A stretch of DNA of 64,000 nucleotides, from contig CAZSXR010000001.1 of NCBI GenBank assembly GCA_964611335.1, forward strand, positions 744,020-808,019. The letters are read 5' to 3'. This stretch comes from an uncultured Pseudobdellovibrionaceae bacterium. Its GTDB lineage: Bacteria > Bdellovibrionota_B > Oligoflexia > Oligoflexales > Bog-1112. Below the pieces are notes generated by a model. That model was not told the origin of the DNA, searched no databases, and saw only the letters and a list, made by a program, of their open reading frames with translations. Numbering within the stretch: the first letter of the stretch is position 1; each line of letters starts with the position of its first letter. Position numbers and translations under genes: made by a program. This document shows, piece after piece, positions 1 through 64,000 of the stretch.

Positions 1-362
1 GATTTTAACGCGTTCTTCAACCGCTTTGTGATCTTTCATTGCCATTTCTATAGGATTGCTAAGAGGCCCTTTTGCCTGCGTTTCCAAAGAATCAGCACGT
101 CCATCCCAGAAGAAGGCAGAGTAAACTTGGGAGTTCCAAACGGTGGGAGCTTTTCTTCCTCCAACCTGTCCTTTAACTCCCACAGAGTTGGGACGCCCAT
201 CACTGCCATTTCCCATAACATTATGGCAGGAGTTGCAAGATACGGTTCCGTCATCGGAAAGCCGAGGGTCAAAATACAGTTGTTTCCCGAGTTCAACGAG
301 TGTTGTGTTTTGCGTATACGCGTAGGGACTTGAGAGAAGCAAAAGAAGAGAGAGGATTTTCA
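1..362 (-). CDS. di-haem cytochrome c peroxidase (CcpA/MauG family), N-terminal ~120 codons; gene runs off the left edge
   Basis: Absent from the ORF track because no stop lies in the window. My reverse translation from the ATG at 362-360 gives MKILSLLLLLSSPYAYTQNTTLVELGKQLYFDPRLSDDGTVSCNSCHNVMGNGSDGRPNSVGVKGQVGGRKAPTVWNS..FWDGRADSLETQAKGPLSNPIEM. It shows a signal peptide, the LGKxLYFDPRLS box and a CxxCH haem motif, all family hallmarks. It supersedes track ORFs 28..333, 48..296 and 143..325. Confidence 0.8.
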
Positions 363-587
363 TAGGAACTCCTGAACGTTGGTTTTTCCAAACAGAGACA
401 ATTTAAAATGACGCTTGAACTGTGAGAATTTTTTAAGAAACTTCGCTGTGAATCTTGACATATTGGGATGGGTTTGAATATTTAGATCCTGTTGATTCTA
501 AACGAGATTTTGCCATTTCTTGATAAAATATGAATTTTTTGCTATACTCATCTTAGTAAATCAAATTTCACCAATCCGGAGGACCTC

Positions 588-1481
588 ATGAAAATCCTAA
601 ATATTTCTACATTCCTTTCTATACTATTTTTCCAATCCACCTTTTCCAAGGCTACTAACGCAGAAAATATATTTGAGCATTCTTTTACGCTTATTGAAAA
701 TAATGGCTTTGAGGATTCTCAAATTCAGATTTTTTTAGAATTTTTAAAAACTCATAAAGATGAAATAAAGAACATTCAAATATCGAAAAATCCAGTTGGC
801 CCTTGGGAGAAAATAGGGTCTGGAATTTCAAAATTAGTTCTGAGGCATCCTGATATGGGTGCTTTTGTTTTTAAATTTGATAATTGCAATGGGAATCACT
901 GCACTGCTAAAACTGAAACCAAAAAAGAAATAGAAAATTTAAAAGATATTCAATATCAAATTTCTTACAGAAATTTAAATCAGCTCAAAACTCCAAAAAC
1001 TGGATACTTTAAAAATGAACTTGGTGAGTTTTTAATTGCTGAAAAACTCACATCCTTTAAACAAGAAGATGTTGAAAAAATACAATCTGCTTTTTTAGAT
1101 GGAAGTCAAGTCGAGGAAGCTATGGATCAATTTTCTCGTCTTGTCTCACAAACGCATCTTTGTGAGGTCAGGCCGGATAGATTCGTTCCGTTCAAATCTC
1201 AAAATTCTGGTTGGTCTTATGGAATTATAGCTTACGATAAATCGAATAATCCTATTTATGGTCCTTATATCAATATTTACGATTTTGATTGCGTTGGTTT
1301 GTATTATGATCGTCATGAGCATGAAACTCTATCTGGCCTTTATTTTGACTGGGTTGCTGGCATGAGTCAGAACCATCGCATCGTTGTTCATAGTACATTT
1401 TCAATGGTTCTTTTGGGAGCTGTAACTTCCTTTTTTGTGAACATGCTGAGGGCCAACCAAGATCTTTTTAATGCGCAATAA
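588..1481 (+). CDS. hypothetical secreted/membrane protein (N-terminal signal peptide, C-terminal hydrophobic helix)
   Basis: 297-aa ORF with GGAGG 7 nt upstream of the ATG, signal-like N-terminus ILNISTFLSILFFQSTFSKA and hydrophobic C-terminal segment MVLLGAVTSFFV. Weak kinase-like strings (HLCEVRPDRF, IYDFDCVG) are not strong enough to call. Confidence 0.6.
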   Translation: MKILNISTFLSILFFQSTFSKATNAENIFEHSFTLIENNGFEDSQIQIFLEFLKTHKDEIKNIQISKNPVGPWEKIGSGISKLVLRHPDMGAFVFKFDNCNGNHCTAKTETKKEIENLKDIQYQISYRNLNQLKTPKTGYFKNELGEFLIAEKLTSFKQEDVEKIQSAFLDGSQVEEAMDQFSRLVSQTHLCEVRPDRFVPFKSQNSGWSYGIIAYDKSNNPIYGPYINIYDFDCVGLYYDRHEHETLSGLYFDWVAGMSQNHRIVVHSTFSMVLLGAVTSFFVNMLRANQDLFNAQ

Positions 1482-1483
1482 AA

Positions 1484-2491
1484 TCATTCCGTTTTCTGAT
1501 GCTGGAAATACAAACTATGGTCACCGAATTCGGAGGCTATAAAGTTGCTGCTTGCATGGATATGTCCGACTGTATAGGAGTAAACACCGCATTCGTCCTG
1601 AGCAGAGTGTTCTCCTATCACTGTATAGAGATGCAAGCCTTCACCTTTTCCGTTGATTACTTTACGGAAGTCTTCACCCTCCTTAAGATTTGCAGTCATC
1701 GCTTTTAATTCTTCACTAGGAACAAAACGTAAACGATAAGGAGCTTTGATTTCAGAAACACTGTTACCGTTTTCTGTGACGGAAGCCATGTGCTTAGTTG
1801 TCAGTGCGGTAGTTTTTCCTTTGCAGCCGATGCTTTTTAATCCGAGAGCAAAACTTTTTTCCAAGGCCTTAGCAGCAAAGCTGTGCGGAGGCTCTATCAC
1901 ATTTGAAAATGTGTTTTCAAAAATATGGGGACTGCTCTGTCCATCTAAGGAGTACATGGCCATAATGTTTTTGGATGCCTGTCCGTCGATAAGAAATTTA
2001 AGACCGAACCCGGGTAAATAAGAGTTTTTTTCAGGAGCTTTCGCAAGAGAGATACGGAGAAGCCCTTCTTTAGCACCTGTTTCGAAAAGACCTGTATAGG
2101 GATGTCCCTTTTCTGCATCGAAGCGGACTTGGATGACAGATCCTGAGGAGTGTATGTGTTTTTTTCTATCTTTTATCATCGTATCGCTGCCGTGAGTAAA
2201 GGCTTTGATTGCAAATAAAGGATTGAATAGTTGGAGTTTGGATGCTCCGGTGTCTTCATAAGGAGGGATGACGTGGTATTGAGTCTTGATGATGTCCTTC
2301 CAGAGTTGGTTTTTTTTCTGTGCTGCAGAGAGTTTTTCGTAACTTATATTTTCTTCCTCAGTGACATCGGTTGCAAGAAGATTGTAGGGAACGTCGAGGT
2401 CTTGAGAGTCGTCATGAGGATCGAGATTTAAAGTTGCAGCTTGTTGAAAAAGGGGAACGCCTGCGAGGAGAATCCAAATCGGGAATTTCAT
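1484..2491 (-). CDS. secreted hypothetical protein, possible catalase-related (haem) fold
   Basis: 335-aa ORF with AAGGAA Shine-Dalgarno (SD) and signal peptide MKFPIWILLAGVPLFQQAA. HSSGSVIQVRF, LLRISLA and PGFGLKFLIDG resemble the catalase HxxGxxxGxF, RxS and GFAxKF blocks. This is pattern-level similarity only. Confidence 0.55.
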   Translation of the reverse strand: MKFPIWILLAGVPLFQQAATLNLDPHDDSQDLDVPYNLLATDVTEEENISYEKLSAAQKKNQLWKDIIKTQYHVIPPYEDTGASKLQLFNPLFAIKAFTHGSDTMIKDRKKHIHSSGSVIQVRFDAEKGHPYTGLFETGAKEGLLRISLAKAPEKNSYLPGFGLKFLIDGQASKNIMAMYSLDGQSSPHIFENTFSNVIEPPHSFAAKALEKSFALGLKSIGCKGKTTALTTKHMASVTENGNSVSEIKAPYRLRFVPSEELKAMTANLKEGEDFRKVINGKGEGLHLYTVIGEHSAQDECGVYSYTVGHIHASSNFIASEFGDHSLYFQHQKTE

Positions 2492-2545
2492 ACAGATTCC
2501 TTAAAAAAGTTCGCTGTATAGGAACATAAACTTTATTAAGAAAAA

Positions 2546-2839
2546 CTAAGAAAAATAAAAAATATCACCGCTAATCGAGAATGATTTCTTCAAATGTGGG
2601 GCATCTTTTTTCGTAAAACCTTTGCGCCCTTGTATCCAGTCACATTGGAATTTTCTACAGAGTTGGGGTCTGACTTCATAAATTCCACAACCTTTTTCCG
2701 TGAGATAACGACAGGGAATTCCCGCAGCTTTAGCGATATCTTCTCCTGTGTCGTAGCGAGTTGTGTAACCAGGTTGGGATTCTATACGCAGATAGGTACA
2801 ACACGCCGTACAGGACATACACGTGCGTTTGAGTTCCAT
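2546..2839 (-). CDS. YkgJ-family cysteine-cluster protein (UPF0153)
   Basis: CMSCTACC (CxxCxxCC) followed by CRYL..GCGIYEVRPQLCRKFQC. I prefer the internal ATG at 2839 (MELKRTC), which avoids overlap with the upstream gene ending at 2847. The track ORF extends to 2920. Confidence 0.7.
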   Translation of the reverse strand: MELKRTCMSCTACCTYLRIESQPGYTTRYDTGEDIAKAAGIPCRYLTEKGCGIYEVRPQLCRKFQCDWIQGRKGFTKKDAPHLKKSFSISGDIFYFS

Positions 2840-2846
2840 ACTGCCT

Positions 2847-3782
2847 CTAAAATTTGATGTTCCACAACAGTTGAAATTGTCCTTGAGTAAATGCTGTCTT
2901 CCAGGTGTTGTTTGTTCCATTCTGATTCACAATATTGTCGCTGCTGAAAACAAGTCCTAATGTATGAATGTCGTTCACGCTCCAATCCAATTCAGGTTCC
3001 ATAGAAACCGTATAAGACCAGCTGTTATTAAGAGGAGCAGCATCGTGGTAGTTTCTGTATTTTGTAGTTCGAAAGTAGAAGGGCATACTGAAGAGTAAAG
3101 TTTTTGTAAGGATGAGATCTGTTGTTTGAGAGAAGTAGTGTTCGAATACAGGGTTTGCAATTTTTTTAGAACGTGTTGTGTATCCATCCTTTCGAGAAAT
3201 GAAAAAGGAGGGAATGTATGCAAAGTCTGCTTCCATAAAAGAAAAAACTTTATGTTTAATGCTGAAGTAATTGCGAACAAGTGTGATGATCCCTTGGTTG
3301 ATTCTCGAAGGGAAATTATCTCCTCGTGATGCAAGAGGTAAGAAGACTCGATTTTGTATGGAAAAAGCAGTGTTTTTACTTTGGCTCTCCCAGAGTTTGC
3401 TCCACTTCATGCTGAAGTAAGAGTCTTGCCAACGGAAATCTGGTTCATTGAAAGCGTTCTTTTTTTCTCTCGCATCGTAAAGGTCGTTTCGAAAGAATTG
3501 AACATAAGACAGCTTTCTATTTTCATTAAAAGAATGAGTAAGCTCGATGGCGTTTTGTAAGTAGAAGGATCCTGATTGAGGAGAGAAATTCGGTCGAAAT
3601 TCTATGGAATGCGCTTTCTTTTGCTTTATATCGAGAAGTCTGGAAGCTTTTTCACCGATTCTTTCTTCGAGGGAACTTCGGGTTTCCGATCTCCCCTTTG
3701 CTTTCGGGATTCCAGATGATTTTTGACCGTAACTGAGAGGTGACATAAGGAAGAAGAGGACGAGAGAGTGACGAAATCGCAT
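2847..3782 (-). CDS. putative outer-membrane beta-barrel protein (hypothetical)
   Basis: 311 aa with signal peptide LVLFFLMSPLSYGQ, alternating aromatic/hydrophilic beta-strand pattern and a C-terminal aromatic residue (..LLWNIKF) typical of BAM substrates. Confidence 0.6.
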   Translation of the reverse strand: MRFRHSLVLFFLMSPLSYGQKSSGIPKAKGRSETRSSLEERIGEKASRLLDIKQKKAHSIEFRPNFSPQSGSFYLQNAIELTHSFNENRKLSYVQFFRNDLYDAREKKNAFNEPDFRWQDSYFSMKWSKLWESQSKNTAFSIQNRVFLPLASRGDNFPSRINQGIITLVRNYFSIKHKVFSFMEADFAYIPSFFISRKDGYTTRSKKIANPVFEHYFSQTTDLILTKTLLFSMPFYFRTTKYRNYHDAAPLNNSWSYTVSMEPELDWSVNDIHTLGLVFSSDNIVNQNGTNNTWKTAFTQGQFQLLWNIKF

Positions 3783-4003
3783 CTTTTGCCTTTCTTTTTA
3801 AAATGTCGGAGCCTTTCTTTCATTCTAGCTCAGTTTTCAAAAACCAAGTCAAATTTTCAGAGTAAAGTTAGTGGCGAGGCAACAAAAACTTAGAAGTCAA
3901 ATTCTGACGTACTCTGTTTAAATTATTCTCAGATCTCATTTGTTATAGATCGACTAAGATTCAAAATATTAAATTTAACACGAATTTCAGAAGAGGTGCT
4001 TCT

Positions 4004-4552
4004 ATGAAAGTTCCAAGAGTTGTACTATTTTTCTGCCTCAGTGTGTTTTCGATAAATGTTTTTGCATCCTCAGATCTTGATGATGGTGAAAGTTTAGAGC
4101 GATTCGCAAGAGGTGAGCATCACACGTTAGTGCTTACATCAAAAAAACGTCTTTTAGCTTACGGTCGAAACGAAGAAGGACAGTTGGGTATTGGGGATTA
4201 CCTCAATAGAAGATTACCCGTTCTTGTGAATCTGAATTTAAAATGGAATGAGTGGATAACGGATTTTCAAACTGGCAAATACCACTCTGTTGTTCTCACA
4301 AGTCTGGGAAGAGTTTTTGTTTTCGGCCTTAACAATACAGGTCAGTTGGGTTTGAAGAGATTTCATTATCTAGATTCTCCCCTTCCTATAGAACTTGATG
4401 TCGAACTCTCATATGGTGAGAGAATTCAAAAGATCGATGTTGCAGGATTCTACACGAAGATAGTTAGCTCTTTTGGAAGAGAAATTCTCTTTGGTGGAGA
4501 ACAGGCTTACATGCATGTTAAACAGTTTTCCGACGTATTAAACATCCTGTAA
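4004..4552 (+). CDS. short secreted RCC1-repeat protein (about 2.5 blades)
   Basis: Signal peptide VVLFFCLSVFSINVFASS. RCC1 repeat signatures are HHTLVLTSKKRLLAYGRNEEGQLGIGD and YHSVVLTSLGRVFVFGLNNTGQLGL. The 3' end overlaps convergent pncA by 46 bp. Confidence 0.65.
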   Translation: MKVPRVVLFFCLSVFSINVFASSDLDDGESLERFARGEHHTLVLTSKKRLLAYGRNEEGQLGIGDYLNRRLPVLVNLNLKWNEWITDFQTGKYHSVVLTSLGRVFVFGLNNTGQLGLKRFHYLDSPLPIELDVELSYGERIQKIDVAGFYTKIVSSFGREILFGGEQAYMHVKQFSDVLNIL

Positions 4553-5121
4553 ATATTCTCTACTGCGGAAGGGTCCATCCCTCGACATCCCTCTTGAATT
4601 AGAAAGCTTTGAAAACCAAAATTCCTTGCATCTTCTGCCGTGAATTTCACACAGTAGTCTGTGGCAAGCCCCATAATGTGGACTTCTCTTATCTCATGTT
4701 CTTCGAGGTATTTTCTAAGTTCCGTTTCTTTTGAGGCAGCGTTATCGCGAAAGGCACTGTAACTGTCTACGTTCTCATCCATTCCCTTATATATGATTTT
4801 ATCTATGAGAGGGGAGACAGCTTCTAATTCTTTTGGAAATTCTGATCCCCACGTATTCTGCACACAGTGATCAGGCCATAGGGTTTGTTCAACAGATCCA
4901 AGCAATATAGAGTCGAAAATTTTTTTGTCCGGGTATTCGCTTGCAAAACTTTTATGTTTGGGCGGATGCCAGTCTTTACTCGCTATGATTTTGTGGAAAA
5001 AACCCTTGTGGTTTTTAAGTAAACGGAGAGCAACCGGAATCACTTCGTTTGCATGAGGAACTGCCAAAGATCCGTTTTCTAGAAAGTCATTTTGAATGTC
5101 TACGAGTATAAGTGCCCGCAT
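4507..5121 (-). CDS. pncA: nicotinamidase/pyrazinamidase (isochorismatase family)
   Basis: MRALILVDIQNDFLENGSLAVP, DWHPPKHKSFA, LWPDHCVQNTWGSEF and GLATDYCVKFTAEDA match the PncA catalytic Asp/Lys/Cys and metal-site context. AAGGAA SD upstream. Confidence 0.9.
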   Translation of the reverse strand: MRALILVDIQNDFLENGSLAVPHANEVIPVALRLLKNHKGFFHKIIASKDWHPPKHKSFASEYPDKKIFDSILLGSVEQTLWPDHCVQNTWGSEFPKELEAVSPLIDKIIYKGMDENVDSYSAFRDNAASKETELRKYLEEHEIREVHIMGLATDYCVKFTAEDARNFGFQSFLIQEGCRGMDPSAVENIYRMFNTSENCLTCM

Positions 5122-5139
5122 GATTTGATTCCTTTATGC

Positions 5140-5166
5140 AAAAAAAAAGACGTCATAAAGACGCCT
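5140..5166 (-). terminator. Rho-independent terminator downstream of the SCO1-like gene
   Basis: Minus-strand reading is GGCGTC-TTTAT-GACGTC (6-bp stem with one G-U pair, 5-nt loop) followed by T9 (the A-run 5140-5148 on the plus strand). Confidence 0.65.
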
Positions 5167-5193
5167 TTGATTTCATCTGGGATGACAAGAAGC

Positions 5194-5892
5194 TTAGCTA
5201 GCTGTGTTTGCTGCTGTAGCAAGCTGACGTGCGTCAACTTCTAGCTTTGCAAGTTCTTCTTCAGAAGCGCTGTCGTAGTATCCTTTGATGCTACCATCTT
5301 TGTCGACGAGTACGATGCGTGTAGAGTGTGTGTTCACATCTTCTGCACCACCGAGTTTCATCTGTTTTTGCATAACGTCATGGATGCTTTCTTTGCTTCC
5401 TGTGAGGAAGAACCATTTTTCTGGGTTTGCTTTGAACGTTTCAGCATAAGCTTTGAGCACCTCTGCTGTATCGTGCGCAGGATCTACAGTGATAGAAACG
5501 AGTTTTACGTTTGCATCGTTAGCAAATTTTTCCTGGAGAGCTTCCATCTTTTTGTTCATCAAAGGGCATGGGCCTTTGCATGTTGAGAAGAAGAAGTTGA
5601 AAAGGAGTACATTGCCATTCATTGCTGAAAGTTTGAATTCCTGACCAAGTTGGTTCGTTAGAGTGAAGTCCGAGAGCTTTCCAAAATTTGCAGATACATC
5701 ATTTCCTGCATGCTCAGTTTCGCTAGCTGCTTCTGCTTGAGCAACTCCTTCGGAAGCTCCTTGTTCCGCAGAAACTTCTGCTGGGACAGATTCAGAAGGG
5801 GTGCTTGTTTGAGAAGCATCTTTTTTGCCAAGAAAAAAGTACACACCAGCTGCGAATACAGCCATCACCACGAGATACACCAATTTACGCAT
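5194..5892 (-). CDS. SCO1/SenC family copper chaperone / thiol-disulfide oxidoreductase
   Basis: N-terminal membrane anchor LVYLVVMAVFAAGVYFFL. Thioredoxin-fold block LLFNFFFSTCKGPCPLMNKKM carries CxxxC, with a later H(S)TRIVLVD histidine block. Confidence 0.8.
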   Translation of the reverse strand: MRKLVYLVVMAVFAAGVYFFLGKKDASQTSTPSESVPAEVSAEQGASEGVAQAEAASETEHAGNDVSANFGKLSDFTLTNQLGQEFKLSAMNGNVLLFNFFFSTCKGPCPLMNKKMEALQEKFANDANVKLVSITVDPAHDTAEVLKAYAETFKANPEKWFFLTGSKESIHDVMQKQMKLGGAEDVNTHSTRIVLVDKDGSIKGYYDSASEEELAKLEVDARQLATAANTAS

Positions 5893-6023
5893 TTACATTC
5901 TCCATAAAGATTAAAAAAGAACACGGCAAAGCTGTGTACACTAAACTTTTTCCAAATGCAACCGATGTACTGGGGACTTTTTTTTAGAGCGGGTTTTTAT
6001 GAAAGGCGTGAATTTCTTTCCAA

Positions 6024-7652
6024 TTATTTCCACTCCGCCGCAGCGATTCCCACAGCTGCAGGTGTAGGGGGAAGAGAAAAAGAGCTGAGATTTTTGGGAA
6101 GCAAAGTTACGTTCGTTCTAAAAAATAGCGGAATACTAGGCAATTCTGAAGTGTAAGACTGCTGGAAAAAATCCATAGAACGTTTGCGTTCCGCTATGTT
6201 GATAGAACTTGCAAATTTTGCAAGTGCATCATCCACACGTGTGTTGATCCAACCTGGAAGATTTTGCCCCGAGTAAGCATTGTTCAAACTCGGGACTGCA
6301 TTTGAGTGATAAAGTGTTTTTGGATTTTCAAAGGGGGTGAGCTTCCATGCATACAAGGCAAGTCCTGAAAATTTACGTTGTGCAAGGGCCTCGCGGAAAT
6401 CGTATAAAGATAAGGTTTTAACCGTCGCTTGTGCACCTATAACTTTCCACGCTTTGACAAGGTAGTTTGCAATGCGTATGCGCATAGGATCTTCCACCGT
6501 CAGTATTTCGAAAGACAAAGCACGGGCTCTTTTCGTGCAAATACCCTGATTACCTAACTGCCAATCTGCGGAAGCGAGAAGCTCCTGCGCCTTTTTCGGA
6601 GAAAAAGGGTACAGAGAGACATTCGATGAAAAGAAAGGATCTCCGGGATGTACAGGGCTTACAGCAGGAATAGTCCAATCTTGTGTCAGTGTTTTTAATA
6701 GGACTTCTTTGTCTATGGCGTGAGCAAGTGCTTTGCGAACATGCGAATCTTGAAAAATAGGATTGTACAAATTGAAATCGATATGTTCGAAAAAATAACT
6801 GTCACTACTGATCTGTGTGAATGCTTTTTTATCCAAAGTATTCAGCATCGAAAGCGTTTCATTCCACGCACTCAAATCGAGTGCCATATTGATAGTTCCG
6901 CTTTGCAATGCTTTTCCTATTTCATTTGTGCTTGTAAAAAATTGGAGTTGTATATTTTCTAATTTTGGAATGAAGAGTGCGTGTGCATTCCGAGTAAAAT
7001 TAAAAACAGTGTCTTTTACAGCTTCGACAAGGAAAGATCCGTTGTAGAGGCCTGGATTTTTCGCGTCATTGATATAGTTTGTATTCTCAAAATAATGAGC
7101 CTTATCTTTTTCATAAAGAGCCTCATCTATGTGAGAAGATACGATGATGAAGGCATTCAAAATAGGATAAGGATCCATTACACCGCGAAGTTGTATGGTA
7201 AAATGTCGCGTTTCTTCAGGACGAATGTAAATGTAGTCTATTTCTTGTAGCAAATTGGGTGAACGTGAACTTGGGGGAAGATTCTGTATAAGCTGCCATG
7301 TAAACGCAACATCTTTGAGTGTTAAAGGTTGACCATCTCCCCATTTTACATCTTGTGGAACTTCTATATGTATAGCAAGTTTTTGCACACCTGTTTTATC
7401 TGTGAAGAGTTCTATGCCTTTGTTGGCAAGACTGGGAAGCTGTGTACAAAGTCTACATTGCCAGTTCCAACCCTTTTCTAAGCTGATCAAAGGAAGCATA
7501 GTAAAAGAGTGACGCAAACTTTGTGTTTCTGTTTGTGTAAAAAGTGGATGCGAAAGATGGGAATCTCCCAATGCTCCTATAGATAGATTCTGAGCGTTTA
7601 AAAGTGTGCTGACGCAAAAACATAAAAAGAATATTTTAGAAAGCCATCTCAT
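6024..7652 (-). CDS. ABC transporter substrate-binding protein, family 5 (peptide/nickel type)
   Basis: 542 aa with signal peptide. VKWGDGQPLTLKDVAFTW is the family-5 W-x-DG-x-P-x-T-x-x-DV signature. The start ATG overlaps the upstream permease stop (ATGA at 7649-7652). Confidence 0.75.
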   Translation of the reverse strand: MRWLSKIFFLCFCVSTLLNAQNLSIGALGDSHLSHPLFTQTETQSLRHSFTMLPLISLEKGWNWQCRLCTQLPSLANKGIELFTDKTGVQKLAIHIEVPQDVKWGDGQPLTLKDVAFTWQLIQNLPPSSRSPNLLQEIDYIYIRPEETRHFTIQLRGVMDPYPILNAFIIVSSHIDEALYEKDKAHYFENTNYINDAKNPGLYNGSFLVEAVKDTVFNFTRNAHALFIPKLENIQLQFFTSTNEIGKALQSGTINMALDLSAWNETLSMLNTLDKKAFTQISSDSYFFEHIDFNLYNPIFQDSHVRKALAHAIDKEVLLKTLTQDWTIPAVSPVHPGDPFFSSNVSLYPFSPKKAQELLASADWQLGNQGICTKRARALSFEILTVEDPMRIRIANYLVKAWKVIGAQATVKTLSLYDFREALAQRKFSGLALYAWKLTPFENPKTLYHSNAVPSLNNAYSGQNLPGWINTRVDDALAKFASSINIAERKRSMDFFQQSYTSELPSIPLFFRTNVTLLPKNLSSFSLPPTPAAVGIAAAEWK

Positions 7653-8752
7653 CGTGTTTCTCTATCCAGAGTCAAAAATTGCCATACGATAATGATAGCA
7701 ATCCATGCGTTAGCAAGCCAACCTGCGAAAAAGGGGTGCAGAGTTCCTGATGCACACAGAGCTTTGCTTGCACTCAGTATAAACCAATAACTCAAAGCTA
7801 GGGCGAGTGCCAGAAGCATGCTTCGTATCGTTTCGCTCGTTCTCTCTGTTCTGTATCCAAAACGCAGTCCTAGAAAGCTGATCAGAAGCGCAGCAAAGGG
7901 ATACCCAAATTTCATATGCCATGCGATGTGATAGCTGACGACATCGGATCTCTGTTGTCCGGTTTCCAAAACACGATTGATTTCCCACAAACTCAATTCG
8001 AAAGGAGTGCGTCGATCAAACATCAGTCTTTTAGGCTCGATCGGTAGCTCCATTTTCAAATGAGAAAGAGAATGAGTTTGAGAAAGTCGATGTGCTTCGT
8101 CAAGTTCGAATATTTTGACTTGGGAAAGCATCCAATTTTTATCGGAAGGTGCATAGAGAGCCGTCTTTGCATTTATAATTTTAAACGGTGCGAAGTTTTC
8201 TTTAGAGACATAAAGAATCTTTACGGATTCCAAACTTTGTTTCACAGTATCGTAGGCTTTGAAATTCACAACGAAGTCGGGGGAACGTATCCAGTGAGCC
8301 CCTTCATTGATACCAGCATCCTCTCCTTCTATACGAACCTGTTTTATAAAGTGCGCCCTGCGTGTTGTATAAGGGATTACGAATTCACCAAGCAAAAAAG
8401 ACGTAACACTCAGTATAAAACCTCCAACGACAAGAGGTGATATCAAACGCAAGGGGCTCATGCCTACTGCACGCATCGCAGTCGCTTCTCCTGAACGTGC
8501 AAGTAATATCATCACAACGACAGAGGCAACGAGCGATGCTATGGGAATTGCTTGGTAGAGTTCAAATGGGACTTGCAAGAGATAGTATTCGATAAGGAGT
8601 TGAGCAGAAGGATTGTATTTTCCTAAATAAGCAGTCGTTTTTTGTATGAAATCAAAAAGTATGAAAAAAAATAAACAAAGAACGAGTGTTCCACTTGTGA
8701 ATCGAAAAAATTCTCGGAGCATATAACGGTAGAGGATCATAAGTGAACACAC
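7649..8752 (-). CDS. LPS export ABC permease, LptF/LptG (YjgP/YjgQ) family
   Basis: MILYRYMLREFFRFTSGTLVLCLFFFILFDFIQK is a typical family N-terminus, followed by multiple TM helices around a periplasmic beta-jellyroll-sized insert. Start is either GTG 8752 (GGGGGA 8 nt upstream) or ATG 8740. Confidence 0.85.
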   Translation of the reverse strand: MCSLMILYRYMLREFFRFTSGTLVLCLFFFILFDFIQKTTAYLGKYNPSAQLLIEYYLLQVPFELYQAIPIASLVASVVVMILLARSGEATAMRAVGMSPLRLISPLVVGGFILSVTSFLLGEFVIPYTTRRAHFIKQVRIEGEDAGINEGAHWIRSPDFVVNFKAYDTVKQSLESVKILYVSKENFAPFKIINAKTALYAPSDKNWMLSQVKIFELDEAHRLSQTHSLSHLKMELPIEPKRLMFDRRTPFELSLWEINRVLETGQQRSDVVSYHIAWHMKFGYPFAALLISFLGLRFGYRTERTSETIRSMLLALALALSYWFILSASKALCASGTLHPFFAGWLANAWIAIIIVWQFLTLDRETR

Positions 8753-8754
8753 TT

Positions 8755-8788
8755 GAAAAATCCCCCAACTTTATACAAGTAAGGGGGA
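8755..8788 (-). terminator. possible hairpin/terminator after the HU gene (weak)
   Basis: TCCCCC (8761-8766) pairs with GGGGGA (8783-8788), with a 16-nt loop and a U5 tail on the minus strand. The long loop, and the fact that one arm doubles as the SD of the downstream permease, make this uncertain. Confidence 0.35.
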
Positions 8789-8809
8789 CTTATTTTTTGG
8801 GATTAAAGA

Positions 8810-9091
8810 CTATGGTTTTTGTTTGATATTTTCTTTAAGAGCAGCACCTGGGCGGAAAACAGGAACTACACGTGCTGGAATCTTAATGCTTGCACCTGTT
8901 TGTGGATTGCGACCTGTGCGAGCTTTGCGTTTTGCTGTTGCAAAAGTTCCAAAACCTACAATTTTGACACCTTCTTTTCTCTTCATGTTCTTTGTGATTG
9001 TTGAGAGAAAAGCTGAAAGCCATCGTTCACTGTCTGCTTTGGTTTGTCCTGTTGTCTTAGACAGCGTCTCAACTAGTTCGGCTCGATTCAT
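8810..9091 (-). CDS. hup: HU/IHF-family DNA-binding protein
   Basis: MNRAELVETLS..VKIVGFGTFATAKRKARTGRNPQTGASIKIPARVVPVFRPGAALK is the canonical HU arm (RNPxTG) and fold. AGGAG SD upstream. Confidence 0.92.
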   Translation of the reverse strand: MNRAELVETLSKTTGQTKADSERWLSAFLSTITKNMKRKEGVKIVGFGTFATAKRKARTGRNPQTGASIKIPARVVPVFRPGAALKENIKQKP

Positions 9092-9388
9092 TCGATCACT
9101 CCTAAAAAATTACTTTATTATAAAGATTTAGTTTAAAACCAAATCTCACAACAACCAAGCTTCTAAGATTCGGAAGTTCCTCTTTGCTCTCTATCTTATC
9201 TTTTACGGAAATGAGAACAAAGGTGTAATGATCATTATATGACAATAAACACTCGTGGATGCAAGTTGAATTGAGTGAGTCGTTACCTTGAACCAAGTTT
9301 CATCCCCGTGTTATCCTAAAAGGGAGGTGTAGCAATCGCTTCCTTTGTGTTTGCAAAACGTAATCAATGACGTTCTTTGGAGACAAAG

Positions 9389-9619
9389 GTGAAAATCGTA
9401 AAAGTTATAAAGTCTGCTCGTGGTGCAACGGAAGAAGAAATTAAAAGTTTCATCTACAAGAATTTCTCACAAGAGATGATTAGAGGTCTTGAATATGATG
9501 ATCCCAAGACCATTATGAGAGCTTTGAAGATGTTCGGATTGGATCCGAACCTGGCTTCTCATAATGATGGAAAAGATGAGAAAACTCAGGGTCTTATAAA
9601 GAAATCCGGTTCGGAATAA
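9389..9619 (+). CDS. small hypothetical protein
   Basis: Track ORF begins at TTG 9377. GTG 9389 has GGAG 8 nt upstream. No recognisable family. Confidence 0.4.
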   Translation: MKIVKVIKSARGATEEEIKSFIYKNFSQEMIRGLEYDDPKTIMRALKMFGLDPNLASHNDGKDEKTQGLIKKSGSE

Positions 9620-9629
9620 GGGGCCTCAC

Positions 9630-10898
<1,269 letters not shown>

Positions 10899-10907
10899 CT
10901 AATTTTT

Positions 10908-13019
10908 TTATTGTGGCATTTCATAAGCTTTACCGAGTGAACGGAACTGCCCAGCTCTCTTCGAAAACGCTTCAAGACCGTAAGAATCGAGATACTTCAT
11001 TGCACCACCTAAGAAGGGAGGAAAGCCAATTCCGTTGATCAATGCAAGATCGAGTTCCTGTGGTGACGACACAATTCCTTCCTTCAAACAGAGAAGACTT
11101 TCATTCACAAGAGGAATCATCAAACGATCAATGATGTCTTCTTTGCTGAGTGATTTTTTTTCTTTAGTAAATGAAGATAAAAATGCGTCTAATGTTGCAT
11201 CAGGAGTTTTTTGCAGTCTTCCCTTTTTATCTATAGAGTAACGGTAAAATCCTAATTGTGATTTTTGACCCAAACGTTTTTCCTGATTCATGCGTTCCAA
11301 AATCGAAGCATTATCGAGTGGCATCCGATCTGGAAAGCCTTCTTTCATAATTTTCTGTGCATGAAACGCAGTATCATTTCCAATCACATCCAACAGATAA
11401 GCAGGACCCATAGGCCAACCAAAAGATTCCATCACCTTGTCTATTTCATAAGGATGTACACCCTCACCCACAAGTATGAAAAAACCCCAAAAATAAGGGA
11501 AAAGCACACGGTTTACTAAAAAACCAGGGCAGTCGTTGACGACGACGGGGACCTTACCCATTTGCAAGGCATACTGAACAACAGTACCGATCGTTTGCTC
11601 ACTTGTTTTCGGTGCGCGAATCACTTCGACCAAAGGCATTTTCGGAACAGGATTGAAAAAATGCATACCGCAAAAATTTTCAGGTTCACTTGCAGCGCTA
11701 GAAAGTTTTTCTATAGAAAGTGTAGAGGTATTGCTTGCAATCACGGTTCCTCTTTTCACTTGTGAGGAGAGTTCACCGATCACTTTGCGTTTGATATTTT
11801 CATTTTCAACAACCGCCTCAATTACCAAGTCTACATTCTGAAAATCACCATAGGACATAGTCGGAGTGATAGCGCTCAAAACGCGGGACATCGTTGCGAC
11901 ATCCATTTTTTTACGTTCGACTTGTTTGCTTAAAAGGGTAGCAGCTTCACCCATTCCTTTTTCCAAAGCAGCAGGCTGCACATCTTTCATCAAAATAGGA
12001 ACACCTTTGCTTGCAGACTGGTAGGCAATGCCTCCACCCATAATTCCTGCACCCAAAACAGCAGCGTGCTTAACAGGCTTTCCTTTTTGTGTGAAAGTTT
12101 TGACGTGTTTTTTATTGTATTGGTCTGCGAGAAAAATACTGATTAAGCTTTCGGCGGTTCTTGTTTTTGTCAGGCCTGCGAAATGTTTGCGTTCTACTGC
12201 GAGTGCCTGGTCTCTGCTCATTTCAGCAGTGCTGTCTATAACCTGTATAGCTTCCATCGGTGCAGGATAGTGTTTGCCTGCTAAAGCGCCGACGAAAGCT
12301 TTGGACGTTTCAATGGCCATCTGCTTTTCAATTGGGGACCTAAATTTGAGTGGGGATGTTTTGAGAGTTCTGCGTTTTTCCCACGAAAGTTTTCCTGAAT
12401 ACGCGTCTTCTACAAGTTTGTATGCTGCATCTTTCAACTGTGCAGGATCTACGACGGCGTCTATAGCACCGACGCGCAGTGCGTCTTTCACATCCCATGT
12501 ATTGCCACCTGCAATCCATTCTATCGCATTGTCTGTGCCGATAAGACGTGGCAAGCGAATGCATCCTCCCCAGCCAGGAATGATTCCGAGTTTGGTTTCG
12601 GGAAGACCCACTTTCGCCTGAGAGCTTGCAATACGGTAAGAGGTCGACAAGGCAAGTTCCATCCCTCCGCCAAGACAAAAGCCGTGTATAGCTGCGACTG
12701 TGGGAAAGGGAAGATCTTCGATGTCGTTGAAAAGTTGGTGTGTTTTTTCTAACCAGGGTTCTACATTTCCTCTTTTGAAAAAAGAAAGGAACTCGGTGAT
12801 GTCGGCTCCGACAATGAAAGCATCTTTTGCAGTGGTGAAGACGAGGCCGTGGAGGCCCTTTTCTTTGTGAACTGCGTTCACACATGCACGTAAGTCTTCT
12901 AAAGTTGCTGCATCGAATTTGTTTACGGAAGAGGAGGGGTTGTTGAACTGAATGTTTGCGATGTCTTTATCGCGGAAACAGAGGACGCTGTTGCCTTGGA
13001 ACAAAGATTTTTCTGCCAT
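10908..13019 (-). CDS. fadB: fatty-acid oxidation complex alpha subunit (enoyl-CoA hydratase / 3-hydroxyacyl-CoA dehydrogenase)
   Basis: Crotonase block FIVGADITEF..GGGMELAL and Rossmann block AAVLGAGIMGGGIAYQSA, in the order fadB-fadA. Start chosen at ATG 13019 (MAEKSLFQGN). Confidence 0.92.
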   Translation of the reverse strand: MAEKSLFQGNSVLCFRDKDIANIQFNNPSSSVNKFDAATLEDLRACVNAVHKEKGLHGLVFTTAKDAFIVGADITEFLSFFKRGNVEPWLEKTHQLFNDIEDLPFPTVAAIHGFCLGGGMELALSTSYRIASSQAKVGLPETKLGIIPGWGGCIRLPRLIGTDNAIEWIAGGNTWDVKDALRVGAIDAVVDPAQLKDAAYKLVEDAYSGKLSWEKRRTLKTSPLKFRSPIEKQMAIETSKAFVGALAGKHYPAPMEAIQVIDSTAEMSRDQALAVERKHFAGLTKTRTAESLISIFLADQYNKKHVKTFTQKGKPVKHAAVLGAGIMGGGIAYQSASKGVPILMKDVQPAALEKGMGEAATLLSKQVERKKMDVATMSRVLSAITPTMSYGDFQNVDLVIEAVVENENIKRKVIGELSSQVKRGTVIASNTSTLSIEKLSSAASEPENFCGMHFFNPVPKMPLVEVIRAPKTSEQTIGTVVQYALQMGKVPVVVNDCPGFLVNRVLFPYFWGFFILVGEGVHPYEIDKVMESFGWPMGPAYLLDVIGNDTAFHAQKIMKEGFPDRMPLDNASILERMNQEKRLGQKSQLGFYRYSIDKKGRLQKTPDATLDAFLSSFTKEKKSLSKEDIIDRLMIPLVNESLLCLKEGIVSSPQELDLALINGIGFPPFLGGAMKYLDSYGLEAFSKRAGQFRSLGKAYEMPQ

Positions 13020-13137
13020 ATAAAACACCCTTCGTTTGAGAATGACGATTTCCTTCGCAGAAGAAGGCCCGAGTCTATACAATTTTTTTTATTCTGGTAA
13101 GAAGATACAGAAGGCCCTTAACTACAAAGGAGATGTT

Positions 13138-13995
13138 ATGAACTCACAACTCATTGCTAGCGCTGGATATGGCATTGCATTGGCGGCAGCGTTTATTGGT
13201 TTTTATTTCTGGAGACGATCGGGTTTGCTCAGTTTGCAATTGGAAACGTTGCAAAAAACACTCGGTCAGGAAAAAACAAGTCATGCAAAGCGTGCAGAGA
13301 AAATAAGCAGTCTTGAAGCACAGCTTCTTGCAAAAGACAAAGAATTGCATAATAGAATTCGTGAACGTGCGGATTTGGAAAAGAATCGTGAACTTCTCGC
13401 GAAAGAACTTTCTCAAACGCAGAAACTTTTGAAAGACTCCGTTCAAAGTACAGAAAACCAAGTAGAACATTACAAAACACAGTGTGAGACTTTGCTTGTA
13501 CAGATTCGTGAATTGGATCTTGAAAATACGCAGCTCAAAAAATCTACACAGGAAGCCTTGATCGAGAAGGAAACAAAACTTGCACGTCATGCTGCGTCCG
13601 CAGGAGAAGAGACAAAGAAAGTTCAGAATCTCGAAGCTCAACTCAAACAGGTCCAAACACGTTTGCTTGAAGTTCAAAAAGAACATAGCGAAAGCATGGA
13701 ATTTATGAACCGGCTCAAACGTAAGACTTATCAGTCCGATCACCTTTACAAAACCATACGTGGTCAGAAAGAGATGTTAGAAGAGCGATTGGAGAACTGG
13801 GAGAAAGCTTTACGTTTATTGTCTCTGTGGGTTTTGAATGACAGAAAGAAAACGATTTCTCCGAATGCCAGTTTGGGTGAGATTGTTTCTGCTGCATTGG
13901 ACTGTTCGAAGCAAGGGCCTTTGATGTGTGATGACATCGATCTTTCTGTTGAAAATAATGCTCCTGCTCACATTGAGGGAGCAGCGAGTGTCTGA
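13138..13995 (+). CDS. membrane-anchored coiled-coil protein (hypothetical)
   Basis: ATG 13138 is preceded by AAGGAG. It has one N-terminal TM helix (GYGIALAAAFIGFYFW) followed by ~200 aa of heptad-like E/K/Q/L-rich sequence. Confidence 0.65.
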   Translation: MNSQLIASAGYGIALAAAFIGFYFWRRSGLLSLQLETLQKTLGQEKTSHAKRAEKISSLEAQLLAKDKELHNRIRERADLEKNRELLAKELSQTQKLLKDSVQSTENQVEHYKTQCETLLVQIRELDLENTQLKKSTQEALIEKETKLARHAASAGEETKKVQNLEAQLKQVQTRLLEVQKEHSESMEFMNRLKRKTYQSDHLYKTIRGQKEMLEERLENWEKALRLLSLWVLNDRKKTISPNASLGEIVSAALDCSKQGPLMCDDIDLSVENNAPAHIEGAASV

Positions 13996-14614
13996 TCTTT
14001 GGGAACGTTACTCTTCACAATTAACAGCAGAACGTAAAAGAAGAATGGAACTTACCGCAAGTTTGCGAACGAATCGTTTGCGATTGGTTCTGCAGGATGT
14101 TCATCATCCTCATAATGTGTCTGCATGTTTGCGATCTGCGGAAGCTTTTGGAATACAGAATGTGCATGTGATCAACCGAGGAGAACCTTTCAAAGCAAGC
14201 TCTGTTGCGAAAGGTGTAGATCGTTGGTTGCATATCAATAAACACACCGACATTGAAAGCTGTGTTCATGAATTGCGGAAGCAATCTTTCAAAATTGCTT
14301 CCGCAATGCCGAATCCTACAAATTGTACAAGTTTGTATGAACTTCCTTTGGATCAGCCTCTTGCTCTTGTTTTTGGAAATGAACATGAGGGGATGTCGGA
14401 AGATTTTAAACCTCATGTCGATTACTTTTTTACCATTCCTATGTATGGGATGGTGGAGAGTATGAATATCTCTGTATGTGCTGCCATTACAATGCATGAT
14501 TTGCGACAGAGGGGGATGAAGATGTGGGCTGATAAATTTGTATTGGATGAAGTGGAGAAGAGGAAACTGCTTAGCAAGTGGATGGCAGATCAGTTTCCGA
14601 ATCTTGTGAACTAA
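13988..14614 (+). CDS. trmH: tRNA (guanosine-2'-O)-methyltransferase, SpoU/TrmH family
   Basis: LVLQDVHHPHNVSACLRSAEAFGIQNVHVI, LVFGNEHEGMS and IPMYGMVESMNISVCAAI are SpoU motifs 1-3, close to E. coli TrmH. Likely GTG 13988 start (GAGGGAG upstream). The track ORF begins at 13928. Confidence 0.8.
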   Translation: MSDLWERYSSQLTAERKRRMELTASLRTNRLRLVLQDVHHPHNVSACLRSAEAFGIQNVHVINRGEPFKASSVAKGVDRWLHINKHTDIESCVHELRKQSFKIASAMPNPTNCTSLYELPLDQPLALVFGNEHEGMSEDFKPHVDYFFTIPMYGMVESMNISVCAAITMHDLRQRGMKMWADKFVLDEVEKRKLLSKWMADQFPNLVN

Positions 14615-14620
14615 TTTTTA

Positions 14621-15415
14621 TTAAAGAAGTACGAAGAGGTCTTTGCTTAGATCTTCTTCGACCTTTCTAGTTCTTTCTCTTTTTGGCTTTTGAGCAGGAC
14701 TTTCTCTTCTTTCAAAATGAAGATTATTGCGCTTAATGATGTCTTCTCTGTCCTCGTGGTCTATAGCTAAACTTTTTTGTGCATAAAGTTCGTTAAGAAG
14801 GCTTTTCATTTTTTCATATTTTTCAATGTAGTGAGAATCTCTTTCATTTGCGAATAAAACGTCGAGCCTGTTTCTCAGATCTCGGAATGCTTTAATCAAA
14901 GATTTAAAATCTGTGAAGCTTGATTTTTTAAATCCATGGATTTCATTTTTTAATCTCTGTACTTTCGATGAAAAAAATTCAGATTCTTCTTCCGATGAAG
15001 TGCTCTCGACTGAGGGGCTTGAGCTTTGTTTTTCAAGAGTATGAAGGGTAGGACCAAGACTCAATGGTTCACACGGATCAAATAAACTAGGTAAAACACT
15101 CGGGGTTGAAAATGAGTGCAATTTGTCGAAGTCTTGCTTGTTTGCGTTATGCAATTGCGAAAAACGACTTACACGTAGACGTGTGCGTTTTACAGATTTT
15201 ACAGGCTTCATAGCATTTAAAAATTCTTTTATTGCAAGATATCCAAGGCCAAAAGTTGTGCTAATAACAATGGTGGCACTTGTATAATAAGAACTTTCGT
15301 TGTCTTCTGTATCAGAACTTTCAACTTCTGGGTGTTCTGTTTCAACATTTGCAAAACTTGTTAGAGATGCAAAGGACAAAGATAGGATAAGTAAAAGATG
15401 GGGCAAAGTTTTCAT
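14621..15415 (-). CDS. hypothetical single-pass membrane protein
   Basis: 264 aa with AAGGAA SD, a signal peptide, an acidic Ser-rich stretch, one TM helix (ATIVISTTFGLGYLAI) and a charged helical C-terminal half. Confidence 0.6.
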   Translation of the reverse strand: MKTLPHLLLILSLSFASLTSFANVETEHPEVESSDTEDNESSYYTSATIVISTTFGLGYLAIKEFLNAMKPVKSVKRTRLRVSRFSQLHNANKQDFDKLHSFSTPSVLPSLFDPCEPLSLGPTLHTLEKQSSSPSVESTSSEEESEFFSSKVQRLKNEIHGFKKSSFTDFKSLIKAFRDLRNRLDVLFANERDSHYIEKYEKMKSLLNELYAQKSLAIDHEDREDIIKRNNLHFERRESPAQKPKRERTRKVEEDLSKDLFVLL

Positions 15416-15557
15416 AAAATTTCCTTATTCGCACACTTCGGGTACGAGTGCGGTACTAGTGAAATGAAACGGATGATGGTGCAGGCTATAGAATTTTATA
15501 TCGAGTATTGCAATAGGTTTTTAAATGGCGGTAAATAAAGATAGCTTTACTTTTATT

Positions 15558-17435
15558 CTATTGGCCCTTTAGGAATTTAAACTGTTCAGTAGGATCGCTG
15601 GTGCTGCTACACTTGTGCCACACAAATTCATACCGAAAATTTCCGTTGTAAGGAGTGTTTGTCAATTGTAGGCACTGACTGCTGTCCCAATTTTTCAAAA
15701 GATAATTCAAAGAAACAGGATCTTGATAGACTTTAAATGCATATTGTTTGGATATTGATCCTGTAACGCCGTTTTTGTCACTTGCGCCTAACATAAACCC
15801 ATTTCCAGGGAACGTAAAATCGATAAAGTTATATCCGGAAGGACTATAAGCCCAGAACTGAGATGAGGATTTACCTGTCGCGGGCGTCAACACACCGTCG
15901 TTTGAGATTGCTGAGTAGATAGCGCTTCCATCATAATCTTTCGCAATAACAATGTTAAAGAGATCGGAATAAGTAACTCCAGCGACTGTGTAACTGTGTC
16001 GTAGAAGATGAAAGGTATTGTACACAGGAGGATTTTGCGAAGCGGGACAAGAACCGTCATAGTAACTGTAGGGGATCCAACACTTTGTAAGGTTCGCTAC
16101 GGACTGAATGACTACATTGGTAAAATGAGTAGGAGATGTTGGTATTACAACGGGAAAGGTTGATGTTGATGTGGACGTTGAAGTTGAAGTTGAAGTTTGT
16201 GTTGCAGTCTTTGTTGCTGTCGCAACTTGTGTTGCAGTCGTCGTTTGTGTTGAAGAGGTCGGAATACTAAAATAGAGAAGGTTCGCTGTGTCGGTATTGA
16301 TTACAGGTCCTGTCGATGTTTGTGTTCGGAAGGAATCTAAACGGAGATAAAAATTAGAACTTGCCCGATTCCAGTAACGAAGAGTGCTTTGAGGGTTGTT
16401 ATAAGTGGTAGCATTTGCAAGAAGTCCCGAAGCGCTTAGCGTATTGGGAATCGGAATACCTGTACCATTGATATTCGCATTTGTTAAAGTTACTGCAAGT
16501 TCTTGAGGACTTGAAGAGCCTGTGGAAACGGGGAGATAAAATGTTGAGCAGTTAGAACCACCGCTGACTCTCAGAAACATATAATGTATGTTCACCGGTG
16601 ATAGAGAAGGTGAACTGTAAAAATTATCTAGATAAATTATTAAGTTTGAAGGCAAAGGAGACAGCGAAGTTACAGCTATATGCGCAGCTACAGTTTGAGA
16701 TGTGCCACGAGATTCAACTGAATAATACATTTGGGTGTTGTCTTTAATAGTCCCCGGCACAGAAGCTAAAGCACTTTCAATATTAGCTGTTGCTAAAGAA
16801 ATAGAATTCGCGCTTCCTGAAGATGAAGTTTTTCCTGCGTATATACGAACCTGACATCCTTGACGATCCGTCATCTTATAAACTTTACCTAGATTTGTCG
16901 CTCCCAATTGTCCACCTGCATCCATTGCAAAATAGTAAAAAGTCTCAGCAGACTTGTGAGCGGGAGGAAGAGGGTAAGGAGGAAGGATGGGGGGGGTGGT
17001 TAATGCAGGAATATAAAAGGGATTAACGGAATAATCAAAGGTATTTGTTTTCACGTTGTTGAGCATAAGGGTAGCAGAACCAACAACGGAAGATGTCGAG
17101 GACGAATTATAAATTGTTGATAGTGGAGAAGTCACAATGACAGGATTCGATAAATTCGCAGGTATGGATGTGGAGCCTGTCGTTACAATGGTCGATGTGC
17201 TTGTCGAGGTGTTCGCTGGTGTCGTCACGGTTCCAATGTATAAGGGAAGTGCGGTGGAAGTGTAGCTTAGTGAGCCTACTAAATTCAAAGATAAATTCTC
17301 GGAATTTTGTTCGTTTGTCAAATTATCACTTATACTCGCAGGACCTCGCTTTTTGCTGTCTCTAGCATCGTCTGGGGCACAGGCATAGAAGAAATTAAGG
17401 GATAAAATTACAAGATAAAAACCTAAATTTTTCAT
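15558..17435 (-). CDS. large Ser/Thr-rich lipoprotein (hypothetical surface protein)
   Basis: 625 aa with lipobox LNFFYAC and low-complexity tracts (TSTSTSTSTSTS). A Cys-containing C-terminal globular region ends ..FKFLKGQ. Confidence 0.7.
   Translation of the reverse strand: MKNLGFYLVILSLNFFYACAPDDARDSKKRGPASISDNLTNEQNSENLSLNLVGSLSYTSTALPLYIGTVTTPANTSTSTSTIVTTGSTSIPANLSNPVIVTSPLSTIYNSSSTSSVVGSATLMLNNVKTNTFDYSVNPFYIPALTTPPILPPYPLPPAHKSAETFYYFAMDAGGQLGATNLGKVYKMTDRQGCQVRIYAGKTSSSGSANSISLATANIESALASVPGTIKDNTQMYYSVESRGTSQTVAAHIAVTSLSPLPSNLIIYLDNFYSSPSLSPVNIHYMFLRVSGGSNCSTFYLPVSTGSSSPQELAVTLTNANINGTGIPIPNTLSASGLLANATTYNNPQSTLRYWNRASSNFYLRLDSFRTQTSTGPVINTDTANLLYFSIPTSSTQTTTATQVATATKTATQTSTSTSTSTSTSTFPVVIPTSPTHFTNVVIQSVANLTKCWIPYSYYDGSCPASQNPPVYNTFHLLRHSYTVAGVTYSDLFNIVIAKDYDGSAIYSAISNDGVLTPATGKSSSQFWAYSPSGYNFIDFTFPGNGFMLGASDKNGVTGSISKQYAFKVYQDPVSLNYLLKNWDSSQCLQLTNTPYNGNFRYEFVWHKCSSTSDPTEQFKFLKGQ
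16989..16996. repeat. G8/C8 homopolymer inside the 15558..17435 lipoprotein gene
   Basis: Read directly: ggatGGGGGGGGtggt. On the coding strand it is ACC ACC CCC CCC ATC (TTPPI). Confidence 0.9.
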
Positions 17436-17589
17436 AAAAACTCTCTAATAAAAAATATTACTTTTTTATATCGGAGCTTTATGAAAAAAGTTTAGTGAGC
17501 AAGGCCCCTAGCACCTTGTCCCTTCGTTACGAGTATGGAAGAACCCGCTAGAATTCCACCGATGGTTCCGAAAGAAAGACTCCTAAGTG

Positions 17590-19719
17590 CTATTTGGGCA
17601 TTAAGACGACCATTTTTAGAGCACCTGTGAGTTCTATATTTTTCTGTCGAGTGTAAGGTGTGGCTGCCAGTAGTGTTCCTACATTGTAGGTATTGTCACT
17701 GAAATCCAAACCGTCGTAGTACAGAGTTGTGGAATCACTGGTTGCATTCAGGTGATAGGTTTCGAAGTTGTCGATCATCGTTGTTGCTTTTGTACCATCC
17801 CATGTACGTAGAGCATAGTGTCCTGAAGTTGAGTTGAAGGAAGAGTAGTACACAACATCATTGATGACCCACAGATTGATCGCTTGCTCATCTGTACCTG
17901 AAAGAAGAGACAAAGTTTGTGTTGTAGAATTCACAGAACCCAAACCTTGGTATTCCGAAGTCCACTGATCTCCGTTACTGGTAGATGCTGGTGGTTCACA
18001 ATTCATATTGTTCATACGGAATTTCATGACGTTAGTATTGGTGCTAGTAGCGTTCTGGAAGGATTTAGTGTTGTCGGAACTCCACCAGTTTGCTTGTGTG
18101 ATCGCACCGGATGTTGTGCAGATGGAAGAACTGGTTCCGTTGTAAGGAGCACCATTACGAACCCATGTTCCGCTCGCAGTGAAGCATGTAGCGGAAGTTA
18201 CAGGTGTTGTGCTTCCTGAAAACGACTGACAGAAACCGTTATCGACCCATGTTCCCCCTGCGTTTGTACAGTCTGAAGATGTTGTGCGAGAGGTGTCTGG
18301 ATCACCCTCAGAGTTTTTGCAGTGTGGTCCACGTATTTCAACACTACAAGTCATGGTTCCTGCATTTTTCTTACGAACATTTCCGATAATGTAAACTTGA
18401 CCTTTGGAGTCTTGTTGTATTGCGGAGATCTGGCTTCCACCTCCTGCGAAAATTTGTCCTGAACTTTGACAACGGCTTGCGAATTCGGTTTTGTAGGAAT
18501 CGCTTGCATCTCCACCGTTTTGAAATCCTGTTCCGTATGTTGATTTGTCCTGTTTGCGATTCATTTGAATCCACGTCCAGATATTGTCTCCACATGTTAT
18601 GACGGAACTTGTTCTTGCAGCTGTAGTGCTTCCTCCCGCAGGATCGAATTTGAAAAGACAAGCACTGTTCCACGAAGCTGTAGAAGCTGTTGTAGGATCT
18701 GGCCCGAAGAAGATCGCTTGATCTCCTGTTGTTGTTGAGCTTGTTTCGTAGATGAAGTTGAACCAGTTGCGTGCAATTTCTATAAGTCCTGAACTGGAAA
18801 GATAACGGAAAAACCCACCTGCTTTCCCATTATTCTTACCGTTACAAGAATCGGTACCTGTATAGAATATAGCTCCTGATTTCATAACCAAGAAATCTTG
18901 TACGCAGATATTTGAGTTGATCATCTCTGAGAGATTTCCGTTTGTACGATCCCATTTGTAAATCACAACTTTCGGTGAGTTTGGAATACCACCTGGATAG
19001 TAAGCATTCCCGCTAGAATCAAATTGGAACACACTCAGTCGTGTTGCGTTCCAACTGTCGATGAAGTGGTTGAAGTCCAGACATTCCAAGTTGTCGGTTG
19101 TCGGAGCTGTTGTTTTCAAAGTTGCAAGGTCACCACCTTTGACACGGAACAACTGACAGTAGGTTCCATCTAAACGTTGGTCTCCTTGAGTGGGTGCTGC
19201 GTTTGCATCAGGTGTCTTAAAACGGAATGCATTCTCAAAATGAAGAAAGATTTCGTTGTAAGGAGCAGGAGACACCGCAATGGTTAGAACTTTAGGAAGG
19301 GTCGGTGGCACCTGATTTTGTGTGGAAGATGTTGTTGTGGTGAGAGCGTTTGTTACGGTTCCGTTTGCATCTGCTTTTTGAAGACTGTTTGTACCGTCGG
19401 ATGTGGAAGTGTCTGTGCTTGTTCCTGTTGATGTTCCTGTGTCTGTTGATGTGCTTTGCAGATTCAAGTCTGCTAGTTGCAAAAGAGGAGCTTTTAACTT
19501 TCTTGCAATTTTATTGTGAGTCTCTACGAGAGCAACACCGTTTTTCTGGCTTGGATCTACAACGAAAAGGCTCGTAGCCCCTTTGAAGTTTGCAGTGGGT
19601 TTTAGCGCCTCGTTGTTGTTATAAGATCCCGAACTTGAGTTGTAATTTCCGTTGTTATCTTTTCCACAGGAAAAAATAAAGAGTAGGAAATTTAAAAGAA
19701 GAAACTGTCTTACACGCAT
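17590..19719 (-). CDS. large Ser/Thr-rich lipoprotein (hypothetical surface protein)
   Basis: 709 aa with AAGGAG SD, lipobox LLFIFSCGKD and a TSTDTGTSTGTSTDTSTSDGT linker. Cys-framed repeats CTNAGGTWVDNGFC / CFTASGTWVRNG. Confidence 0.7.
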   Translation of the reverse strand: MRVRQFLLLNFLLFIFSCGKDNNGNYNSSSGSYNNNEALKPTANFKGATSLFVVDPSQKNGVALVETHNKIARKLKAPLLQLADLNLQSTSTDTGTSTGTSTDTSTSDGTNSLQKADANGTVTNALTTTTSSTQNQVPPTLPKVLTIAVSPAPYNEIFLHFENAFRFKTPDANAAPTQGDQRLDGTYCQLFRVKGGDLATLKTTAPTTDNLECLDFNHFIDSWNATRLSVFQFDSSGNAYYPGGIPNSPKVVIYKWDRTNGNLSEMINSNICVQDFLVMKSGAIFYTGTDSCNGKNNGKAGGFFRYLSSSGLIEIARNWFNFIYETSSTTTGDQAIFFGPDPTTASTASWNSACLFKFDPAGGSTTAARTSSVITCGDNIWTWIQMNRKQDKSTYGTGFQNGGDASDSYKTEFASRCQSSGQIFAGGGSQISAIQQDSKGQVYIIGNVRKKNAGTMTCSVEIRGPHCKNSEGDPDTSRTTSSDCTNAGGTWVDNGFCQSFSGSTTPVTSATCFTASGTWVRNGAPYNGTSSSICTTSGAITQANWWSSDNTKSFQNATSTNTNVMKFRMNNMNCEPPASTSNGDQWTSEYQGLGSVNSTTQTLSLLSGTDEQAINLWVINDVVYYSSFNSTSGHYALRTWDGTKATTMIDNFETYHLNATSDSTTLYYDGLDFSDNTYNVGTLLAATPYTRQKNIELTGALKMVVLMPK

Positions 19720-20033
19720 GGATGGTCTCCTTTTATCATGCGAAGAGTTTTAAAAATGACCCAGCAGATAATTTTATAGCAGGGACAAATTTAGCCTTCC
19801 AAGTTCTACTTCTCACTCGCGGGCGTACAACTCTAAAGTCAAAAATTGTCCCTATTGCAAATCTTGTGACAAAACCCATAGGATTTGCTAAGGGCAGAGA
19901 CGAATGTGTGAGCGTGAAAAGAACAGCAATTTTTTTTAGCATAGCTTGGCTCACTGGATAGAATGTAGGGTTCTTATTTTATTATAGAGCGAGTCTTTTT
20001 TTAGAAATGGGCAAAATTTGCAGTGTTGTTTTC

Positions 20034-21224
20034 TTATAGTTCAAGTTTAGATACAAAATGGGAGATGTCCATCCAAGATACGAGGTTTGCTGCTGTTCGA
20101 GTTTCTGATTTATCTCCTCCATAAACGAGGTAACTTGGGCTTGAGTTTCCTGAGATTTCATTCCAATTTTTTAAAGAATCAAAGAACTTTGAAGTCACAG
20201 TTTCCCCTGCTTTTATTTCGATAGGGATTAAATTCTGTCCATGTTCAATGAGACAGTCCACTTCAACACGACCATTCATATCTCTCCAAAAATAAAGAGG
20301 TGGTCGCTTCCCTTGATTATAAAATTGCTTGTTGAGGTCTGAGATGATGAAATTTTCAAACAGATGCCCCCAGATGGGATTCAAGGGAAGAGAGGAGTCT
20401 TTTTCAATTCCAAGAAGTGAACAACAAAGTCCCGTATCATTAAAATAGATTTTTGGAGATTTGGTCAGTCTTTTATTAAAATTTTTGAAATGAGGTTGTA
20501 GTAAAAAAATGATGTAACTTGCTTCCAGTATAGAGATCCACCTTCGAGCAGTTGTAACACTTATACTGCTTGCATTGGCTAGATCAGAAATATTGAGAAT
20601 TTGTCCAACTCTATTAGCGCAAAGTTTTAAAAAACGTTGGAAAGTATTTAAATCCCCAATATTTGTTAATTGTCTCACATCACGTTCTACATAGGTTTGA
20701 ATATAGGAAGGATAGAACGTATTTGGATCTATAGAATCTGAGTAAATTCGTGGATAAGAACCCTTCCATATAAATTCGGAAACAGATGCCCCTAATAAAG
20801 AGTTCTCTTTTAACTCACTCAAAGAAAGTGCTTGTAGATGTAGTATTGCGATTCTTCCTGCCAAAGATTGTGTTATGGCTTGATTCATAAGAAAATTTTG
20901 TGAGCCCGTTAAAATAAAAAATCCTGGTCTTTTTTTATTATCGATCTCAAGTTGAAGATAAGAAAGTAGGGAAGGAACATTTTGGAACTCGTCAATAATA
21001 AGCCCTGAATTTTTTGTGTAAGTTCTCAGAAATTGTTTCGGGTCTTCACTTGCAAAGTTACGCAACTCCGGATCTTCCAAGTTGACGTAGTCATAATGGG
21101 CAAAAACTTTTTTTGCAAAGGTCGTCTTTCCCGACTGCCTAGGACCTAATATAGCTAGGGCGGGGAGGGATAAATAGGAGCGAACCATGTTTTCAAAGTC
21201 GCGAAGGAACATACTGGACCTCAT
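20034..21224 (-). CDS. AAA+ ATPase with C-terminal DUF4143-type domain
   Basis: Walker A ILGPRQSGKTT and Walker B-like GLIIDEFQN. Size and layout are typical of the AAA_14/DUF4143 family. Confidence 0.8.
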   Translation of the reverse strand: MRSSMFLRDFENMVRSYLSLPALAILGPRQSGKTTFAKKVFAHYDYVNLEDPELRNFASEDPKQFLRTYTKNSGLIIDEFQNVPSLLSYLQLEIDNKKRPGFFILTGSQNFLMNQAITQSLAGRIAILHLQALSLSELKENSLLGASVSEFIWKGSYPRIYSDSIDPNTFYPSYIQTYVERDVRQLTNIGDLNTFQRFLKLCANRVGQILNISDLANASSISVTTARRWISILEASYIIFLLQPHFKNFNKRLTKSPKIYFNDTGLCCSLLGIEKDSSLPLNPIWGHLFENFIISDLNKQFYNQGKRPPLYFWRDMNGRVEVDCLIEHGQNLIPIEIKAGETVTSKFFDSLKNWNEISGNSSPSYLVYGGDKSETRTAANLVSWMDISHFVSKLEL

Positions 21225-21331
21225 TAAATATAGGATTTCAATAGATTAGCTTTTTTTGTGCGTTTTGTATATTGAAAAGTCAATATGCACAGGCTATTTC
21301 AGCCAGAATGGCTGAGCTTCTGAGAGGTGTA

Positions 21332-23092
21332 TTAGAGGGTTGTTCCTTCACAAGCTGCTATTTGCGCCCAGATCTTAGCAAGGTCTGCGTTGATGTTTGT
21401 GATCTGTTTGCGAATGTCGCTTAGTTTTTGGTTCAGAATGCCTTCAGGTGTATCTGCAAGATGCATCGTGTCTACCACCAGTGGAACTATTGATGACATC
21501 ATGGTAGCTAATCCGACTATCACAAATGCTCCTCCGCCTATCCCGTATCTCATTGCAGATTTTCCTTTGGTCTTGGCTTTTTCTTGTGCTGATTGATGAA
21601 CTTCATCAAAGGTTTTTTTTGCGTCTTGTGGGTTAGGATTTGCAGCAGCGAGTCTTTTGTAGGTTGCTTCCATTTGTTTTGAGAATTTTTCAGCGTAGTC
21701 TGGGCTTTTAATCATACGTGCAAAGTTATCAATTCGTTTCTCAAGTGCCGCTATTTCGATCTTTTTAAGCTCTGCCGGTTCGATCGACACTTTACCATTT
21801 TGTTGCGGTTTGCCCCCTATTTTTTGAATTTCTTTCCAATCGACTCCATTTTTTTTGGCCATCGGTTCATCAACCTCTATCTTTGAACCATCTGTTGGAT
21901 TTCCCCAATTTTCATGAAAGTTGTCATTCACAATTTTCTCCACATCAATGTATTTTTTTATGTCTGTTGCAAGTTCAGCCATTCTTTGTTTTCTAGACAG
22001 TTGCTCTACACCAGTTTCCCATTCTGCTGAGAAATAATAGTTAAAAAGCTTGTGTGGTTTTATTTTCTTAGAATTATCATTCCACTCTAAATCCAATTTT
22101 TTCATAAAATCCATAGTCTCAGCCAATTTCTTATACTTACGTGCGGAAGTATCCTTTACTGCATAAGCAATGAACCCTGCCATTCCGACAGCCGTAACAC
22201 CCATCCCTACAAAATATAGGATCCCAGCTGTAGAACTAAAAAACGCATATCCTCCTCCACCCGCTCCTGCTAATGCAGGGTCTACACCTGCAGCTAAACC
22301 TAGGCCGTTGGATCTTTCTGTTGCTGTGCCCGTTGGAGTTTGACTTTGAGAAGCAAGCTGTGCTTGCAGAGCTTGGAGACCACCACTGTTTATAAAATGC
22401 TGACATTCATCCACATTTAAATTGGCGTTTTGATCTATAATTTGTTGGAGCTGTGGATCCATGGTCTGTCCCTGTTTTGCCTGCTTATAAGCGATAAAAG
22501 CATTGCGTATAGCAAAACACTGATCTGTAAACTTGGTTTGGTTTACATAATTTCCCCAAACCAACGAAGACGCCACACTGTTTGTTGAAATAGGAGGAGT
22601 TGAGAGTGTTGTCCATTGAGCAGAACATGTTTGATTAGGATTTTCTGCAATATAGGGTCTCACACAGGATTGCAATTGAACAATAGGATTCTTTATATTT
22701 TTATCACTGTAGAGGTTTGGAACTTCCACATCGACATCTGAAAAACCAGAATTTGAAGATGCAGGAAGACATTGTGTAGGATCGTTGGGATCACACATAC
22801 GGATCTGGAAATATTGAGTGTTAGGATCATAAGAATTTACATGGATCTTATAAGTCGAAGACCAGCACACATTACCCAAACTTACAGTGGCTTGGGGTGT
22901 GCCTAATGCGGATCCATCCACCAAACTTAATTGCGAGTCGGTTATAGTATCTTGTGCAGTGCTTGGTTCCACGCTTGGTTCAACGCTTTGTGCGTTTGAA
23001 GCACTCTTCTTTGAATATTCATGCCCAGTTTTCTTACACTCCGTTATAGATAAAAATGCAAGAAGGGCAGAAAAGACCTTCACTTTTGACAT
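21332..23092 (-). CDS. hypothetical lipoprotein-like membrane protein with two TM helices flanking a charged coiled-coil segment
   Basis: 586 aa with GGAGGG SD and signal/lipobox-like LAFLSITEC. Gly-rich TM1 is YAFFSSTAGILYFVGMGVTAVGMAGFIAYAV and TM2 is GGGAFVIVGLATMMSSIVPLVV. Architecture parallels ORF 38204..39703. Confidence 0.65.
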   Translation of the reverse strand: MSKVKVFSALLAFLSITECKKTGHEYSKKSASNAQSVEPSVEPSTAQDTITDSQLSLVDGSALGTPQATVSLGNVCWSSTYKIHVNSYDPNTQYFQIRMCDPNDPTQCLPASSNSGFSDVDVEVPNLYSDKNIKNPIVQLQSCVRPYIAENPNQTCSAQWTTLSTPPISTNSVASSLVWGNYVNQTKFTDQCFAIRNAFIAYKQAKQGQTMDPQLQQIIDQNANLNVDECQHFINSGGLQALQAQLASQSQTPTGTATERSNGLGLAAGVDPALAGAGGGGYAFFSSTAGILYFVGMGVTAVGMAGFIAYAVKDTSARKYKKLAETMDFMKKLDLEWNDNSKKIKPHKLFNYYFSAEWETGVEQLSRKQRMAELATDIKKYIDVEKIVNDNFHENWGNPTDGSKIEVDEPMAKKNGVDWKEIQKIGGKPQQNGKVSIEPAELKKIEIAALEKRIDNFARMIKSPDYAEKFSKQMEATYKRLAAANPNPQDAKKTFDEVHQSAQEKAKTKGKSAMRYGIGGGAFVIVGLATMMSSIVPLVVDTMHLADTPEGILNQKLSDIRKQITNINADLAKIWAQIAACEGTTL

Positions 23093-23167
23093 GGTTTTCC
23101 CTCCGATGGTTTACTCAATTATCGGAAGACGATGCAGAAACTTAAATTTCGTAGAAAGAAGGATATT

Positions 23168-23797
23168 TTAGTTTTTAAGGTTCCATAGAGATTCTTTTTC
23201 TTCAAGAAAAAGAATCTTATGGGCCATATCTTCTACCTTTGAGTTGATTCTTTTGATTTCTTCTAAAAGCTCAAGTGCCTCTTGACTTATTCCGGACATT
23301 ACGCCGAGAGGAAGTTGAGGAGCTTGGTAGAGTTTCAATTTTTCAGAGACTGTAATTTTTTCTTTCAGAATATGGGGGGATCTTTGCCGGAAAGCGCTCA
23401 AGGTCATTTTAATTAAGGCTATTTGAAGATTTTTTGTAGGATTAAAAAAAACTGCATCGTCAAACTCACGGTAAAAGACCTGTGACATTTTAAACGATTG
23501 TGAATTGAGGTATTGAATTCTCGTTTCAATTTCCCCGAAGTGAGATGTGAAATTTGCGAAGCTGAGGCTTTCTGCAATGCTATGAAAAATCCTTATATAT
23601 TCTTCCAGTTGTTTCAAAATAGGATCACGGGCTTTGTTGAATTCATTGATGAAATCTTGGGGATTCATCAAATACAAATCCTCTCTTTGCATAAATGCAT
23701 TCATAGGCATCCATAATATCGTTTCGGGGTCACTTGCAGCATGAAGAAAATTTGAGAGGGGGAAAGTTAAGAAAAGAATGAGAAGAATTTTAGCCAT
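23168..23797 (-). CDS. hypothetical secreted protein
   Basis: 209 aa with signal peptide ILLILFLTFPLSNFLHAAS, mostly helical composition and no recognisable family. Confidence 0.55.
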   Translation of the reverse strand: MAKILLILFLTFPLSNFLHAASDPETILWMPMNAFMQREDLYLMNPQDFINEFNKARDPILKQLEEYIRIFHSIAESLSFANFTSHFGEIETRIQYLNSQSFKMSQVFYREFDDAVFFNPTKNLQIALIKMTLSAFRQRSPHILKEKITVSEKLKLYQAPQLPLGVMSGISQEALELLEEIKRINSKVEDMAHKILFLEEKESLWNLKN

Positions 23798-24221
23798 AGT
23801 ATCCCTTTCTTCTTAGAAGAGTTTCACACTACCTAGATGGGAAAATGCGTGCAAGCAAATAAGTACAAAGACATAGGAGACGGTGTCCTATATTCTTAGC
23901 GCGGTATCCGATATATGTTCATTGTTTCTCAAAGAGGTTTGACATTCTTTGAAGAAGGTTGAGATTACAAAATCTATAAAGAGCTATCGTGGAAGGAACA
24001 GCTTTGTTTCGGTCTAAGAATTTGCGATGATTGTTTAATGACAAATCATGTTTATTGAGTTGCAGTCCAAGATGATAGGATTTGTCTATCGTTTATGATT
24101 TCCTTGTCTTTCCCTCGAAGTGCATAGTGCACTGTCTTCATGATATGGATCAATAGAATCTTGCTATGATACACTTCTAAATAAAGGTTATGTAGAAGTA
24201 CAAGGCTAAAGGAAGACGAAA

Positions 24222-25661
24222 ATGTTTTCTTTATCGTGCATCAAATTTTTTTCTTTCTTGCTTTTTGTCCTTCTTTCTCTCGGATGCGGAGGATCCTGGG
24301 ATCTCAGTAGTCAAACGTCTCTGCAAAACTCTGTTCCTCAAGTGACAGAAACTTTTCCGAGTTCCCATGCTACGCTTGTGGGTGTGAACCTAAAACCTAT
24401 GGTAATTTTTAGTCAACCCATGGACTCTTCGACTTTCGATAGATCTACCTTTTCTATCAAACTAGGAAATCAATCTGTTGCTGGTACGGTCATAGTATCG
24501 GGTTACAGTGCTACCTTTGTTCCCAAAAATGCTCTTCCTGTAAATGCTAGTTTAACTGCAACCGTGAACACACATGTGCGAAGTTTGGTAGATGGAAAAA
24601 GTGGAGCCAATTTACAGAACGATTATGTATGGACTTTCAAGACAGGTTCTTTTTCAGATAACATTCAACCTGTCGTCAGTATTATCAGCCCTGAAAACTC
24701 TTCGACAGATGTTCCTCTAAACAGAAAGATCGGAGTGGTTTTTAGCAAATTTATGGATCCGAACACACTCTCTCAAGCAACTTTTTTCTTGCAGTCGGGG
24801 ACGGTTCTGGTTAGTGGGAGTATTTCTACTATAGGTTTGGTTTCAACATTTACACCGAAGACTCCTCTACGAAGCAATACTCTTCATACTGCGACTGTGA
24901 GCGTCGCCTCTCAAGATCTTTCGGGTAATACTTTGAACACGAATTTTTCGTGGTCTTTCACGACTGGTTCTACTTTGGATACAACAGCACCTGCGGTAAT
25001 CAATGTACTTCCAAGCGATAAAGCGACGCAAATCCCAACTAATTTCCAAGCAACAGCTACTTTCAGTGAAGTTATGGATCCTGCTACAATCAGCACAAAA
25101 ACATTTTATATGGAAGATGCAAATGCAAACCTCGTGAAAGGAAATATTTCTTTCATAGGAAAATTTGCAAGCTTTCAAGCTTTATCTGCACTGGATTCAA
25201 ATCAAACTTATACAGTAACTATTTTAAGTGGCGCTGAGGGAGTTAAAGATCTTGCTGGAAATGCGTTGGTAAGTGATTACAAGTGGACCTTCACAACGAT
25301 GTCTAGTTCTCAAACAGCAGCACCTACAACACTTGTATCCAGCCCTACTAACAATGCTCAAGGGAGTTGTTTGCAAGTTCCTATCCTTCTCAGTTTTGAT
25401 TCTCCCATGAATGGGGCAACGATTACACCTTCGAACTATACAGTGACGGGACCTAGTACTCAGAATGTTGTAGGAACCGTGTCTTTCAATTCTTCACTTA
25501 CAGAAGCGAGATTTATTCCACTCGCATCTTTATCTCCCAATACTTTGTACACAGTTTTTGTAAGAGGTGGCAGTTTTGGAGTGGGAGATCTTTATGGAAA
25601 TGCGATGTCCAGTAATTATCAGTGGATATTTACCACGGGTACCGAGGCGTGTTCGCAATGA
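24222..25661 (+). CDS. lipoprotein with about five tandem bacterial Ig-like (SbsA/Big_5-type) domains
   Basis: Lipobox LLSLGCGG. A ~95-aa unit recurs five times: P..V....P......V.....I...FS..MD..T....TF.L......V.G.........F.P...L..N..Y...V. Confidence 0.7.
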   Translation: MFSLSCIKFFSFLLFVLLSLGCGGSWDLSSQTSLQNSVPQVTETFPSSHATLVGVNLKPMVIFSQPMDSSTFDRSTFSIKLGNQSVAGTVIVSGYSATFVPKNALPVNASLTATVNTHVRSLVDGKSGANLQNDYVWTFKTGSFSDNIQPVVSIISPENSSTDVPLNRKIGVVFSKFMDPNTLSQATFFLQSGTVLVSGSISTIGLVSTFTPKTPLRSNTLHTATVSVASQDLSGNTLNTNFSWSFTTGSTLDTTAPAVINVLPSDKATQIPTNFQATATFSEVMDPATISTKTFYMEDANANLVKGNISFIGKFASFQALSALDSNQTYTVTILSGAEGVKDLAGNALVSDYKWTFTTMSSSQTAAPTTLVSSPTNNAQGSCLQVPILLSFDSPMNGATITPSNYTVTGPSTQNVVGTVSFNSSLTEARFIPLASLSPNTLYTVFVRGGSFGVGDLYGNAMSSNYQWIFTTGTEACSQ

Positions 25662-26647
25662 TGAAAAAAAATATTTTTTTACTTTTAATGTTTCTTTCTT
25701 TTTATTGCACTTTGATTGCGGAAGTAGATCAGGGGACTTTTGATCTGAGTCCTTTTTACGGTTACAACTATTTTCAAAAGAAGCAGAATTTAAAAAACAA
25801 CCCTCTCTATGGTGGGCGCTTTGCCTATAACATAGTGAGTTATGTGGGCTTAGAAACTTCTTTTTCCTTTATCAAAACACGAGTTCGAGATTCGGATATT
25901 TCCCTTTCAAAAGAAGGTCAGTTTGTGAGTTTTGTGGCTCCGGATGCTGTTAGTGCCAAATTCTATTCTTTAGATTTAGTCTACAATATTGTTCCATCTT
26001 GGCGTGTTACCCCTTATGTATTTTTGGGGTATGGTGCTACATCTTACAACCCTTCTATTCAGACCAAAGATCTTTCTTCCGTGGATTCTGGATTGGGTTT
26101 GAAAATTTCTTTAAGCAAAGTGGTCTCTTTACGTTTCGAAGGAAGAGACATCTTTGTTTCTGAGAAATTTAAAAATGGATATCACAATGTGAGTGCAACG
26201 TTTGGCATACAAATAACTTTGAATAGTCCTGTAAGCGTGCAGATTGTTGAAAAAGAAGTTGCGAAACAGGAAGTTTCAATCGGTAAAAGTGAGAAGGTTC
26301 TGGAATCTCATGTCTTTCATTTTACCTTTGGGAAGGTGAAATTGAATCCACTTGCAAAGAAAGCACTTAATAAATTGAGCTTTAAAATGCATGCGAATCC
26401 TAAACTGAGGGTGCGTATTACAGGCTTTAGTTCTTCTTATGGACTCAAAGAGTTTAATATGCGTTTGAGATTCAAAAGAGCAGAGATTGTGAAAAAGTAT
26501 CTTATCAATAAAGGTATTGCTCCTGGAAGGCTTCTCATTCGTTCTTACGAAAGCACACAATCTGCTGTGAAAGAATGGAATCGCTATGCGGTGCGTTCAC
26601 CTGAGGCTCTTGCCAATATGCGAGTGTTGGTAGAAGTGTTGGAGTGA
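25658..26647 (+). CDS. OmpA-family outer-membrane protein (N-terminal barrel + C-terminal OmpA-like domain)
   Basis: MMKKNIFLLLMFLSF signal peptide. The start overlaps the upstream stop (ATGA at 25658-25661). The C-terminal block FGKVKLNPLAKKALNKL...RITGFSSSYG...NMRLRFKRAEIVKKYLINKGI is a degenerate OmpA_C pattern. Confidence 0.7.
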   Translation: MMKKNIFLLLMFLSFYCTLIAEVDQGTFDLSPFYGYNYFQKKQNLKNNPLYGGRFAYNIVSYVGLETSFSFIKTRVRDSDISLSKEGQFVSFVAPDAVSAKFYSLDLVYNIVPSWRVTPYVFLGYGATSYNPSIQTKDLSSVDSGLGLKISLSKVVSLRFEGRDIFVSEKFKNGYHNVSATFGIQITLNSPVSVQIVEKEVAKQEVSIGKSEKVLESHVFHFTFGKVKLNPLAKKALNKLSFKMHANPKLRVRITGFSSSYGLKEFNMRLRFKRAEIVKKYLINKGIAPGRLLIRSYESTQSAVKEWNRYAVRSPEALANMRVLVEVLE

Positions 26648-26950
26648 TTAGTCGCCGCTTACATTTGTGCAAACGCGCGTGTAAATTCCTAGTACGTTAA
26701 AATGGTCATAGTCAGCCATTGCTATTTTAGTGATGGAGCCCAATTTCGCTGCTGTTTTAATGGAGTTGTCACCAAAAGATACAATTCCCAATATGTTATG
26801 TGCGCAAGATTTTCCTGTTTTAGAAGATTCAATGTTGTTTGTTGCTGTGATCGGTCCATCGATAGAACTGATAAGGCCTGGGTTTATGTAAGGGCCAATT
26901 GCGCAGGAGACGGATGTAAGAAAGGCAAAAGAGATAATTAGTTTTTTCAC
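26648..26950 (-). CDS. TRL-like small lipoprotein
   Basis: GTG 26950 with AGGAG upstream and lipobox FLTSVSC. GKSCAHNILGIVSFGDNSIKTAAKLGSITKIAMADYDHFNVLGIYTRVCTNVSG fits the TRL-like family pattern as I recall it. Confidence 0.6.
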   Translation of the reverse strand: MKKLIISFAFLTSVSCAIGPYINPGLISSIDGPITATNNIESSKTGKSCAHNILGIVSFGDNSIKTAAKLGSITKIAMADYDHFNVLGIYTRVCTNVSGD

Positions 26951-27020
26951 AATGCACTCCTTTTTGAGTTCGACCAAATTGTGAACTTATAAAAGGAGTG
27001 GTGAGAATTTCATTAGAATT

Positions 27021-30000
27021 TTAGTATAAAAATTCCTCATGGATGATTTCAGACTGAGAATCTTTAGCAAAAGTTTTACTGCTCTTATTGTAAGGATAGT
27101 AAACAATCATATTGCCAGTACTTTCTCCATGTGTGAGTGGAACTTTCACTGTTCCCATTGCGGGAACTTCTACTTCTTCTGGCATCCCATAGTAAGGGCT
27201 TGCGCGTTCGAAGGGGTCTATTGTAAGCCATGCATTTGCATCGGAACCTAAGAAGTGATCTGGTGAACTAAAGGGTTCGGCAGAAGCAAGAGCTGCAATT
27301 TTGACTTTCATAAGACCGAAGGGTCTTTGATGAATTTTTGAAAGTGGAACATTCATAATCATAAGGGTGCTGTGATCGAACGTTTTCAAATCCTGTGTAT
27401 CCACAATGGCTTTGGTGTAGTTTGCTTTTTCTCCGTTATCGACTTCCTTGCGTAAACGACGCATTTCTTTAGCATCTGTAAGCACCGTTTTATAAGTGTC
27501 GTAAGATGCAGCAGGATTCAAAGTAAATAACGATGCAGCAACAAGTTCCTGATCAGGAATTCCATCTCCGTTTCCATCGATTTGAATGGAAAGTTCACAG
27601 TGCTCCCAATTTGTAAGTGGACTATGCAATTTAGCTGCAAATTGCAGGAATTTTTCTTTCTTCGAATTTACTGTTTTTTCAACAGTTCTATATCCCACAG
27701 ATTCCAGATCACAAATATCTGTAAGCCTGCGATCGGTGCCTACAGGGGGTTTTCGAGAATTGCTTGCAAGATGGTTGAAGATATAAGCTTGAGCTTTATC
27801 TGTACCCTCGTTTTTTAATGTCAATTCTGCAAGAGAAGATTCTGCATCTTCTTTGCAAGAAGCGTGAACTTTCAAAGATTCCGTACGGAGCAGGCTGAGT
27901 TTTTTTACGACACCCAACGTTGCTATTTTAGCGAGTATTTCGCCTTCTTCGCTTTTTACATAGATGAATGCCGAGAGTTCTTTGACCTGTTTGTCTGTAG
28001 GAGCTTTGACAAAGACGGTGTAAGGGACTTCCACTTTGCTGTTAGCTGGTACAAGCACACTGTTGGGAAACTCTATTTCCAACTCTTCAGGAACGCGTGT
28101 TGTGAAGTAAACAGACATGGCTTCTTTGCTTGCGTTTTGAAGAGAGAGGGTTTTGTTGTAGTCTTTTTTCTGTGAAACTTCCATATCTCCTAAACTGATA
28201 GCAGCAGGATGTACACTCAAACCTTTGCTTTTTACAGCATTGAAAATATCTACACGTCCTGCACCTTGTCTGGAAACGGGGTATTCATTGTTACCGTTGT
28301 CTTTGATGTTGACGCTGTTCGACATCAAAACACTTTTGATCTGTTCGTAGTTCCAATCTGGGTGCATCTCTTTCAAAAGGGCAACACAACCTGCAATATG
28401 CGGAGCTGCCATCGAAGTTCCACTCATTGCAGTTGCAAGTTTTCCTCCGCCTACTTTTGCGGAAAGAATGTTGCTTCCAGGTGCTGAAATTTCAGGCTTT
28501 ATTGCAGAGTCCAAAGAACGAGGTCCACGTGATGAAAAATTTGTCAGTGTGTCGATGAGTGTTGGATCTTCAATGCGTTGATCTGTATTAAACTGAACTT
28601 GAAATTCTTCACCATCGGTCATGGCATCTTTGAATCGTGTTCCATAAGATTTCGAAATCATAATGACGGGTATGTCGAAATTGCCGGAACCTCCCATGCT
28701 TGTTGCTTCACCATCTATATTGTTAGCAAAGACAACTCCGATCGCTCCAGCATTGACTGCTCGTGTGATCTTGTCAGTAAAAGGAGAGCCTCCACGATCA
28801 ATCAAAGCGACATTTCCGCGTACAGCATTTTTTTGTTTTTCATCTAAGTCTTCATTTGCCAAGCCTATGTAAACCAATTTACCGTGAAGGTCTCCCACGC
28901 TTTCGAGCGGTTTTGCAAAGGAAGCTTCAATAGCTCGTATAAGAAAAATATCTTTAGAATTTTTAAATTTAACTCCTCGAAACTTCCAATTCTGATCCAT
29001 GTTGTCTATAGAAGCTGCAACGGAAAGTGCTTCATCTATAGAAGACGGCGCTCCAACGATGTAAGGAACATTGCCTGCGTTACCTGCAGAAATAACAGGA
29101 ATCACATCTGCTTTAACAAGGTTTTTCATAGCTTCGTCGTAGAGTCTGTAGGGAACTCCGAACTGTGATCCCAAAGAAAGGTTGACGACATCTAAGTGGT
29201 CATTGGGATCGAGATTGCCGCTTGGATTCACTGCATATTCCAAAGCTGCAATGACGACAAAGTCGGAAGTCGAACCTTCTTTTCCAAAAACTTTAATTGC
29301 GTACAACTGTGCTCCAGGAGCGACTCCTGTGTAAGTGTTAATACCATCTCCGATACCTGCAATGGTTCCTGCTACGTGAGTACCATGTCCTGATTCATCT
29401 ATGGGGTTTTCATCGGGAACAGGTACGCGTCGGTTGAAATCGAATGAAGCATCGTCGTAATCACTTCCCACGAGATCAATACCCCCAACGACTTTGTTAT
29501 TTGGAAAGTCCGAGGTCTTTTTTGCAGGGTCTACAGCTTTGTATGCTTCTTCTGTTCCTTTTCCACCAAACATTGCGTGTGTATAATCTATGCCTGTGTC
29601 GATAACACCAACACGGATGCCTTTGCCCTCGTAGTGAAGCTCTTTTTGTACACGATCCGCTCCTATGAAATTGACAGAGGTGTGCTCTCCCACTTTAGGT
29701 GCGGGTGTTGGCGTTTTTTGCGCGTCAGGTCTGAGAAAATTTTCGGAACTATGTATTTCAGAAATATTGATGTCGTCTTTCAAATGAGAAATAAGACGTG
29801 TCGGAATCAGAATTGCAAATCCATTGAGCACAAAACGGTAACGTGAAAGAATTTTAATATCTCGGGAAAGGGTATGTAGAAAATTTTCATACTCTATTTG
29901 TTCTTTGAGCAACTGTGTTTTTTGACTCTCATTTATGAGGAGTTTGTTTTTATCGTGTTCGACTGTGCTGAGTAAAGCAGGTGTTTTGAATTTCAACATC

Positions 30001-30137
30001 ATGAGTTTGTAAGGCTCATCTTTGACGGAGCGATTTGTAATAGCAAGTGTGTCAGATGGAGTTGTTTCACGACAAGATGACAGCATAACGGGAATAAGAA
30101 ACGCAGTAAGCAAAGCACAGCTCAATCTGGTTAGCAT
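27021..30137 (-). CDS. subtilisin-like serine protease (peptidase S8) with inserted PA domain; lipoprotein
   Basis: Catalytic triad contexts are VGVIDTGIDYTH (Asp), HGTHVAGTIAG (His) and SGTSMAAPHIAG (Ser). PA-domain block is GNVALIDRGGSPFTDKITRAVNAGAIGVVFANN. Lipobox VMLSSC, GGAGG SD. Confidence 0.92.
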   Translation of the reverse strand: MLTRLSCALLTAFLIPVMLSSCRETTPSDTLAITNRSVKDEPYKLMMLKFKTPALLSTVEHDKNKLLINESQKTQLLKEQIEYENFLHTLSRDIKILSRYRFVLNGFAILIPTRLISHLKDDINISEIHSSENFLRPDAQKTPTPAPKVGEHTSVNFIGADRVQKELHYEGKGIRVGVIDTGIDYTHAMFGGKGTEEAYKAVDPAKKTSDFPNNKVVGGIDLVGSDYDDASFDFNRRVPVPDENPIDESGHGTHVAGTIAGIGDGINTYTGVAPGAQLYAIKVFGKEGSTSDFVVIAALEYAVNPSGNLDPNDHLDVVNLSLGSQFGVPYRLYDEAMKNLVKADVIPVISAGNAGNVPYIVGAPSSIDEALSVAASIDNMDQNWKFRGVKFKNSKDIFLIRAIEASFAKPLESVGDLHGKLVYIGLANEDLDEKQKNAVRGNVALIDRGGSPFTDKITRAVNAGAIGVVFANNIDGEATSMGGSGNFDIPVIMISKSYGTRFKDAMTDGEEFQVQFNTDQRIEDPTLIDTLTNFSSRGPRSLDSAIKPEISAPGSNILSAKVGGGKLATAMSGTSMAAPHIAGCVALLKEMHPDWNYEQIKSVLMSNSVNIKDNGNNEYPVSRQGAGRVDIFNAVKSKGLSVHPAAISLGDMEVSQKKDYNKTLSLQNASKEAMSVYFTTRVPEELEIEFPNSVLVPANSKVEVPYTVFVKAPTDKQVKELSAFIYVKSEEGEILAKIATLGVVKKLSLLRTESLKVHASCKEDAESSLAELTLKNEGTDKAQAYIFNHLASNSRKPPVGTDRRLTDICDLESVGYRTVEKTVNSKKEKFLQFAAKLHSPLTNWEHCELSIQIDGNGDGIPDQELVAASLFTLNPAASYDTYKTVLTDAKEMRRLRKEVDNGEKANYTKAIVDTQDLKTFDHSTLMIMNVPLSKIHQRPFGLMKVKIAALASAEPFSSPDHFLGSDANAWLTIDPFERASPYYGMPEEVEVPAMGTVKVPLTHGESTGNMIVYYPYNKSSKTFAKDSQSEIIHEEFLY

Positions 30138-30345
30138 GCGACCTCCGAAAATATTTTGGGTATTTTTCTTTTTCTAACAGTGTTTTTGGAAATTATCAAG
30201 AATAATTAAATAAAATCAAAGCATTGTAACTTTTCTCTCAACTCCTTCTGCGGAAGATCGATAGGGTTCTCAACGCTGCTTCCTCGTCTGGGAGCACTGA
30301 AACGTCTTTCACCTTAACCTTAAGTCAGAGAAATGGAGTGTCTTT

Positions 30346-31245
30346 ATGAAAAGTTCAAATGTTTATACTGTTATGGGAGCTACAGGAAAAGTTGGTTACG
30401 AACTCGCACGTACTTTCATCAACAAAGGATACAGTGTTCGTGCAGTAGGTCGTGATTCAAAGAAACTTACAGAGCTACAAAAAATGGGTGCAAAGACCTA
30501 CTCGGTAGCTTTTGATAATTATGAGGAGCTTACAAAAATTTTCACAGGCTCAACAGCTGTATTTACAATGTTGCCTTCAGCTTATTCAGAAAAAGATTAC
30601 TATGCTTATTCTGATAAAGTGAGCCAAGCCTATTATTATGCTATTGAAAAAAGTGGTGTGAAATATGTTGTAAACTTGAGCAGTGTCGGTGCTCAGTATT
30701 CAGAAGGTACTGGTATAATAAAAGCACACTACTACAATGAACAACGTTTGAATTCATTGAAAGGTGTGAATGTTATGCACATCCGTGCTCCTTACTTCAT
30801 GGAAAATTTCTACTGGTCAAGCCAAGAAATTGAATCCAAAGGAACACTGTCTTTGCCATTCCGCAAAGACCTTTCTGTCTATTTTGTTTCTACAAGCGAT
30901 GTTGCAAAAAAAGCTTACGAGTACATGGAAAAACTTTCTTACACAGGTTATTCTTATGTTGAGCTTTATGGCCCAGAAAATGTGACTTACGAGCAGGCTG
31001 CAAGCTATTTTTCAAAAGCTTACAACCGTCCTGTTCATTACTATCAAAGTTCATACAATGATGCAGAGAAAATGCTTGCTACTTACTACAATACAAACTC
31101 TGCAAAGTACTTTGTAGAATACTACAAAGCTATGAACGAAGGCCGCATTTCTTACACACAAAAACAAAATCCACAAAACACATGCACATACACTTTCAAC
31201 TCTTTCGCAACTCAGTACTACAATAAGAAAAAAGTTGCAGCTTAA
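30346..31245 (+). CDS. NmrA-like / NAD(P)H-binding family protein
   Basis: N-terminal Rossmann motif VMGATGKVGYELARTFINKGYSVRAVGRD. 299 aa, typical of the family. Confidence 0.7.
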   Translation: MKSSNVYTVMGATGKVGYELARTFINKGYSVRAVGRDSKKLTELQKMGAKTYSVAFDNYEELTKIFTGSTAVFTMLPSAYSEKDYYAYSDKVSQAYYYAIEKSGVKYVVNLSSVGAQYSEGTGIIKAHYYNEQRLNSLKGVNVMHIRAPYFMENFYWSSQEIESKGTLSLPFRKDLSVYFVSTSDVAKKAYEYMEKLSYTGYSYVELYGPENVTYEQAASYFSKAYNRPVHYYQSSYNDAEKMLATYYNTNSAKYFVEYYKAMNEGRISYTQKQNPQNTCTYTFNSFATQYYNKKKVAA

Positions 31246-31315
31246 TCAAATGTCGAGGTCACTTCATCTGAATTCTTCACCTTTGGTGTAGAAAGGCGTT
31301 GTTGATCTCGACTTT

Positions 31316-31996
31316 TTAGCTTTTTGGTGCTCTGAATGGATGAGGAGGGGAAACGACTGCAAAGTTGAATATAGGACTTTGAAAGTGGTTCCACACTCTT
31401 ATCCAAACCATCACCATCATTTCTGCTGCTCTTGCTCCTGTAATATCTCCAAGATCTATGAAAGAATCTTCAGACCATCCAAAAGCATCATGAAGCAATA
31501 TAATCACATTTTTCTTCGCATCCTCATGATTACTTGCTAGAAAAAGATGATGTTTTCCCGGAAGAGAAGAAGGATTCACCATGAGGTCTGCTGTGAGTGT
31601 ATTCAGAGTTTTTACCACTTTTGTCTTCGGATAATGTTTTTGAATCTGTTCTGCTAGCGAATCTTTGTTGCAAACAAAGAGACTCGCTTCCCCACTTGAG
31701 GAAAATTCAAGTGCATTGGAAGTATCTATAATGATTTTCGAGCCTAAGTTTTTTTCACCCGCAAGTTCCATCGCATGCATCGTTGCAGAACCCAAAGTGC
31801 AATTAAAAATCAGTTCTCCAAAGGCAGCAGATTCTTCGAATGTTCCCAAGGAAACTTTTGCAAGTTTCTTCGTCCATTCCTTTGCTTTCGGATTGTTAGC
31901 GTCTCTTGATCCCACTTTAACTTCATGTCCAACACTCGCTAGTTTCGTAGCGATGGTCTGACCTACCATTCCTGTTCCTAATACACTTATCTTCAT
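31316..31996 (-). CDS. NAD(P)-binding oxidoreductase (NADPH-dependent F420 reductase-like)
   Basis: MKISVLGTGMVGQTIATKLASVGHEVKVGSRD Rossmann start. I use ATG 31996; the track ORF starts at 32020. Confidence 0.65.
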   Translation of the reverse strand: MKISVLGTGMVGQTIATKLASVGHEVKVGSRDANNPKAKEWTKKLAKVSLGTFEESAAFGELIFNCTLGSATMHAMELAGEKNLGSKIIIDTSNALEFSSSGEASLFVCNKDSLAEQIQKHYPKTKVVKTLNTLTADLMVNPSSLPGKHHLFLASNHEDAKKNVIILLHDAFGWSEDSFIDLGDITGARAAEMMVMVWIRVWNHFQSPIFNFAVVSPPHPFRAPKS

Positions 31997-32256
31997 AACT
32001 TTCTTCCTAATGAAATTCACTCTCTACAAATTATAGTACATTCCCGCAGTGAAAGACCTTCTGATAGTCTCTGGGAAATTTTTTCCTAGAAAAAGTGTTG
32101 GATTTTGGCCGTTTAGCCAACTTGTAAAGACTCTTCAATTTGTGCGATTTAAAATAGTTTTACAAAGTCTTGCACAGACTATTGAAAGACATCGTAAAAT
32201 ATAAAGAAAGGGATTTTTGAAGGTTTTCAGAGGTCTTTCAAAAACAAGGGGGTGTT

Positions 32257-34713
32257 ATGAATAGATTGCAGAAGGGCTTGTTCTTCAGCTTGATTGCGTT
32301 GAGTGCAAGTTCTGCGTTTGCATTTGTTGAAGATCGGCATTCGGAAATGGATTCGGGTTTGCTTCGAGGAAAGAGAGATAAGAAGGTTGAAGAGAAGGTT
32401 CTTCGACCTGAAAGTGTAGTGAGTTCGTCTATTCGTGAATCGGAAGACATGCAAGGTTTGCAAGTTATCAGAGACAAGAAGACAGGACGTATACGTCTTC
32501 TGCATGGCGTTTTTGAAGGTGTGGATGTTTTGAACACTTCAGAACCTTCTGCTTACGTTGAACTTTCGAAACATTATGTAGATCAGCATCCTGAAATTTT
32601 TGAGACCCCCTCTTCTTCTTTGAAAGAACTTCCTTCAGCTCTTTATGTCGGCAAAGATGAGCAGTTTGTTCGCTTCCATGTTTACAGGGATGGCCTTCGT
32701 GTGAAGGATGCATCTGTTGACTTCCGCTTTAAATTTGGAAAACTTCTTCAAATTTCCAATCAAACTTTTGCAGAAGCAGAATCCGTCAATTTGACAGAGC
32801 GTCAAGATCTTCTTGAAAAAGCAGGTGAAGCGCTCAACGCTAAATCCATCACACCTCAAGGTTTTGTCTATAGAGTTGTTGAAACGGCAAATGGTTACGC
32901 TTTAGAGAAGGTTGCAAGTTTCGCAGTTCAAAGTGAAACAAACATGCCCTACACATTAGAGTTGGATGTTAGTAATGGAAAAGTTTATGAATTGAATCGT
33001 AATTTTTATAATTACCAAGGGAATGTACGTGGAGATTTTTATCCACGATGGTATGACGAACCCCTTGCTTCTTATCCTTATCCACTTTTAAGTGTGCAAT
33101 CTACAAAGGGTGAAATTCGTGCAAATCAATCTGGACGCTTTGAAGCAGCTGCAGATTCCGCACCACAGCTGACAGATGGTTTAAGGGGACCTTATGTGAC
33201 TGTGAAAGACACACACAATGCAAATGTGAGTGCAAAGGGTGTCTTGAATGGATCAACTTGGGATGTTTACGTAAAGAAAGAAGGGAACGCACAACCTTGG
33301 ATGGATACACGCATCGCACAGAGCATGATTTATGACAAAGTGACTGCGATGATTCAGTTTGCAAAAAAATATATAGACATGCCTTGGTTCTCAAGATCTT
33401 TGGTAGCGAATGCAAATTTGGATTCTCATTGCAATGCGTATTGGGATGGTTCCACGATCAATCTTTTTACAGGCAATGAACAGTGCGCAAATACAGGTCT
33501 GATTGCCGATGTTATGTATCACGAGTGGGGACACGGTTTGCATCACAATGCAGAAGGCATTGAAGATGGTGCTTTGTCTGAAGGTTTCGGAGATATCATG
33601 TCTCTTGTGATGACACATTCCAACTTACTGGGAATTGGTTTCATGCTTTCAAATCGCGCGCCTGTTCGTGATATCAAACCCGCTCGTATTTATCCAAGAG
33701 ATCGTGGAGAAGTACACTCCGAAGGTACGATTATCGCTTCCACTTTCTGGGAGCTTTTCGAAAAGCTTACAGCAAAATATGGGGAAGCAAAAGCGGGTGA
33801 CATGATTGCAAACTACGCTTTCAAAATGATATTCACTTCCCGCACCTATCTCGATGTTTATCACGCTTTACTTGTCATCGACTCCAAAGGGGGAGATCCT
33901 TCTAAAGGCACTCCCAACCAATGTTTGTTGAACGAAGTTTTCCACAATCATGGACTAGCAGAAAAAGAAGCAGCATGTGAGCTGGCTTCCGTTGATGCGT
34001 GGGAAGTGGATGGTGGAAGCAATGTGATTTTAAAACCAGGAACAACTGTAGACCTTCGTTTGAAAGCAAAGAACGCAGCCTCTCAGGTTCTCCATGGCCT
34101 CCAAGGCACTCTCTCTACACAGGATCTTCCTGGCGCCGTATTCGAAGAAGCAAACTTGCGATGGGAGGACATTCCTTCAGGAGCCTCCCTCTATAGTGAA
34201 AATGCAGCACGTCTGAGAATCCCTGCTTCTGCAAAGTGCGGTTTGAATTTCCACACGAACGTGAATCTGAAAGCAGGTTCTCGTGAACTAACCCTCACCA
34301 AAGAATGGGTTCTCGGTCGCAATGAAGGTGTCGCAAAATCTTATGCAAGCACACAGCTTCCTCAACCCATTAAAGACTTCAAAACAGCAAGCGCTGTTCT
34401 GAAAGCCAGTGACGCAAAATGGCAAGCAGACACCAAGGTCCTCAAAGCGGAGCTGAAATTCGATCTCACACACAGCTTCCTTGGCGATCTCATCATTTCT
34501 TTGAAAGCTCCAGATGGCACGACCACTCAAGTCTACAAAGGAAGCGGAAGGGGTCAGGGCTCCTTGCATTTCAACGCAGAGATCCCCGCCCTTAAGGGTA
34601 AGAACATTTCTGGGGACTGGACTCTTCTCGTAAAAGACTCCGCTGCGAGTGACGAAGGAACCTTGTCCTCATTTACTCTCCTTCTAACCCCAGCCCTTTT
34701 TAGCTGCGAGTAG
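32257..34713 (+). CDS. secreted thermolysin-like (gluzincin) zinc metalloprotease with C-terminal proprotein-convertase P-domain
   Basis: Signal peptide LFFSLIALSASSAFA. NAYWDGSTINLFTG, VMYHEWGHGLHH (HExxH) and EGFGDIMS (third-ligand Glu region) support the protease call. The C-terminus LGDLIISLKAPDGTTTQVYKG..GDWTLLVKDSAASDEGTLSSFTLLL is a P/homo-B domain pattern. Confidence 0.85.
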   Translation: MNRLQKGLFFSLIALSASSAFAFVEDRHSEMDSGLLRGKRDKKVEEKVLRPESVVSSSIRESEDMQGLQVIRDKKTGRIRLLHGVFEGVDVLNTSEPSAYVELSKHYVDQHPEIFETPSSSLKELPSALYVGKDEQFVRFHVYRDGLRVKDASVDFRFKFGKLLQISNQTFAEAESVNLTERQDLLEKAGEALNAKSITPQGFVYRVVETANGYALEKVASFAVQSETNMPYTLELDVSNGKVYELNRNFYNYQGNVRGDFYPRWYDEPLASYPYPLLSVQSTKGEIRANQSGRFEAAADSAPQLTDGLRGPYVTVKDTHNANVSAKGVLNGSTWDVYVKKEGNAQPWMDTRIAQSMIYDKVTAMIQFAKKYIDMPWFSRSLVANANLDSHCNAYWDGSTINLFTGNEQCANTGLIADVMYHEWGHGLHHNAEGIEDGALSEGFGDIMSLVMTHSNLLGIGFMLSNRAPVRDIKPARIYPRDRGEVHSEGTIIASTFWELFEKLTAKYGEAKAGDMIANYAFKMIFTSRTYLDVYHALLVIDSKGGDPSKGTPNQCLLNEVFHNHGLAEKEAACELASVDAWEVDGGSNVILKPGTTVDLRLKAKNAASQVLHGLQGTLSTQDLPGAVFEEANLRWEDIPSGASLYSENAARLRIPASAKCGLNFHTNVNLKAGSRELTLTKEWVLGRNEGVAKSYASTQLPQPIKDFKTASAVLKASDAKWQADTKVLKAELKFDLTHSFLGDLIISLKAPDGTTTQVYKGSGRGQGSLHFNAEIPALKGKNISGDWTLLVKDSAASDEGTLSSFTLLLTPALFSCE

Positions 34714-34747
34714 ATTTCTGCACCTGAGGGCTAGCTCCGTCCCACTT

Positions 34748-34785
34748 AAAAACACCGCCACATCTAGTTGGCGGTGTTTTTTTCA
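34748..34785 (+). terminator. Rho-independent terminator after the metalloprotease gene
   Basis: AAAAACACCGCCA-catctagt-TGGCGGTGTTTTT: 10+ bp GC-containing stem, 8-nt loop, T7 tail. Confidence 0.85.
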
Positions 34786-34908
34786 TGCCTTTTAGGACTA
34801 TATTTAAAAACCGCTTGTTTTTTCTTTGCAGATGTAGTGAAAAAAGCGAGCAGATCATGTAAGATATTTTTTTTTTCAAGCGTCCGAAGGAAAGAGGAAT
34901 CACCGTCT

Positions 34909-35529
34909 ATGTCACGATACACTGGCCCAAGAATAAGACTTATGCGCGCTGTTGGTATGGATCTTCCAGGTTTATCTCGTAAAACCATTGAAAGGAAGCC
35001 GACACCACCAGGAATGCGTGAGGGGCAATACAAAAAGAAGAAGAGTGAGTACGGAACTCAGCTTCTAGAAAAACAAAAAATCCGTTTTAATTATGGAATT
35101 ACAGAGACCTACCTAAGACGTCTTGTGAAGGAAGCCTTTGCATCACGTGAGCACTCTGGAAACAAGTTGTTGGAACTTCTTGAACGTCGTTTGGACAACG
35201 TTGTATTCCGTGCTGGTTTGGCTCCATCGATTTCAGGTGCACGTCAGCTTGTCAATCACAAGCACGTGTTGGTTGACGGCAAGAAAGTCAACATCCCATC
35301 TTACCAGGTCAAACCAGGCCAGGTGGTTACACTTACAGAAAAAGCTTCTAAAATTCCGTCTGTTGTTTATGCATTAGAAAATCCTACATTGGCGCGTCCA
35401 GCTTGGATTTCTTTTGAGAAAGATCAGAACACCGCGAAGATGATTACGGCTCCTGATAGGGATTCATTCCCCTTTGCAATTGATGCACAGTTGCTAGTGG
35501 AATACTATGCTCGTAGGGTTAGTCGCTAA
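34909..35529 (+). CDS. rpsD: 30S ribosomal protein S4
   Basis: MSRYTGPRIRLMRAVGMDLPGLS...LEKQKIRFNYGITE...RLDNVVFRAGLAPSISGARQLVNHKHVLVDGKKVNIPSYQVKPG (S4 domain). The track's 5' extension (from 34768) runs through the upstream terminator and is rejected. Confidence 0.95.
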   Translation: MSRYTGPRIRLMRAVGMDLPGLSRKTIERKPTPPGMREGQYKKKKSEYGTQLLEKQKIRFNYGITETYLRRLVKEAFASREHSGNKLLELLERRLDNVVFRAGLAPSISGARQLVNHKHVLVDGKKVNIPSYQVKPGQVVTLTEKASKIPSVVYALENPTLARPAWISFEKDQNTAKMITAPDRDSFPFAIDAQLLVEYYARRVSR

Positions 35530-35534
35530 TCTAC

Positions 35535-35565
35535 AAAGTCCCTTTTTGGGACTTTTTTCTTTTTC
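35535..35565 (+). terminator. Rho-independent terminator after rpsD
   Basis: AAAGTCCC-ttttt-GGGACTTT (8-bp stem, 5-nt loop) followed by TTTCTTTTT. Confidence 0.8.
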
Positions 35566-35571
35566 GAGTTT

Positions 35572-36465
35572 ATGGACACACTTACACGCGCTGCTAAGAG
35601 CTTGCGGGAACAGTTGGAAGAACCGTATTTCGGTCCTGAGACTCTTCCTCAGCTCCCCTGTTCACTGAAGTCTCGTCTTCCGTGTTGCAGGGGGCGTGGC
35701 TATGTGGTGCGTCCACTCGGACCTTATGCACATGCTGAACTTTGTGTTTGTGTACAGAATTGCAAGAGTTGTGGTGGTAAAGCACAGCTCATTGTTAACA
35801 ATGCTGTCAAAGCATGTCGCAATCCTGATCCTCGTCGCATTATCAATATATTCAACCGTGCGTTTATTCCCGCTCGTTATTCTGAAGCCCATCTCAGTGT
35901 CTTTCACAATATGACAGGTAACTGTCTGAGAGCCATTCAAGCTTTGCGTCAATGGTTACGTCACTATGATCCTAAAGATCGCAATCAGAAGGGTTTGATA
36001 CTGACGGGTCCTGTGGGTGTAGGTAAGACTTACATTGTTACAGCGATTGCTAAGGGTTTAGCAGAGAAGGGTGTGAGTGTACGTTTCGTAGATTTCTTCC
36101 AACTGACTTCGCAGATCAAGGGAGCTTATTCTGAAAGCAAGTCGGAGAAGAAGCTAATTGATCCTTTAATTGCTGTCGATGTTCTTGTTATCGATGAGTT
36201 GGGTAAGGGTCGCAATACGGATTTTGAAGCGACTGTTTTGGATCAATTGATTGTAGGTCGTTACAACGAAAATAAAATCTTGGTCGCTTCGACCAATCTT
36301 TCTATCAAACCTCATATTCCTGACAAGGAAGACGACAATTCTTTCCATTACCTTGGCTCTTTGGAACACCGAGTGGGTCCGAGGATTTTTTCTAGACTGG
36401 TTGAAACCAGTACTTTCGTTGAGATTGATGGGGATGACTTCCGTAATCAGGCTTTGCAAAAGTGA
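35572..36465 (+). CDS. DnaC/DnaI/IstB-like AAA+ ATPase with Cys-rich (zinc-ribbon-like) N-terminus; probable helicase loader
   Basis: Walker A LILTGPVGVGKTY and Walker B VLVIDELGKGRNTDFE. The N-terminus carries CSLKSRLPCCRGRGY...CVCVQNCKSCGGK cysteines. No SD; the ATG lies 7 nt after the rpsD terminator tail. Confidence 0.75.
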   Translation: MDTLTRAAKSLREQLEEPYFGPETLPQLPCSLKSRLPCCRGRGYVVRPLGPYAHAELCVCVQNCKSCGGKAQLIVNNAVKACRNPDPRRIINIFNRAFIPARYSEAHLSVFHNMTGNCLRAIQALRQWLRHYDPKDRNQKGLILTGPVGVGKTYIVTAIAKGLAEKGVSVRFVDFFQLTSQIKGAYSESKSEKKLIDPLIAVDVLVIDELGKGRNTDFEATVLDQLIVGRYNENKILVASTNLSIKPHIPDKEDDNSFHYLGSLEHRVGPRIFSRLVETSTFVEIDGDDFRNQALQK

Positions 36466-37193
36466 ATTGCCGACTTGCTCAATGGAAAGATCCAAAAATT
36501 TCTGGTGTTCCAGGATTGCTTTGGAAGGATTCCAAATTTCAAATTTTACAAGATTATTTTTCGTGTTGTGAGGGAAAGGGTTTGCGTTGGGACTCTGTTA
36601 ACGAATTTGCACGTTCCTGCAAATTGCAAAATCACAAACGCAAAGTGGATGCGATCGTGAATAATTTTAATGAGCTTTGGCCACAGACTGAATTTCCTCT
36701 GGAGTTATCTTCAGAAGATTCGGTCTTTTTTTTGCAGTGGTTGAAGGGTTTGCCCCACACTTCGGGATATTTACAAACTTGTAAACGAGACGGAGCGAAG
36801 CCGAGTTCTTTTTGGTATTTTGCCTTGTTAACATCGTGGCGTTTTGGAGTTCCTGTTCATGTTTTTAGTATGGGTCGTTCCAAAGATAAAGATGTGATTC
36901 CGAATATCCCTGTTAACGAGTATCCGATTGTTTACTTTCTCGACAATGTTAACGAGTTGTGGAAACCAAAATACAAAGAACAAATCTCTGCAATTATAAA
37001 TTGGTGTGAGCAGAGTGAAGTACCATTGTGGATGGAGTTGCGTGAAGCTCCTTTGGTATCACAAAGTGAGGCATGGGATGTGAAAGAAGCTTTTAGAAGT
37101 TATCTTTCGAAAGTAAAGTCTAGACCCCTGTTAGATTGGTTGGATGCAGATTGTTTGTCGCGACTTCATCGTGTGAGTGTTGCGAAAGTTTAA
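36462..37193 (+). CDS. hypothetical protein translationally coupled to the DnaC-like ATPase
   Basis: GTG start overlaps the upstream stop (GTGA at 36462-36465). 243 aa with no family recognised. Confidence 0.55.
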   Translation: MNCRLAQWKDPKISGVPGLLWKDSKFQILQDYFSCCEGKGLRWDSVNEFARSCKLQNHKRKVDAIVNNFNELWPQTEFPLELSSEDSVFFLQWLKGLPHTSGYLQTCKRDGAKPSSFWYFALLTSWRFGVPVHVFSMGRSKDKDVIPNIPVNEYPIVYFLDNVNELWKPKYKEQISAIINWCEQSEVPLWMELREAPLVSQSEAWDVKEAFRSYLSKVKSRPLLDWLDADCLSRLHRVSVAKV

Positions 37194-37199
37194 GGAGAG

Positions 37200-37517
37200 A
37201 TGGAAATGTTGACTTGGACGCCGGAAGATTTGGAGAAAGTTTTAGATGAGGGCAAAGATGTCTTTTTGAAACTTTGGAAACCTGGATGTGGAGCTTGTAA
37301 GTTATCGCAACCTGCAGTGAAGAGGTTGGAAGAAACTTATGGTGAGAAGTTTTTATTTGGTGAGATTGATGTTTTGGAGTTTCCGGAGATTTTAGAGATT
37401 GCCGATACAGAAGTGCTCCCTGTTTTTTTTATTTTTAAGAATAAGAAGTTGCTTGGAAAGAGTATTGGGTTTAAAGGACAGGCTAAATTACAGGATTTTG
37501 TAGATTCTTGTAAATGA
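37200..37517 (+). CDS. thioredoxin-family protein (CGAC active site)
   Basis: VFLKLWKPGCGACKLSQPAVKRLEE...VLPVFFIFKNKKLLGKSIGF. AAGGAG SD; the second ATG at 37206 has better spacing. Confidence 0.8.
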   Translation: MEMLTWTPEDLEKVLDEGKDVFLKLWKPGCGACKLSQPAVKRLEETYGEKFLFGEIDVLEFPEILEIADTEVLPVFFIFKNKKLLGKSIGFKGQAKLQDFVDSCK

Positions 37518-37523
37518 AGCTTC

Positions 37524-37781
37524 TTAAATTGAGTTTTTATAAAGATCTGAAATGGGAAAAATCAAATCAAAATCTCCCCACATTAGTTCGCCGTCTTTGA
37601 CGATGTAATTAGAAAAATTTTTTCGTTTTAAATATTTTCTAATTTCAGGATGCAGAGAACGTTTTAAAAAAGGTTCAAAATCAACTTCACGAATAGTTTC
37701 ATCTGAAAATTTGATACGAAGAGAATATCCACCTGAATATTTAACGTCTTTAATTTTTATTATTTTAGGAGAAGTTTTCAT
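37524..37781 (-). CDS. DUF2442 domain protein
   Basis: IKIKDVKYSGGYSLRIKFSDETIREVDFEPFL...GELMWGDFDLIFPISDLY fits the DUF2442 pattern. ATG 37781 overlaps the upstream stop (ATGA). The track ORF runs to 37841. Confidence 0.7.
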   Translation of the reverse strand: MKTSPKIIKIKDVKYSGGYSLRIKFSDETIREVDFEPFLKRSLHPEIRKYLKRKNFSNYIVKDGELMWGDFDLIFPISDLYKNSI

Positions 37782-38080
37782 AGTTTCCCCGTAATGACTT
37801 TGGGAACTATTTTTCGGTGGTAAATAAAATAATTGACCCAATGTTGTATGATTTCATCACCCAAAACTTTCACTAGCTTTTTAAAATGTTTAGCCTGTGC
37901 TGAAGGAAGAGTTTTATGGCCTGCGACTTCTCGAAGTTTTAAACTTTCAATCACTCCATTTTTAATAACAATTTCAATTTTATTTTCACAATTTCCATAA
38001 CGTCCATGAACATGAATGGGTTCATGCTTATTCGAATAAAAGAAAACTACAATTCCAAGATATTCGTACAACTTTGGCAT
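37778..38080 (-). CDS. DUF4160 domain protein
   Basis: MPKLYEYLGIVVFFYSNKHEPIHVHGRYGNCENKIEI is the characteristic DUF4160 N-terminus (F-Y-x-N-x-H-x-P-x-H-x-H). Confidence 0.75.
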   Translation of the reverse strand: MPKLYEYLGIVVFFYSNKHEPIHVHGRYGNCENKIEIVIKNGVIESLKLREVAGHKTLPSAQAKHFKKLVKVLGDEIIQHWVNYFIYHRKIVPKVITGKL

Positions 38081-38203
38081 AGCTTACCCTAGTGTTTAAT
38101 TAAGGATCAATTCAAAAGATATAGTATTTTAAGATTCAAGGGGATCTAATTTTTTCTACGTTTCGCATGGTATTATAGTGAAAGACCAGCTAGGAATTTT
38201 ACT

Positions 38204-39703
38204 ATGTTTAAAATCTTATTCTTTGTTTCCATACTCTTATCCTGTGCCAAAACTCCCGAAGCTCCTATGCACACACCTTGGACAGCCTCCTTAAGTGCTT
38301 CGAATTGCTCTGGTCCTGGTTTGGCTTTGGTGGGTACAGATACGAATGCGAATACGAGTACAAACCTCATTGTTCCTGTCCCCTTGAATCAACTTACGAT
38401 GACAAATTTAACAGTGCAATCTGCAGTTCCTTTTCCTTCTTTACCTAATTTTACCTTGCTTGCTGTGAGTGCAACGGTCAATGATGCTATGGGTGGTTAC
38501 ATTCAAGTTTTTGTGTCTCCTCGCAATTCTAGTGAGAAAGTTCCTTCGAATGCGCTTCGTTGGATTCCTCTTTCTGCAGGAACTTACAAAGTCAGCGCCT
38601 ACCCTTGTAACAGTTTAGGTTGTAGAAAGGATTTGGAACAGATTTTTCCTTACCTGCAAGTTGCTGCTAATCCTGCAACCGTTCAAGCTATAGGTCCTAC
38701 ATTCACACAATGTTATAACATTTTACAGAAACTTCAGGATGCAGGGACTACGATTGTAGAATATGCGAAAGGTTTGGAAACATACTTTCAATCTTATGGT
38801 TCAGGTCTGCATCTTGCAGATTCTTGTATGACAGGAGCTTTGAACTCTGCTGCTCAAAGTATGCAGAACATTCAAACTTTAGGCCCTTCTTATATGGGGG
38901 AAATCGCTTCCAACGCAGACGCTCTGCATGCAGAGAATCAGCAGCTTTTAAATCTGATTGCAAATCAGCAAGCAGTTGCGAATGCATCATCAAACAAAGT
39001 GACTACAGTTTCTGAAACGACGACGACGACTGCAACGCAGACTTCGAGTTCCCATTCGTCTACTGCGGGTAAAGCTGTACTTCTCAGTTTGGGTGTAGTC
39101 GGGATTGTGACAGGTCTCATAGCTGCTGTTACAGCAGGGACGGTGAAGACTATGGGTTGGACGAATGTGATTGGGAATTTAGAAGTGACTGTAGAGAAAA
39201 TGTCGAAGAAGATTATAGCTGCGAATTTATCTACAGCTGCTTTTAGAAAACTTATGGAGGAGCTGAAGTTAGATAGTGAGTTAAAAACAAAGTTGGAAAA
39301 TAAGGTAGGTACTTTGAGTGGATCGGTTGAGGATATTGCAAAATTACAGACAGAGCTCACACCACAAAGCAAAATGTATGCAAATCAGAAAACTTTACTC
39401 AACAGAGCTTCTATAGGGGGCATTGCTGGAATTGCTGTTTCTATCGCAGGTGCTATAGCAGTCGGAGTATCCCAATTATCTTTGGTAGGAACAAATTCTG
39501 TTTCTTCAACATCTACTCAGAGTAAAATTACAAGCAACACCAACACCAGCACCTCCACAGATACCAGTACTTCCAAAACAAATGCGGGTAATCCTTTCGA
39601 TCAAGCTTCCGATTATTTTACGAAAGTTATATTTCCCCTACAGCAGCAGTTCCGTGACTGTACTGTAAGTCTTTACGACAAAGTTCTTACTGCTCCGAAG
39701 TAG
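38204..39703 (+). CDS. hypothetical lipoprotein-like membrane protein with two TM helices flanking a coiled-coil segment
   Basis: 499 aa with lipobox ILLSCAK and S/T linker TTTTTATQTSSSHSS. TM1 is AVLLSLGVVGIVTGLIAAVTAG, followed by a charged segment, then TM2 IGGIAGIAVSIAGAIAVGV and an S/T-rich tail. Same layout as 21332..23092. Confidence 0.65.
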   Translation: MFKILFFVSILLSCAKTPEAPMHTPWTASLSASNCSGPGLALVGTDTNANTSTNLIVPVPLNQLTMTNLTVQSAVPFPSLPNFTLLAVSATVNDAMGGYIQVFVSPRNSSEKVPSNALRWIPLSAGTYKVSAYPCNSLGCRKDLEQIFPYLQVAANPATVQAIGPTFTQCYNILQKLQDAGTTIVEYAKGLETYFQSYGSGLHLADSCMTGALNSAAQSMQNIQTLGPSYMGEIASNADALHAENQQLLNLIANQQAVANASSNKVTTVSETTTTTATQTSSSHSSTAGKAVLLSLGVVGIVTGLIAAVTAGTVKTMGWTNVIGNLEVTVEKMSKKIIAANLSTAAFRKLMEELKLDSELKTKLENKVGTLSGSVEDIAKLQTELTPQSKMYANQKTLLNRASIGGIAGIAVSIAGAIAVGVSQLSLVGTNSVSSTSTQSKITSNTNTSTSTDTSTSKTNAGNPFDQASDYFTKVIFPLQQQFRDCTVSLYDKVLTAPK

Positions 39704-39731
39704 GAAATAAAAAGGTGGACAGCCAAGTGTT

Positions 39732-42608
39732 CTAGTGAAAGTTTGTGAGCAATGTACCACAAGAGTTACCACTTGTGTCTGTGAATGTGATGTTCGTTGA
39801 ATTTGATGTTGCAGTAAATGTAAATTGTTTTGAAGCCCATGGCATGGGTGAAGTTGATGTTAACCCTGTTGTGTCGAAGCTGTAATTCGTGCTTGCAGCA
39901 GCAGCAGTCACAGTCATTGTTTTTGTTCCATTACCGCAATTGGGGTTTCCACCCATATCGAAATACAAAGTGTACGTTGTCCCTGAGTTTGTAAGAACAG
40001 ACTCACTTATGGAACCCGAACCTGTTCCGCTTAAATCAATGGTATAACCTCCCGTTGTTCCGAGAAAGGCTCCTGCAAAACCTCCTGACCCTATTACGGA
40101 TATAACTTCAATACTTCCTACTCCTATAGTCCAGTAGTATAAGTTTGTAGCACCCGCATTGAAATAGTCATCGCTATTGTTGAACTCATTGAAACTTCCT
40201 TCGTTGAAGTTGCCATTGAGTAATGACACTCTACTGTTTGAATTGCATGAGACTGAGTTCGTACACTGCGATGCAAGTACTGGACTTGTAAGTCCAGCAG
40301 GTGCTAAAGCATTTGCTGTCGGCATGATCCAAACGGGCTTTGTAGTAAAATCAAAGCCTGTAAAGCTACTTTGTGTCTGCATCTCAGTTGTGGTGGTGTA
40401 GGAAGTTAGTCCTGTCAGAGTTTGTGCAGGTACGCTTCCGTTTGCATAGAGATAGCAGTTTGTGCAAGTTGTTATCGTTTTTGCAAAGCCAACTCCATTC
40501 GTTAGTGTCATAGAAGGATTTGCCGAGTATGAAGTTGAAACAGTTACAGCAGCACCTGCGAGTCCACCATACACATCTGTTGCTATAGGGGTCGTCACAG
40601 TCATGGTGACCATTGTGTAACAGTTTGTGATGCTGCTACCTGAAGCACCATTATTTCCAACGAGTCCCCCCATATAGTAAGTCGCTGTTGTTATACTTAC
40701 GTTACGAGTTATTGTCATGCTTCCCACAACGAACGAGCTTGTTGTGGCAATACTTGCGCTGGTTAAACCTAACAAACCACCTATGTATTGGTTACCTGTA
40801 GCGGTTCCTGGGTTCACAGTCATAGTAGGTAGAGCATAAGAGTTAGTTATAGTCCCTGCTGTAACGTTACCAACGAGACCTCCTACAGCATTCGTAGCGA
40901 CAGCTTGGATCGCTGAAATGGTACCTCCGTAAGCTGAGTTTGCTACAATGGTGCCACCGAAGGAACCTATAAGTCCTCCCATATTCACAACGGTTCCAGA
41001 CATACTTGTAGCCATCCATTTCACAGTTGCTTGTGAAGTAGATGCGACAACAGAAGTTGCAGTAACAATCCCTATCAAACCACCAATGTTAATATTCTGA
41101 GCAATGCCAAATCCTGTTTGAACCAAACCTGTTGAGGTACAGTGGTATACGAATCCACTGGAAGATCCAGCAAGAGCTCCAATATTAGCTCCTCCTGCTG
41201 TGACCTCAACAGATACTAAATTTACATCTCTAACGGTTGCTCCCGAGTTGATGGTGCTAAATAAACCTACATTGAGTCCACCGTTTACATTGGTGCTCGT
41301 AATGTACAGGCCTGTTATGTTGTAGTTAGCTCCTGTGTATTGTCCATAAAGTGGAATAGGAGCCCAAGGTGTATCAGCTCCTCCTAAGTCTATATTGTTT
41401 GTTTGAACAAAGTATGTTGAGGAGCTTGTGCAATACTGAGTGTTTTTCAAAGCAATGGCATCTCCTATTAGGAAAGGGTTTGTGTTTGTTCCCAGTCCAT
41501 TTGCGAAATAAATTCCACATCCTCCTTGAGAACTCATAGGATTAAGGTCAACAATGATTTGAAAGTATAGGAAAGATAAAGACGTACCATTTGCATCTTT
41601 GTTACGAACTATAAAAATAAAGTTGTCACTCGTACTTGAAAAAGCACTCGTTAAAAGAGGAGAAGCATTGCTTGTATAAAAACCACCTCGTGGAAGCGTG
41701 TTGCTATTCAAGTCTGTACCACCTGGTGCTGTGATCAAAGTACCCAAAGTCACTGGTGTGTTTGCTGTGAAAGCTGCTGTTGCATCTGAAAAAGCTAAAG
41801 GATGTGGTGAGTAGGTGTCTGGAATAAGGAGATAATCCATCTGGCTTTGTAATAAGATTCCATCACAAGCGTAGGTTGCAGCAGAAGATCCTGTGAGGGT
41901 ACTTCCGCATTGCAAAGTAAAAGACAACTGAAGCTGATCAGAAGCATTCACGCCAAGATAGCGTGCTTGTAGCATATTGAAGTTGGGAGCGGGTGTAGTT
42001 GTGTTTATTACAGAGTTCCCTCCTGAAACAGCTACTGTCGGAAAAGTTTGAGTCGTGAGCGAGTTGTTAAATGCAAAATAATATCGGATCAGATCCGTCG
42101 AGAGCACTCCGCTTTGAGTGACTTGTGCACTTATGCCTACATCTATAAGATCCGTTGATAAAACTGTATTCGCAAAGGTTCCATAGTTTCCAGCAGTCCA
42201 TGCTGTAAAGTTGGTAGCACCCGTCGCTGTTGCAGAATAGGTATTCGCGTTGTAAACGAAACTGTTAAGTTTCACGAGGCAGTTTTGATCCCCTTTGTAC
42301 AAATAAATAAAACCTGATGTGACAACCGAAGGACCAAAGGTCATACCACTCGAACATCCTGTGATTTGAACAGTGATACTTGTTGCTGCTGTAGAGAGTT
42401 CTAAACTCGCTTTGTTTTGTGGTGAAGCGCTGATGGGGATTTTTATAAGTTCACTGACATTATTATTACTATCTGAATGTCTAAATAAGGAACCGCAGTT
42501 GCTAATTCCCAATATAGAAATGAAAATAACAATCACACGCAGAGTCTGTGCCTGTCTAAGCACGGAAATCCCACGCAGTGTAGACACATGTTTTAAAAAT
42601 CGTGTCAT
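39732..42608 (-). CDS. GLUG-repeat lipoprotein, family member 1 (958 aa) with C-terminal DUF642-like domain
   Basis: Lipobox ILGISNC. N-module landmarks are GCSSG, DQNCLVKLNSF, YSATATGATNFTAW, FTLQC and YACDG. CGIYFANGLGTNTNPF..YFVQTNNIDLGG..PWAPIPLYGQYTG.NYNITGLY is followed by more than 10 GGLxG-type repeats, then FTGFDFTTKPVWIMP. The tail is LLNGNFNEGSF..YTLYFDMGGNP..FTATSNSTNITF. Confidence 0.85.
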   Translation of the reverse strand: MTRFLKHVSTLRGISVLRQAQTLRVIVIFISILGISNCGSLFRHSDSNNNVSELIKIPISASPQNKASLELSTAATSITVQITGCSSGMTFGPSVVTSGFIYLYKGDQNCLVKLNSFVYNANTYSATATGATNFTAWTAGNYGTFANTVLSTDLIDVGISAQVTQSGVLSTDLIRYYFAFNNSLTTQTFPTVAVSGGNSVINTTTPAPNFNMLQARYLGVNASDQLQLSFTLQCGSTLTGSSAATYACDGILLQSQMDYLLIPDTYSPHPLAFSDATAAFTANTPVTLGTLITAPGGTDLNSNTLPRGGFYTSNASPLLTSAFSSTSDNFIFIVRNKDANGTSLSFLYFQIIVDLNPMSSQGGCGIYFANGLGTNTNPFLIGDAIALKNTQYCTSSSTYFVQTNNIDLGGADTPWAPIPLYGQYTGANYNITGLYITSTNVNGGLNVGLFSTINSGATVRDVNLVSVEVTAGGANIGALAGSSSGFVYHCTSTGLVQTGFGIAQNINIGGLIGIVTATSVVASTSQATVKWMATSMSGTVVNMGGLIGSFGGTIVANSAYGGTISAIQAVATNAVGGLVGNVTAGTITNSYALPTMTVNPGTATGNQYIGGLLGLTSASIATTSSFVVGSMTITRNVSITTATYYMGGLVGNNGASGSSITNCYTMVTMTVTTPIATDVYGGLAGAAVTVSTSYSANPSMTLTNGVGFAKTITTCTNCYLYANGSVPAQTLTGLTSYTTTTEMQTQSSFTGFDFTTKPVWIMPTANALAPAGLTSPVLASQCTNSVSCNSNSRVSLLNGNFNEGSFNEFNNSDDYFNAGATNLYYWTIGVGSIEVISVIGSGGFAGAFLGTTGGYTIDLSGTGSGSISESVLTNSGTTYTLYFDMGGNPNCGNGTKTMTVTAAAASTNYSFDTTGLTSTSPMPWASKQFTFTATSNSTNITFTDTSGNSCGTLLTNFH

Positions 42609-42732
42609 TTCAACGTGTCCTGTTGGGGGTAAACACCCTCCACTCTCCTTATCGTTATTTTGAAGGTGAAAGTTGAGAAATTAGGAATAAAGGCTTATTT
42701 TTTTAGTAAAATTGGCATGTTGCGTACTTTTT

Positions 42733-45597
42733 TTACTCGCGAACATTATCGATAACCGGTCCATAGTTAGAACCGTTGGTACTTGTGAATGTGAGCGTTG
42801 TTGTTGTAGCAATTGCTGTGAATGTGAAACTTTTAGTTATGTATCCCATATTGTTTGTAGTTGTGTATGTTGTGTCAAAGCTATAGCTTTGAGAGTCATT
42901 TGCAGCTGTCACAGTCATCGTCTTCACGTTAGGGTTGCCTGCTGCGTTACCTGCCATATCGAAATAGATTGTGTAAGTTCGTCCTACAGTTGTTGCCAAA
43001 ACTTGACTTAAAGATCCTATCGAAACATCGTTCAAGTCTATGGTGAAGGTCCCATCAGTGGCTTGCATCCAAATCTGCCAGTTTACACCGTCTCCTCCAG
43101 AGGTCCAGTTGAAGAGTCGAGTATCTCCGGGGTCGTATTGGATTTGGTTTCCTCCTGGGTAGGTTCCATATTCAAAACTTCCGTTTGCGATAAGGCTTCC
43201 GTTTTCATCACAGGCTTGCCCATTGATTCCGCATTGCCATTCAAGAATAGGACTGAGAAGATTGTTGGGAGACAGTAAGTTTGTATTATGTGGCAAATCC
43301 CAAATGGGTGTTGTTGTGAAATCAAATCCTGTGAAGTTTGAACTTACAACCATTTGAGTAGAAGTTGTATACGAAGTCAGACCTGTTAAAGTTTGTGCAG
43401 GGACCGTTGCGTTTGCATAAAGATAGCAGTTTGTACAGGTGGTGATGGCATCTGCGAAGCCTACACCGTTTGTGGTTGTCATCGAAGGGTTTGCAGAATA
43501 GGAGTTGCTTACAGTTGCTGCGCTTCCTACAAAGCCTCCATAGAAGTCCCCTGCTACTGCTGTTGTCACCGTCATAGCAACCATAGTGTAGGAGTTAGAA
43601 AGGGTGCTGGATGCTCCACTCTGGCCTACAAGACCTCCTATGTAATAAACTGCTGCATTGCTTGCGCGAGTGACTGTTATGGCTCCTGTTGCGAAGTTTT
43701 GTGAAAGTGTAAGACCTGCTGCTGAGAATCCTACAAGTCCACCTATGTACTGATTACCCAAAGAGGTCGCAGGATTCACTGACATTGTAGGTTTTGCATA
43801 AGAGTATTGTACTGTTCCCGCAAGGACTGCACCGACCAACCCTCCTACTGCATTTCTTACAAAGGTTCCTAGGCGCTCGGTAGCAGTTATCGTTCCTGTA
43901 TAAGAACTGCTTGTAATGGAAGTTCCTGAACTATCACCAACAAGTCCACCTATATCTACCGTCGTTCCTGTTGTGCTTGTTGCTCCCCATGTCACAGTTG
44001 CAGTTGATCTCGAAGAACTGATAGTTCCTCCACTTGCAAGCGTGCCAACTAATCCACCCATGATGACATTTTGTGTGATTGCAGAACCTGTTGCAACGGT
44101 TCCACTGGAGGTGCAGTTCGTAACGGTACCGCTGACACTTCCTGCTAATGCACCCATATTCAATCCAACCCCTGTCACGCTGACTCCACTCACATTGCAA
44201 TTGGAGATGCTAGCTCCTGCATTAATTGTGCTAAACAATCCGACGTTGGCGCCTGTACCACTCGTATTGTTAATATAGAGTCCCGTTATAGTGTAGTTCT
44301 TGGCATTATATTGTCCGTAAAGTTGTATAGGTGTCCAAGGAGTTCCAGAGCCTCCTAGGTCGATGTCTGCTGTCTGTACAAAATAAGTCGTGGACGAGGT
44401 GCACAAAGCAGTGTTTTGAAGATAGGTTCGTGTGTTGACTTGATAAGGATTTGAAGCTGTCCCCGTTCCTCCCGCAAAAGAAGTTCCGCAAGCGCTTGTA
44501 GCAACTGTGCCCGATGTAAAGGTGACATAAAAGTAAAGATAAGAAGGAAACGCCCCTGTGCTGTCGGTTCCTCTCACAAGATAGATAAAGAGGTTGTTAG
44601 TACTTATGCTAGAGACGGTACTGATAAATTGAGAGCCCGCACCTGTTGCAGTAACAAAACCTCCATTTGTAAGAGTGTGTCCGTGTCCATCTGTTCCTCC
44701 TGGTGCAATGATATTTCCCGCAACACTTGCAGAATGGTTCAAACTTGAATTTGTCGAATAAATGGAATCAGCTTCAGCAAGTGTTAAAGTCGCCTGTGAG
44801 GCAGCAGGTACAATCATATAATTGAGAGCTCCTGTTCCGTTCACAGGCATGCCGTTACAAGTGTAAGGATTGCTTCCTGCGAGAGCTACGCTGCATTGCA
44901 ACGTGATGTACACATTTGCACTTCCTCCTACGTTGTAACTTATTATGCTTGAAGCGTTGTAAGTAAAAGAAGGTGCGTTCTGTCCTGCGACAGAAAGAGC
45001 GCCTCCATAAGTTATAGAAGTTTGTGCTAAGTTTTGTGTAGCTGCTGTACCGACTTCTTGTACTGTATAGGAGACTTGGTCGCTAACAAGAGTGCCACTC
45101 TGTGTGAGTTGTCGAAGCACTGAAACTCCGATAAGATCTCCTGGATTTAATGGATTTTGAAAGACTGCTACATCTCCCGGAAGCCAAGTTGTAAATGGTA
45201 CAGCATTGATTCCTGTTACATAATAGTTATTCGATCCATATTGAAAGCCTTCCAATTTTACCAAGCAATTTTTATCACCTGCATATACAAAACTCATATT
45301 CGATCCGGATGTTGCGATCATAGTAGGGTTTACAGCGTTTCCACTGGCACAGCCTGCCATAGATACGACGATATTACTTGCCGTAGAGACGAGATTTAAA
45401 CCTGCAGAAGAAATATCTCTCTTTTGATAAAGAGAGAAAGGGATGGAATATTTTTCATTATTAGAATCAGAAGCACAGTTGGGAATAGAAAGAGTCACCA
45501 TGAAGGAAAGTATTAAACCAAAAAATGCAAAACCAAAAACCCTATATCTTGAATAGGATTGCTTGTGTTGTTCTCCATGTTTATGGACTAATTTCAT
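42733..45597 (-). CDS. GLUG-repeat lipoprotein, family member 2 (~954 aa) with C-terminal DUF642-like domain
   Basis: Same architecture with lipobox LSIPNCAS. The tail is ANGSFEYGTYPGG..WTSGGDGVNWQ..IDLN..YTIYFDMAGNAAGNP..GPVIDNVRE. I start at ATG 45597 (MKLVHKHGEQ..FAFFGLILSF). The track ORF extends 60 K/N-rich codons to 45777 with no counterpart in the paralogs. Confidence 0.8.
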   Translation of the reverse strand: MKLVHKHGEQHKQSYSRYRVFGFAFFGLILSFMVTLSIPNCASDSNNEKYSIPFSLYQKRDISSAGLNLVSTASNIVVSMAGCASGNAVNPTMIATSGSNMSFVYAGDKNCLVKLEGFQYGSNNYYVTGINAVPFTTWLPGDVAVFQNPLNPGDLIGVSVLRQLTQSGTLVSDQVSYTVQEVGTAATQNLAQTSITYGGALSVAGQNAPSFTYNASSIISYNVGGSANVYITLQCSVALAGSNPYTCNGMPVNGTGALNYMIVPAASQATLTLAEADSIYSTNSSLNHSASVAGNIIAPGGTDGHGHTLTNGGFVTATGAGSQFISTVSSISTNNLFIYLVRGTDSTGAFPSYLYFYVTFTSGTVATSACGTSFAGGTGTASNPYQVNTRTYLQNTALCTSSTTYFVQTADIDLGGSGTPWTPIQLYGQYNAKNYTITGLYINNTSGTGANVGLFSTINAGASISNCNVSGVSVTGVGLNMGALAGSVSGTVTNCTSSGTVATGSAITQNVIMGGLVGTLASGGTISSSRSTATVTWGATSTTGTTVDIGGLVGDSSGTSITSSSYTGTITATERLGTFVRNAVGGLVGAVLAGTVQYSYAKPTMSVNPATSLGNQYIGGLVGFSAAGLTLSQNFATGAITVTRASNAAVYYIGGLVGQSGASSTLSNSYTMVAMTVTTAVAGDFYGGFVGSAATVSNSYSANPSMTTTNGVGFADAITTCTNCYLYANATVPAQTLTGLTSYTTSTQMVVSSNFTGFDFTTTPIWDLPHNTNLLSPNNLLSPILEWQCGINGQACDENGSLIANGSFEYGTYPGGNQIQYDPGDTRLFNWTSGGDGVNWQIWMQATDGTFTIDLNDVSIGSLSQVLATTVGRTYTIYFDMAGNAAGNPNVKTMTVTAANDSQSYSFDTTYTTTNNMGYITKSFTFTAIATTTTLTFTSTNGSNYGPVIDNVRE

Positions 45598-45837
45598 AAC
45601 AAAATATTTCCCGATCGTTTGCGCATTCTCCTTGCAAAGATTCACCAGTATGCTGTTCGTCTTTTTCTTTTGCAAAAATGAGTGGTCGAGCACTCTCACT
45701 TTAAAAGGATTTTTAACGCACTGATTTTTAAAGAAATTATCATTTCTTTTTTTTAAAAAAATATTCTTAATTTTCATAATTAAAATGACGACAAGGAGTA
45801 TGCTCAGTGTCTGCCTAATTCAAGGAGGAGTCTTACT

Positions 45838-48171
45838 TTGTTAGGCAAACGTTTATATTCTTGGATTGTAATTTCGATAGTGTTTCTTATCACAACGTGT
45901 GGTGGAAGCATTAAGAGTCCTTTTGATAGTCAAAAATCAGAGGTTCGAAATACGATTCCTGTGAGCGTAAGTTTGAAACCAAAAGTTGAGTCTCTATCAA
46001 GTTCAGGTGTGAATCTTTCAACTCCTTCGACTTCAGTTGTGACGAATTTTTCAATGACGATTATGGGGTGTTTGTCAGGATTTACAACAACCATTGATGA
46101 GAATACGGCTATTGTGAATTTTCCAACTTCAGATACTAGTTGCCTTGTGAAACTTACATCATTCACTACAGATATGGGTATAACTTATACTCCTTCAGCA
46201 ACACACCCTTTTACAACTTGGCAAATCGGTGATTATAATATTTTTAATGGAACGGATAGCACGAGTGTTTATGTTGCTGTCGTTGATACGGTGAGTAGCC
46301 CTATTGTTTCGGGGGATGTGGTTCAATATGAGTTTGCAACCTATAACGTAACTGTTGCATCTCCCGTCCATATTTTAGGAGCTTCCGTCAGTGTTGCGGG
46401 AGGTACTATTGCTTTTACAGGAACCTCTCAAGGTCAAGTTCTTAGAATTTTTGGTGTGGGTATAACAGCTATCTCTACATCGAATCTCGCAACTCTTGCT
46501 GTAGAGTTGTCGTGTAATGTTGTTGTTTCGGGAACAACCTGTTCTTCTATCCCTCTTCCAACAGGAACTTCCGCGCCGTATACGATCAGTTATGGATTTT
46601 TGAACGCAGCTCCTGCGAATTTGCAAACTACTTACACTTATGCTGTGATCAATGCTGCAGCCTCGACAGCTCTCACAGGCACTGCAGTTGCTGCCAATGG
46701 TGGAACACCTGTTATGCCGAATGGTGGTGTGTCTTTGTCTACATTTACGAAAACTCCTGGTTCGCTTGTAACTATTTTTCAAAAAATTGTTAACAGCACA
46801 AATATTACTTACAATTATTGGAACATATTGATTCCTACTGTGAATTGTGGGCCTTCTATATTTGCCGGTGGTGCTGGGACTTTGCAAAATCCTTATCAGG
46901 TGAATTCAGCTGAGATGCTTTACAACACCCAGTATTGCACAACAGTGAACACCTATTTTATACAAACTGCGCATATAGATCTCGTGAATACAGTTTGGAC
47001 GCCCATACAGCTTTATGGTCAGTACAATGGCAATGGTTATGACATTTCGAATCTGTCTATTACGGGTGGAACTACGACAAATGTGGGTCTGTTTTCAGTG
47101 ATAAATGTGGGTTCGAGTATTTCCAGTCTCAATATTCGAGCTGTGAATCTTTCTGGAGGAGTCAATATAGGGGCCTTAGCAGCTCAGATGTTAGGGGGAA
47201 CTCTGACAAGCATTTTTTCAAGTGGGAGCGTAATTGCGAATTCTATTGCAACAGGTACTGGTGTGAAGGCTGGGGGACTTATAGGATCTATGGTAGGCGG
47301 AAGTATGACGAGTGCTTCCTCTTCCGTCGATATTACTTTCAACGCAGCTTCAGGAAACGCGAACGTTTCACGTATTGGAGGATTAATCGGGTATGCAGCA
47401 TCCTCAACAGGGACCATTTCTATCAGTAGTTCTTCTGCAACAGGGTCTATTTCAGCGTCCGGGACTTCTCCTACTACTGCAATTTATTCAGGTGGTTTCA
47501 TAGGAGAGTTTTCTGCAGTATCTTCTGGTATGACTATCAGCAATTCTTATGCAACGGGAGGCCTGACTTCTACATTTACTCCGGGAGCCATAGGTTTTAT
47601 AACCGGAGGATTTATTGGCTTTTCTCAATCTGCAGCAGCTGGTGCAGTTAGCGTTTCAGGCTCGTTTGCAACAGGATCTTTATCCGTTGTTTCAGGTACT
47701 GGTTGTAACATGCTTATTGGTGGTTTCATAGGATCAGCAAATTCCAACACAACAGCAAATACCATGAGCAATTCTTATGCTATGGGTTCTATTACAGTCG
47801 CTGGTACAGCAAGTAACGGTGCAGCGGGTGGTTTTATAGGAAGCTCCGGAAGCTCGACAATTACAACATCCTATTCTTCAGCGTCCTCTATGTCGGTTGC
47901 TATTGTTCCCAACAAACAAGGATTTATCGGAGCTAACCCAACAACTGCGTCATCCGATTACTTTTATGCGAATGCTAGCGTTCCTGGAAACTCTTTTGGC
48001 GGCGTTACGGGTTTGACCACAACAACTGCAATGCAGACTCAGTCCAGCTTTACTGGATTTACTTTCCCAGGAACATGGAGAATGCCGAGTGCAAACCCAT
48101 TATCTCCAGCAGGTTTGCTAAGTCCTGTTTTGAATTGGCAATGTGGTAGCAATGGAATCACATGTATTTAA
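45838..48171 (+). CDS. GLUG-repeat lipoprotein, family member 3 (777 aa, most divergent N-module)
   Basis: TTG start with AGGAGGA upstream and lipobox FLITTCGG. CGPSIFAGGAGTLQNPYQ..YFIQTAHIDL..WTPIQLYGQYNGNGYDISNL is followed by GGLIG/GGFIG repeats. Ends WRMPSANPLSPAGLLSPVLNWQCGSNGITCI. Confidence 0.85.
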   Translation: MLGKRLYSWIVISIVFLITTCGGSIKSPFDSQKSEVRNTIPVSVSLKPKVESLSSSGVNLSTPSTSVVTNFSMTIMGCLSGFTTTIDENTAIVNFPTSDTSCLVKLTSFTTDMGITYTPSATHPFTTWQIGDYNIFNGTDSTSVYVAVVDTVSSPIVSGDVVQYEFATYNVTVASPVHILGASVSVAGGTIAFTGTSQGQVLRIFGVGITAISTSNLATLAVELSCNVVVSGTTCSSIPLPTGTSAPYTISYGFLNAAPANLQTTYTYAVINAAASTALTGTAVAANGGTPVMPNGGVSLSTFTKTPGSLVTIFQKIVNSTNITYNYWNILIPTVNCGPSIFAGGAGTLQNPYQVNSAEMLYNTQYCTTVNTYFIQTAHIDLVNTVWTPIQLYGQYNGNGYDISNLSITGGTTTNVGLFSVINVGSSISSLNIRAVNLSGGVNIGALAAQMLGGTLTSIFSSGSVIANSIATGTGVKAGGLIGSMVGGSMTSASSSVDITFNAASGNANVSRIGGLIGYAASSTGTISISSSSATGSISASGTSPTTAIYSGGFIGEFSAVSSGMTISNSYATGGLTSTFTPGAIGFITGGFIGFSQSAAAGAVSVSGSFATGSLSVVSGTGCNMLIGGFIGSANSNTTANTMSNSYAMGSITVAGTASNGAAGGFIGSSGSSTITTSYSSASSMSVAIVPNKQGFIGANPTTASSDYFYANASVPGNSFGGVTGLTTTTAMQTQSSFTGFTFPGTWRMPSANPLSPAGLLSPVLNWQCGSNGITCI

Positions 48172-48183
48172 GGGAGCTATAGA

Positions 48184-50595
48184 GTGTGTTTACGAAACAA
48201 CATAGTGCGATCTGTTTTAGCATCAGGCTTATTGATGTTCGTTGTTTTATTTTTACACTTAAGTTTAGAGTCCTGTTCTCGAGATGAGAAATCAAAAAGA
48301 GAAAGTGTACAAGTTCCTTTTTCAATCAGTAAAACAAACGCTCTTGCTTTGGAAGATTCAGAATCTTTGGATCTTGTTTCTAATGGAACAAACATTCAAA
48401 TTTCTGTGAGTGGATGTTCCAGTGGTTTTACGTATTCTACGGCAGGTATCAATTCGGGTGCTGTTAATCTTTATAAAGGCGATCAGAATTGTCTTGTAAA
48501 ATTGCAAAGTTTTGTTTTTGGAACCACAACCTATTCTGCAACAGCTACAGGTGCTACGAATTTTACAACGTGGACTCCAGGTAGTATGGCAACATTTGCA
48601 AATGTATCCTCATCCACAGATCTTATAAACGTTTTTATCAACACTCAGGTGACGTCGACCGGTGTCTTGGTAACAGATACCGTTTCTTATAACTTCACAG
48701 ACGTCACTGCGACAACAACACAGAACTTAAATCAAGCAAGTGTTTCCACTCCTGTTCCTCTTTCCGTGTCAGGAGCTGCAACACCATCTTTTACAATGAC
48801 TCAGGCAGTCACTCTGTTATTGAATGCAAACGGTTCTGCAAATATGACGTTCACTTTGCAATGTTCATCCGCTCTTACAGGATCTACTCTTCCCACTTAT
48901 GCGTGTGGTGGGGCAGTGTTGCAAACTCAGTTAGATTACATTCTTATAGCCGATGCCTATTCGCAAGGAGCTATTACGGAAGGACAGGCAAATGCGGCGT
49001 TTATTGCAAACACTCCGACGGCCATTGGATCTTTGATCATACCGACTGGTGGTGTGGATCTTTACAATAACACTTTAGCAAACGGTGGTTTTTATACGAG
49101 CACCAGCAGCCCTCTTGTGACAGGATCGGTATCTATATATCCAAGCAATCGCAACTATGTGTTTATGATTCGACGCAAAGATGTGAGTGGAAATGTTACG
49201 GGTTATCTTTATTTCTATGTAAATTTTCCAACGACACTTTCTGCGGAAGTTAGTGGATGCGGAACCACGTTTGCGGGAGGTGCAGGTACACTAACGAATC
49301 CCTATCAGATTGCAAATGCTTACTATCTTGCTAATACTGTGAACTGTACGTCCTCGACGACTTATTTTATACAAACAAATAATTTTGATCTTGGTGGTGC
49401 TGCAACGCCTTGGACACCTATACAACTTTATGGGCAATACAATGGGAATGGAAAAACGATTTCGAATCTCTATGTTTCCGGTGGAACAGCCACCAACGTG
49501 GGACTCTTTTCTATTATAAATTCAGGTGCAAGTATTTCAAGTTTAACTCTATCCTCTGTTAATATATCAGGTGGACAATATATAGGAGCTCTTGCGGCTC
49601 AGATGAGTGGAGGAACAGTTACAAGTGTGTCTGCGAGTGGAACTCTCGCTGCGAATTCCATTTCTACAGGTACGGGAATTGTGGCTGGAGGCCTTATAGG
49701 ATCAATGACTACTGGAACTGTGAGTTCCTCGTCTTCCTCCGTGAGTATCACTTACAATCCATCTACTACTAACACAGGTTCTATGTATTTTGGTGGTTTG
49801 ATTGCATCGATAGTTACAAGCACTTCGAACGCAACACTTACAAATTGCTTTGCCACGGGTTCCATTACAGCTTCTGGTGCTACAAGCACGAATGCGGGTA
49901 CAAGTTATTTTGGTGGGATGATTGCTTATGCATCTACCACAGGTTCTTCCGTAATCAGTGTGAGTCAATCCTATGCTACGGGTGCCCTAACTCTTAATTA
50001 TGCACCTACAACTTCAATGGCAACCTATATGGGTGGCTTTATTGGAGTAGCAACATCTGTGTGGCCTTCTAATGTGACGCTTTCGAAGAATTTTGCAACA
50101 GGTGCTTTGTCTTTTGTACATACAGCAAATACTGGCATTACTATGGGTGGTTTTGCAGGTGCGTTTAATAATGAGACTGCTAACAATAATTACAGTATGG
50201 GTTCTATCACTCTTACAGGGTCTGGTAGTGGAGGTGCTATAGGTGGATTTGTAGGTGCTTCTGCGAGTGGAAGTGCGGTTAGTACGTCGTATTCTGCTGC
50301 GGCTTCCATAAATATTTCAGGACTCTCTGTAAATCAGGGGGCATTTCAGGATAATTCAGATCCATTAACTGCATCGAATGACTACTACTATGCGAGTGGA
50401 AGTGTAGGCACCAACTCTTATTCGGGTGTTACGGGTCTGAGTTCTGCACAGATGATAGTTCAGTCTAACTTCACAGGTTTTGATTTCTCAACACCGATTT
50501 GGAGAATGCCTAGTGCAAATCCTTTATCACCAGGTGGCTTACTAAGTCCTGTGTTTAACTGGCAGTGCGGTAGCAACGGAATTACATGTATTTAA
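48184..50595 (+). CDS. GLUG-repeat lipoprotein, family member 4 (803 aa)
   Basis: GTG start 12 nt after the previous TAA, with GGGAG SD and lipobox LSLESCS. All family landmarks are present, including YSATATGATNFTTW. Ends WQCGSNGITCI. Confidence 0.85.
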   Translation: MCLRNNIVRSVLASGLLMFVVLFLHLSLESCSRDEKSKRESVQVPFSISKTNALALEDSESLDLVSNGTNIQISVSGCSSGFTYSTAGINSGAVNLYKGDQNCLVKLQSFVFGTTTYSATATGATNFTTWTPGSMATFANVSSSTDLINVFINTQVTSTGVLVTDTVSYNFTDVTATTTQNLNQASVSTPVPLSVSGAATPSFTMTQAVTLLLNANGSANMTFTLQCSSALTGSTLPTYACGGAVLQTQLDYILIADAYSQGAITEGQANAAFIANTPTAIGSLIIPTGGVDLYNNTLANGGFYTSTSSPLVTGSVSIYPSNRNYVFMIRRKDVSGNVTGYLYFYVNFPTTLSAEVSGCGTTFAGGAGTLTNPYQIANAYYLANTVNCTSSTTYFIQTNNFDLGGAATPWTPIQLYGQYNGNGKTISNLYVSGGTATNVGLFSIINSGASISSLTLSSVNISGGQYIGALAAQMSGGTVTSVSASGTLAANSISTGTGIVAGGLIGSMTTGTVSSSSSSVSITYNPSTTNTGSMYFGGLIASIVTSTSNATLTNCFATGSITASGATSTNAGTSYFGGMIAYASTTGSSVISVSQSYATGALTLNYAPTTSMATYMGGFIGVATSVWPSNVTLSKNFATGALSFVHTANTGITMGGFAGAFNNETANNNYSMGSITLTGSGSGGAIGGFVGASASGSAVSTSYSAAASINISGLSVNQGAFQDNSDPLTASNDYYYASGSVGTNSYSGVTGLSSAQMIVQSNFTGFDFSTPIWRMPSANPLSPGGLLSPVFNWQCGSNGITCI

Positions 50596-50607
50596 CGGAG
50601 ATATAGT

Positions 50608-53517
50608 GTGAACTTAAGAACAAACATGGTCAACTTCAAACGCTTCATAGGCGCAAGTGTTGTTGTCGTTTCATTGTTTGTTCTTTTTCAAATTCTAGAA
50701 GCTTGTGGAAGACCAAACAGTGGTGGAAGTGCGTCAAGAGTTGCTATTCCCATTAGTGTTACAAAAAATTCAGGTACGGCTCTTAGTGAAGGATTGGAAC
50801 TTGTAAGCACAGGAACAACCGTCACAGTTTCTGTAGGTGGCTGTACCAGTGGTTTGACAGAAGCAACTACAGCTATTCCCGGTGGTACAGTAGCATTGTT
50901 TCTTCACGACACAAACTGTGCTGTTAAGTTGCAAACGTTCGTCTTCGGAACAACAACTTATTCTGCAACCGCAACCGGTGCTACAAACTTTACAACATGG
51001 ACGGCGGGAAGTGTTGCAACTTTTGCAAACACAGTTTTGTCTACAGACCGCATTAAAGTTTTCGTCAACACACAGGTTACGCAAGCTGGTGTAGTAAGCA
51101 CAGATACTGTGTCTTATAATTTCACAGATATTGCTTCAACAACGACGCAGAACTTGTCTGCAGTCCAAGTACAAACAGGCGTTCCCCTTGCTGTTACAAG
51201 TAGTAATTTAACTCCTTACTTTACAATGACAGCAGCTCGTGTTGTATCGTTTAACTCCAATGCCTCTGCAAACATGTCTTTCACCTTGCAATGCCAAAGC
51301 ACCGTCACAGGAAACACCGCAGCGAACTATGCTTGCAATGGAGCTAATCTTCAAACACAGTTTGATTATATCCTTGTAAAAGATAACTATTCACAAGGAG
51401 CGATTACCGTTCAACAGGCTATTGCAGCTTTTGCTGCGAATACACCTACCTCCGTAAGTACGCTTGTAGTGGGTCCAAATGGAAGTGATTTGAACTCAAA
51501 TGTTTTGCAATACGGTGGTTTTTATACGAGCAATGCAAGCCCTCTCGCAACGGGAACTACAGCTGTGTATCCAAGCAGTTTGAGTTATGTCTTTATGCTA
51601 AGACAAAAAACTACAGGAGGAAATGCAACAGGCTTCTTGTATTTCTATATAGAGTTTGCGCCATCTGTTCCTTCGGATGTCAGTGGTTGTGGAACTTTCT
51701 TTGCAGGTGGTTCGGGGATAGCGTCGGATCCATATATTGTTGTGAATGCAATTACTTTGTCGAATACGCAGTTTTGTAACACCTCTAGTACTTATTTTAT
51801 TCAACAAACAAACATAGATTTGGGTGGCGCTGCTACACCGTGGACGCCTATACCTCTTTATGGGCAGTATAATGGAAATGGAAAGACGATAAGCAATTTA
51901 TATATAAATGGTGGTTTGTCGAGCAATATAGGTTTGTTTGGTACCATAAATACAGGAGCCAGCGTTTCAAACCTTACCCTCACAGCAGCTGATGTGACAG
52001 GTGGTCAGACGGTTGGTGTACTAGCAGCTAATATGACAAGTGGAACTATAAGTAATGTTTCTATTGGTGGAACTTTAAACGTTATCAGTATTTCAGCAGG
52101 TGGAGTTGTTAATGCAGGTGGTCTTGTTGGTAATATGACAGGAGGGACTATTAGCAGTAGTGTTTCTTCTGTCACACTTTCTCTCACATCCTCTACGAAC
52201 AATGGAGCGACCGTCAATCTGGGAGGAATTATAGGTAATGCTTCTGCATCTGTAGCCGCTATTAGCTTGTCAAATGTTCAGGCTACAGGTTCTATCACAT
52301 CAAGTGCTGGTCAGGATACCAGTGGAACTTCATTTGCTTCGGGAGGAATTGTTGGAAGTTCTGCTGCTGGCGCCTTTTCGGTAACTATTACAAATTGTCT
52401 TTCTAAGGCGAATCAAACACATGGGTTCTATTTTTCAGGAGCTCAGACCCTTTATATTGGTGGGGTAGCTGGAATTTTTACAGGTGGGACAGTGTCTTCT
52501 TGTCTCGTGAGTGCGGCAATGACTCTTACAGGTCAGCCTGGGAATATGAACGTCTTTTTTGGAATGCTTTTAGGACATGGTGGCAATAATACAACGTCCG
52601 TTCAGAATTCAGTTGCTATGGGTTCTGCCAGTGTTTCGGGTTCTGCAGGTTCTGTCTCAGGAACTCTTGGAGGTTTGATTGGTTGTGGTGGTGCTAACCC
52701 TGGCATGAGCATGACAAATTCCTATGCAGCTAATACATCTTTAAGTGGAAGTACGCTTTCTATAGGACAAGTGCTAGGGGCTTGTTACATTAACGTAAGT
52801 AATGTGTATGTGTATAACAATGGAAGTGTGGGAAACAGTGGTGGAGGTATTTTTACAACGGGTTCTGTAACTGCCTACACCACGACAACACAAATGCAAA
52901 CGCAATCTAATTTCGCGTTCGATTTTTCTACACCTGTTTGGCGAATGCCTAATGCGGACCCATTATCGACTATATCTTTGCTTAGCCCAGTCCCTGCATG
53001 GGTTTGTGGAACCAACAGTGTGACTTGTGCCTTTAATACTGTGACGATCGCCAATGGATCATTCGAAACAGGAACCTTCAATGCAGGAAGTGGTGTTGCT
53101 AACCTCAATGCCGGTAACGGTACTCTTACAAGTTGGACTATTGGAGGGGGTGGAATCAAAGTTTTCAATACAATTGATCTTACATCAGCAGCCTCTATTT
53201 ACAGTGTAGATTTGAATGGAAGTGCAGGAACATCTGGATCCGTAAGTCAAAACATAACGACTGTTAACGGAACGACTTATACTTTCTACTTCGACCTTGC
53301 AGGAAACCCATCATGTGGAGCTAGTACTATGACGTTAACTGTTGCTGCAGGTGCTACTTCTCAGTCGTATTCATTTAATACATCAGGATTCAGCTCTACA
53401 ATTATGGGTTGGACGACGAAAACTTTTACATTTAAAGCGACAGCTGCTTCGACAGCTCTGTCGTTTACAAGTACAGTATCGGGAACGTGTGGTCCTATGA
53501 TTGACAATATTCACTAG
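50608..53517 (+). CDS. GLUG-repeat lipoprotein, family member 5 (969 aa) with C-terminal DUF642-like domain
   Basis: GTG start and lipobox ILEACG. Family landmarks are present. After AWVCGTNSVTC comes ANGSFETGTF..WTIGGGGIKV..VDLNG..YTFYFDLAGNPSCG..GPMIDNIH. Confidence 0.85.
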   Translation: MNLRTNMVNFKRFIGASVVVVSLFVLFQILEACGRPNSGGSASRVAIPISVTKNSGTALSEGLELVSTGTTVTVSVGGCTSGLTEATTAIPGGTVALFLHDTNCAVKLQTFVFGTTTYSATATGATNFTTWTAGSVATFANTVLSTDRIKVFVNTQVTQAGVVSTDTVSYNFTDIASTTTQNLSAVQVQTGVPLAVTSSNLTPYFTMTAARVVSFNSNASANMSFTLQCQSTVTGNTAANYACNGANLQTQFDYILVKDNYSQGAITVQQAIAAFAANTPTSVSTLVVGPNGSDLNSNVLQYGGFYTSNASPLATGTTAVYPSSLSYVFMLRQKTTGGNATGFLYFYIEFAPSVPSDVSGCGTFFAGGSGIASDPYIVVNAITLSNTQFCNTSSTYFIQQTNIDLGGAATPWTPIPLYGQYNGNGKTISNLYINGGLSSNIGLFGTINTGASVSNLTLTAADVTGGQTVGVLAANMTSGTISNVSIGGTLNVISISAGGVVNAGGLVGNMTGGTISSSVSSVTLSLTSSTNNGATVNLGGIIGNASASVAAISLSNVQATGSITSSAGQDTSGTSFASGGIVGSSAAGAFSVTITNCLSKANQTHGFYFSGAQTLYIGGVAGIFTGGTVSSCLVSAAMTLTGQPGNMNVFFGMLLGHGGNNTTSVQNSVAMGSASVSGSAGSVSGTLGGLIGCGGANPGMSMTNSYAANTSLSGSTLSIGQVLGACYINVSNVYVYNNGSVGNSGGGIFTTGSVTAYTTTTQMQTQSNFAFDFSTPVWRMPNADPLSTISLLSPVPAWVCGTNSVTCAFNTVTIANGSFETGTFNAGSGVANLNAGNGTLTSWTIGGGGIKVFNTIDLTSAASIYSVDLNGSAGTSGSVSQNITTVNGTTYTFYFDLAGNPSCGASTMTLTVAAGATSQSYSFNTSGFSSTIMGWTTKTFTFKATAASTALSFTSTVSGTCGPMIDNIH

Positions 53518-53526
53518 GAGTTTGCT

Positions 53527-55905
53527 GTGTTGAATATAAGAAAGAACATGAGAAAACTAACGCGAAGCCAATTTGTATTCGTAATGGGAAGCGTAGGTAT
53601 GTTCTTTTTTATGAGTTTTGTACAATGTTCCCGAGATGACAGAGGTTCTCAAACAAAACTCAGTATACCTGTAAATCTCAACTATCTTGCGCCAACAACA
53701 TATAGACTAGATGAATCCAATCAGCAAGGTTTGGAACTCGTAGCAACTGCTACTAATTTGAGTGCTTCGTTAACTGGATGCTCAAGCAGCTTATCTTTCG
53801 GTACAACTCTATTGCGCGCGTCCTATATACAAGTCTTTCTTGGTGATACCAACTGTCTTTTGAAACTTCAAAGTTACGTAATCGGAAGCACAACCTATTC
53901 AGCAACAGCAACAGGTGCAACGAACTTCACAACGTGGACGGTGGGAAGTGTAGCAACCTTTGCAAACACAACATTGTCCACAGATACGATGAAAGTCTTT
54001 GTTGGTGCCCAGCTTACACAAACTGGAATTCTTTCTACCGATACAGTTGTCTATAACTTTACGGAGAGTACTGCAGCGCCAACTCAGAACTTATCAACGG
54101 CTACTGTATCTTTTCCTGTTCCTCTTTCTGTCTCAGGGCAAACGCCAAATTTTACATTTACTCAGGTACGTGAACTTTCTGTGAATGCAAATGGATCTTT
54201 CAACGTGTCTTTCACCTTACAATGCGCTGTCCCCGAAACAGGAGCAACAGGTCCCACTTATGCGTGTAGCGGAGCTATTTTGCAATCTCAGTTGGATTAC
54301 ATTTTTATTGCAGATGCGTATTCTCAAGGAACTATTACAAGCGCACAAGCGGCAACAGCTTTCACAGCTAATACTCCGACGGCAGTGGGAACACTCACAG
54401 TTGCGCCTGGTGGAACAGATTTGAATGGAAATACTCTCCCCAACGGTGGCTTTTATACAAGCAACTCAACACCTTTAGTTACAGGAACCACTGCTGTGTA
54501 TCCTAGTAACTACAATTATGTGTTTATGCTTCGTCAAAAAGATGCGTTTGGAAACGTACTCGGTTACATGTATGCGTATGTGGATTTTCCTCCCACTCCA
54601 GGAATTGCAGGTTCCTGTGGGGCTTATTTTGCTTCAGGTTCGGGAACTGTGGGAAGTCCTTATGTTGTGAACAGTGCTCAAACTCTGATGTACACAACTT
54701 TGTGTCAGTCCTCTTCGATTTACTTTATTCAGACTGCAACATTTGATTTGGGTGGATCTTCTACACCTTGGGTTCCTATTCCACTTTATGGGCAATACAA
54801 TGGTAACGGGTTTTCGATCACGGGACTCTATGTTAATAACGCAACTGCGAGTGCAAACGATGGGTTGTTTACAACCATCAATACCGGAGCTAGTGTTTCG
54901 AACTTAACTATTAGTTCGGCAAGTGTAACTTCAGCAGGAACAAACATAGGAATCTTAGCGGGTTCTTCAAGTGGTTCTATTACAGGTGTAACTGTGAGTG
55001 GAACTGTAGCAACTCAAGGTACTATTGCAACGACTGTGATTATAGGTAGTTTGGTAGGAAACTTAGCGTCAGGAGGAACGATCACAACATCTACCTCTAC
55101 AGCTAACGTGACATGGGGTGCAACAACATTGACAGGTACTACTGTACGGATGGGAGGACTTGTTGGAAACACTTCAGGAACTTCGATAACTTTATGCTCT
55201 TATGTGGGGACTATAACGGCAACGCAACGTGTTGGTACTTTTGTACTGAATGCTGTTGGTGGTTTGGTGGGATCTGTAACCGCAGGAAGTGTGTCTCAGA
55301 ACTATGCGATAGCAACGATGTCGGTAGACCCCAATACATCTTTAGGTCCCCAAGATATAGGAGGCCTGGTGGGTCAGACGGCAGCAAGCATTACACTTTC
55401 ACAAAACTATGCATCTGGATCTATGACGGTGACAAGAGTTGCAAGCTCAGCTGTATACAGTATTGGTGGTATGGTGGGACTAGCGGGTGCCACGAGCACG
55501 ATTATAAATTCCTACACGATGGTAACGATGAGTGTTACAACAGCAAGAACGTCAGACTTCTACGGAGGTTTTGTAGGGAAGGCTGTTGCTATAACCGATT
55601 GTTATTCTGCAAACCCAACGATGTCAACAACACAGGGTAACGCATTCGGTAAATCTACAGGCATCACAGGAACTATTACAACATCGTACTATGATTCCAT
55701 TGCAGGTTTGCCTACGCAGGGAGCCATCACAGGTTTGAGTGCTATCACTCCTGCAAATATTGCAACGCAAGGAAGTTTTACAGGATTCGATTTCGCAACG
55801 CCAATATGGAGAATGCCAAGTGCAAACCCACTTGCATCTCCGAATACAACTTTGAGTCCCGTCTTAAACTGGCAGTGTGGTTCGAATGGAATTACATGTA
55901 TTTAA
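53527..55905 (+). CDS. GLUG-repeat lipoprotein, family member 6 (792 aa)
   Basis: GTG start 9 nt after the previous TAG (AGGAG SD) and lipobox SFVQCS. Family landmarks are present. The 3' 0.94 kb belongs to the near-identical block family. Confidence 0.85.
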   Translation: MLNIRKNMRKLTRSQFVFVMGSVGMFFFMSFVQCSRDDRGSQTKLSIPVNLNYLAPTTYRLDESNQQGLELVATATNLSASLTGCSSSLSFGTTLLRASYIQVFLGDTNCLLKLQSYVIGSTTYSATATGATNFTTWTVGSVATFANTTLSTDTMKVFVGAQLTQTGILSTDTVVYNFTESTAAPTQNLSTATVSFPVPLSVSGQTPNFTFTQVRELSVNANGSFNVSFTLQCAVPETGATGPTYACSGAILQSQLDYIFIADAYSQGTITSAQAATAFTANTPTAVGTLTVAPGGTDLNGNTLPNGGFYTSNSTPLVTGTTAVYPSNYNYVFMLRQKDAFGNVLGYMYAYVDFPPTPGIAGSCGAYFASGSGTVGSPYVVNSAQTLMYTTLCQSSSIYFIQTATFDLGGSSTPWVPIPLYGQYNGNGFSITGLYVNNATASANDGLFTTINTGASVSNLTISSASVTSAGTNIGILAGSSSGSITGVTVSGTVATQGTIATTVIIGSLVGNLASGGTITTSTSTANVTWGATTLTGTTVRMGGLVGNTSGTSITLCSYVGTITATQRVGTFVLNAVGGLVGSVTAGSVSQNYAIATMSVDPNTSLGPQDIGGLVGQTAASITLSQNYASGSMTVTRVASSAVYSIGGMVGLAGATSTIINSYTMVTMSVTTARTSDFYGGFVGKAVAITDCYSANPTMSTTQGNAFGKSTGITGTITTSYYDSIAGLPTQGAITGLSAITPANIATQGSFTGFDFATPIWRMPSANPLASPNTTLSPVLNWQCGSNGITCI
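54970..55905 (+). repeat. copy A of ~0.94-kb direct repeat (3' block of family member 6)
   Basis: Aligns codon for codon with 57561-58496. I estimate roughly nine in ten bases identical over the stretches compared by eye. Confidence 0.8.
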
Positions 55906-56126
55906 GTGGAGCTAATTTCCTTGTTTGCCATAACTTTAGCGTAGATAGAGGATGAAGTCGGAGCGACAGAAGACGGATGTTAGCGACTCATAAGTTCTAG
56001 AAGCAGCGCATAACCGCATGAAAATACTGCAAAAAGATCATTTCTTAGAAATTCCCTCATTTTTTAACCCTTACATTACGATAAGTGTTTAGGATTCTTG
56101 TTTCTTTAAGAATCGGGGGCACGAGT

Positions 56127-58496
56127 GTGATCAGAAACGGTAGAAATCGAAGACCCTACTCTTTTGTATTGGCATCATTCTTTTCGATGTCGATGCTCTT
56201 CGTTTTTTATTTCACACTTAGTAAATGTTCTAATGATAGCAATAATTCTGAAAAAGTCAGCATTCCTGTGACTCTTAGCTACACACCCAAAACAGGTTTA
56301 GATCTTAGTGACTCCTTAGATCTCGCATCTAATGCAACATCTGTCAGTATATCTGTCACAGGCTGTGCAAGTGGTGCGAATTACCCTTCGCAGTTAAATC
56401 CTACAGGTGTTGTAAGTCTATTTGTTGGAGATAGAAACTGTCTAGTTAAGTTACAAAGTTTTGAAGTTTTTGGAACCATTTATTCAGCGACAGCAACGGG
56501 AGCGACAAACTTCACAACGTGGACTCCAGGAAGTGTTGCAACCTTTGCAAGTATAAGCTCGTCAACAACTACAATTAAAGTTTTTGTCGCATCTCAAGTT
56601 ACAGCAGCGGGTGTTCTGTCAAATGATGCAGTAACCTACACGTTTACCGATACGAGTTCCACAACAACGCAGAACATATCACAAGCGTCAATTTCAACTC
56701 CTGTTCCCCTTTCTGTATCAGGGCACACGGGTGAACCAAACTTCACTTTAACAGCAGCTCGTGCTCTCTCTATAAATGCAAACGGTTCCTACAATATGTC
56801 TTTTACTTTGCAATGTGCTGTTCCAGAGACAGGATCTACAGGCCCCACCTATGCATGCAGTGGAGCTTTATTGCAATCACAGTTTGACTATATATTGATT
56901 CATGATGCGTATTCACAAGGTGTTATCACTGTTCAACAAGCGAATGCAGCGTTCGTTGCAAACACTCCCACAACTGTGGGAACTCTCACGGTTGCGCCGG
57001 GTGGAAATGATTTGAATGGTAACAATCTCCCCAATGGTGGTTTTTACACAAGCAATGCAAGTCCTCTTGTAACAGGCACAACGCCTGTATTTTCAAACAA
57101 TAGGGACAATGTATTTATACTTCGACAGAAAACAACAGGTGGAAGTGCTACAGGGTATTTGTATTTCTACGTGAATTTACCGCTTATTTCTTCAAGTGTC
57201 AGTGCGTGTGGTGGTGCTTTTGCGGGTGGAGATGGAAGTGCAACGAGTCCCTACGGTGTGAACGATGTTACTACGTTGGCAAATGTGGATGCGTGTGGAA
57301 CATCTGCAACTTATTTTGTGCAACTTGCAACATTTGACTTAGGAGGTTCGGGAACGCCTTGGACTCCTATTCAGCTTAATGGCCAGTATGATGGAGGAGG
57401 ATATTCCATCACAGGTCTTTATGTAAACAGAACTACCGCAAGTGCAAGCGACGCTTTGTTTAGTAGTATAGGTACGGGTGCAAGCGTCGCGAATCTTACA
57501 ATAAGTTCGGGAAGTGTAAGTTCCTCAGGAACAAACATAGGCATGTTGGCAGGAACATCTAGTGGTTCCATCACGAATGTGACTGTGAGTGGCACCGTAG
57601 CAACACAAGGAACCATTGCATCGACGGTCATTATAGGTGGTTTGATTGGAAACTTAGCGACTGGTGGGAGCATCACAAGCTCGAGTTCAACAGCAAGTGT
57701 GACATGGGGTGCAACAACATTGACAGGAACGACAGTACAAATGGGAGGTCTTGTTGGAAATACTTCAGGGACATCGATTACTTCGTGCTCTTACGTGGGA
57801 ACTATAACGGCAACGCAACGTGTTGGTACTTTTGTACTGAATGCAGTCGGTGGTTTAGTAGGATCTGTAACCGCAGGAAGTGTGTCTCAGAACTATGCAA
57901 TAGCAACGATGTCGGTAAACCCCAACACATCTTTAGGTCCTCAGGATATAGGAGGCTTGGTGGGTCAGACGGCAGCAAGCATTACACTTTCACAAAACTA
58001 TGCGTCGGGTTCTTTAACGGTGACAAGAGTTGCAAGCTCAGCTGTATACAATATAGGTGGTATGGTGGGACTAGCGGGTGCAACAAGCACGATTATAAAT
58101 TCTTACACGATGGTAACGATGAGTGTTACGACAGCAACAGCGACAGACTTTTACGGAGGTTTTGTAGGAAAAGCAGTTGCTATAACCGATTGTTATTCTG
58201 CGAATCCAACGATGTCGACGACACAGGGTAACGCTTTTGCAAAGGCATCGGGTGTAACAGGTACTGTTACAACGTCCTATTACGATTCTATTGGTGGCTT
58301 ACCTACTCAAGGAGCTATCACAGGTTTGAGTGCTATCACTCCTGCGAATATTGCAACGCAAGGAAGTTTTACGGGATTTGATTTCGCAACACCGATATGG
58401 AGAATGCCAAGTGCTAACCCACTTGCCTCTCCGAATACAACTTTGAGTCCTGTGTTGAACTGGCAGTGCGGTTCGAATGGAATTACGTGTATTTAA
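56127..58496 (+). CDS. GLUG-repeat lipoprotein, family member 7 (~789 aa)
   Basis: The track ORF starts at GTG 56085. By analogy with the paralog N-termini (x-I/L-R-N..), GTG 56127 (MIRNGRNRR..) is more likely. Lipobox FTLSKCS; ends WQCGSNGITCI. Confidence 0.8.
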   Translation: MIRNGRNRRPYSFVLASFFSMSMLFVFYFTLSKCSNDSNNSEKVSIPVTLSYTPKTGLDLSDSLDLASNATSVSISVTGCASGANYPSQLNPTGVVSLFVGDRNCLVKLQSFEVFGTIYSATATGATNFTTWTPGSVATFASISSSTTTIKVFVASQVTAAGVLSNDAVTYTFTDTSSTTTQNISQASISTPVPLSVSGHTGEPNFTLTAARALSINANGSYNMSFTLQCAVPETGSTGPTYACSGALLQSQFDYILIHDAYSQGVITVQQANAAFVANTPTTVGTLTVAPGGNDLNGNNLPNGGFYTSNASPLVTGTTPVFSNNRDNVFILRQKTTGGSATGYLYFYVNLPLISSSVSACGGAFAGGDGSATSPYGVNDVTTLANVDACGTSATYFVQLATFDLGGSGTPWTPIQLNGQYDGGGYSITGLYVNRTTASASDALFSSIGTGASVANLTISSGSVSSSGTNIGMLAGTSSGSITNVTVSGTVATQGTIASTVIIGGLIGNLATGGSITSSSSTASVTWGATTLTGTTVQMGGLVGNTSGTSITSCSYVGTITATQRVGTFVLNAVGGLVGSVTAGSVSQNYAIATMSVNPNTSLGPQDIGGLVGQTAASITLSQNYASGSLTVTRVASSAVYNIGGMVGLAGATSTIINSYTMVTMSVTTATATDFYGGFVGKAVAITDCYSANPTMSTTQGNAFAKASGVTGTVTTSYYDSIGGLPTQGAITGLSAITPANIATQGSFTGFDFATPIWRMPSANPLASPNTTLSPVLNWQCGSNGITCI
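57561..58496 (+). repeat. copy B of ~0.94-kb direct repeat (3' block of member 7)
   Basis: Offset of exactly 2388 bp to copy C. 58059-58450 reads identical base for base to 60447-60838 (392 bp). Mismatches elsewhere are scattered. Confidence 0.9.
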
Positions 58497-58514
58497 CGAA
58501 GAAGGAGTTTGGGT

Positions 58515-60884
58515 GTGAATCAAAGAGTTAACATAAAACCACGTTTCATCTTGGTGTCGGTATTTTGGATGCCGTTGTTAGCTCTTTTGTATTTTACTTT
58601 TCATTCTTGTTCTAATGATGAGAACTCCGATCTTGTTGCTGTTGAGATTCCTATTTCCGTAACCTACCAACCTTCTACAGAGCTTGCGCAAGAGGAGGAT
58701 TCCCTCGAACTTGTATCATCAGCAACGGTCGTCACGGCTTCTATTTCAGGTTGTTCAAGTGGATATACAGCAGGAACGACGGTTCAAACTTCAACTATAA
58801 CTATGTATCTGACTGATAAAAACTGTCTTGTGAAGTTACAAAGTTTCATCTTTCAAAACACAACGTATTCTGCAACTGCAACCGGCGCAACAAACTTCAC
58901 AACTTGGTTAGCAGGAGATGCTGCAAGTTTTGCAAGCACAGCATCTTCTACCAATGTAATTAAAGTCAAAGTCGGTACGCAGGTTACACAAGCGGGTATA
59001 CTGAATACAGATGTAGTATCCTATCTCTTTACAGATATTTCTTCAACCACCACTCAAAATTTAACACAGCCTTCTGTCTCAACACCTGTTCCTCTTTCCG
59101 TTAGTGGGAAATCACCAAACTTTACTTTGACTGCAGCGAGAACTCTTGCAATCAATGCGAATGGTTCGTACAGTGTTTCCTTCACTTTGCAATGTGGTGT
59201 TTTGCAAACGGGATCTGGTGCAACTGCTGCATGTGATGGTGCAACGTTACAGGCTACAACACCTGCGCAACTGTCTTATATATTTATACCGGATGTTTAT
59301 TCTCAGGGTGCACTTGATGTTACACAATTAACAGCAGCTTTCGGTGCGAATACGCCAACAAGTGTGGGTACACTGACTGTGAACCCTGGTGGTGCAGATT
59401 TAAATGGAAACACTCTGACAAACGGTGGATTTTATACAAGCAATGCAAGCCCCCTTGTAACAGGAACGACACCAGTTTATCCGAGTGCTTTGAACTACGT
59501 GTTTATGCTTCGACGATCAGATTCTTTCTCAAACGCATTGGGCTATTTATATTTCTATGTAACCTTTCCTTCTTTCTCTTCTCTCGTTAGTGGATGTGGA
59601 ACTACGTTTGCAGGTGGAGCAGGAACTGCAGCAGATCCTTATGGGGTTAATGATCGTACGACTTTAGCAAACACCGTAAACTGCGCAACATCTGCAACTT
59701 ATTTTGTACAAACTGCCAATATAGATTTGGGTGGTTCTGGAAACCCATGGATACCTATTCAACTCAATGGCCAGTACAATGGAAATGGAAATTCTATCAC
59801 AGGACTTTATGTAAACCGTTCGACAGCAAGTGCAAGCGACGCTTTGTTTACTAGCATTGCTACGGGAGCGAGCGTTTCAAACTTAAATATTACATCTGCG
59901 AGTGTATCGTCTGCAGGCACAAAAATAGGCATTCTTGCGGCAGATGCAAGTGGTTCCATCACGAATGTGACTGTGAGTGGCACCGTAGCAACACAAGGGA
60001 CCATTGCATCGACAGTCATCATAGGTGGTTTGATTGGAAACTTAGCGTCGGGTGGAAGCATCACAAGCTCGAGTTCAACAGCAAGTGTGACATGGGGTGC
60101 AACAACATTGACAGGAACGACAGTACAAATGGGAGGTCTTGTTGGAAATACTTCAGGGACATCGATTACTTCGTGTTCTTACGTGGGAACTATAACGGCA
60201 ACGCAACGTGTTGGTACGTTCGTACTGAATGCAGTCGGTGGTTTAGTAGGATCTGTGACCGCAGGAAGTGTGTCCCAGAACTATGCAATAGCAACGATGT
60301 CGGTAAACCCTAATACATCTTTAGGTCCTCAGGATATAGGGGGCCTAGTTGGTCAGACGGCAGCAAGCATAACGCTTTCGCAAAACTATGCATCGGGTTC
60401 TATGACGGTTACAAGAGTTGCAAGCACAGCTGTATACAGCATTGGGGGTATGGTGGGACTAGCGGGTGCAACAAGCACGATTATAAATTCTTACACGATG
60501 GTAACGATGAGTGTTACGACAGCAACAGCGACAGACTTTTACGGAGGTTTTGTAGGAAAAGCAGTTGCTATAACCGATTGTTATTCTGCGAATCCAACGA
60601 TGTCGACGACACAGGGTAACGCTTTTGCAAAGGCATCGGGTGTAACAGGTACTGTTACAACGTCCTATTACGATTCTATTGGTGGCTTACCTACTCAAGG
60701 AGCTATCACAGGTTTGAGTGCTATCACTCCTGCGAATATTGCAACGCAAGGAAGTTTTACGGGATTTGATTTCGCAACACCGATATGGAGAATGCCAAGT
60801 GCTAACCCACTTGCCTCTCCGAATACAACTTTGAGTCCGGTGTTAGACTGGCAGTGTGGTTCGAATGGAATTACGTGTATTTAA
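58515..60884 (+). CDS. GLUG-repeat lipoprotein, family member 8 (~789 aa)
   Basis: The GAAGGAG SD is 8 nt before GTG 58515; track TTG 58509 is only 2 nt from the SD. Lipobox FTFHSCS. The 3' block is near-identical to member 7. Confidence 0.85.
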   Translation: MNQRVNIKPRFILVSVFWMPLLALLYFTFHSCSNDENSDLVAVEIPISVTYQPSTELAQEEDSLELVSSATVVTASISGCSSGYTAGTTVQTSTITMYLTDKNCLVKLQSFIFQNTTYSATATGATNFTTWLAGDAASFASTASSTNVIKVKVGTQVTQAGILNTDVVSYLFTDISSTTTQNLTQPSVSTPVPLSVSGKSPNFTLTAARTLAINANGSYSVSFTLQCGVLQTGSGATAACDGATLQATTPAQLSYIFIPDVYSQGALDVTQLTAAFGANTPTSVGTLTVNPGGADLNGNTLTNGGFYTSNASPLVTGTTPVYPSALNYVFMLRRSDSFSNALGYLYFYVTFPSFSSLVSGCGTTFAGGAGTAADPYGVNDRTTLANTVNCATSATYFVQTANIDLGGSGNPWIPIQLNGQYNGNGNSITGLYVNRSTASASDALFTSIATGASVSNLNITSASVSSAGTKIGILAADASGSITNVTVSGTVATQGTIASTVIIGGLIGNLASGGSITSSSSTASVTWGATTLTGTTVQMGGLVGNTSGTSITSCSYVGTITATQRVGTFVLNAVGGLVGSVTAGSVSQNYAIATMSVNPNTSLGPQDIGGLVGQTAASITLSQNYASGSMTVTRVASTAVYSIGGMVGLAGATSTIINSYTMVTMSVTTATATDFYGGFVGKAVAITDCYSANPTMSTTQGNAFAKASGVTGTVTTSYYDSIGGLPTQGAITGLSAITPANIATQGSFTGFDFATPIWRMPSANPLASPNTTLSPVLDWQCGSNGITCI
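59949..60884 (+). repeat. copy C of ~0.94-kb direct repeat (3' block of member 8)
   Basis: See copy B. Confidence 0.9.
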
Positions 60885-60899
60885 CAGAGGAGTTTGAGT

Positions 60900-63284
60900 G
60901 TGAAATGGAAGTTTGAAATGTTTAAAAGAATAGCGATGGTTTCCACCTTTTGGATATCTCTCGCTATGTTTTTGCATTTCACTTTTGAAGCTTGCTCAAA
61001 TGATTCTAATAACAATGCAGAGACAGTGAATATACCGCTCAAAGTTTTATACACAGCTTCACAAAATTTAGATCTTCAAAACCAAGGAGAATTGGGACTT
61101 GTCAATGGAACTGTACAAATTATTTCTGTTGCTGGATGTGCCAGTGGATTTGCACAAGCACCTGAGGTGGATGACTGGGGTTATGTCACTCTTTTGTTGA
61201 AAGATAGAAACTGTCTTGTAAAACTCAGTAGTTTTGTCTATGGAACAACGACTTATTCAGCTACAGCAACCGGTGCAACAAATTTTACAACATGGTTAGC
61301 GAATGACACAGCAACCTTTGCAAGTATTACAAACTCTTCAGACCTTCTTCGTGTAGTTGTCACAGCACAAGTAACTCAAGGTGGTATTCTAAACACAGAC
61401 GTTGTGACTTATACGTTCAACACTATTGCTGCGACAACAACGCAAAGCTTAGCGCAACCTACTATTTCAACAGCTGTTCCTCTTTCTGTGAGAGGTAAGT
61501 CACCAAACTTTACTATGACAGCTGCTAGAACCCTTACGATTAATGCAAATGGTTCTTACAGTGTATCGTTCACTTTACAATGTGGTGTTTTACAAACGGG
61601 ATCTGGTGCAACTGCCGCATGCGATGGTGCAACGTTACAGGCTACAACGCCTGCTCAAGTCGATTATATATTTATACCGGATGCCTATTCACAGGGTGCC
61701 ATTACAGAAGCGCAAATGGCTTCAGCTTTTGGTGCTACTACACCAACAAATGTGGGTACATTGACTGTGAACCCTGGTGGTGCAGACTTAAACGGAAATA
61801 CATTAACGAATGGTGGATTTTATACAAGCAATGCAAGTCCTCTAGTAACAGGGACAACACCCGTCTATCCGAATGCATTGAACTATGTGTTTATAGTTCG
61901 TAGAAGAGATACCTTCTCTAATGCTTTGGGCTATCTATATTTCTATGTAAATTTCCCATCGCAATCTATTAATGTTAGCGGATGTGGAACTTACTTCGTA
62001 GGAGGTTCCGGTACATCCATAGATCCTTATCAAGTGGCAGATCGTGCAACTTTAGCAAACACAGCTTTATGTACAAGTTCCACAACCTATTTCTTACAAA
62101 CAGACAATATTGACTTGGGTGGTTCAGGAAACCCTTGGACACCTATACAACTCTATGGTCAGTACAATGGGAGTGGATACAATATTACGGGACTCTATAT
62201 AAGCAGTACAACAGGAAGCGGTGGTGCAAGTTTTGGTTTGTTCAGCACAATGAACACAGGTTCTAGTGTTTCCGATTTGAACCTTGTTTCTGTAAGTGTA
62301 ACTGCAGCAGGTTTGAACGTCGGAGCCTTAGCAGGAAATGCTAGTGGTTCAGTAACGAATTGTACAGTGAGTGGAACAGTCACGACGGGTGCTGCTGCAA
62401 TTTCTCAAAACGTGGTGATGGGAGGGCTTGTTGGAAATTTAGCGACAGGTGGAACGATTACGACTTCTAATTCAACAGCAAGTGTATCGTGGGGGACGAG
62501 TACTTTATCAGGAACACGTACAGTGCAAGTGGGTGGGCTTGTTGGTAATACTTCAGGAACTTCCATTACACTCAGCTCTTATGTCGGTACGATCAGCGCA
62601 ACCGAAGCGGTGGGAACGTTTACGCTCAATGCAGTTGGTGGATTGGTTGGTTCTGTTACAGCAGGATCTGTTTCACAGAATTATGCAATTCCTACAATGA
62701 CAGTGACTCCAGGTACGTCCTTAGGACCTCAAGATATAGGTGGACTTGTAGGTCAAACAGCTGCAGGTATTACTCTGACACAAAATTATGCTTCAGGTTC
62801 TATCACTGTAACAAGGCCAGCAAGTACTGCAGTCTATAGTATAGGAGGTATGGTAGGTCTTGCTGGAACAACCAGTACTATTTCAAATTCCTATACGATG
62901 GTAACGATGAGTGTTACGACAGCAACAGCGACAGACTTTTACGGAGGTTTTGTAGGAAAGGCCGTTGCTATAACCGATTGCTATTCTGCGAATCCATCGA
63001 TGTCGACAACGCAGGGTAACGCTTTTGCAAAGGCATCAGGTGTAACAGGTACCGTTACAACATCCTATTACGATTCTATTGTAGGCTTGCCTACTCAAGG
63101 AGCTATCACAGGTTTGAGTGCCATAACTCCTGCGAATATTGCAACGCAAGGAAGTTTTACAGGATTCGATTTCGCAACACCGATATGGAGAATGCCAAGT
63201 GCTAACCCACTTGCATCTCCGAATACAACTTTGAGTCCAGTCTTGAACTGGCAGTGCGGTTCGAATGGAATCACATGTATTTAA
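60900..63284 (+). CDS. GLUG-repeat lipoprotein, family member 9 (~794 aa)
   Basis: The GAGGAG SD is 8 nt before GTG 60900 (the track ORF starts at TTG 60894). Lipobox FTFEACS. The N-module shares a long near-identical stretch with member 8 (ANGSYSVSFTLQCGVLQTGSGATAACDGATLQATTPAQ). Confidence 0.85.
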   Translation: MKWKFEMFKRIAMVSTFWISLAMFLHFTFEACSNDSNNNAETVNIPLKVLYTASQNLDLQNQGELGLVNGTVQIISVAGCASGFAQAPEVDDWGYVTLLLKDRNCLVKLSSFVYGTTTYSATATGATNFTTWLANDTATFASITNSSDLLRVVVTAQVTQGGILNTDVVTYTFNTIAATTTQSLAQPTISTAVPLSVRGKSPNFTMTAARTLTINANGSYSVSFTLQCGVLQTGSGATAACDGATLQATTPAQVDYIFIPDAYSQGAITEAQMASAFGATTPTNVGTLTVNPGGADLNGNTLTNGGFYTSNASPLVTGTTPVYPNALNYVFIVRRRDTFSNALGYLYFYVNFPSQSINVSGCGTYFVGGSGTSIDPYQVADRATLANTALCTSSTTYFLQTDNIDLGGSGNPWTPIQLYGQYNGSGYNITGLYISSTTGSGGASFGLFSTMNTGSSVSDLNLVSVSVTAAGLNVGALAGNASGSVTNCTVSGTVTTGAAAISQNVVMGGLVGNLATGGTITTSNSTASVSWGTSTLSGTRTVQVGGLVGNTSGTSITLSSYVGTISATEAVGTFTLNAVGGLVGSVTAGSVSQNYAIPTMTVTPGTSLGPQDIGGLVGQTAAGITLTQNYASGSITVTRPASTAVYSIGGMVGLAGTTSTISNSYTMVTMSVTTATATDFYGGFVGKAVAITDCYSANPSMSTTQGNAFAKASGVTGTVTTSYYDSIVGLPTQGAITGLSAITPANIATQGSFTGFDFATPIWRMPSANPLASPNTTLSPVLNWQCGSNGITCI
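62343..63284 (+). repeat. copy D of direct repeat (3' block of member 9; 5' half more diverged, 2 extra codons)
   Basis: From ~62890 onward it is very close to copies B and C (for example a 66-bp identical run acgatggtaacgatgagtgttacgacagcaacagcgacagacttttacggaggttttgtaggaaa). The last 200 bp is a patchwork of A-type and B/C-type variants. Confidence 0.8.
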
Positions 63285-63298
63285 AGTGAGGATATTTT

Positions 63299-64000
63299 GT
63301 GAGCATAAGATTACACATCGATAATAGATCTACACGTCTGATTCTGACGTCCGTGTTTTGGATATCGATGCTTTCCCTTTTACCTTTTGTAATCGATGCT
63401 TGTTCGAATGATGAAAATAATGATGCTTCGAGTTATGAAATACCTGTAAGTATTATAGATACAAATTCGCAAAGTTTAGAAATTCAAAATTCAGATGAGA
63501 ATTCTCTAGGTCTTGTTAATGGTACGAATCCTGCAGTGGCAGTTACAGGTTGTGCAAGTGGAAACACTCAACTTGCGCATATTATTACGAGTACGGTCAC
63601 ACTGTTACTTAAAGATAAAAACTGTCTTGTAAGACTTGTAAGTTTTGTCTACTTAACAAACACCTATTCCGCAACGGCGACAGGAGCTACAAACTTTACA
63701 ACATGGTTAGCAAATGATACAGCGACTTTCGTAAATGTGAATACATCTACCGATACTTTGAAAGTTACTGTGACGGCTCAGGTTACTCAATCGGGTGTGT
63801 TGAATACCGACGTGGTGACTTATAATTTTCTTACGAGCACCTCTTCTACAACGCAGACTTTAGCAGCTCCTCTCATACAAACAGGGGTTCCTCTTTCCGT
63901 TAGAGGAGTAACTCCAAACTTCACAATGGCCGCAGCGCGGTCTCTTTCTGTGAATGCAAATGGTTCCATAAATATGTCTTTCACTCTCGAGTGTGGGGTT
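63299..64000 (+). CDS. GLUG-repeat lipoprotein, family member 10 (5' part only; runs off the right edge)
   Basis: Absent from the ORF track (no stop in window). My translation from GTG 63299 (GAGGA SD) gives VSIRLHIDNRSTRLILTSVFWISMLSLLPFVIDACSNDENN...VTGCASGN..DKNCLVRLVSFVY..YSATATGATNFTTWLANDTATF...NMSFTLECGV. Confidence 0.8.
   Translation, partial: MSIRLHIDNRSTRLILTSVFWISMLSLLPFVIDACSNDENNDASSYEIPVSIIDTNSQSLEIQNSDENSLGLVNGTNPAVAVTGCASGNTQLAHIITSTVTLLLKDKNCLVRLVSFVYLTNTYSATATGATNFTTWLANDTATFVNVNTSTDTLKVTVTAQVTQSGVLNTDVVTYNFLTSTSSTTQTLAAPLIQTGVPLSVRGVTPNFTMAAARSLSVNANGSINMSFTLECGV

Follow-up and report, generated by a model that had tools for sequence, protein, structure and literature searches.

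What does the tandem array that fills the end of this stretch encode, and what might the cell do with ten versions of the same protein? LptF/G is encoded in the window (the whole 64-kb stretch of DNA analyzed here), which points to a diderm with LPS, and the setting is that of an Oligoflexia-like (Bdellovibrionota) organism. The reading that we favor, with some reservation, is that the array supplies a co-expressed set of exported, probably lipid-anchored, non-enzymatic binding proteins of the cell envelope.

Extent and organization of the array

Nine complete genes and a tenth cut by the end of the window form one family at 39732-64000, which amounts to 24.3 of the 64 kb and agrees with the preliminary description, where the array was said to cover more than a third of the window. 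The ten ORFs of one architecture listed there are all present at their positions. An HMM of the N-terminal module (N-module) run against a six-frame translation of the 64-kb window matches exactly these ten ORFs, with E values from 9e-63 to 2e-148, and nothing outside them, and an all-against-all BLASTP comparison gave no further paralogues among the remaining ORFs of the window.

Two genes lie on the minus strand. The first, g1 (39732-42608, 958 aa; N-module HMM E = 1e-126), encodes a signal peptide with the Cys at residue 38, an N-module, a GLUG β-helix, a C-terminal cap (C-cap), and a DUF642 domain, and g2 (42733-45597, 954 aa) has the same architecture, including DUF642. The g2 ORF is open to 45777 and would give 1014 aa at that length; the start proposed earlier, 45597, is retained as the most likely one, because the Cys then lies at residue 41, against 101 in the longer version, which would also enclose a promoter-like element. 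The plus strand carries g3 (45838-48171, 777 aa; N-module HMM E = 9e-63), the most divergent member, whose C-terminal end is NWQCGSNGITCI; g4 (48184-50595, 803 aa), which begins 12 nt after g3 with a GTG preceded at 7 nt by the ribosome-binding site GGGAG; g5 (50608-53517, 969 aa), with DUF642 at the C-terminus; and g6 (53527-55905, 792 aa), which has an N-module HMM match. For g7 (56127-58496, about 789 aa), the ORF is open from 56085, but the GTG at 56127 is the most likely start, having GGGGG 7 nt upstream and putting the Cys at position 34, in line with the paralogues; the database entry starts later still and has 767 aa. The starts of g8 (58515-60884, 789 aa, or 791 from TTG 58509), whose product was modeled, and g9 (60900-63284, 794 aa, or 796 from TTG 60894) may likewise lie two codons further downstream, to judge from the lengths of their database counterparts (789 and 794 aa). 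Finally, g10 (63299-64000) has a GTG start and runs past the window end, its visible 233 aa comprising the signal peptide, Cys35, and most of the N-module (E = 1e-68).

A promoter-like element is found only upstream of g1, g2, g3, and g7. It is located at 42648-42677 on the minus strand for g1 (CTCAACTTTC..AACGATAAG, read TCAAC-N16-ACGATA), at 45653-45682 on the minus strand for g2, at 45766-45795 on the plus strand for g3 (TTAAT-N16-ACGACA), and at 56056-56085 on the plus strand for g7 (TCATT-N16-ACGATA), the last within the g6-g7 gap of 179 nt (ORF to ORF). Its layout is similar to that of the σ28 consensus TTAAG-N16-CCGATA (PMC3627812), and we infer a candidate σ28-like promoter. Allowing three mismatches, the published FliA consensus occurs about as often in the window as expected (140 matches versus 143), and the element may be conserved simply through paralogy of the upstream regions. 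A σ70-like match at 45752-45780 overlaps the g3 element, such matches being no more frequent than in shuffled sequence. All ORFs are intact and preceded by a ribosome-binding site, with gaps of 9-14 nt, and this tight spacing with a site for each gene points to co-expression. Transcription would probably begin at four places marked by the element, serving g1, g2, g3-g6, and g7-g10 and beyond, respectively.

Protein architecture and the GLUG helix

The proteins share one domain order, namely a signal peptide with a conserved Cys, an all-β N-module of about 325 aa, the GLUG β-helix, which ends in a family-specific disulfide loop (W-Q-C-G-x-N-G-x-x-C), and the disulfide-closed C-cap. Four Cys pairs are conserved in the family and do not involve the signal-peptide Cys. 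The AF2 model of g8 (pLDDT 82.7, pTM 0.60) consists of a helix at residues 15-35, the β N-module at 44-352, the β-helix at about 395-690, where pLDDT is mostly above 90, and then the C-cap; the inter-domain geometry in this model is uncertain. The sequence landmarks, described earlier as invariant, are in fact degenerate: YSATATGATNFTTW and FTLQC each occur exactly in seven of the ten proteins and NGGFYTSNASPL in three. The most deviant members are g2 and especially g3, with N-module identities to the others of 26-40% (26-30% for g3). The number of GGL(V/I)G units, put at a dozen or more, was likewise too high: with the permissive pattern G[GAS][LIFMV]x[GA], each complete protein has 6-10 matches at intervals of about 35 aa.

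The assignment of the repeat block to the GLUG type, on the other hand, is well founded. Pfam Glug is above its cut-off in g2 (46.7 bits), g8, and g9 and just under it in g1 (19.3 bits). The family profile matches 3n6z, a "putative immunoglobulin A1 protease" in the PDB, with E = 3.5e-14 and IgA1 proteases at about 5e-14 (overall to 6e-13), and the best Foldseek matches of the g8 model are the IgA1 proteases 7uvl, 6xja, and 6xjb, with a probability of 1.00. Residues 360-700, approximately, of every paralogue are homologous to the M26 IgA1 proteases and 3n6z, and the typical N-cap G-x-G-T-x-x-P-Y...DIDL...W.PI and the GG[LIV]xG rungs of the known GLUG helix (PF07581, the C-terminal end of PF05342) are present here too. 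In the M26 enzymes of S. pneumoniae and G. haemolysans (6xja, 6xjb, 7uvk, 7uvl) this helix is NTD2, a β-helix domain that acts as a non-catalytic gate (PMC9637739). Unlike the M26 proteases, the array proteins have no catalytic domain, HExxH, G5, or LPXTG; in this Gram-negative lineage the helix follows a new N-module, itself preceded by the signal peptide and the conserved Cys, and its disulfide-loop end is the family's own.

A DUF642/choice-of-anchor C domain (PF04862, TIGR04362) of about 155 aa terminates g1 (aa 796-955, nt 39744-40223, minus strand; Pfam 52 bits against a cut-off of 27), g2 (aa 802-952, nt 42742-43194, minus strand; 67.9 bits), and g5 (aa 814-968, nt 53047-53511, plus strand; 73.8 bits) and is absent from the other seven. 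With TIGR04362 only g2 (133 bits) exceeds the NCBIfam cut-off of 120 bits, g5 scoring 119.7 and g1 100 bits. Since no C-terminal sorting anchor (PEP-CTERM, for example) comes after the domain, any anchorage would have to be at the N-terminus.

We have also considered that the helix could be the scaffold of a lyase or glycosidase, as in pectate lyases, GH28, and GH49, and the array a set of degradative lipoproteins targeted by DUF642. The right-handed β-helix is common to such enzymes, many secreted hydrolases are encoded in the window, three members carry DUF642, and isopullulanase (3wwg) and pectate lyases (3b8y, 4yzq) appear among the Foldseek matches, ranked after the IgA1 proteases. However, the isopullulanase and pectate lyase matches have probabilities of at most 0.15 and TM scores of at most 0.23, and the sequence homology is specific to the GLUG helix, non-catalytic in IgA1 proteases. 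Acidic and basic residues are not conserved in the helix among 29 aligned homologues (D, E, H, K, and R are absent from the invariant and near-invariant GLUG/C-cap columns), no CAZy-type Pfam family is matched, and neither HExxH nor another catalytic signature was found in the array proteins. On their sequences, these proteins appear non-enzymatic, and a role in polysaccharide degradation is highly improbable.

The N-module, anchoring, and location

The N-module falls outside every Pfam, NCBIfam, PADLOC, and PHROG family and PDB entry scanned, and no significant structural match was obtained for its fold (Foldseek best, GM2 activator, E = 0.029, probability 0.63). To judge from sequence searches, it occurs beyond this array as a modest family, with 409 cluster representatives at E ≤ 1e-3 and 307 at ≤ 1e-10, most of them stand-alone proteins of 300-400 aa. 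These are homologous over the whole 325-aa module, contain the two Cys pairs and the D-x-x-C-x-x-K-L, F-T-T-W, and N-G-G-F motifs of the array, and end where the GLUG helix of the array starts. The only named relatives are hypothetical proteins of Oligoflexus sp. and Pseudobacteriovorax antillogorgiicola. The lineage-specific expansion in tandem that had been proposed is supported. Elsewhere the module is N-terminal to LamG, He_PIG, fn3, and β-propeller domains, and in L001 eight He_PIG domains are followed by a GLUG module with the C-cap found here; these combinations look like a typical adhesin toolkit. Arrays of at least five, three, and two genes occur at L003, L006, and L008, respectively, and no accessory genes are conserved at these three.

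In every member a basic n-region and a hydrophobic segment precede a Cys, whose contexts had been listed correctly for all ten proteins and which is at least 90% conserved among the 29 family members. That it marks a lipoprotein is no more than probable. Not one of the ten sequences fits the PROSITE lipobox pattern PS51257, the misfits being E, D, or H at −2 and, at −1, N, T, Q, or K, whereas 75 of 121 stand-alone relatives pass, with lipoboxes such as VMACG, ATGCG, and VTGCG. Five array lipoboxes carry one of the last four residues at −1, where Lsp normally disfavors them, and some members may for these reasons escape lipidation. The conserved Cys, left free by the four Cys pairs, and the canonical lipoboxes of most stand-alone relatives nevertheless suggest that the array proteins are probably N-terminally lipid-anchored.

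In the arrangement that we envisage, a Sec signal peptide would export the protein, and the Cys, the putative lipid anchor, would be joined by a short Ser/Asn/Asp-rich tether to the N-module, a presumed two-part, disulfide-stabilized β domain. The GLUG helix would serve as a rigid stalk, both scaffold and spacer, closed by the disulfide C-cap, and the terminal DUF642 would be a jelly-roll of carbohydrate-binding type. The N-module and DUF642 would carry the specificity, for polysaccharide or protein ligands, whether borne by particles, prey, or hosts or belonging to the cell's own envelope; no ligand-binding site was identified in the array proteins. If the proteins are lipoproteins, the N-module, the most variable part, would be membrane-proximal, the reverse of the arrangement expected of an adhesin with a "variable tip".

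It could be argued instead that these lipoproteins have a structural role in the outer or inner membrane and face the periplasm, as envelope spacers or tethers that are neither surface-exposed nor adhesins. The periplasm is the default lipoprotein orientation in most diderms, no surface-export machinery or signal could be recognized, small lipoproteins made of the N-module alone also occur, and the module's weak likeness to lipid-binding β-cups (GM2 activator, ML domain) would suit a role with envelope lipids. The β-cup resemblance, however, is not significant, as noted above, and at 780-1000 aa, with a rigid β-helix plus the lectin-like DUF642, the products are big for periplasmic proteins. 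The same holds for the relatives that carry LamG, He_PIG, and fn3 modules and reach 1250-2555 aa. Such an architecture is typical of extracellular proteins, and a ten-fold expansion of diverged paralogues is more usual in proteins facing the environment. The periplasmic assignment appears unlikely, and the envelope location is probably at the surface.

Evolution of the array

Gene conversion has homogenized the 3′ ends of g6-g9 over half their length, while the N-modules have drifted apart: an exact run of 392 bp is common to g7 and g8, and dS is 0.10-0.13 in the 3′ half versus about 1.6 in the N-module. Identities are also discordant between modules, the g4 N-module grouping with those of g5-g9 and its GLUG module with that of g3. 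The array grew by tandem duplication, gene conversion keeping the helix and cap halves alike as the N-modules drift apart and whole modules are swapped between paralogues.

Arrayed paralogous lipoproteins under gene conversion are known from Borrelia (Vsp/Vlp, Mlp), Mycoplasma (Vlp/Vsa), and Bacteroides (SusD-like). The present array shares with them the tandem paralogues, the signal peptide with Cys, the module mosaic, and the concerted evolution, but the folds are unrelated, it lacks a variation switch, silent cassettes, and repeats, and its operon-like layout suggests co-expression. The clear conversion tracts, the exchange of modules, and the diverged N-modules on conserved 3′ halves in tandem genes might indicate a cassette store for contingency or antigenic variation, with one-at-a-time expression or reshuffling by gene conversion varying the cell surface. 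Surface variation had indeed been proposed; scans for repeats and inverted repeats, however, found no hardware for phase or antigenic variation. Every one of the ten copies is intact and has a signal peptide and a ribosome-binding site of its own, the packing is operon-like, and truncated silent cassettes are absent. The array coding regions contain no simple-sequence repeats or homopolymers, the sole tract being a T8 in the g2/g3 intergenic region, of a kind that occurs 16 times in the window. The promoters are not flanked by long inverted repeats, the flanking ORFs that were scanned include no recombinase or invertase, and dN/dS is below 1 throughout. We regard antigenic variation as quite improbable and retain the co-expressed binding set as the preferred reading.

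As had been anticipated, no characterized system has this combination, the N-module lying outside the families scanned and its relatives being nameless or "hypothetical". Arrays of paralogous β-helix envelope proteins are a common theme among bacteria, and this one, a genuine gene family restricted to its lineage, belongs to a kind already familiar and does not represent a new type of system.

That the copies are decaying products of a recent neutral amplification, their function not maintained, is suggested by the odd lipoboxes but is already largely refuted and extremely improbable. The 24 kb are free of frameshifts and internal stops. Purifying selection acts on all of the genes, dN/dS being 0.03-0.69 in every segment compared, and these low values together with the saturated dS of the N-module imply that the copies are old and constrained. 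The Cys pairs and motifs are, moreover, conserved in metagenomic homologues at 34-50% identity.

The gene array and its N-module

The array (39732-64000) comprises nine complete open reading frames of 777-1014 aa and a tenth that runs from a GTG at 63299 beyond the window end, as given by ORF listing and translation. Two of the genes (g1 and g2) lie on the minus strand and eight (g3-g10) head to tail on the plus strand, and the array takes up 38% of the 64-kb window. When the whole window is translated in six frames and searched with an HMM of the N-module, the ~325-aa all-beta domain that follows the signal-peptide Cys, exactly these ten ORFs are matched, with E-values from 1e-63 to 2e-148 (1e-68 for the partial g10), and all-against-all BLASTP finds no paralogues among the other window ORFs. 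The ten-member paralogous array of the preliminary description is thus confirmed, and the Cys contexts listed there are correct. The landmarks that it called invariant are conserved in degenerate form but are not invariant, YSATATGATNFTTW being exact in only 7 of the 10 proteins. The N-modules of g4-g10 are 47-70% identical, while those of the divergent members g2 and g3 show 26-40% identity.

The start of g2 is most likely at 45597, because the Cys then falls at residue 41 (residue 101 in the 1014-aa ORF) and because the conserved upstream element lies within the longer ORF. The start of g7 is most likely the GTG at 56127, which has GGGGG 7 nt upstream and places the Cys at residue 34, as in the paralogues. 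The proteins that g8 and g9 match in the database are 789 and 794 aa long, which fits starts two codons past the first in-frame TTG. The genome was also assembled independently from short reads, and that assembly is interrupted within g6, as repeats would lead one to expect. A further family member assembled from the same sequencing run (P0012) may belong to this genome.

The N-module has no match in Pfam, NCBIfam, PADLOC or PHROGs, nor among PDB sequences at E ≤ 10. Its modeled structure finds no significant match in the PDB or BFVD, the best being GM2 activator with an E-value of 0.029, and shows a weak resemblance to the beta-cups of ML domains. An internal duplication of the module was considered and rejected, as hhalign of the two halves gives a probability of 0.2, and so was a defense-system or phage origin, with no PADLOC hits and one PHROGs match at E 0.0026.

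The module is undescribed, yet it is not unique to this locus. An exhaustive search of 1.84 billion cluster representatives with HMMER returns 409 homologues at E ≤ 1e-3, of which 307 reach E ≤ 1e-10. The best 150 of the 409 are mostly stand-alone proteins of 300-400 aa, and in a minority of the homologues the module forms the N-terminus of a larger protein. The fusions include one or two GLUG helices (the subfamily of the array), He_PIG followed by four LamG domains, fn3 with beta-propeller repeats, LamG alone, and a DUF1554-like region. Named relatives come only from Oligoflexus sp. and Pseudobacteriovorax antillogorgiicola. At positions 6698-11308 of a related locus in the groundwater MAG nzgw171 (L001), a 1536-aa protein carries eight He_PIG Ig domains followed by the GLUG helix and LSPV-x-WQCG C-cap known from the array. 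This protein has no N-module, so that the unit of helix and cap is mobile between architectures. As read from these domain orders, the N-module and GLUG-helix fusions are a modular toolkit of extracellular-type domains.

What the array defines is a domain family of ~400 clusters at 50% identity lacking a Pfam, NCBIfam or PDB counterpart, together with its GLUG-helix fusion, in the little-studied Oligoflexia and related Bdellovibrionota. The module merits a domain model, and the array should be of interest to those working on Bdellovibrionota envelopes.

Export, beta-helix and C-terminal ends

The signal peptides of the array products have 2-6 Lys/Arg residues followed by a hydrophobic segment whose best 12-mer scores 1.9-3.0 on the Kyte-Doolittle scale, and a conserved Cys stands directly after this segment, at residues 21-41 (residue 34 in g7 with the 56127 start). 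Among 29 homologues, at least 90% share this Cys. The four invariant Cys pairs of the 29-sequence family alignment are 82/106, 229/242, 363/392, and 783/790, and the signal-peptide Cys34 of g8 has no conserved partner. The array products are therefore probably lipoproteins.

Their lipoboxes are unusual, which counts against this assignment. The boxes in the window are ISNC, IPNC, ITTC, LESC, LEAC, FVQC, LSKC, FHSC, FEAC, and IDAC, and none of the ten (0/10) passes the PROSITE PS51257 pattern, [LVI][ASTVI][GAS]C. Five of the ten have E, D, or H at position -2, and five have N, T, Q, or K at -1. In favor of lipidation, the pattern is passed by 75 of 121 stand-alone relatives and by 7 of 28 long ones, and all six stand-alone relatives examined by sequence have canonical boxes (VMACG, ATGCG, VTGCG, etc.). 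Most other predicted lipoproteins of the window have canonical boxes (LSSC, SLGC, IFSC, FYAC, LLSC), and one has ITEC. The latter belongs to a 586-aa orphan protein encoded at 21332-23092 on the minus strand, whose signal peptide ends in ...LSITEC-KK, with a Glu immediately preceding the Cys; lipobox-like sites that look odd thus occur outside the array too. The non-canonical boxes would lend themselves to testing the rules of lipoprotein processing beyond model organisms.

Each complete protein contains 6-10 GG[LIV]xG-like matches at a spacing of ~35 aa, fewer than the dozen or more GLUG units counted in the preliminary description. The Pfam Glug model (PF07581), a 28-residue single motif with a gathering score of 20.5 bits, is passed by g2 (46.7 bits), g9 (25.4), and g8 (21.6), with g1 marginally under it at 19.3 bits and no reported match in g3-g7. 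The metagenomic homologues P0007 and P0006 also pass, with 49 and 32 bits, respectively. The family profile A1 matches PDB entry 3n6z with an E-value of 3.5e-14, profile positions 358-642 being aligned to chain residues 34-313, and also 6xjb, 6xja, 7jgj, 7uvl, and 7uvk (5e-14 to 6e-13). In the latter entries, the matched region is the beta-helix of the IgA1 metalloproteases of S. pneumoniae and G. haemolysans.

An AF2 model of g8, built from the 29-sequence family alignment with a mean pLDDT of 82.7, starts with the helix of the signal peptide (residues 15-35), followed by a tether of low confidence, a two-part all-beta N-module (44-352), a long regular beta-helix of short strands (~395-690, pLDDT mostly above 90), and a C-terminal cap. 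In Foldseek, its top five matches are IgA1 proteases, all with probability 1.00. The Glug scores of g2, g8, and g9, the A1 alignment to 3n6z, and the Foldseek result all agree with the GLUG-type assignment originally made for this block. By Glug score, whole-helix homology, and fold, the helix belongs to the known family of GLUG beta-helices.

We have also considered the possibility that the proteins are IgA1-type proteases (M26, ZmpA/B/C), and this was rejected. In the IgA1 proteases the NTD2 beta-helix is a non-catalytic gate, and other domains hold the HEXXH site (PMC9637739). The helix is what the window proteins share with the M26 enzymes, whereas the catalytic zinc site (HEXXH...E) and the middle and C-terminal M26 domains are missing from them. 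No paralogue in the window has an HExxH motif, no window protein matches Peptidase_M26_C or an M26 catalytic domain in Pfam or NCBIfam, and the M26-related matches are confined to the helix, namely the final ~50 positions of PF05342 and positions ~980-1130 of ZmpA. In addition, none of the invariant or near-invariant columns of the GLUG and C-cap region in the 29-sequence alignment is D, E, H, K, or R. The helix is thus a scaffold rather than an enzyme. The same fold might instead belong to beta-helix polysaccharidases, a reading that we hold to be very unlikely.

At the C-terminus, the complete members other than g1, g2, and g5 end in a W-Q-C-G-S-N-G-I-T-C-I loop or a close variant. The three exceptions are DUF642 (PF04862) proteins, scoring 52.2, 67.9, and 73.8 bits, respectively, against a cut-off of 27, while the domain is absent from the remaining complete paralogues; the C-terminus of g10 lies beyond the window. 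TIGR04362, which has a cut-off of 120 bits, is passed by g2 only (133.3), with g5 at 119.7 and g1 at 100.4. The "choice of anchor" of its description is a sorting anchor that follows the domain at the C-terminus. The three proteins differ from the DUF642/choice-of-anchor C proteins in having the domain without such an anchor after it: they end 1-3 residues past the domain (...LLTNFH in g1, ...IDNVRE in g2, ...IDNIH in g5), with no hydrophobic tail.

Module exchange and possible roles

The two halves of the genes have different histories. In g6-g9, the GLUG modules are 74-90% and the C-caps 98-100% identical. At the DNA level, g7 and g8 show ~30-55% identity over the first 400 alignment columns and 96-100% through most of the final 800 bp, with an exact run of 392 bp. 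The corresponding dS is 0.10-0.13 in the 3' half versus ~1.6 in the N-module, so that the difference is one of history, namely gene conversion, and not of constraint alone. The module groupings are also discordant, the g4 N-module grouping with those of g5-g9 and its helix with that of g3, and the helices of g1 and g2 with those of g6-g9. By these groupings, modules have been exchanged between paralogues.

The dN/dS ratios are 0.03-0.69 in all segments and pairs tested and all ORFs are intact, which indicates that the genes are maintained by selection. We regard neutral relics as a highly improbable explanation.

Similar arrays occur at related loci, with at least five genes in L003, three in L006, and two in L008, and they mix full-length, double-helix, and N-module-only genes. 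In L003 (JGI 3300020803 contig), three genes for ~1250-aa proteins lie head to tail at 2416-13771, with two tandem GLUG modules behind one N-module. The relatives P0005 and P0030 are likewise ~1250 aa long with two tandem GLUG beta-helix modules and one N-module. The helix has thus been duplicated within genes and not only between them. A tblastn search of the window neighbors against nine related loci finds no conserved accessory genes. The 499-aa neighbor (38204-39703) was considered as a linked partner and rejected, having no link to the family elsewhere.

We consider it probable that the genes of the array are expressed together and that their products are a repertoire of exported, non-enzymatic binding proteins of the envelope, probably anchored by lipid. 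In this reading the GLUG helix would be a rigid spacer, specificity would lie in the N-module and, if present, in DUF642, and tandem duplication together with concerted evolution of the 3' halves would maintain the array. The surface exposure of the products is entirely something that we infer. That the most diverged module is membrane-proximal would be a weak point of an adhesin picture; it could mean that the N-module has a ligand of its own, compare its existence as a stand-alone protein, or that the orientation is other than assumed. The proteins might alternatively be structural lipoproteins facing the periplasm, which we consider unlikely. Should they prove to be binders on the cell surface, they become prime candidates for attachment to particles, prey, or hosts, and if they are ordinary periplasmic lipoproteins, the result is mainly a gain in annotation, with a new domain model.

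In the literature we found nothing relevant on GLUG function or Oligoflexia lipoproteins, and no paper describing the array or the combination. The domain combination and the ten-gene array are new, and the theme, that of lineage-specific paralogous families of envelope proteins, is familiar. On present evidence, the array is not a new kind of system.

Expression signals and the surrounding genes

Within g3-g6 and g7-g10 the genes are separated by 9-14 nt, and a purine-rich Shine-Dalgarno-like stretch precedes most of the array starts. Longer non-coding stretches are found ahead of g1, between the divergent g2 and g3, and ahead of g7. Upstream of these four genes lies a common 30-nt element, CTYAWYTTT-N13-ACGAHMAG, at 42648-42677 (-) for g1, 45653-45682 (-) for g2, 45766-45795 (+) for g3, and 56056-56085 (+) for g7, and nowhere else in the 64 kb. 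The expected number of chance occurrences is 0.04, for a pattern derived from the same four sites. Matches to sigma-70 promoters and terminators are no more common than in shuffled sequence.

In Bdellovibrio, the sigma-28 (FliA) promoter TTAAG-N16-CCGATA drives most attack-phase genes, including those of cell-surface proteins (PMC3627812). Read as TYAWY-N16-ACGAxx, the array element has the same layout and spacing. The sigma-28 reading is only a lead, since it draws on this layout, the published consensus with up to 3 mismatches not being enriched in the window (140 matches versus 143 expected), and since paralogy of the upstream regions could explain the similarity.

Two sites elsewhere in the window are better sigma-28-like matches than the array element, both on the minus strand and both with a perfect -10: CTAAA-N16-CCGATA at 17469-17495, 34 nt upstream of the start of an orphan gene for a predicted lipoprotein (15558-17435), and TTTAA-N16-CCGATA at 23120-23146, 28 nt upstream of that of another (21332-23092). 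They hint that FliA-type promoters drive envelope-protein genes here, as in Bdellovibrio.

A more far-reaching reading would make the N-module an undescribed lipoprotein fold apparently specific to Oligoflexia/Bdellovibrionota, a recognition head for ligand or prey or a platform that displays passenger domains on the surface, and the array a FliA-controlled, "attack-phase-like" repertoire in which the common beta-helix stalk is kept by gene conversion while the recognition modules diversify. We regard this as unlikely. If it were true, the relaxed lipoboxes (E/D/H at -2; N/Q/K/T at -1) would mean that Lsp has an unusual specificity in this lineage or that anchoring at the Cys takes another route.

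The array could also be a store for antigenic variation. The array contains no simple-sequence repeats, the sole homopolymer being T8 at 45747-45754; the upstream regions scanned have only two short AT-rich/palindromic inverted repeats (12 and 16 nt) and no long one; no recombinase is found among the flanking ORFs scanned; and there are no silent truncated cassettes, all copies being full length. On these grounds, such a store appears quite unlikely. Outside the array, a G8 homopolymer at 16989-16996 (C8 on the coding strand) lies ~146 codons into the orphan ORF at 15558-17435 (-), which encodes a predicted lipoprotein of 625 aa. It is the only G/C run of at least 7 in the window, in a genome of ~41% GC, and it could be a slipped-strand on/off switch.

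The GC content of the window is 38-46%, with no compositional break at the array, and no tRNA genes or Rfam matches are found in the window. LptF/G are encoded there, which implies a diderm with LPS. Exported proteins are numerous among the products of the window. At 24222-26647 (+), the gene of a putative lipoprotein with the box SLGC and four Ig-like Big_5 domains overlaps by 40 nt that of an OmpA-family protein with an N-terminal beta-barrel; the two look like an envelope pair. Further on are the genes of two large secreted proteases, a 1038-aa S8 subtilase with a PA domain and the lipobox LSSC (27021-30137, -) and an 818-aa M36/fungalysin-like protein with a C-terminal proprotein-convertase P-domain (32257-34713, +), with two small oxidoreductase genes between them. 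At 35572-37193 (+), a gene for a 297-aa IstB/DnaC-like AAA ATPase with a Cys-rich N-terminus overlaps a 243-aa orphan ORF by 4 nt; this pair is probably not an IS21 element, as there is no adjacent transposase.

The ribosomal protein S4 of the window is 79% identical to an entry labeled "MAG: Deltaproteobacteria bacterium" and 70% to one labeled "MAG: Oligoflexales bacterium", and the one related genome locus is from a New Zealand groundwater MAG labeled Deltaproteobacteria. Together with the named relatives of the N-module, these matches place the source among the Bdellovibrionota, as an uncultured, Oligoflexia-like member. The S4 gene, rpsD (34768-35529, +, with the real start at 34909), stands alone between the protease gene and the IstB-like gene, outside any ribosomal-protein operon, and a T10 tract lies just upstream of it, at 34867-34876.

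Follow-up and report, generated by a model that had tools for sequence, protein, structure and literature searches.

Mosaic 3′ blocks point to segmental gene conversion in a tandem array of lipoprotein-like GLUG β-helix genes

In the cassette systems of Neisseria (pilE/pilS), Borrelia (vlsE), Anaplasma (msp2) and Treponema (tprK), one expression site is accompanied by silent, truncated donor cassettes, and it is the variable region that is targeted. A tandem arrangement occurs at the trw locus of Bartonella, where genes for surface components reportedly undergo concerted evolution, as Nystedt and co-workers are said to have described in 2008 (cited in PMC3483213). In Helicobacter pylori, the 3′ segments of the paralogs babA/babB, homA/homB and sabA/sabB are homogenised within the genome while 5′ or middle segments diverge (PMC3960876). 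This pattern has been attributed to RecA-dependent intragenomic gene conversion, which gives rise to chimeric genes (PMC3960876). Here we analyse a tandem array of paralogs within 64,000 nucleotides of an uncultured Pseudobdellovibrionaceae genome (the window). Four consecutive members, m6 to m9, are mosaics with a homogenised 3′ block and a diverged 5′ part, which we attribute, with a probability of roughly 85%, to segmental homologous recombination (gene conversion) among adjacent paralogs, that is, to concerted evolution.

Array layout and protein family

The older, diverged members occupy positions 39732–53517 on mixed strands and comprise, according to the list of open reading frames (ORFs), m1 (39732–42608, − strand), m2 (42733–45777, −), m3 (45838–48171, +), m4 (48184–50595, +) and m5 (50608–53517, +). 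Their pairwise nucleotide identity is 46–57%, and none shares an exact match of at least 30 nt with any other member in the 45 paralog pairs. An extra C-terminal DUF642/choice-of-anchor C domain was assigned to m1, m2 and m5 from DUF642/TIGR04362 matches. These genes are followed on the + strand by m6 (53527–55905; 792 aa), m7 (56085–58496; 803 aa as an ORF), m8 (58509–60884; 791 aa), m9 (60894–63284; 796 aa) and the partial m10 (63296–64000), which is cut by the end of the window and hence runs on past it. Translation of m10 probably starts at the GTG at 63299. For m7 the GTG at 56127 is the probable start, and the m6–m7 spacer (55906–56084, +) would then grow to about 220 bp. This unique, non-coding stretch is the sole sizeable spacer in the array; it has no similar sequence elsewhere in the window and no significant RNA fold (fold z-score +1.68). 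Rfam returned no match across the window, in which promoter-like elements are as numerous as in shuffled sequence and terminator-like ones modestly more so. Neighbours from m3 to m6 and from m7 to m10 lie 9–12 bp apart, a GGAG-type Shine-Dalgarno site precedes each + strand member (m3–m10), and the copies appear translationally coupled in an operon-like arrangement.

Each of the nine members that lie wholly inside the window is a full-length ORF with a signal peptide and Cys. The proteins, as annotated for m6, are lipoprotein-like, with a predicted signal peptide ending in Cys, a β-sandwich N-module of ~320 aa, a GLUG β-helix and a conserved tail with putative disulfides. An N-module profile matches all ten members, m10 included. 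The N-module family comprises 353 protein clusters with no Pfam match and occurs mostly as stand-alone proteins of ~340 aa; as modelled, it would be a novel β-sandwich domain. The AlphaFold2 model of m7 has a pLDDT of 80, rising above 85 in the majority of 10-residue blocks beyond residue ~380, and Foldseek aligned its C-terminal ~430 residues to 7uvk, 7uvl, 6xja and 6xjb (E = 5e-5 to 6e-4, probability 1.00). This region is therefore predicted with high confidence to be a β-helix like the N-terminal domain of IgA1 protease. The likeness to the streptococcal and Gemella IgA1 metalloproteases (PDB 7uvk, 6xja, 6xjb) lies in their N-terminal GLUG-repeat domain and in weak Pfam Peptidase_M26_N, Glug and NCBIfam ZmpA matches. 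PF07581 (Glug) is above threshold only in m2 (45.7 bits), with no match in m7 or m3; by eye, every member shows GGLVG-type repeats. The Peptidase_M26_N match of m5 is below threshold, and ZmpA reaches 30 bits where the cut-off is 3000. The array members differ from these enzymes in lacking the M26 catalytic domain (no Peptidase_M26_C match among the members searched) and the HExxH zinc motif (0 members), in a sequence identity of only 13–18%, and in an N-module and Cys tail unrelated to Zmp proteases.

Relatives are scarce. A full-length search recovered 17 among 5.8 billion proteins. Scans for related loci yielded, in genomes, only two distant loci from groundwater metagenome-assembled genomes (MAGs) labelled Deltaproteobacteria and, in metagenomes, only L001, L005 and two short fragments. 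The locus L009 has one copy, possibly split. The sole other multi-copy array found, L001, consists of three tandem 1250-aa paralogs with a uniform identity of 35–72% and no high-identity tracts, so homogenisation does not extend to the family as a whole. A literature search on GLUG proteins and gene conversion found nothing relevant. The present analysis thus brings to notice a rare, unannotated lipoprotein-like family.

Mosaic divergence along m6 to m9

The original prediction held that m6 to m9 carry near-identical 3′ blocks of 0.94 kb below more diverged 5′ parts, and sliding nucleotide identity is indeed non-uniform along the genes, rising from 0.3–0.7 (32–72%) in the 5′ part to 0.9–1.0 in the 3′ part. 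Exact matches of at least 30 nt are confined, over the 45 paralog pairs, to the 3′ blocks of m6–m9, which excludes chance. The pattern is sharpest in m7 and m8, whose blocks (57561–58496 and 59949–60884, both +) lie, as predicted, at an exact offset of 2388 bp and are 96.5% identical over 936 bp, compared with 50–67% over the 5′ 1.5 kb. Its edge at 57560/57561 is abrupt, identity being ~64% in the 98 bp directly upstream. In m7 the block encodes residues ~492–803, that is, the C-terminal two-thirds of the β-helix plus the tail. The 33 differences between both copies are almost all synonymous (pN 0.00–0.02), and their substitution spectrum is not adenine-specific. Nested in the block is the youngest tract, 58059–58450 (+) in m7 and 60447–60838 in m8, where the reported identity was borne out with 0 mismatches over 392 bp; the next longest exact runs at this offset measure 119 and 50 bp. 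Synonymous divergence (pS) of this pair accordingly falls along the genes from 0.60–0.70 to 0.18 [0.12–0.25] and then to 0.00, with non-overlapping bootstrap confidence intervals. The last value extends over 119 codons, which in m6/m7 and m4/m7 have a pS of 0.57 and 0.62, respectively.

Near-identity of all four blocks stands for m7 and m8. Gene m6 is 87–88% identical (ungapped) to both, and for m9 the description was overstated, as it shows only ~73% overall and reaches 92–96% across the last ~400 bp (ungapped). In m6 the block is interrupted. A tract of intermediate age (55180–55577, +), common to m7 57771–58168 and to m8 with ~91–93% identity (pS 0.24), is followed by a non-homogenised segment (55578–55722, +) in which abbb site patterns predominate (pS 0.57 to m7), and then by a tail tract (55723–55902, +) that matches the m7, m8 and m9 tails at 93–94% identity (pS 0.26–0.31, pN 0.00), so that m6/m7 pS in consecutive 3′ segments reads 0.24, 0.57 and 0.31. 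In m9 the homogenised part is the tail tract 62874–63281 (+), with 92–96% identity to m7 and m8 (pS 0.25). Upstream of 62874, the outlying copy is m9 (pS about 0.7), which shows a weak grouping with m2 ({m2+m9} support 88% in columns 1330–1780). The variant strings described in the tails are located where the prediction placed them (55776/63155, 55830/63209 and 58391/60779/63179). Their alternation over the last 200 bp, read at the time as a recombination patchwork, does not hold up as such, as the abba and abbb patterns fit one unrooted tree and PHI within the block gave p = 0.11–0.39.

A further patch lies within the N-modules of m8 (59085–59535, +) and m9 (61473–61923), again at an offset of 2388. 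Its identity peaks at 91% (59154–59272 / 61542–61660), its pS is 0.47 [0.37–0.56] vs 0.69 and 0.71 in the flanks, and {m8+m9} receives 100% bootstrap in this segment. The similarity that had been noted between both genes is therefore real, but it had been misplaced by assuming an offset of 2400, since 59131–59300 pairs with 61519–61688 (86% nucleotide identity, peak 91–94%) and is just 29% identical to 61531–61700. Over their initial ~570 nt, in their Shine-Dalgarno sites and in the spacers, m8 and m9 differ as much as any other pair does (identity 0.49–0.63, pS 0.69), and over this variable 5′ ~570 nt pS is saturated in every pair. A second N-module segment, described as near-identical in m6 and m7, is alike at the protein level only (78% nucleotide identity, pS about 0.64), with nearly all third codon positions differing, and is old. 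Reshuffling of N-module segments thus survives for the younger m8/m9 patch and not for m6/m7. Gene m8 is a mosaic in its own right, with an inner N-patch nearest m9 and a 3′ block nearest m7.

Recombination tests, which in the original prediction were expected to support breakpoints, were all significant. For these we used our own implementations of PHI, a GENECONV-like run test, MaxChi and segment neighbour-joining, with p obtained by permutation for the run test and MaxChi. PHI gave z = -9.65 (p < 0.001) for the four members m6–m9 and z = -16.9 for m4–m9. The run test detected 65 consecutive concordant polymorphic sites in m7/m8 (p = 2e-4) and was also significant for m6/m7 (p = 8e-4), while MaxChi returned p <= 0.001 in 6/6 pairs of m6–m9, with a value of 174 for m7/m8 (p = 5e-4). 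Along the genes, site patterns change from aabb to aaab and then to abbb, and segment trees conflict at high support: {m8+m9} at 100% vs {m7+m8} at 99–100%, and {m6+m7+m8} at 100% (alignment columns 1780–2400) vs {m7+m8+m9} at 97% (columns 2400–2850). The outlier among the four changes from m9 to m6 near column 2400, and MaxChi places an m7/m9 breakpoint at column 2399 (p = 5e-4). Two hallmarks of gene conversion are hence present, namely regional heterogeneity of synonymous divergence within a paralog pair (m7/m8) and segment-tree incongruence with supported breakpoints (m6–m9). Together, the pS profile, the conflicting trees and the PHI, run and MaxChi tests uphold the claim that recombination homogenises the GLUG/tail region of these genes.

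Probable gene conversion and its alternatives

The favoured explanation is a homology-dependent, non-reciprocal recombination by which stretches of one gene were repeatedly copied onto a neighbour, a direction of transfer that we infer, as we do the pathway. The route would be gene conversion within the chromosome or between sister chromosomes, presumably through RecA, since the tracts occur only where long exact matches exist. In m6–m9, no fewer than four events of differing age can be discerned: a very recent one between m7 and m8 accounts for the 392 bp free of differences, which sit inside the 936-bp block (pS about 0.18); a second joins m6 to m7/m8 over 55180–55577; a third is seen in the tail tract of m9 (62874–63281) common to m7/m8; and the fourth, older one is the inner N-module patch of m8 and m9. 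The 3′ half is probably affected because it is the best conserved at the protein level and so retains exact matches at which strand exchange could start, and its homogenisation would then be self-reinforcing. The tracts run no further than the stop codon, past which homology breaks down over the spacer and the signal peptide of the next gene. The comparison covers the array m6–m9 of this single genome, whose closest proteins outside the source contig are <=53% identical.

It is rather improbable that a single recent unequal crossing-over, i.e., a tandem duplication, made m8 from the 5′ part of m9 and the 3′ part of m7, the mosaic then being a mere trace of how the array grew, and separate conversions being unnecessary. 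The topology is that expected of a middle gene, as m8 clusters in its N-patch with m9, the gene downstream (100%), and in its 3′ block with m7, the gene upstream (99–100%), and the unit is exactly 2388 bp both from m7 to m8 and, in the N part, from m8 to m9. However, both halves differ in age (pS 0.47 [0.37–0.56] in the m8/m9 patch vs 0.00–0.18 in the m7/m8 block), and the product of such an event should share all sequence upstream of the junction, whereas the m8/m9 likeness is an internal patch. The tracts of m6 and m9 require more events regardless. Gene conversion is favoured over a single crossover because the tracts are internal patches with diverged sequence on both sides.

The original prediction likened the pattern to that of contingency or antigenic-variation families. 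We consider it very unlikely that the array is a programmed system of this kind, with frequent shuffling of the variable N-modules by way of the constant 3′ block as a handle for recombination. Such a reading would draw on the combination of variable and constant parts in a tandem array, on the one very recent exchange seen (the 392-bp tract), on a signal peptide plus Cys that suggests a surface location, and on the analogous 3′-end concerted evolution of H. pylori adhesin genes (PMC3960876). Against it, simple-sequence repeats and homopolymers are absent, TRF finding trivial arrays of 2–3 copies only and a T8 at 45747 near m2 being the sole homopolymer of at least 8. None of the array copies is a silent, promoterless or truncated donor cassette as in cassette-type antigenic variation, every one being complete, full-length and apparently translationally coupled, and the ORFs scanned in the 64-kb window contain no recombinase, invertase or reverse transcriptase Pfam domain, such as a diversity-generating retroelement or an invertase shufflon would have. 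Recent exchange was not seen in the variable, presumably exposed region; the recent tracts sit in the conserved 3′ block, and the N-modules are at saturated synonymous divergence, so there is no rapid exchange. The labelled relatives are the groundwater MAGs and the rest come from unlabelled metagenome assemblies, and the L001 array is devoid of any tracts. Nothing at m6–m9 points to a programmed variation system or to new machinery.

Less probable still is an assembly or polishing artefact, whereby mis-assigned paralog reads would have created false identity, false mosaics or a wrong copy number. The region is evidently hard to assemble: the independent short-read Logan contig L004 (run SRR11567520), 100% identical to 38184–53919 of the window, stops 393 nt into m6, full-length m6–m9 proteins occur in the NCBI source only and are absent from the Logan assembly, and the 392-bp exact repeat is longer than typical reads. 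The sequence of m6–m9 is consequently that of the deposited assembly alone. A further copy in the same run, L008, is diverged (65–79% in patches) and uninvolved. Yet a collapse deletes copies and would not yield four intact ORFs with 5′ halves 50–70% identical, mis-polishing requires copies that were highly similar beforehand, and a mis-join over the identical 392 bp adds or removes a whole 2388-bp unit rather than graded tracts; moreover, the 33 m7/m8 block differences are almost all synonymous, as in real genes. Finally, there is a negligible probability that no recombination occurred and that the β-helix and tail were kept alike solely by codon constraint or strong purifying selection: these parts are the best conserved at the protein level across the family (pN 0.00–0.07) and the tail motif WQCG..GI.C is retained even in distant homologues, but segment trees conflict at high support, the columns identical in m7/m8 are not intrinsically constrained given their pS in m6/m7, and protein-level selection cannot explain a synonymous divergence that drops from saturation to 0.00 within one gene pair.

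Comparison with known systems

Segmental gene conversion, as the probable explanation, makes m6–m9 a textbook-quality, statistically solid example in a tandem bacterial array. As an instance of probable concerted evolution it is clear-cut yet unexceptional, and the mechanism is itself well known. The nested tracts of differing age are usable for studying tract lengths and homology requirements of bacterial gene conversion, and with an exact repeat of 392 bp at a distance of 2.4 kb, the locus is expected to be difficult to assemble and may be unstable in copy number. As an unlikely extension, the array might act as a combinatorial device for surface diversification in a poorly sampled environmental bacterium. 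Conversion would then keep the β-helix/tail block identical because it provides the copies with a structural stalk and a common handle for recombination, at which unequal exchange would add, delete and re-pair divergent N-modules. If so, the set of ligands or prey that the population binds could change with no dedicated recombinase.

Members m6–m9 share with the cassette systems (pilE/pilS, vlsE, msp2 and tprK) a segmental, non-reciprocal gene conversion among surface-protein paralogs that results in mosaics, the surface location of m6–m9, like their function, being presumed. They differ from them in that every array copy is a complete gene, equipped with start signals of its own, and in that the constant region is the one converted. 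With the Bartonella trw locus, the array has in common tandem surface-protein genes and a recombination among copies that homogenises gene parts, whereas trw encodes pilus components of a type IV secretion system in a host-associated pathogen, from a protein family unlike that of the array. The bab, hom and sab genes of H. pylori resemble m6–m9 in the homogenised 3′ block, the diverged 5′ part and the chimeric members. The bab/hom loci are nevertheless dispersed, belong to the Hop β-barrel family and carry phase-variable repeats, and their conversion has been shown experimentally and across strains; m6–m9 are tandem genes of an unrelated protein family, in an apparent operon free of simple-sequence repeats, and known from one assembly.

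Organisation of the array and its products

The window carries ten paralogous genes between 39.7 and 64 kb, m1 to m10 in order, with m1 and m2 on the minus strand, m3 to m9 on the plus strand, and m10 incomplete, cut by the window end. The members discussed below are m6 (53527-55905), m7 (56085-58496), m8 (58509-60884) and m9 (60894-63284), all on the plus strand. Gaps between successive plus-strand members measure 9-12 bp, and each such member has a GGAG-type Shine-Dalgarno site immediately after the preceding stop codon. The sole exception to this tight spacing is the ~180-220 bp m6-m7 spacer (55906-56126), the only sizeable non-coding gap of the array, which is unique, unstructured and without Rfam match or fold signal; an internal promoter may lie here and divide the array into two transcription units. 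The divergent, AT-rich m2(-)/m3(+) intergenic region (45600-45837) contains a T8 run (45747) and a 24-bp two-copy tandem (45725-45774). Since the m2 ORF as annotated probably begins ~60 codons too early, this is likely a divergent promoter region shared by both genes. Elsewhere in the window, the neighbourhood at 24222-34713 is rich in secreted/surface proteins, encoding Big_5 Ig-like repeats, an OmpA-family protein, a 1038-aa S8 subtilase bearing a PA domain and an M36-like metalloprotease bearing a P-domain; an RCC1-repeat protein is encoded at 4004-4552, and an IstB-like ATPase adjoins rpsD at 35572-36465.

Every product starts with an N-terminal hydrophobic signal ending in Cys and on this basis looks like a lipoprotein, albeit with an atypical lipobox. 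Directly after the Cys comes a β-rich N-module of ~320 residues, with conserved Cys pairs and the YSATATGATNFTTW motif, encoded at 41526-42476 and 44497-45474 (minus strand) and at 45919-46839, 48277-49251, 50710-51681, 53629-54609, 56229-57200, 58611-59588, 60996-61976 and 63404-63997 (plus strand). It matches no Pfam family, and Foldseek found no significantly similar fold in the PDB. A profile search of 1.84 billion proteins retrieved 353 representative clusters, 95 of them at E <= 1e-30; the majority are free-standing proteins ~320-370 aa in length, and a few carry a fused Laminin_G_3, DUF1554 or DUF642 domain. GLUG-type repeats make up the other ~430 residues, and a high-confidence model folds them into a β-helix (whole-protein mean pLDDT 80) for which Foldseek gave matches to the N-terminal β-helix of IgA1 metalloproteases (7uvk, 6xja; E = 5e-5 to 6e-4); neither a protease domain nor an HExxH motif was found in the members. 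In all of them the helix closes with the conserved tail ..W.MP.A.PL..LSPV..WQCG.NGITC, and m1, m2 and m5 bear an additional DUF642/choice-of-anchor C domain.

The full-length family is rare (17 matches among 5.8 billion proteins); its few organism-labelled outside relatives come from groundwater MAGs labelled Deltaproteobacteria, the rest from unlabelled metagenome assemblies. One metagenome locus (L001, 6187-17542) encodes three ~1250-aa paralogs in tandem, in each of which two successive β-helix-plus-tail modules come after the N-module. The WQCG..GITC tail, occurring twice per protein there, is thus a domain end-cap or linker rather than a C-terminal sorting signal. High-identity tracts are absent from L001, the only other multi-copy array available. 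A solitary diverged member (L008, 425-2857; 810 aa) from sequencing run SRR11567520 sits on another contig, 201 kb long in the NCBI source, and is only 65-79% identical to the window members, in patches, showing that the family is not limited to the array.

Evidence for recombination among m6 to m9

The central observation of the original prediction, a 3' block that m7 and m8 share almost unchanged, is confirmed. The last 936 bp of m7 (57561-58496) and m8 (59949-60884) are 96.5% identical at offset 2388 and include the proposed 392-bp exact tract (58059-58450 and 60447-60838, 0 mismatches), whereas the 5' parts are, as claimed, diverged (32-72% identical). The m7 block boundary at 57560/57561 is abrupt, with 35 mismatches in the 98 bp before it. 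The lower-identity block assigned to m6 and m9 holds for m6 (87-88%) and in part for m9 (~73% overall, rising to 92-96% over the last ~400 bp alone). Alternative-frame 175-aa ATG ORFs at 55113-55640 (+) within m6 and 57704-58231 (+) within m7 are most likely not genes, the pair being duplicated only because it lies in the homogenised block.

Whether selection or recombination underlies this pattern is settled by Nei-Gojobori proportions along the codon alignment. Divergence is non-uniform, as predicted: m7/m8 pS falls from a saturated 0.60-0.70 over the first ~1750 columns to 0.18 [0.12-0.25] in columns 1750-2340 and 0.00 in columns 2340-2760 (119 codons). The m6/m7 pS of 0.57 in columns 2400-2625, identical in m7/m8, shows that those sites are free to vary. 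Between m8 and m9, pS is 0.47 [0.37-0.56] in an inner patch (59085-59535/61473-61923), 0.69 and 0.71 in its flanks, and 0.25 in the tail. Site patterns also shift blockwise, with aabb prevailing in columns 900-1050, aaab (m9 outlier) in 1800-2400 and abbb (m6 outlier) in 2400-2740. Neighbour-joining trees with outgroups m2, m4 and m5 yielded mutually incompatible groupings, that is, {m8+m9} in columns 840-1330 (100% bootstrap), {m6+m7+m8} (100%) and {m7+m8} (99%) in 1780-2400, and {m7+m8+m9} (97%) in 2400-2850. Our implementation of PHI was significant for m6-m9 (z = -9.65, p < 0.001, the floor of 1000 permutations) and gave z = -16.9 for m4-m9. A GENECONV-like longest-concordant-run test supported m7/m8 (p = 2e-4, 65 consecutive polymorphic sites) and m6/m7 (p = 8e-4), MaxChi was significant in 6/6 pairs (breakpoints near columns 1630-1770 and 2399), and exact matches of at least 30 nt occur only among the m6-m9 3' blocks. 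Together, trees, PHI, run test, MaxChi and pS profile strongly support the anticipated recombination among m6-m9.

Other proposed signs of reshuffling fared less well. The tail variant strings occur at the positions originally reported, but their alternation over the last 200 bp does not indicate recombination: the abba and abbb sites are alike compatible with a single unrooted tree, ((m7,m8),m6,m9), two abab sites are the sole conflict with it, and PHI gives no significant signal within the block (p = 0.11-0.39). The m8/m9 N-module similarity is real (86%, offset 2388), although 59131-59300 pairs with 61519-61688 rather than 61531-61700. The supposedly shared m6/m7 N-segment is alike at the protein level only (78% nucleotide identity, pS 0.64, third positions differing in nearly every codon) and reflects old common ancestry, not recent reshuffling.

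Probable gene conversion and alternative origins

A single unequal crossover generating m8 as the middle gene would fit its layout, with an N-patch like downstream m9 and a C-block like upstream m7. However, the two similarities are of very different age (pS 0.47 versus 0-0.18), the m8/m9 likeness is an internal patch whose surroundings (first ~570 nt, Shine-Dalgarno sites, spacers) are no more alike than those of any other pair, and m6 and m9 require further tracts regardless. Given this age gap, the internal patch and the extra tracts, several non-reciprocal patch transfers of different ages, that is, gene conversion, best account for the data, while a crossover may have contributed to a copy's origin. 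Gene conversion would affect the 3' half as the most protein-conserved part, which retains long exact matches permitting strand exchange, and homogenisation would then be self-reinforcing; the loss of homology at the stop codon brings the tracts to an end there.

An independent Logan short-read contig of run SRR11567520 (L004) agrees with the window at 100% identity over positions 38184-53919 and ends 393 nt into m6 (53919), beside the conserved YSATATGATNFTTW coding stretch. The window has no second copy of any 31-mer around this break; the break may stem from sample heterogeneity or from a repeat located in another part of the genome. This stop, together with the presence of full-length m6-m9 proteins only in the NCBI source, indicates a region hard to assemble, and copy number and the finest mosaic details rest on that one assembly; yet collapse or polishing cannot have produced four intact ORFs with 5' halves 50-70% identical, graded tracts, and block differences that are almost purely synonymous (pN 0.00-0.02).

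Relation to known systems

Extrapolation of the mosaic to a contingency or antigenic-variation function, as originally proposed, is unsupported. No supporting simple-sequence repeats or homopolymers were found in the array, nor silent or truncated cassettes, and no recombinase, invertase or reverse transcriptase was found among the ORFs scanned in the 64-kb window. Promoter-like sites are as frequent as in shuffled sequence, and terminator-like sites exceed that background only modestly; the array is flanked by chromosomal housekeeping genes and secreted-protease genes, and synonymous divergence at the variable 5' ends is saturated. Cassette systems such as pilE/pilS, vlsE and msp2 operate by gene conversion; this mechanism is all the array would have in common with them, and their defining architecture, when tested for, was not found here.

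The phenomenon is well known in kind and of modest overall significance, in a protein family that is rare and unannotated. In Helicobacter pylori babA/babB and homA/homB, 3' segments evolve in concert while 5' or middle segments diverge, a pattern ascribed to RecA-dependent intragenomic conversion (PMC3960876). Among known systems, these pairs are the closest counterpart of the array, which differs in lacking phase-variable repeats, in encoding an unrelated, uncharacterised protein family, and in its tandem, apparently operon-like organisation.
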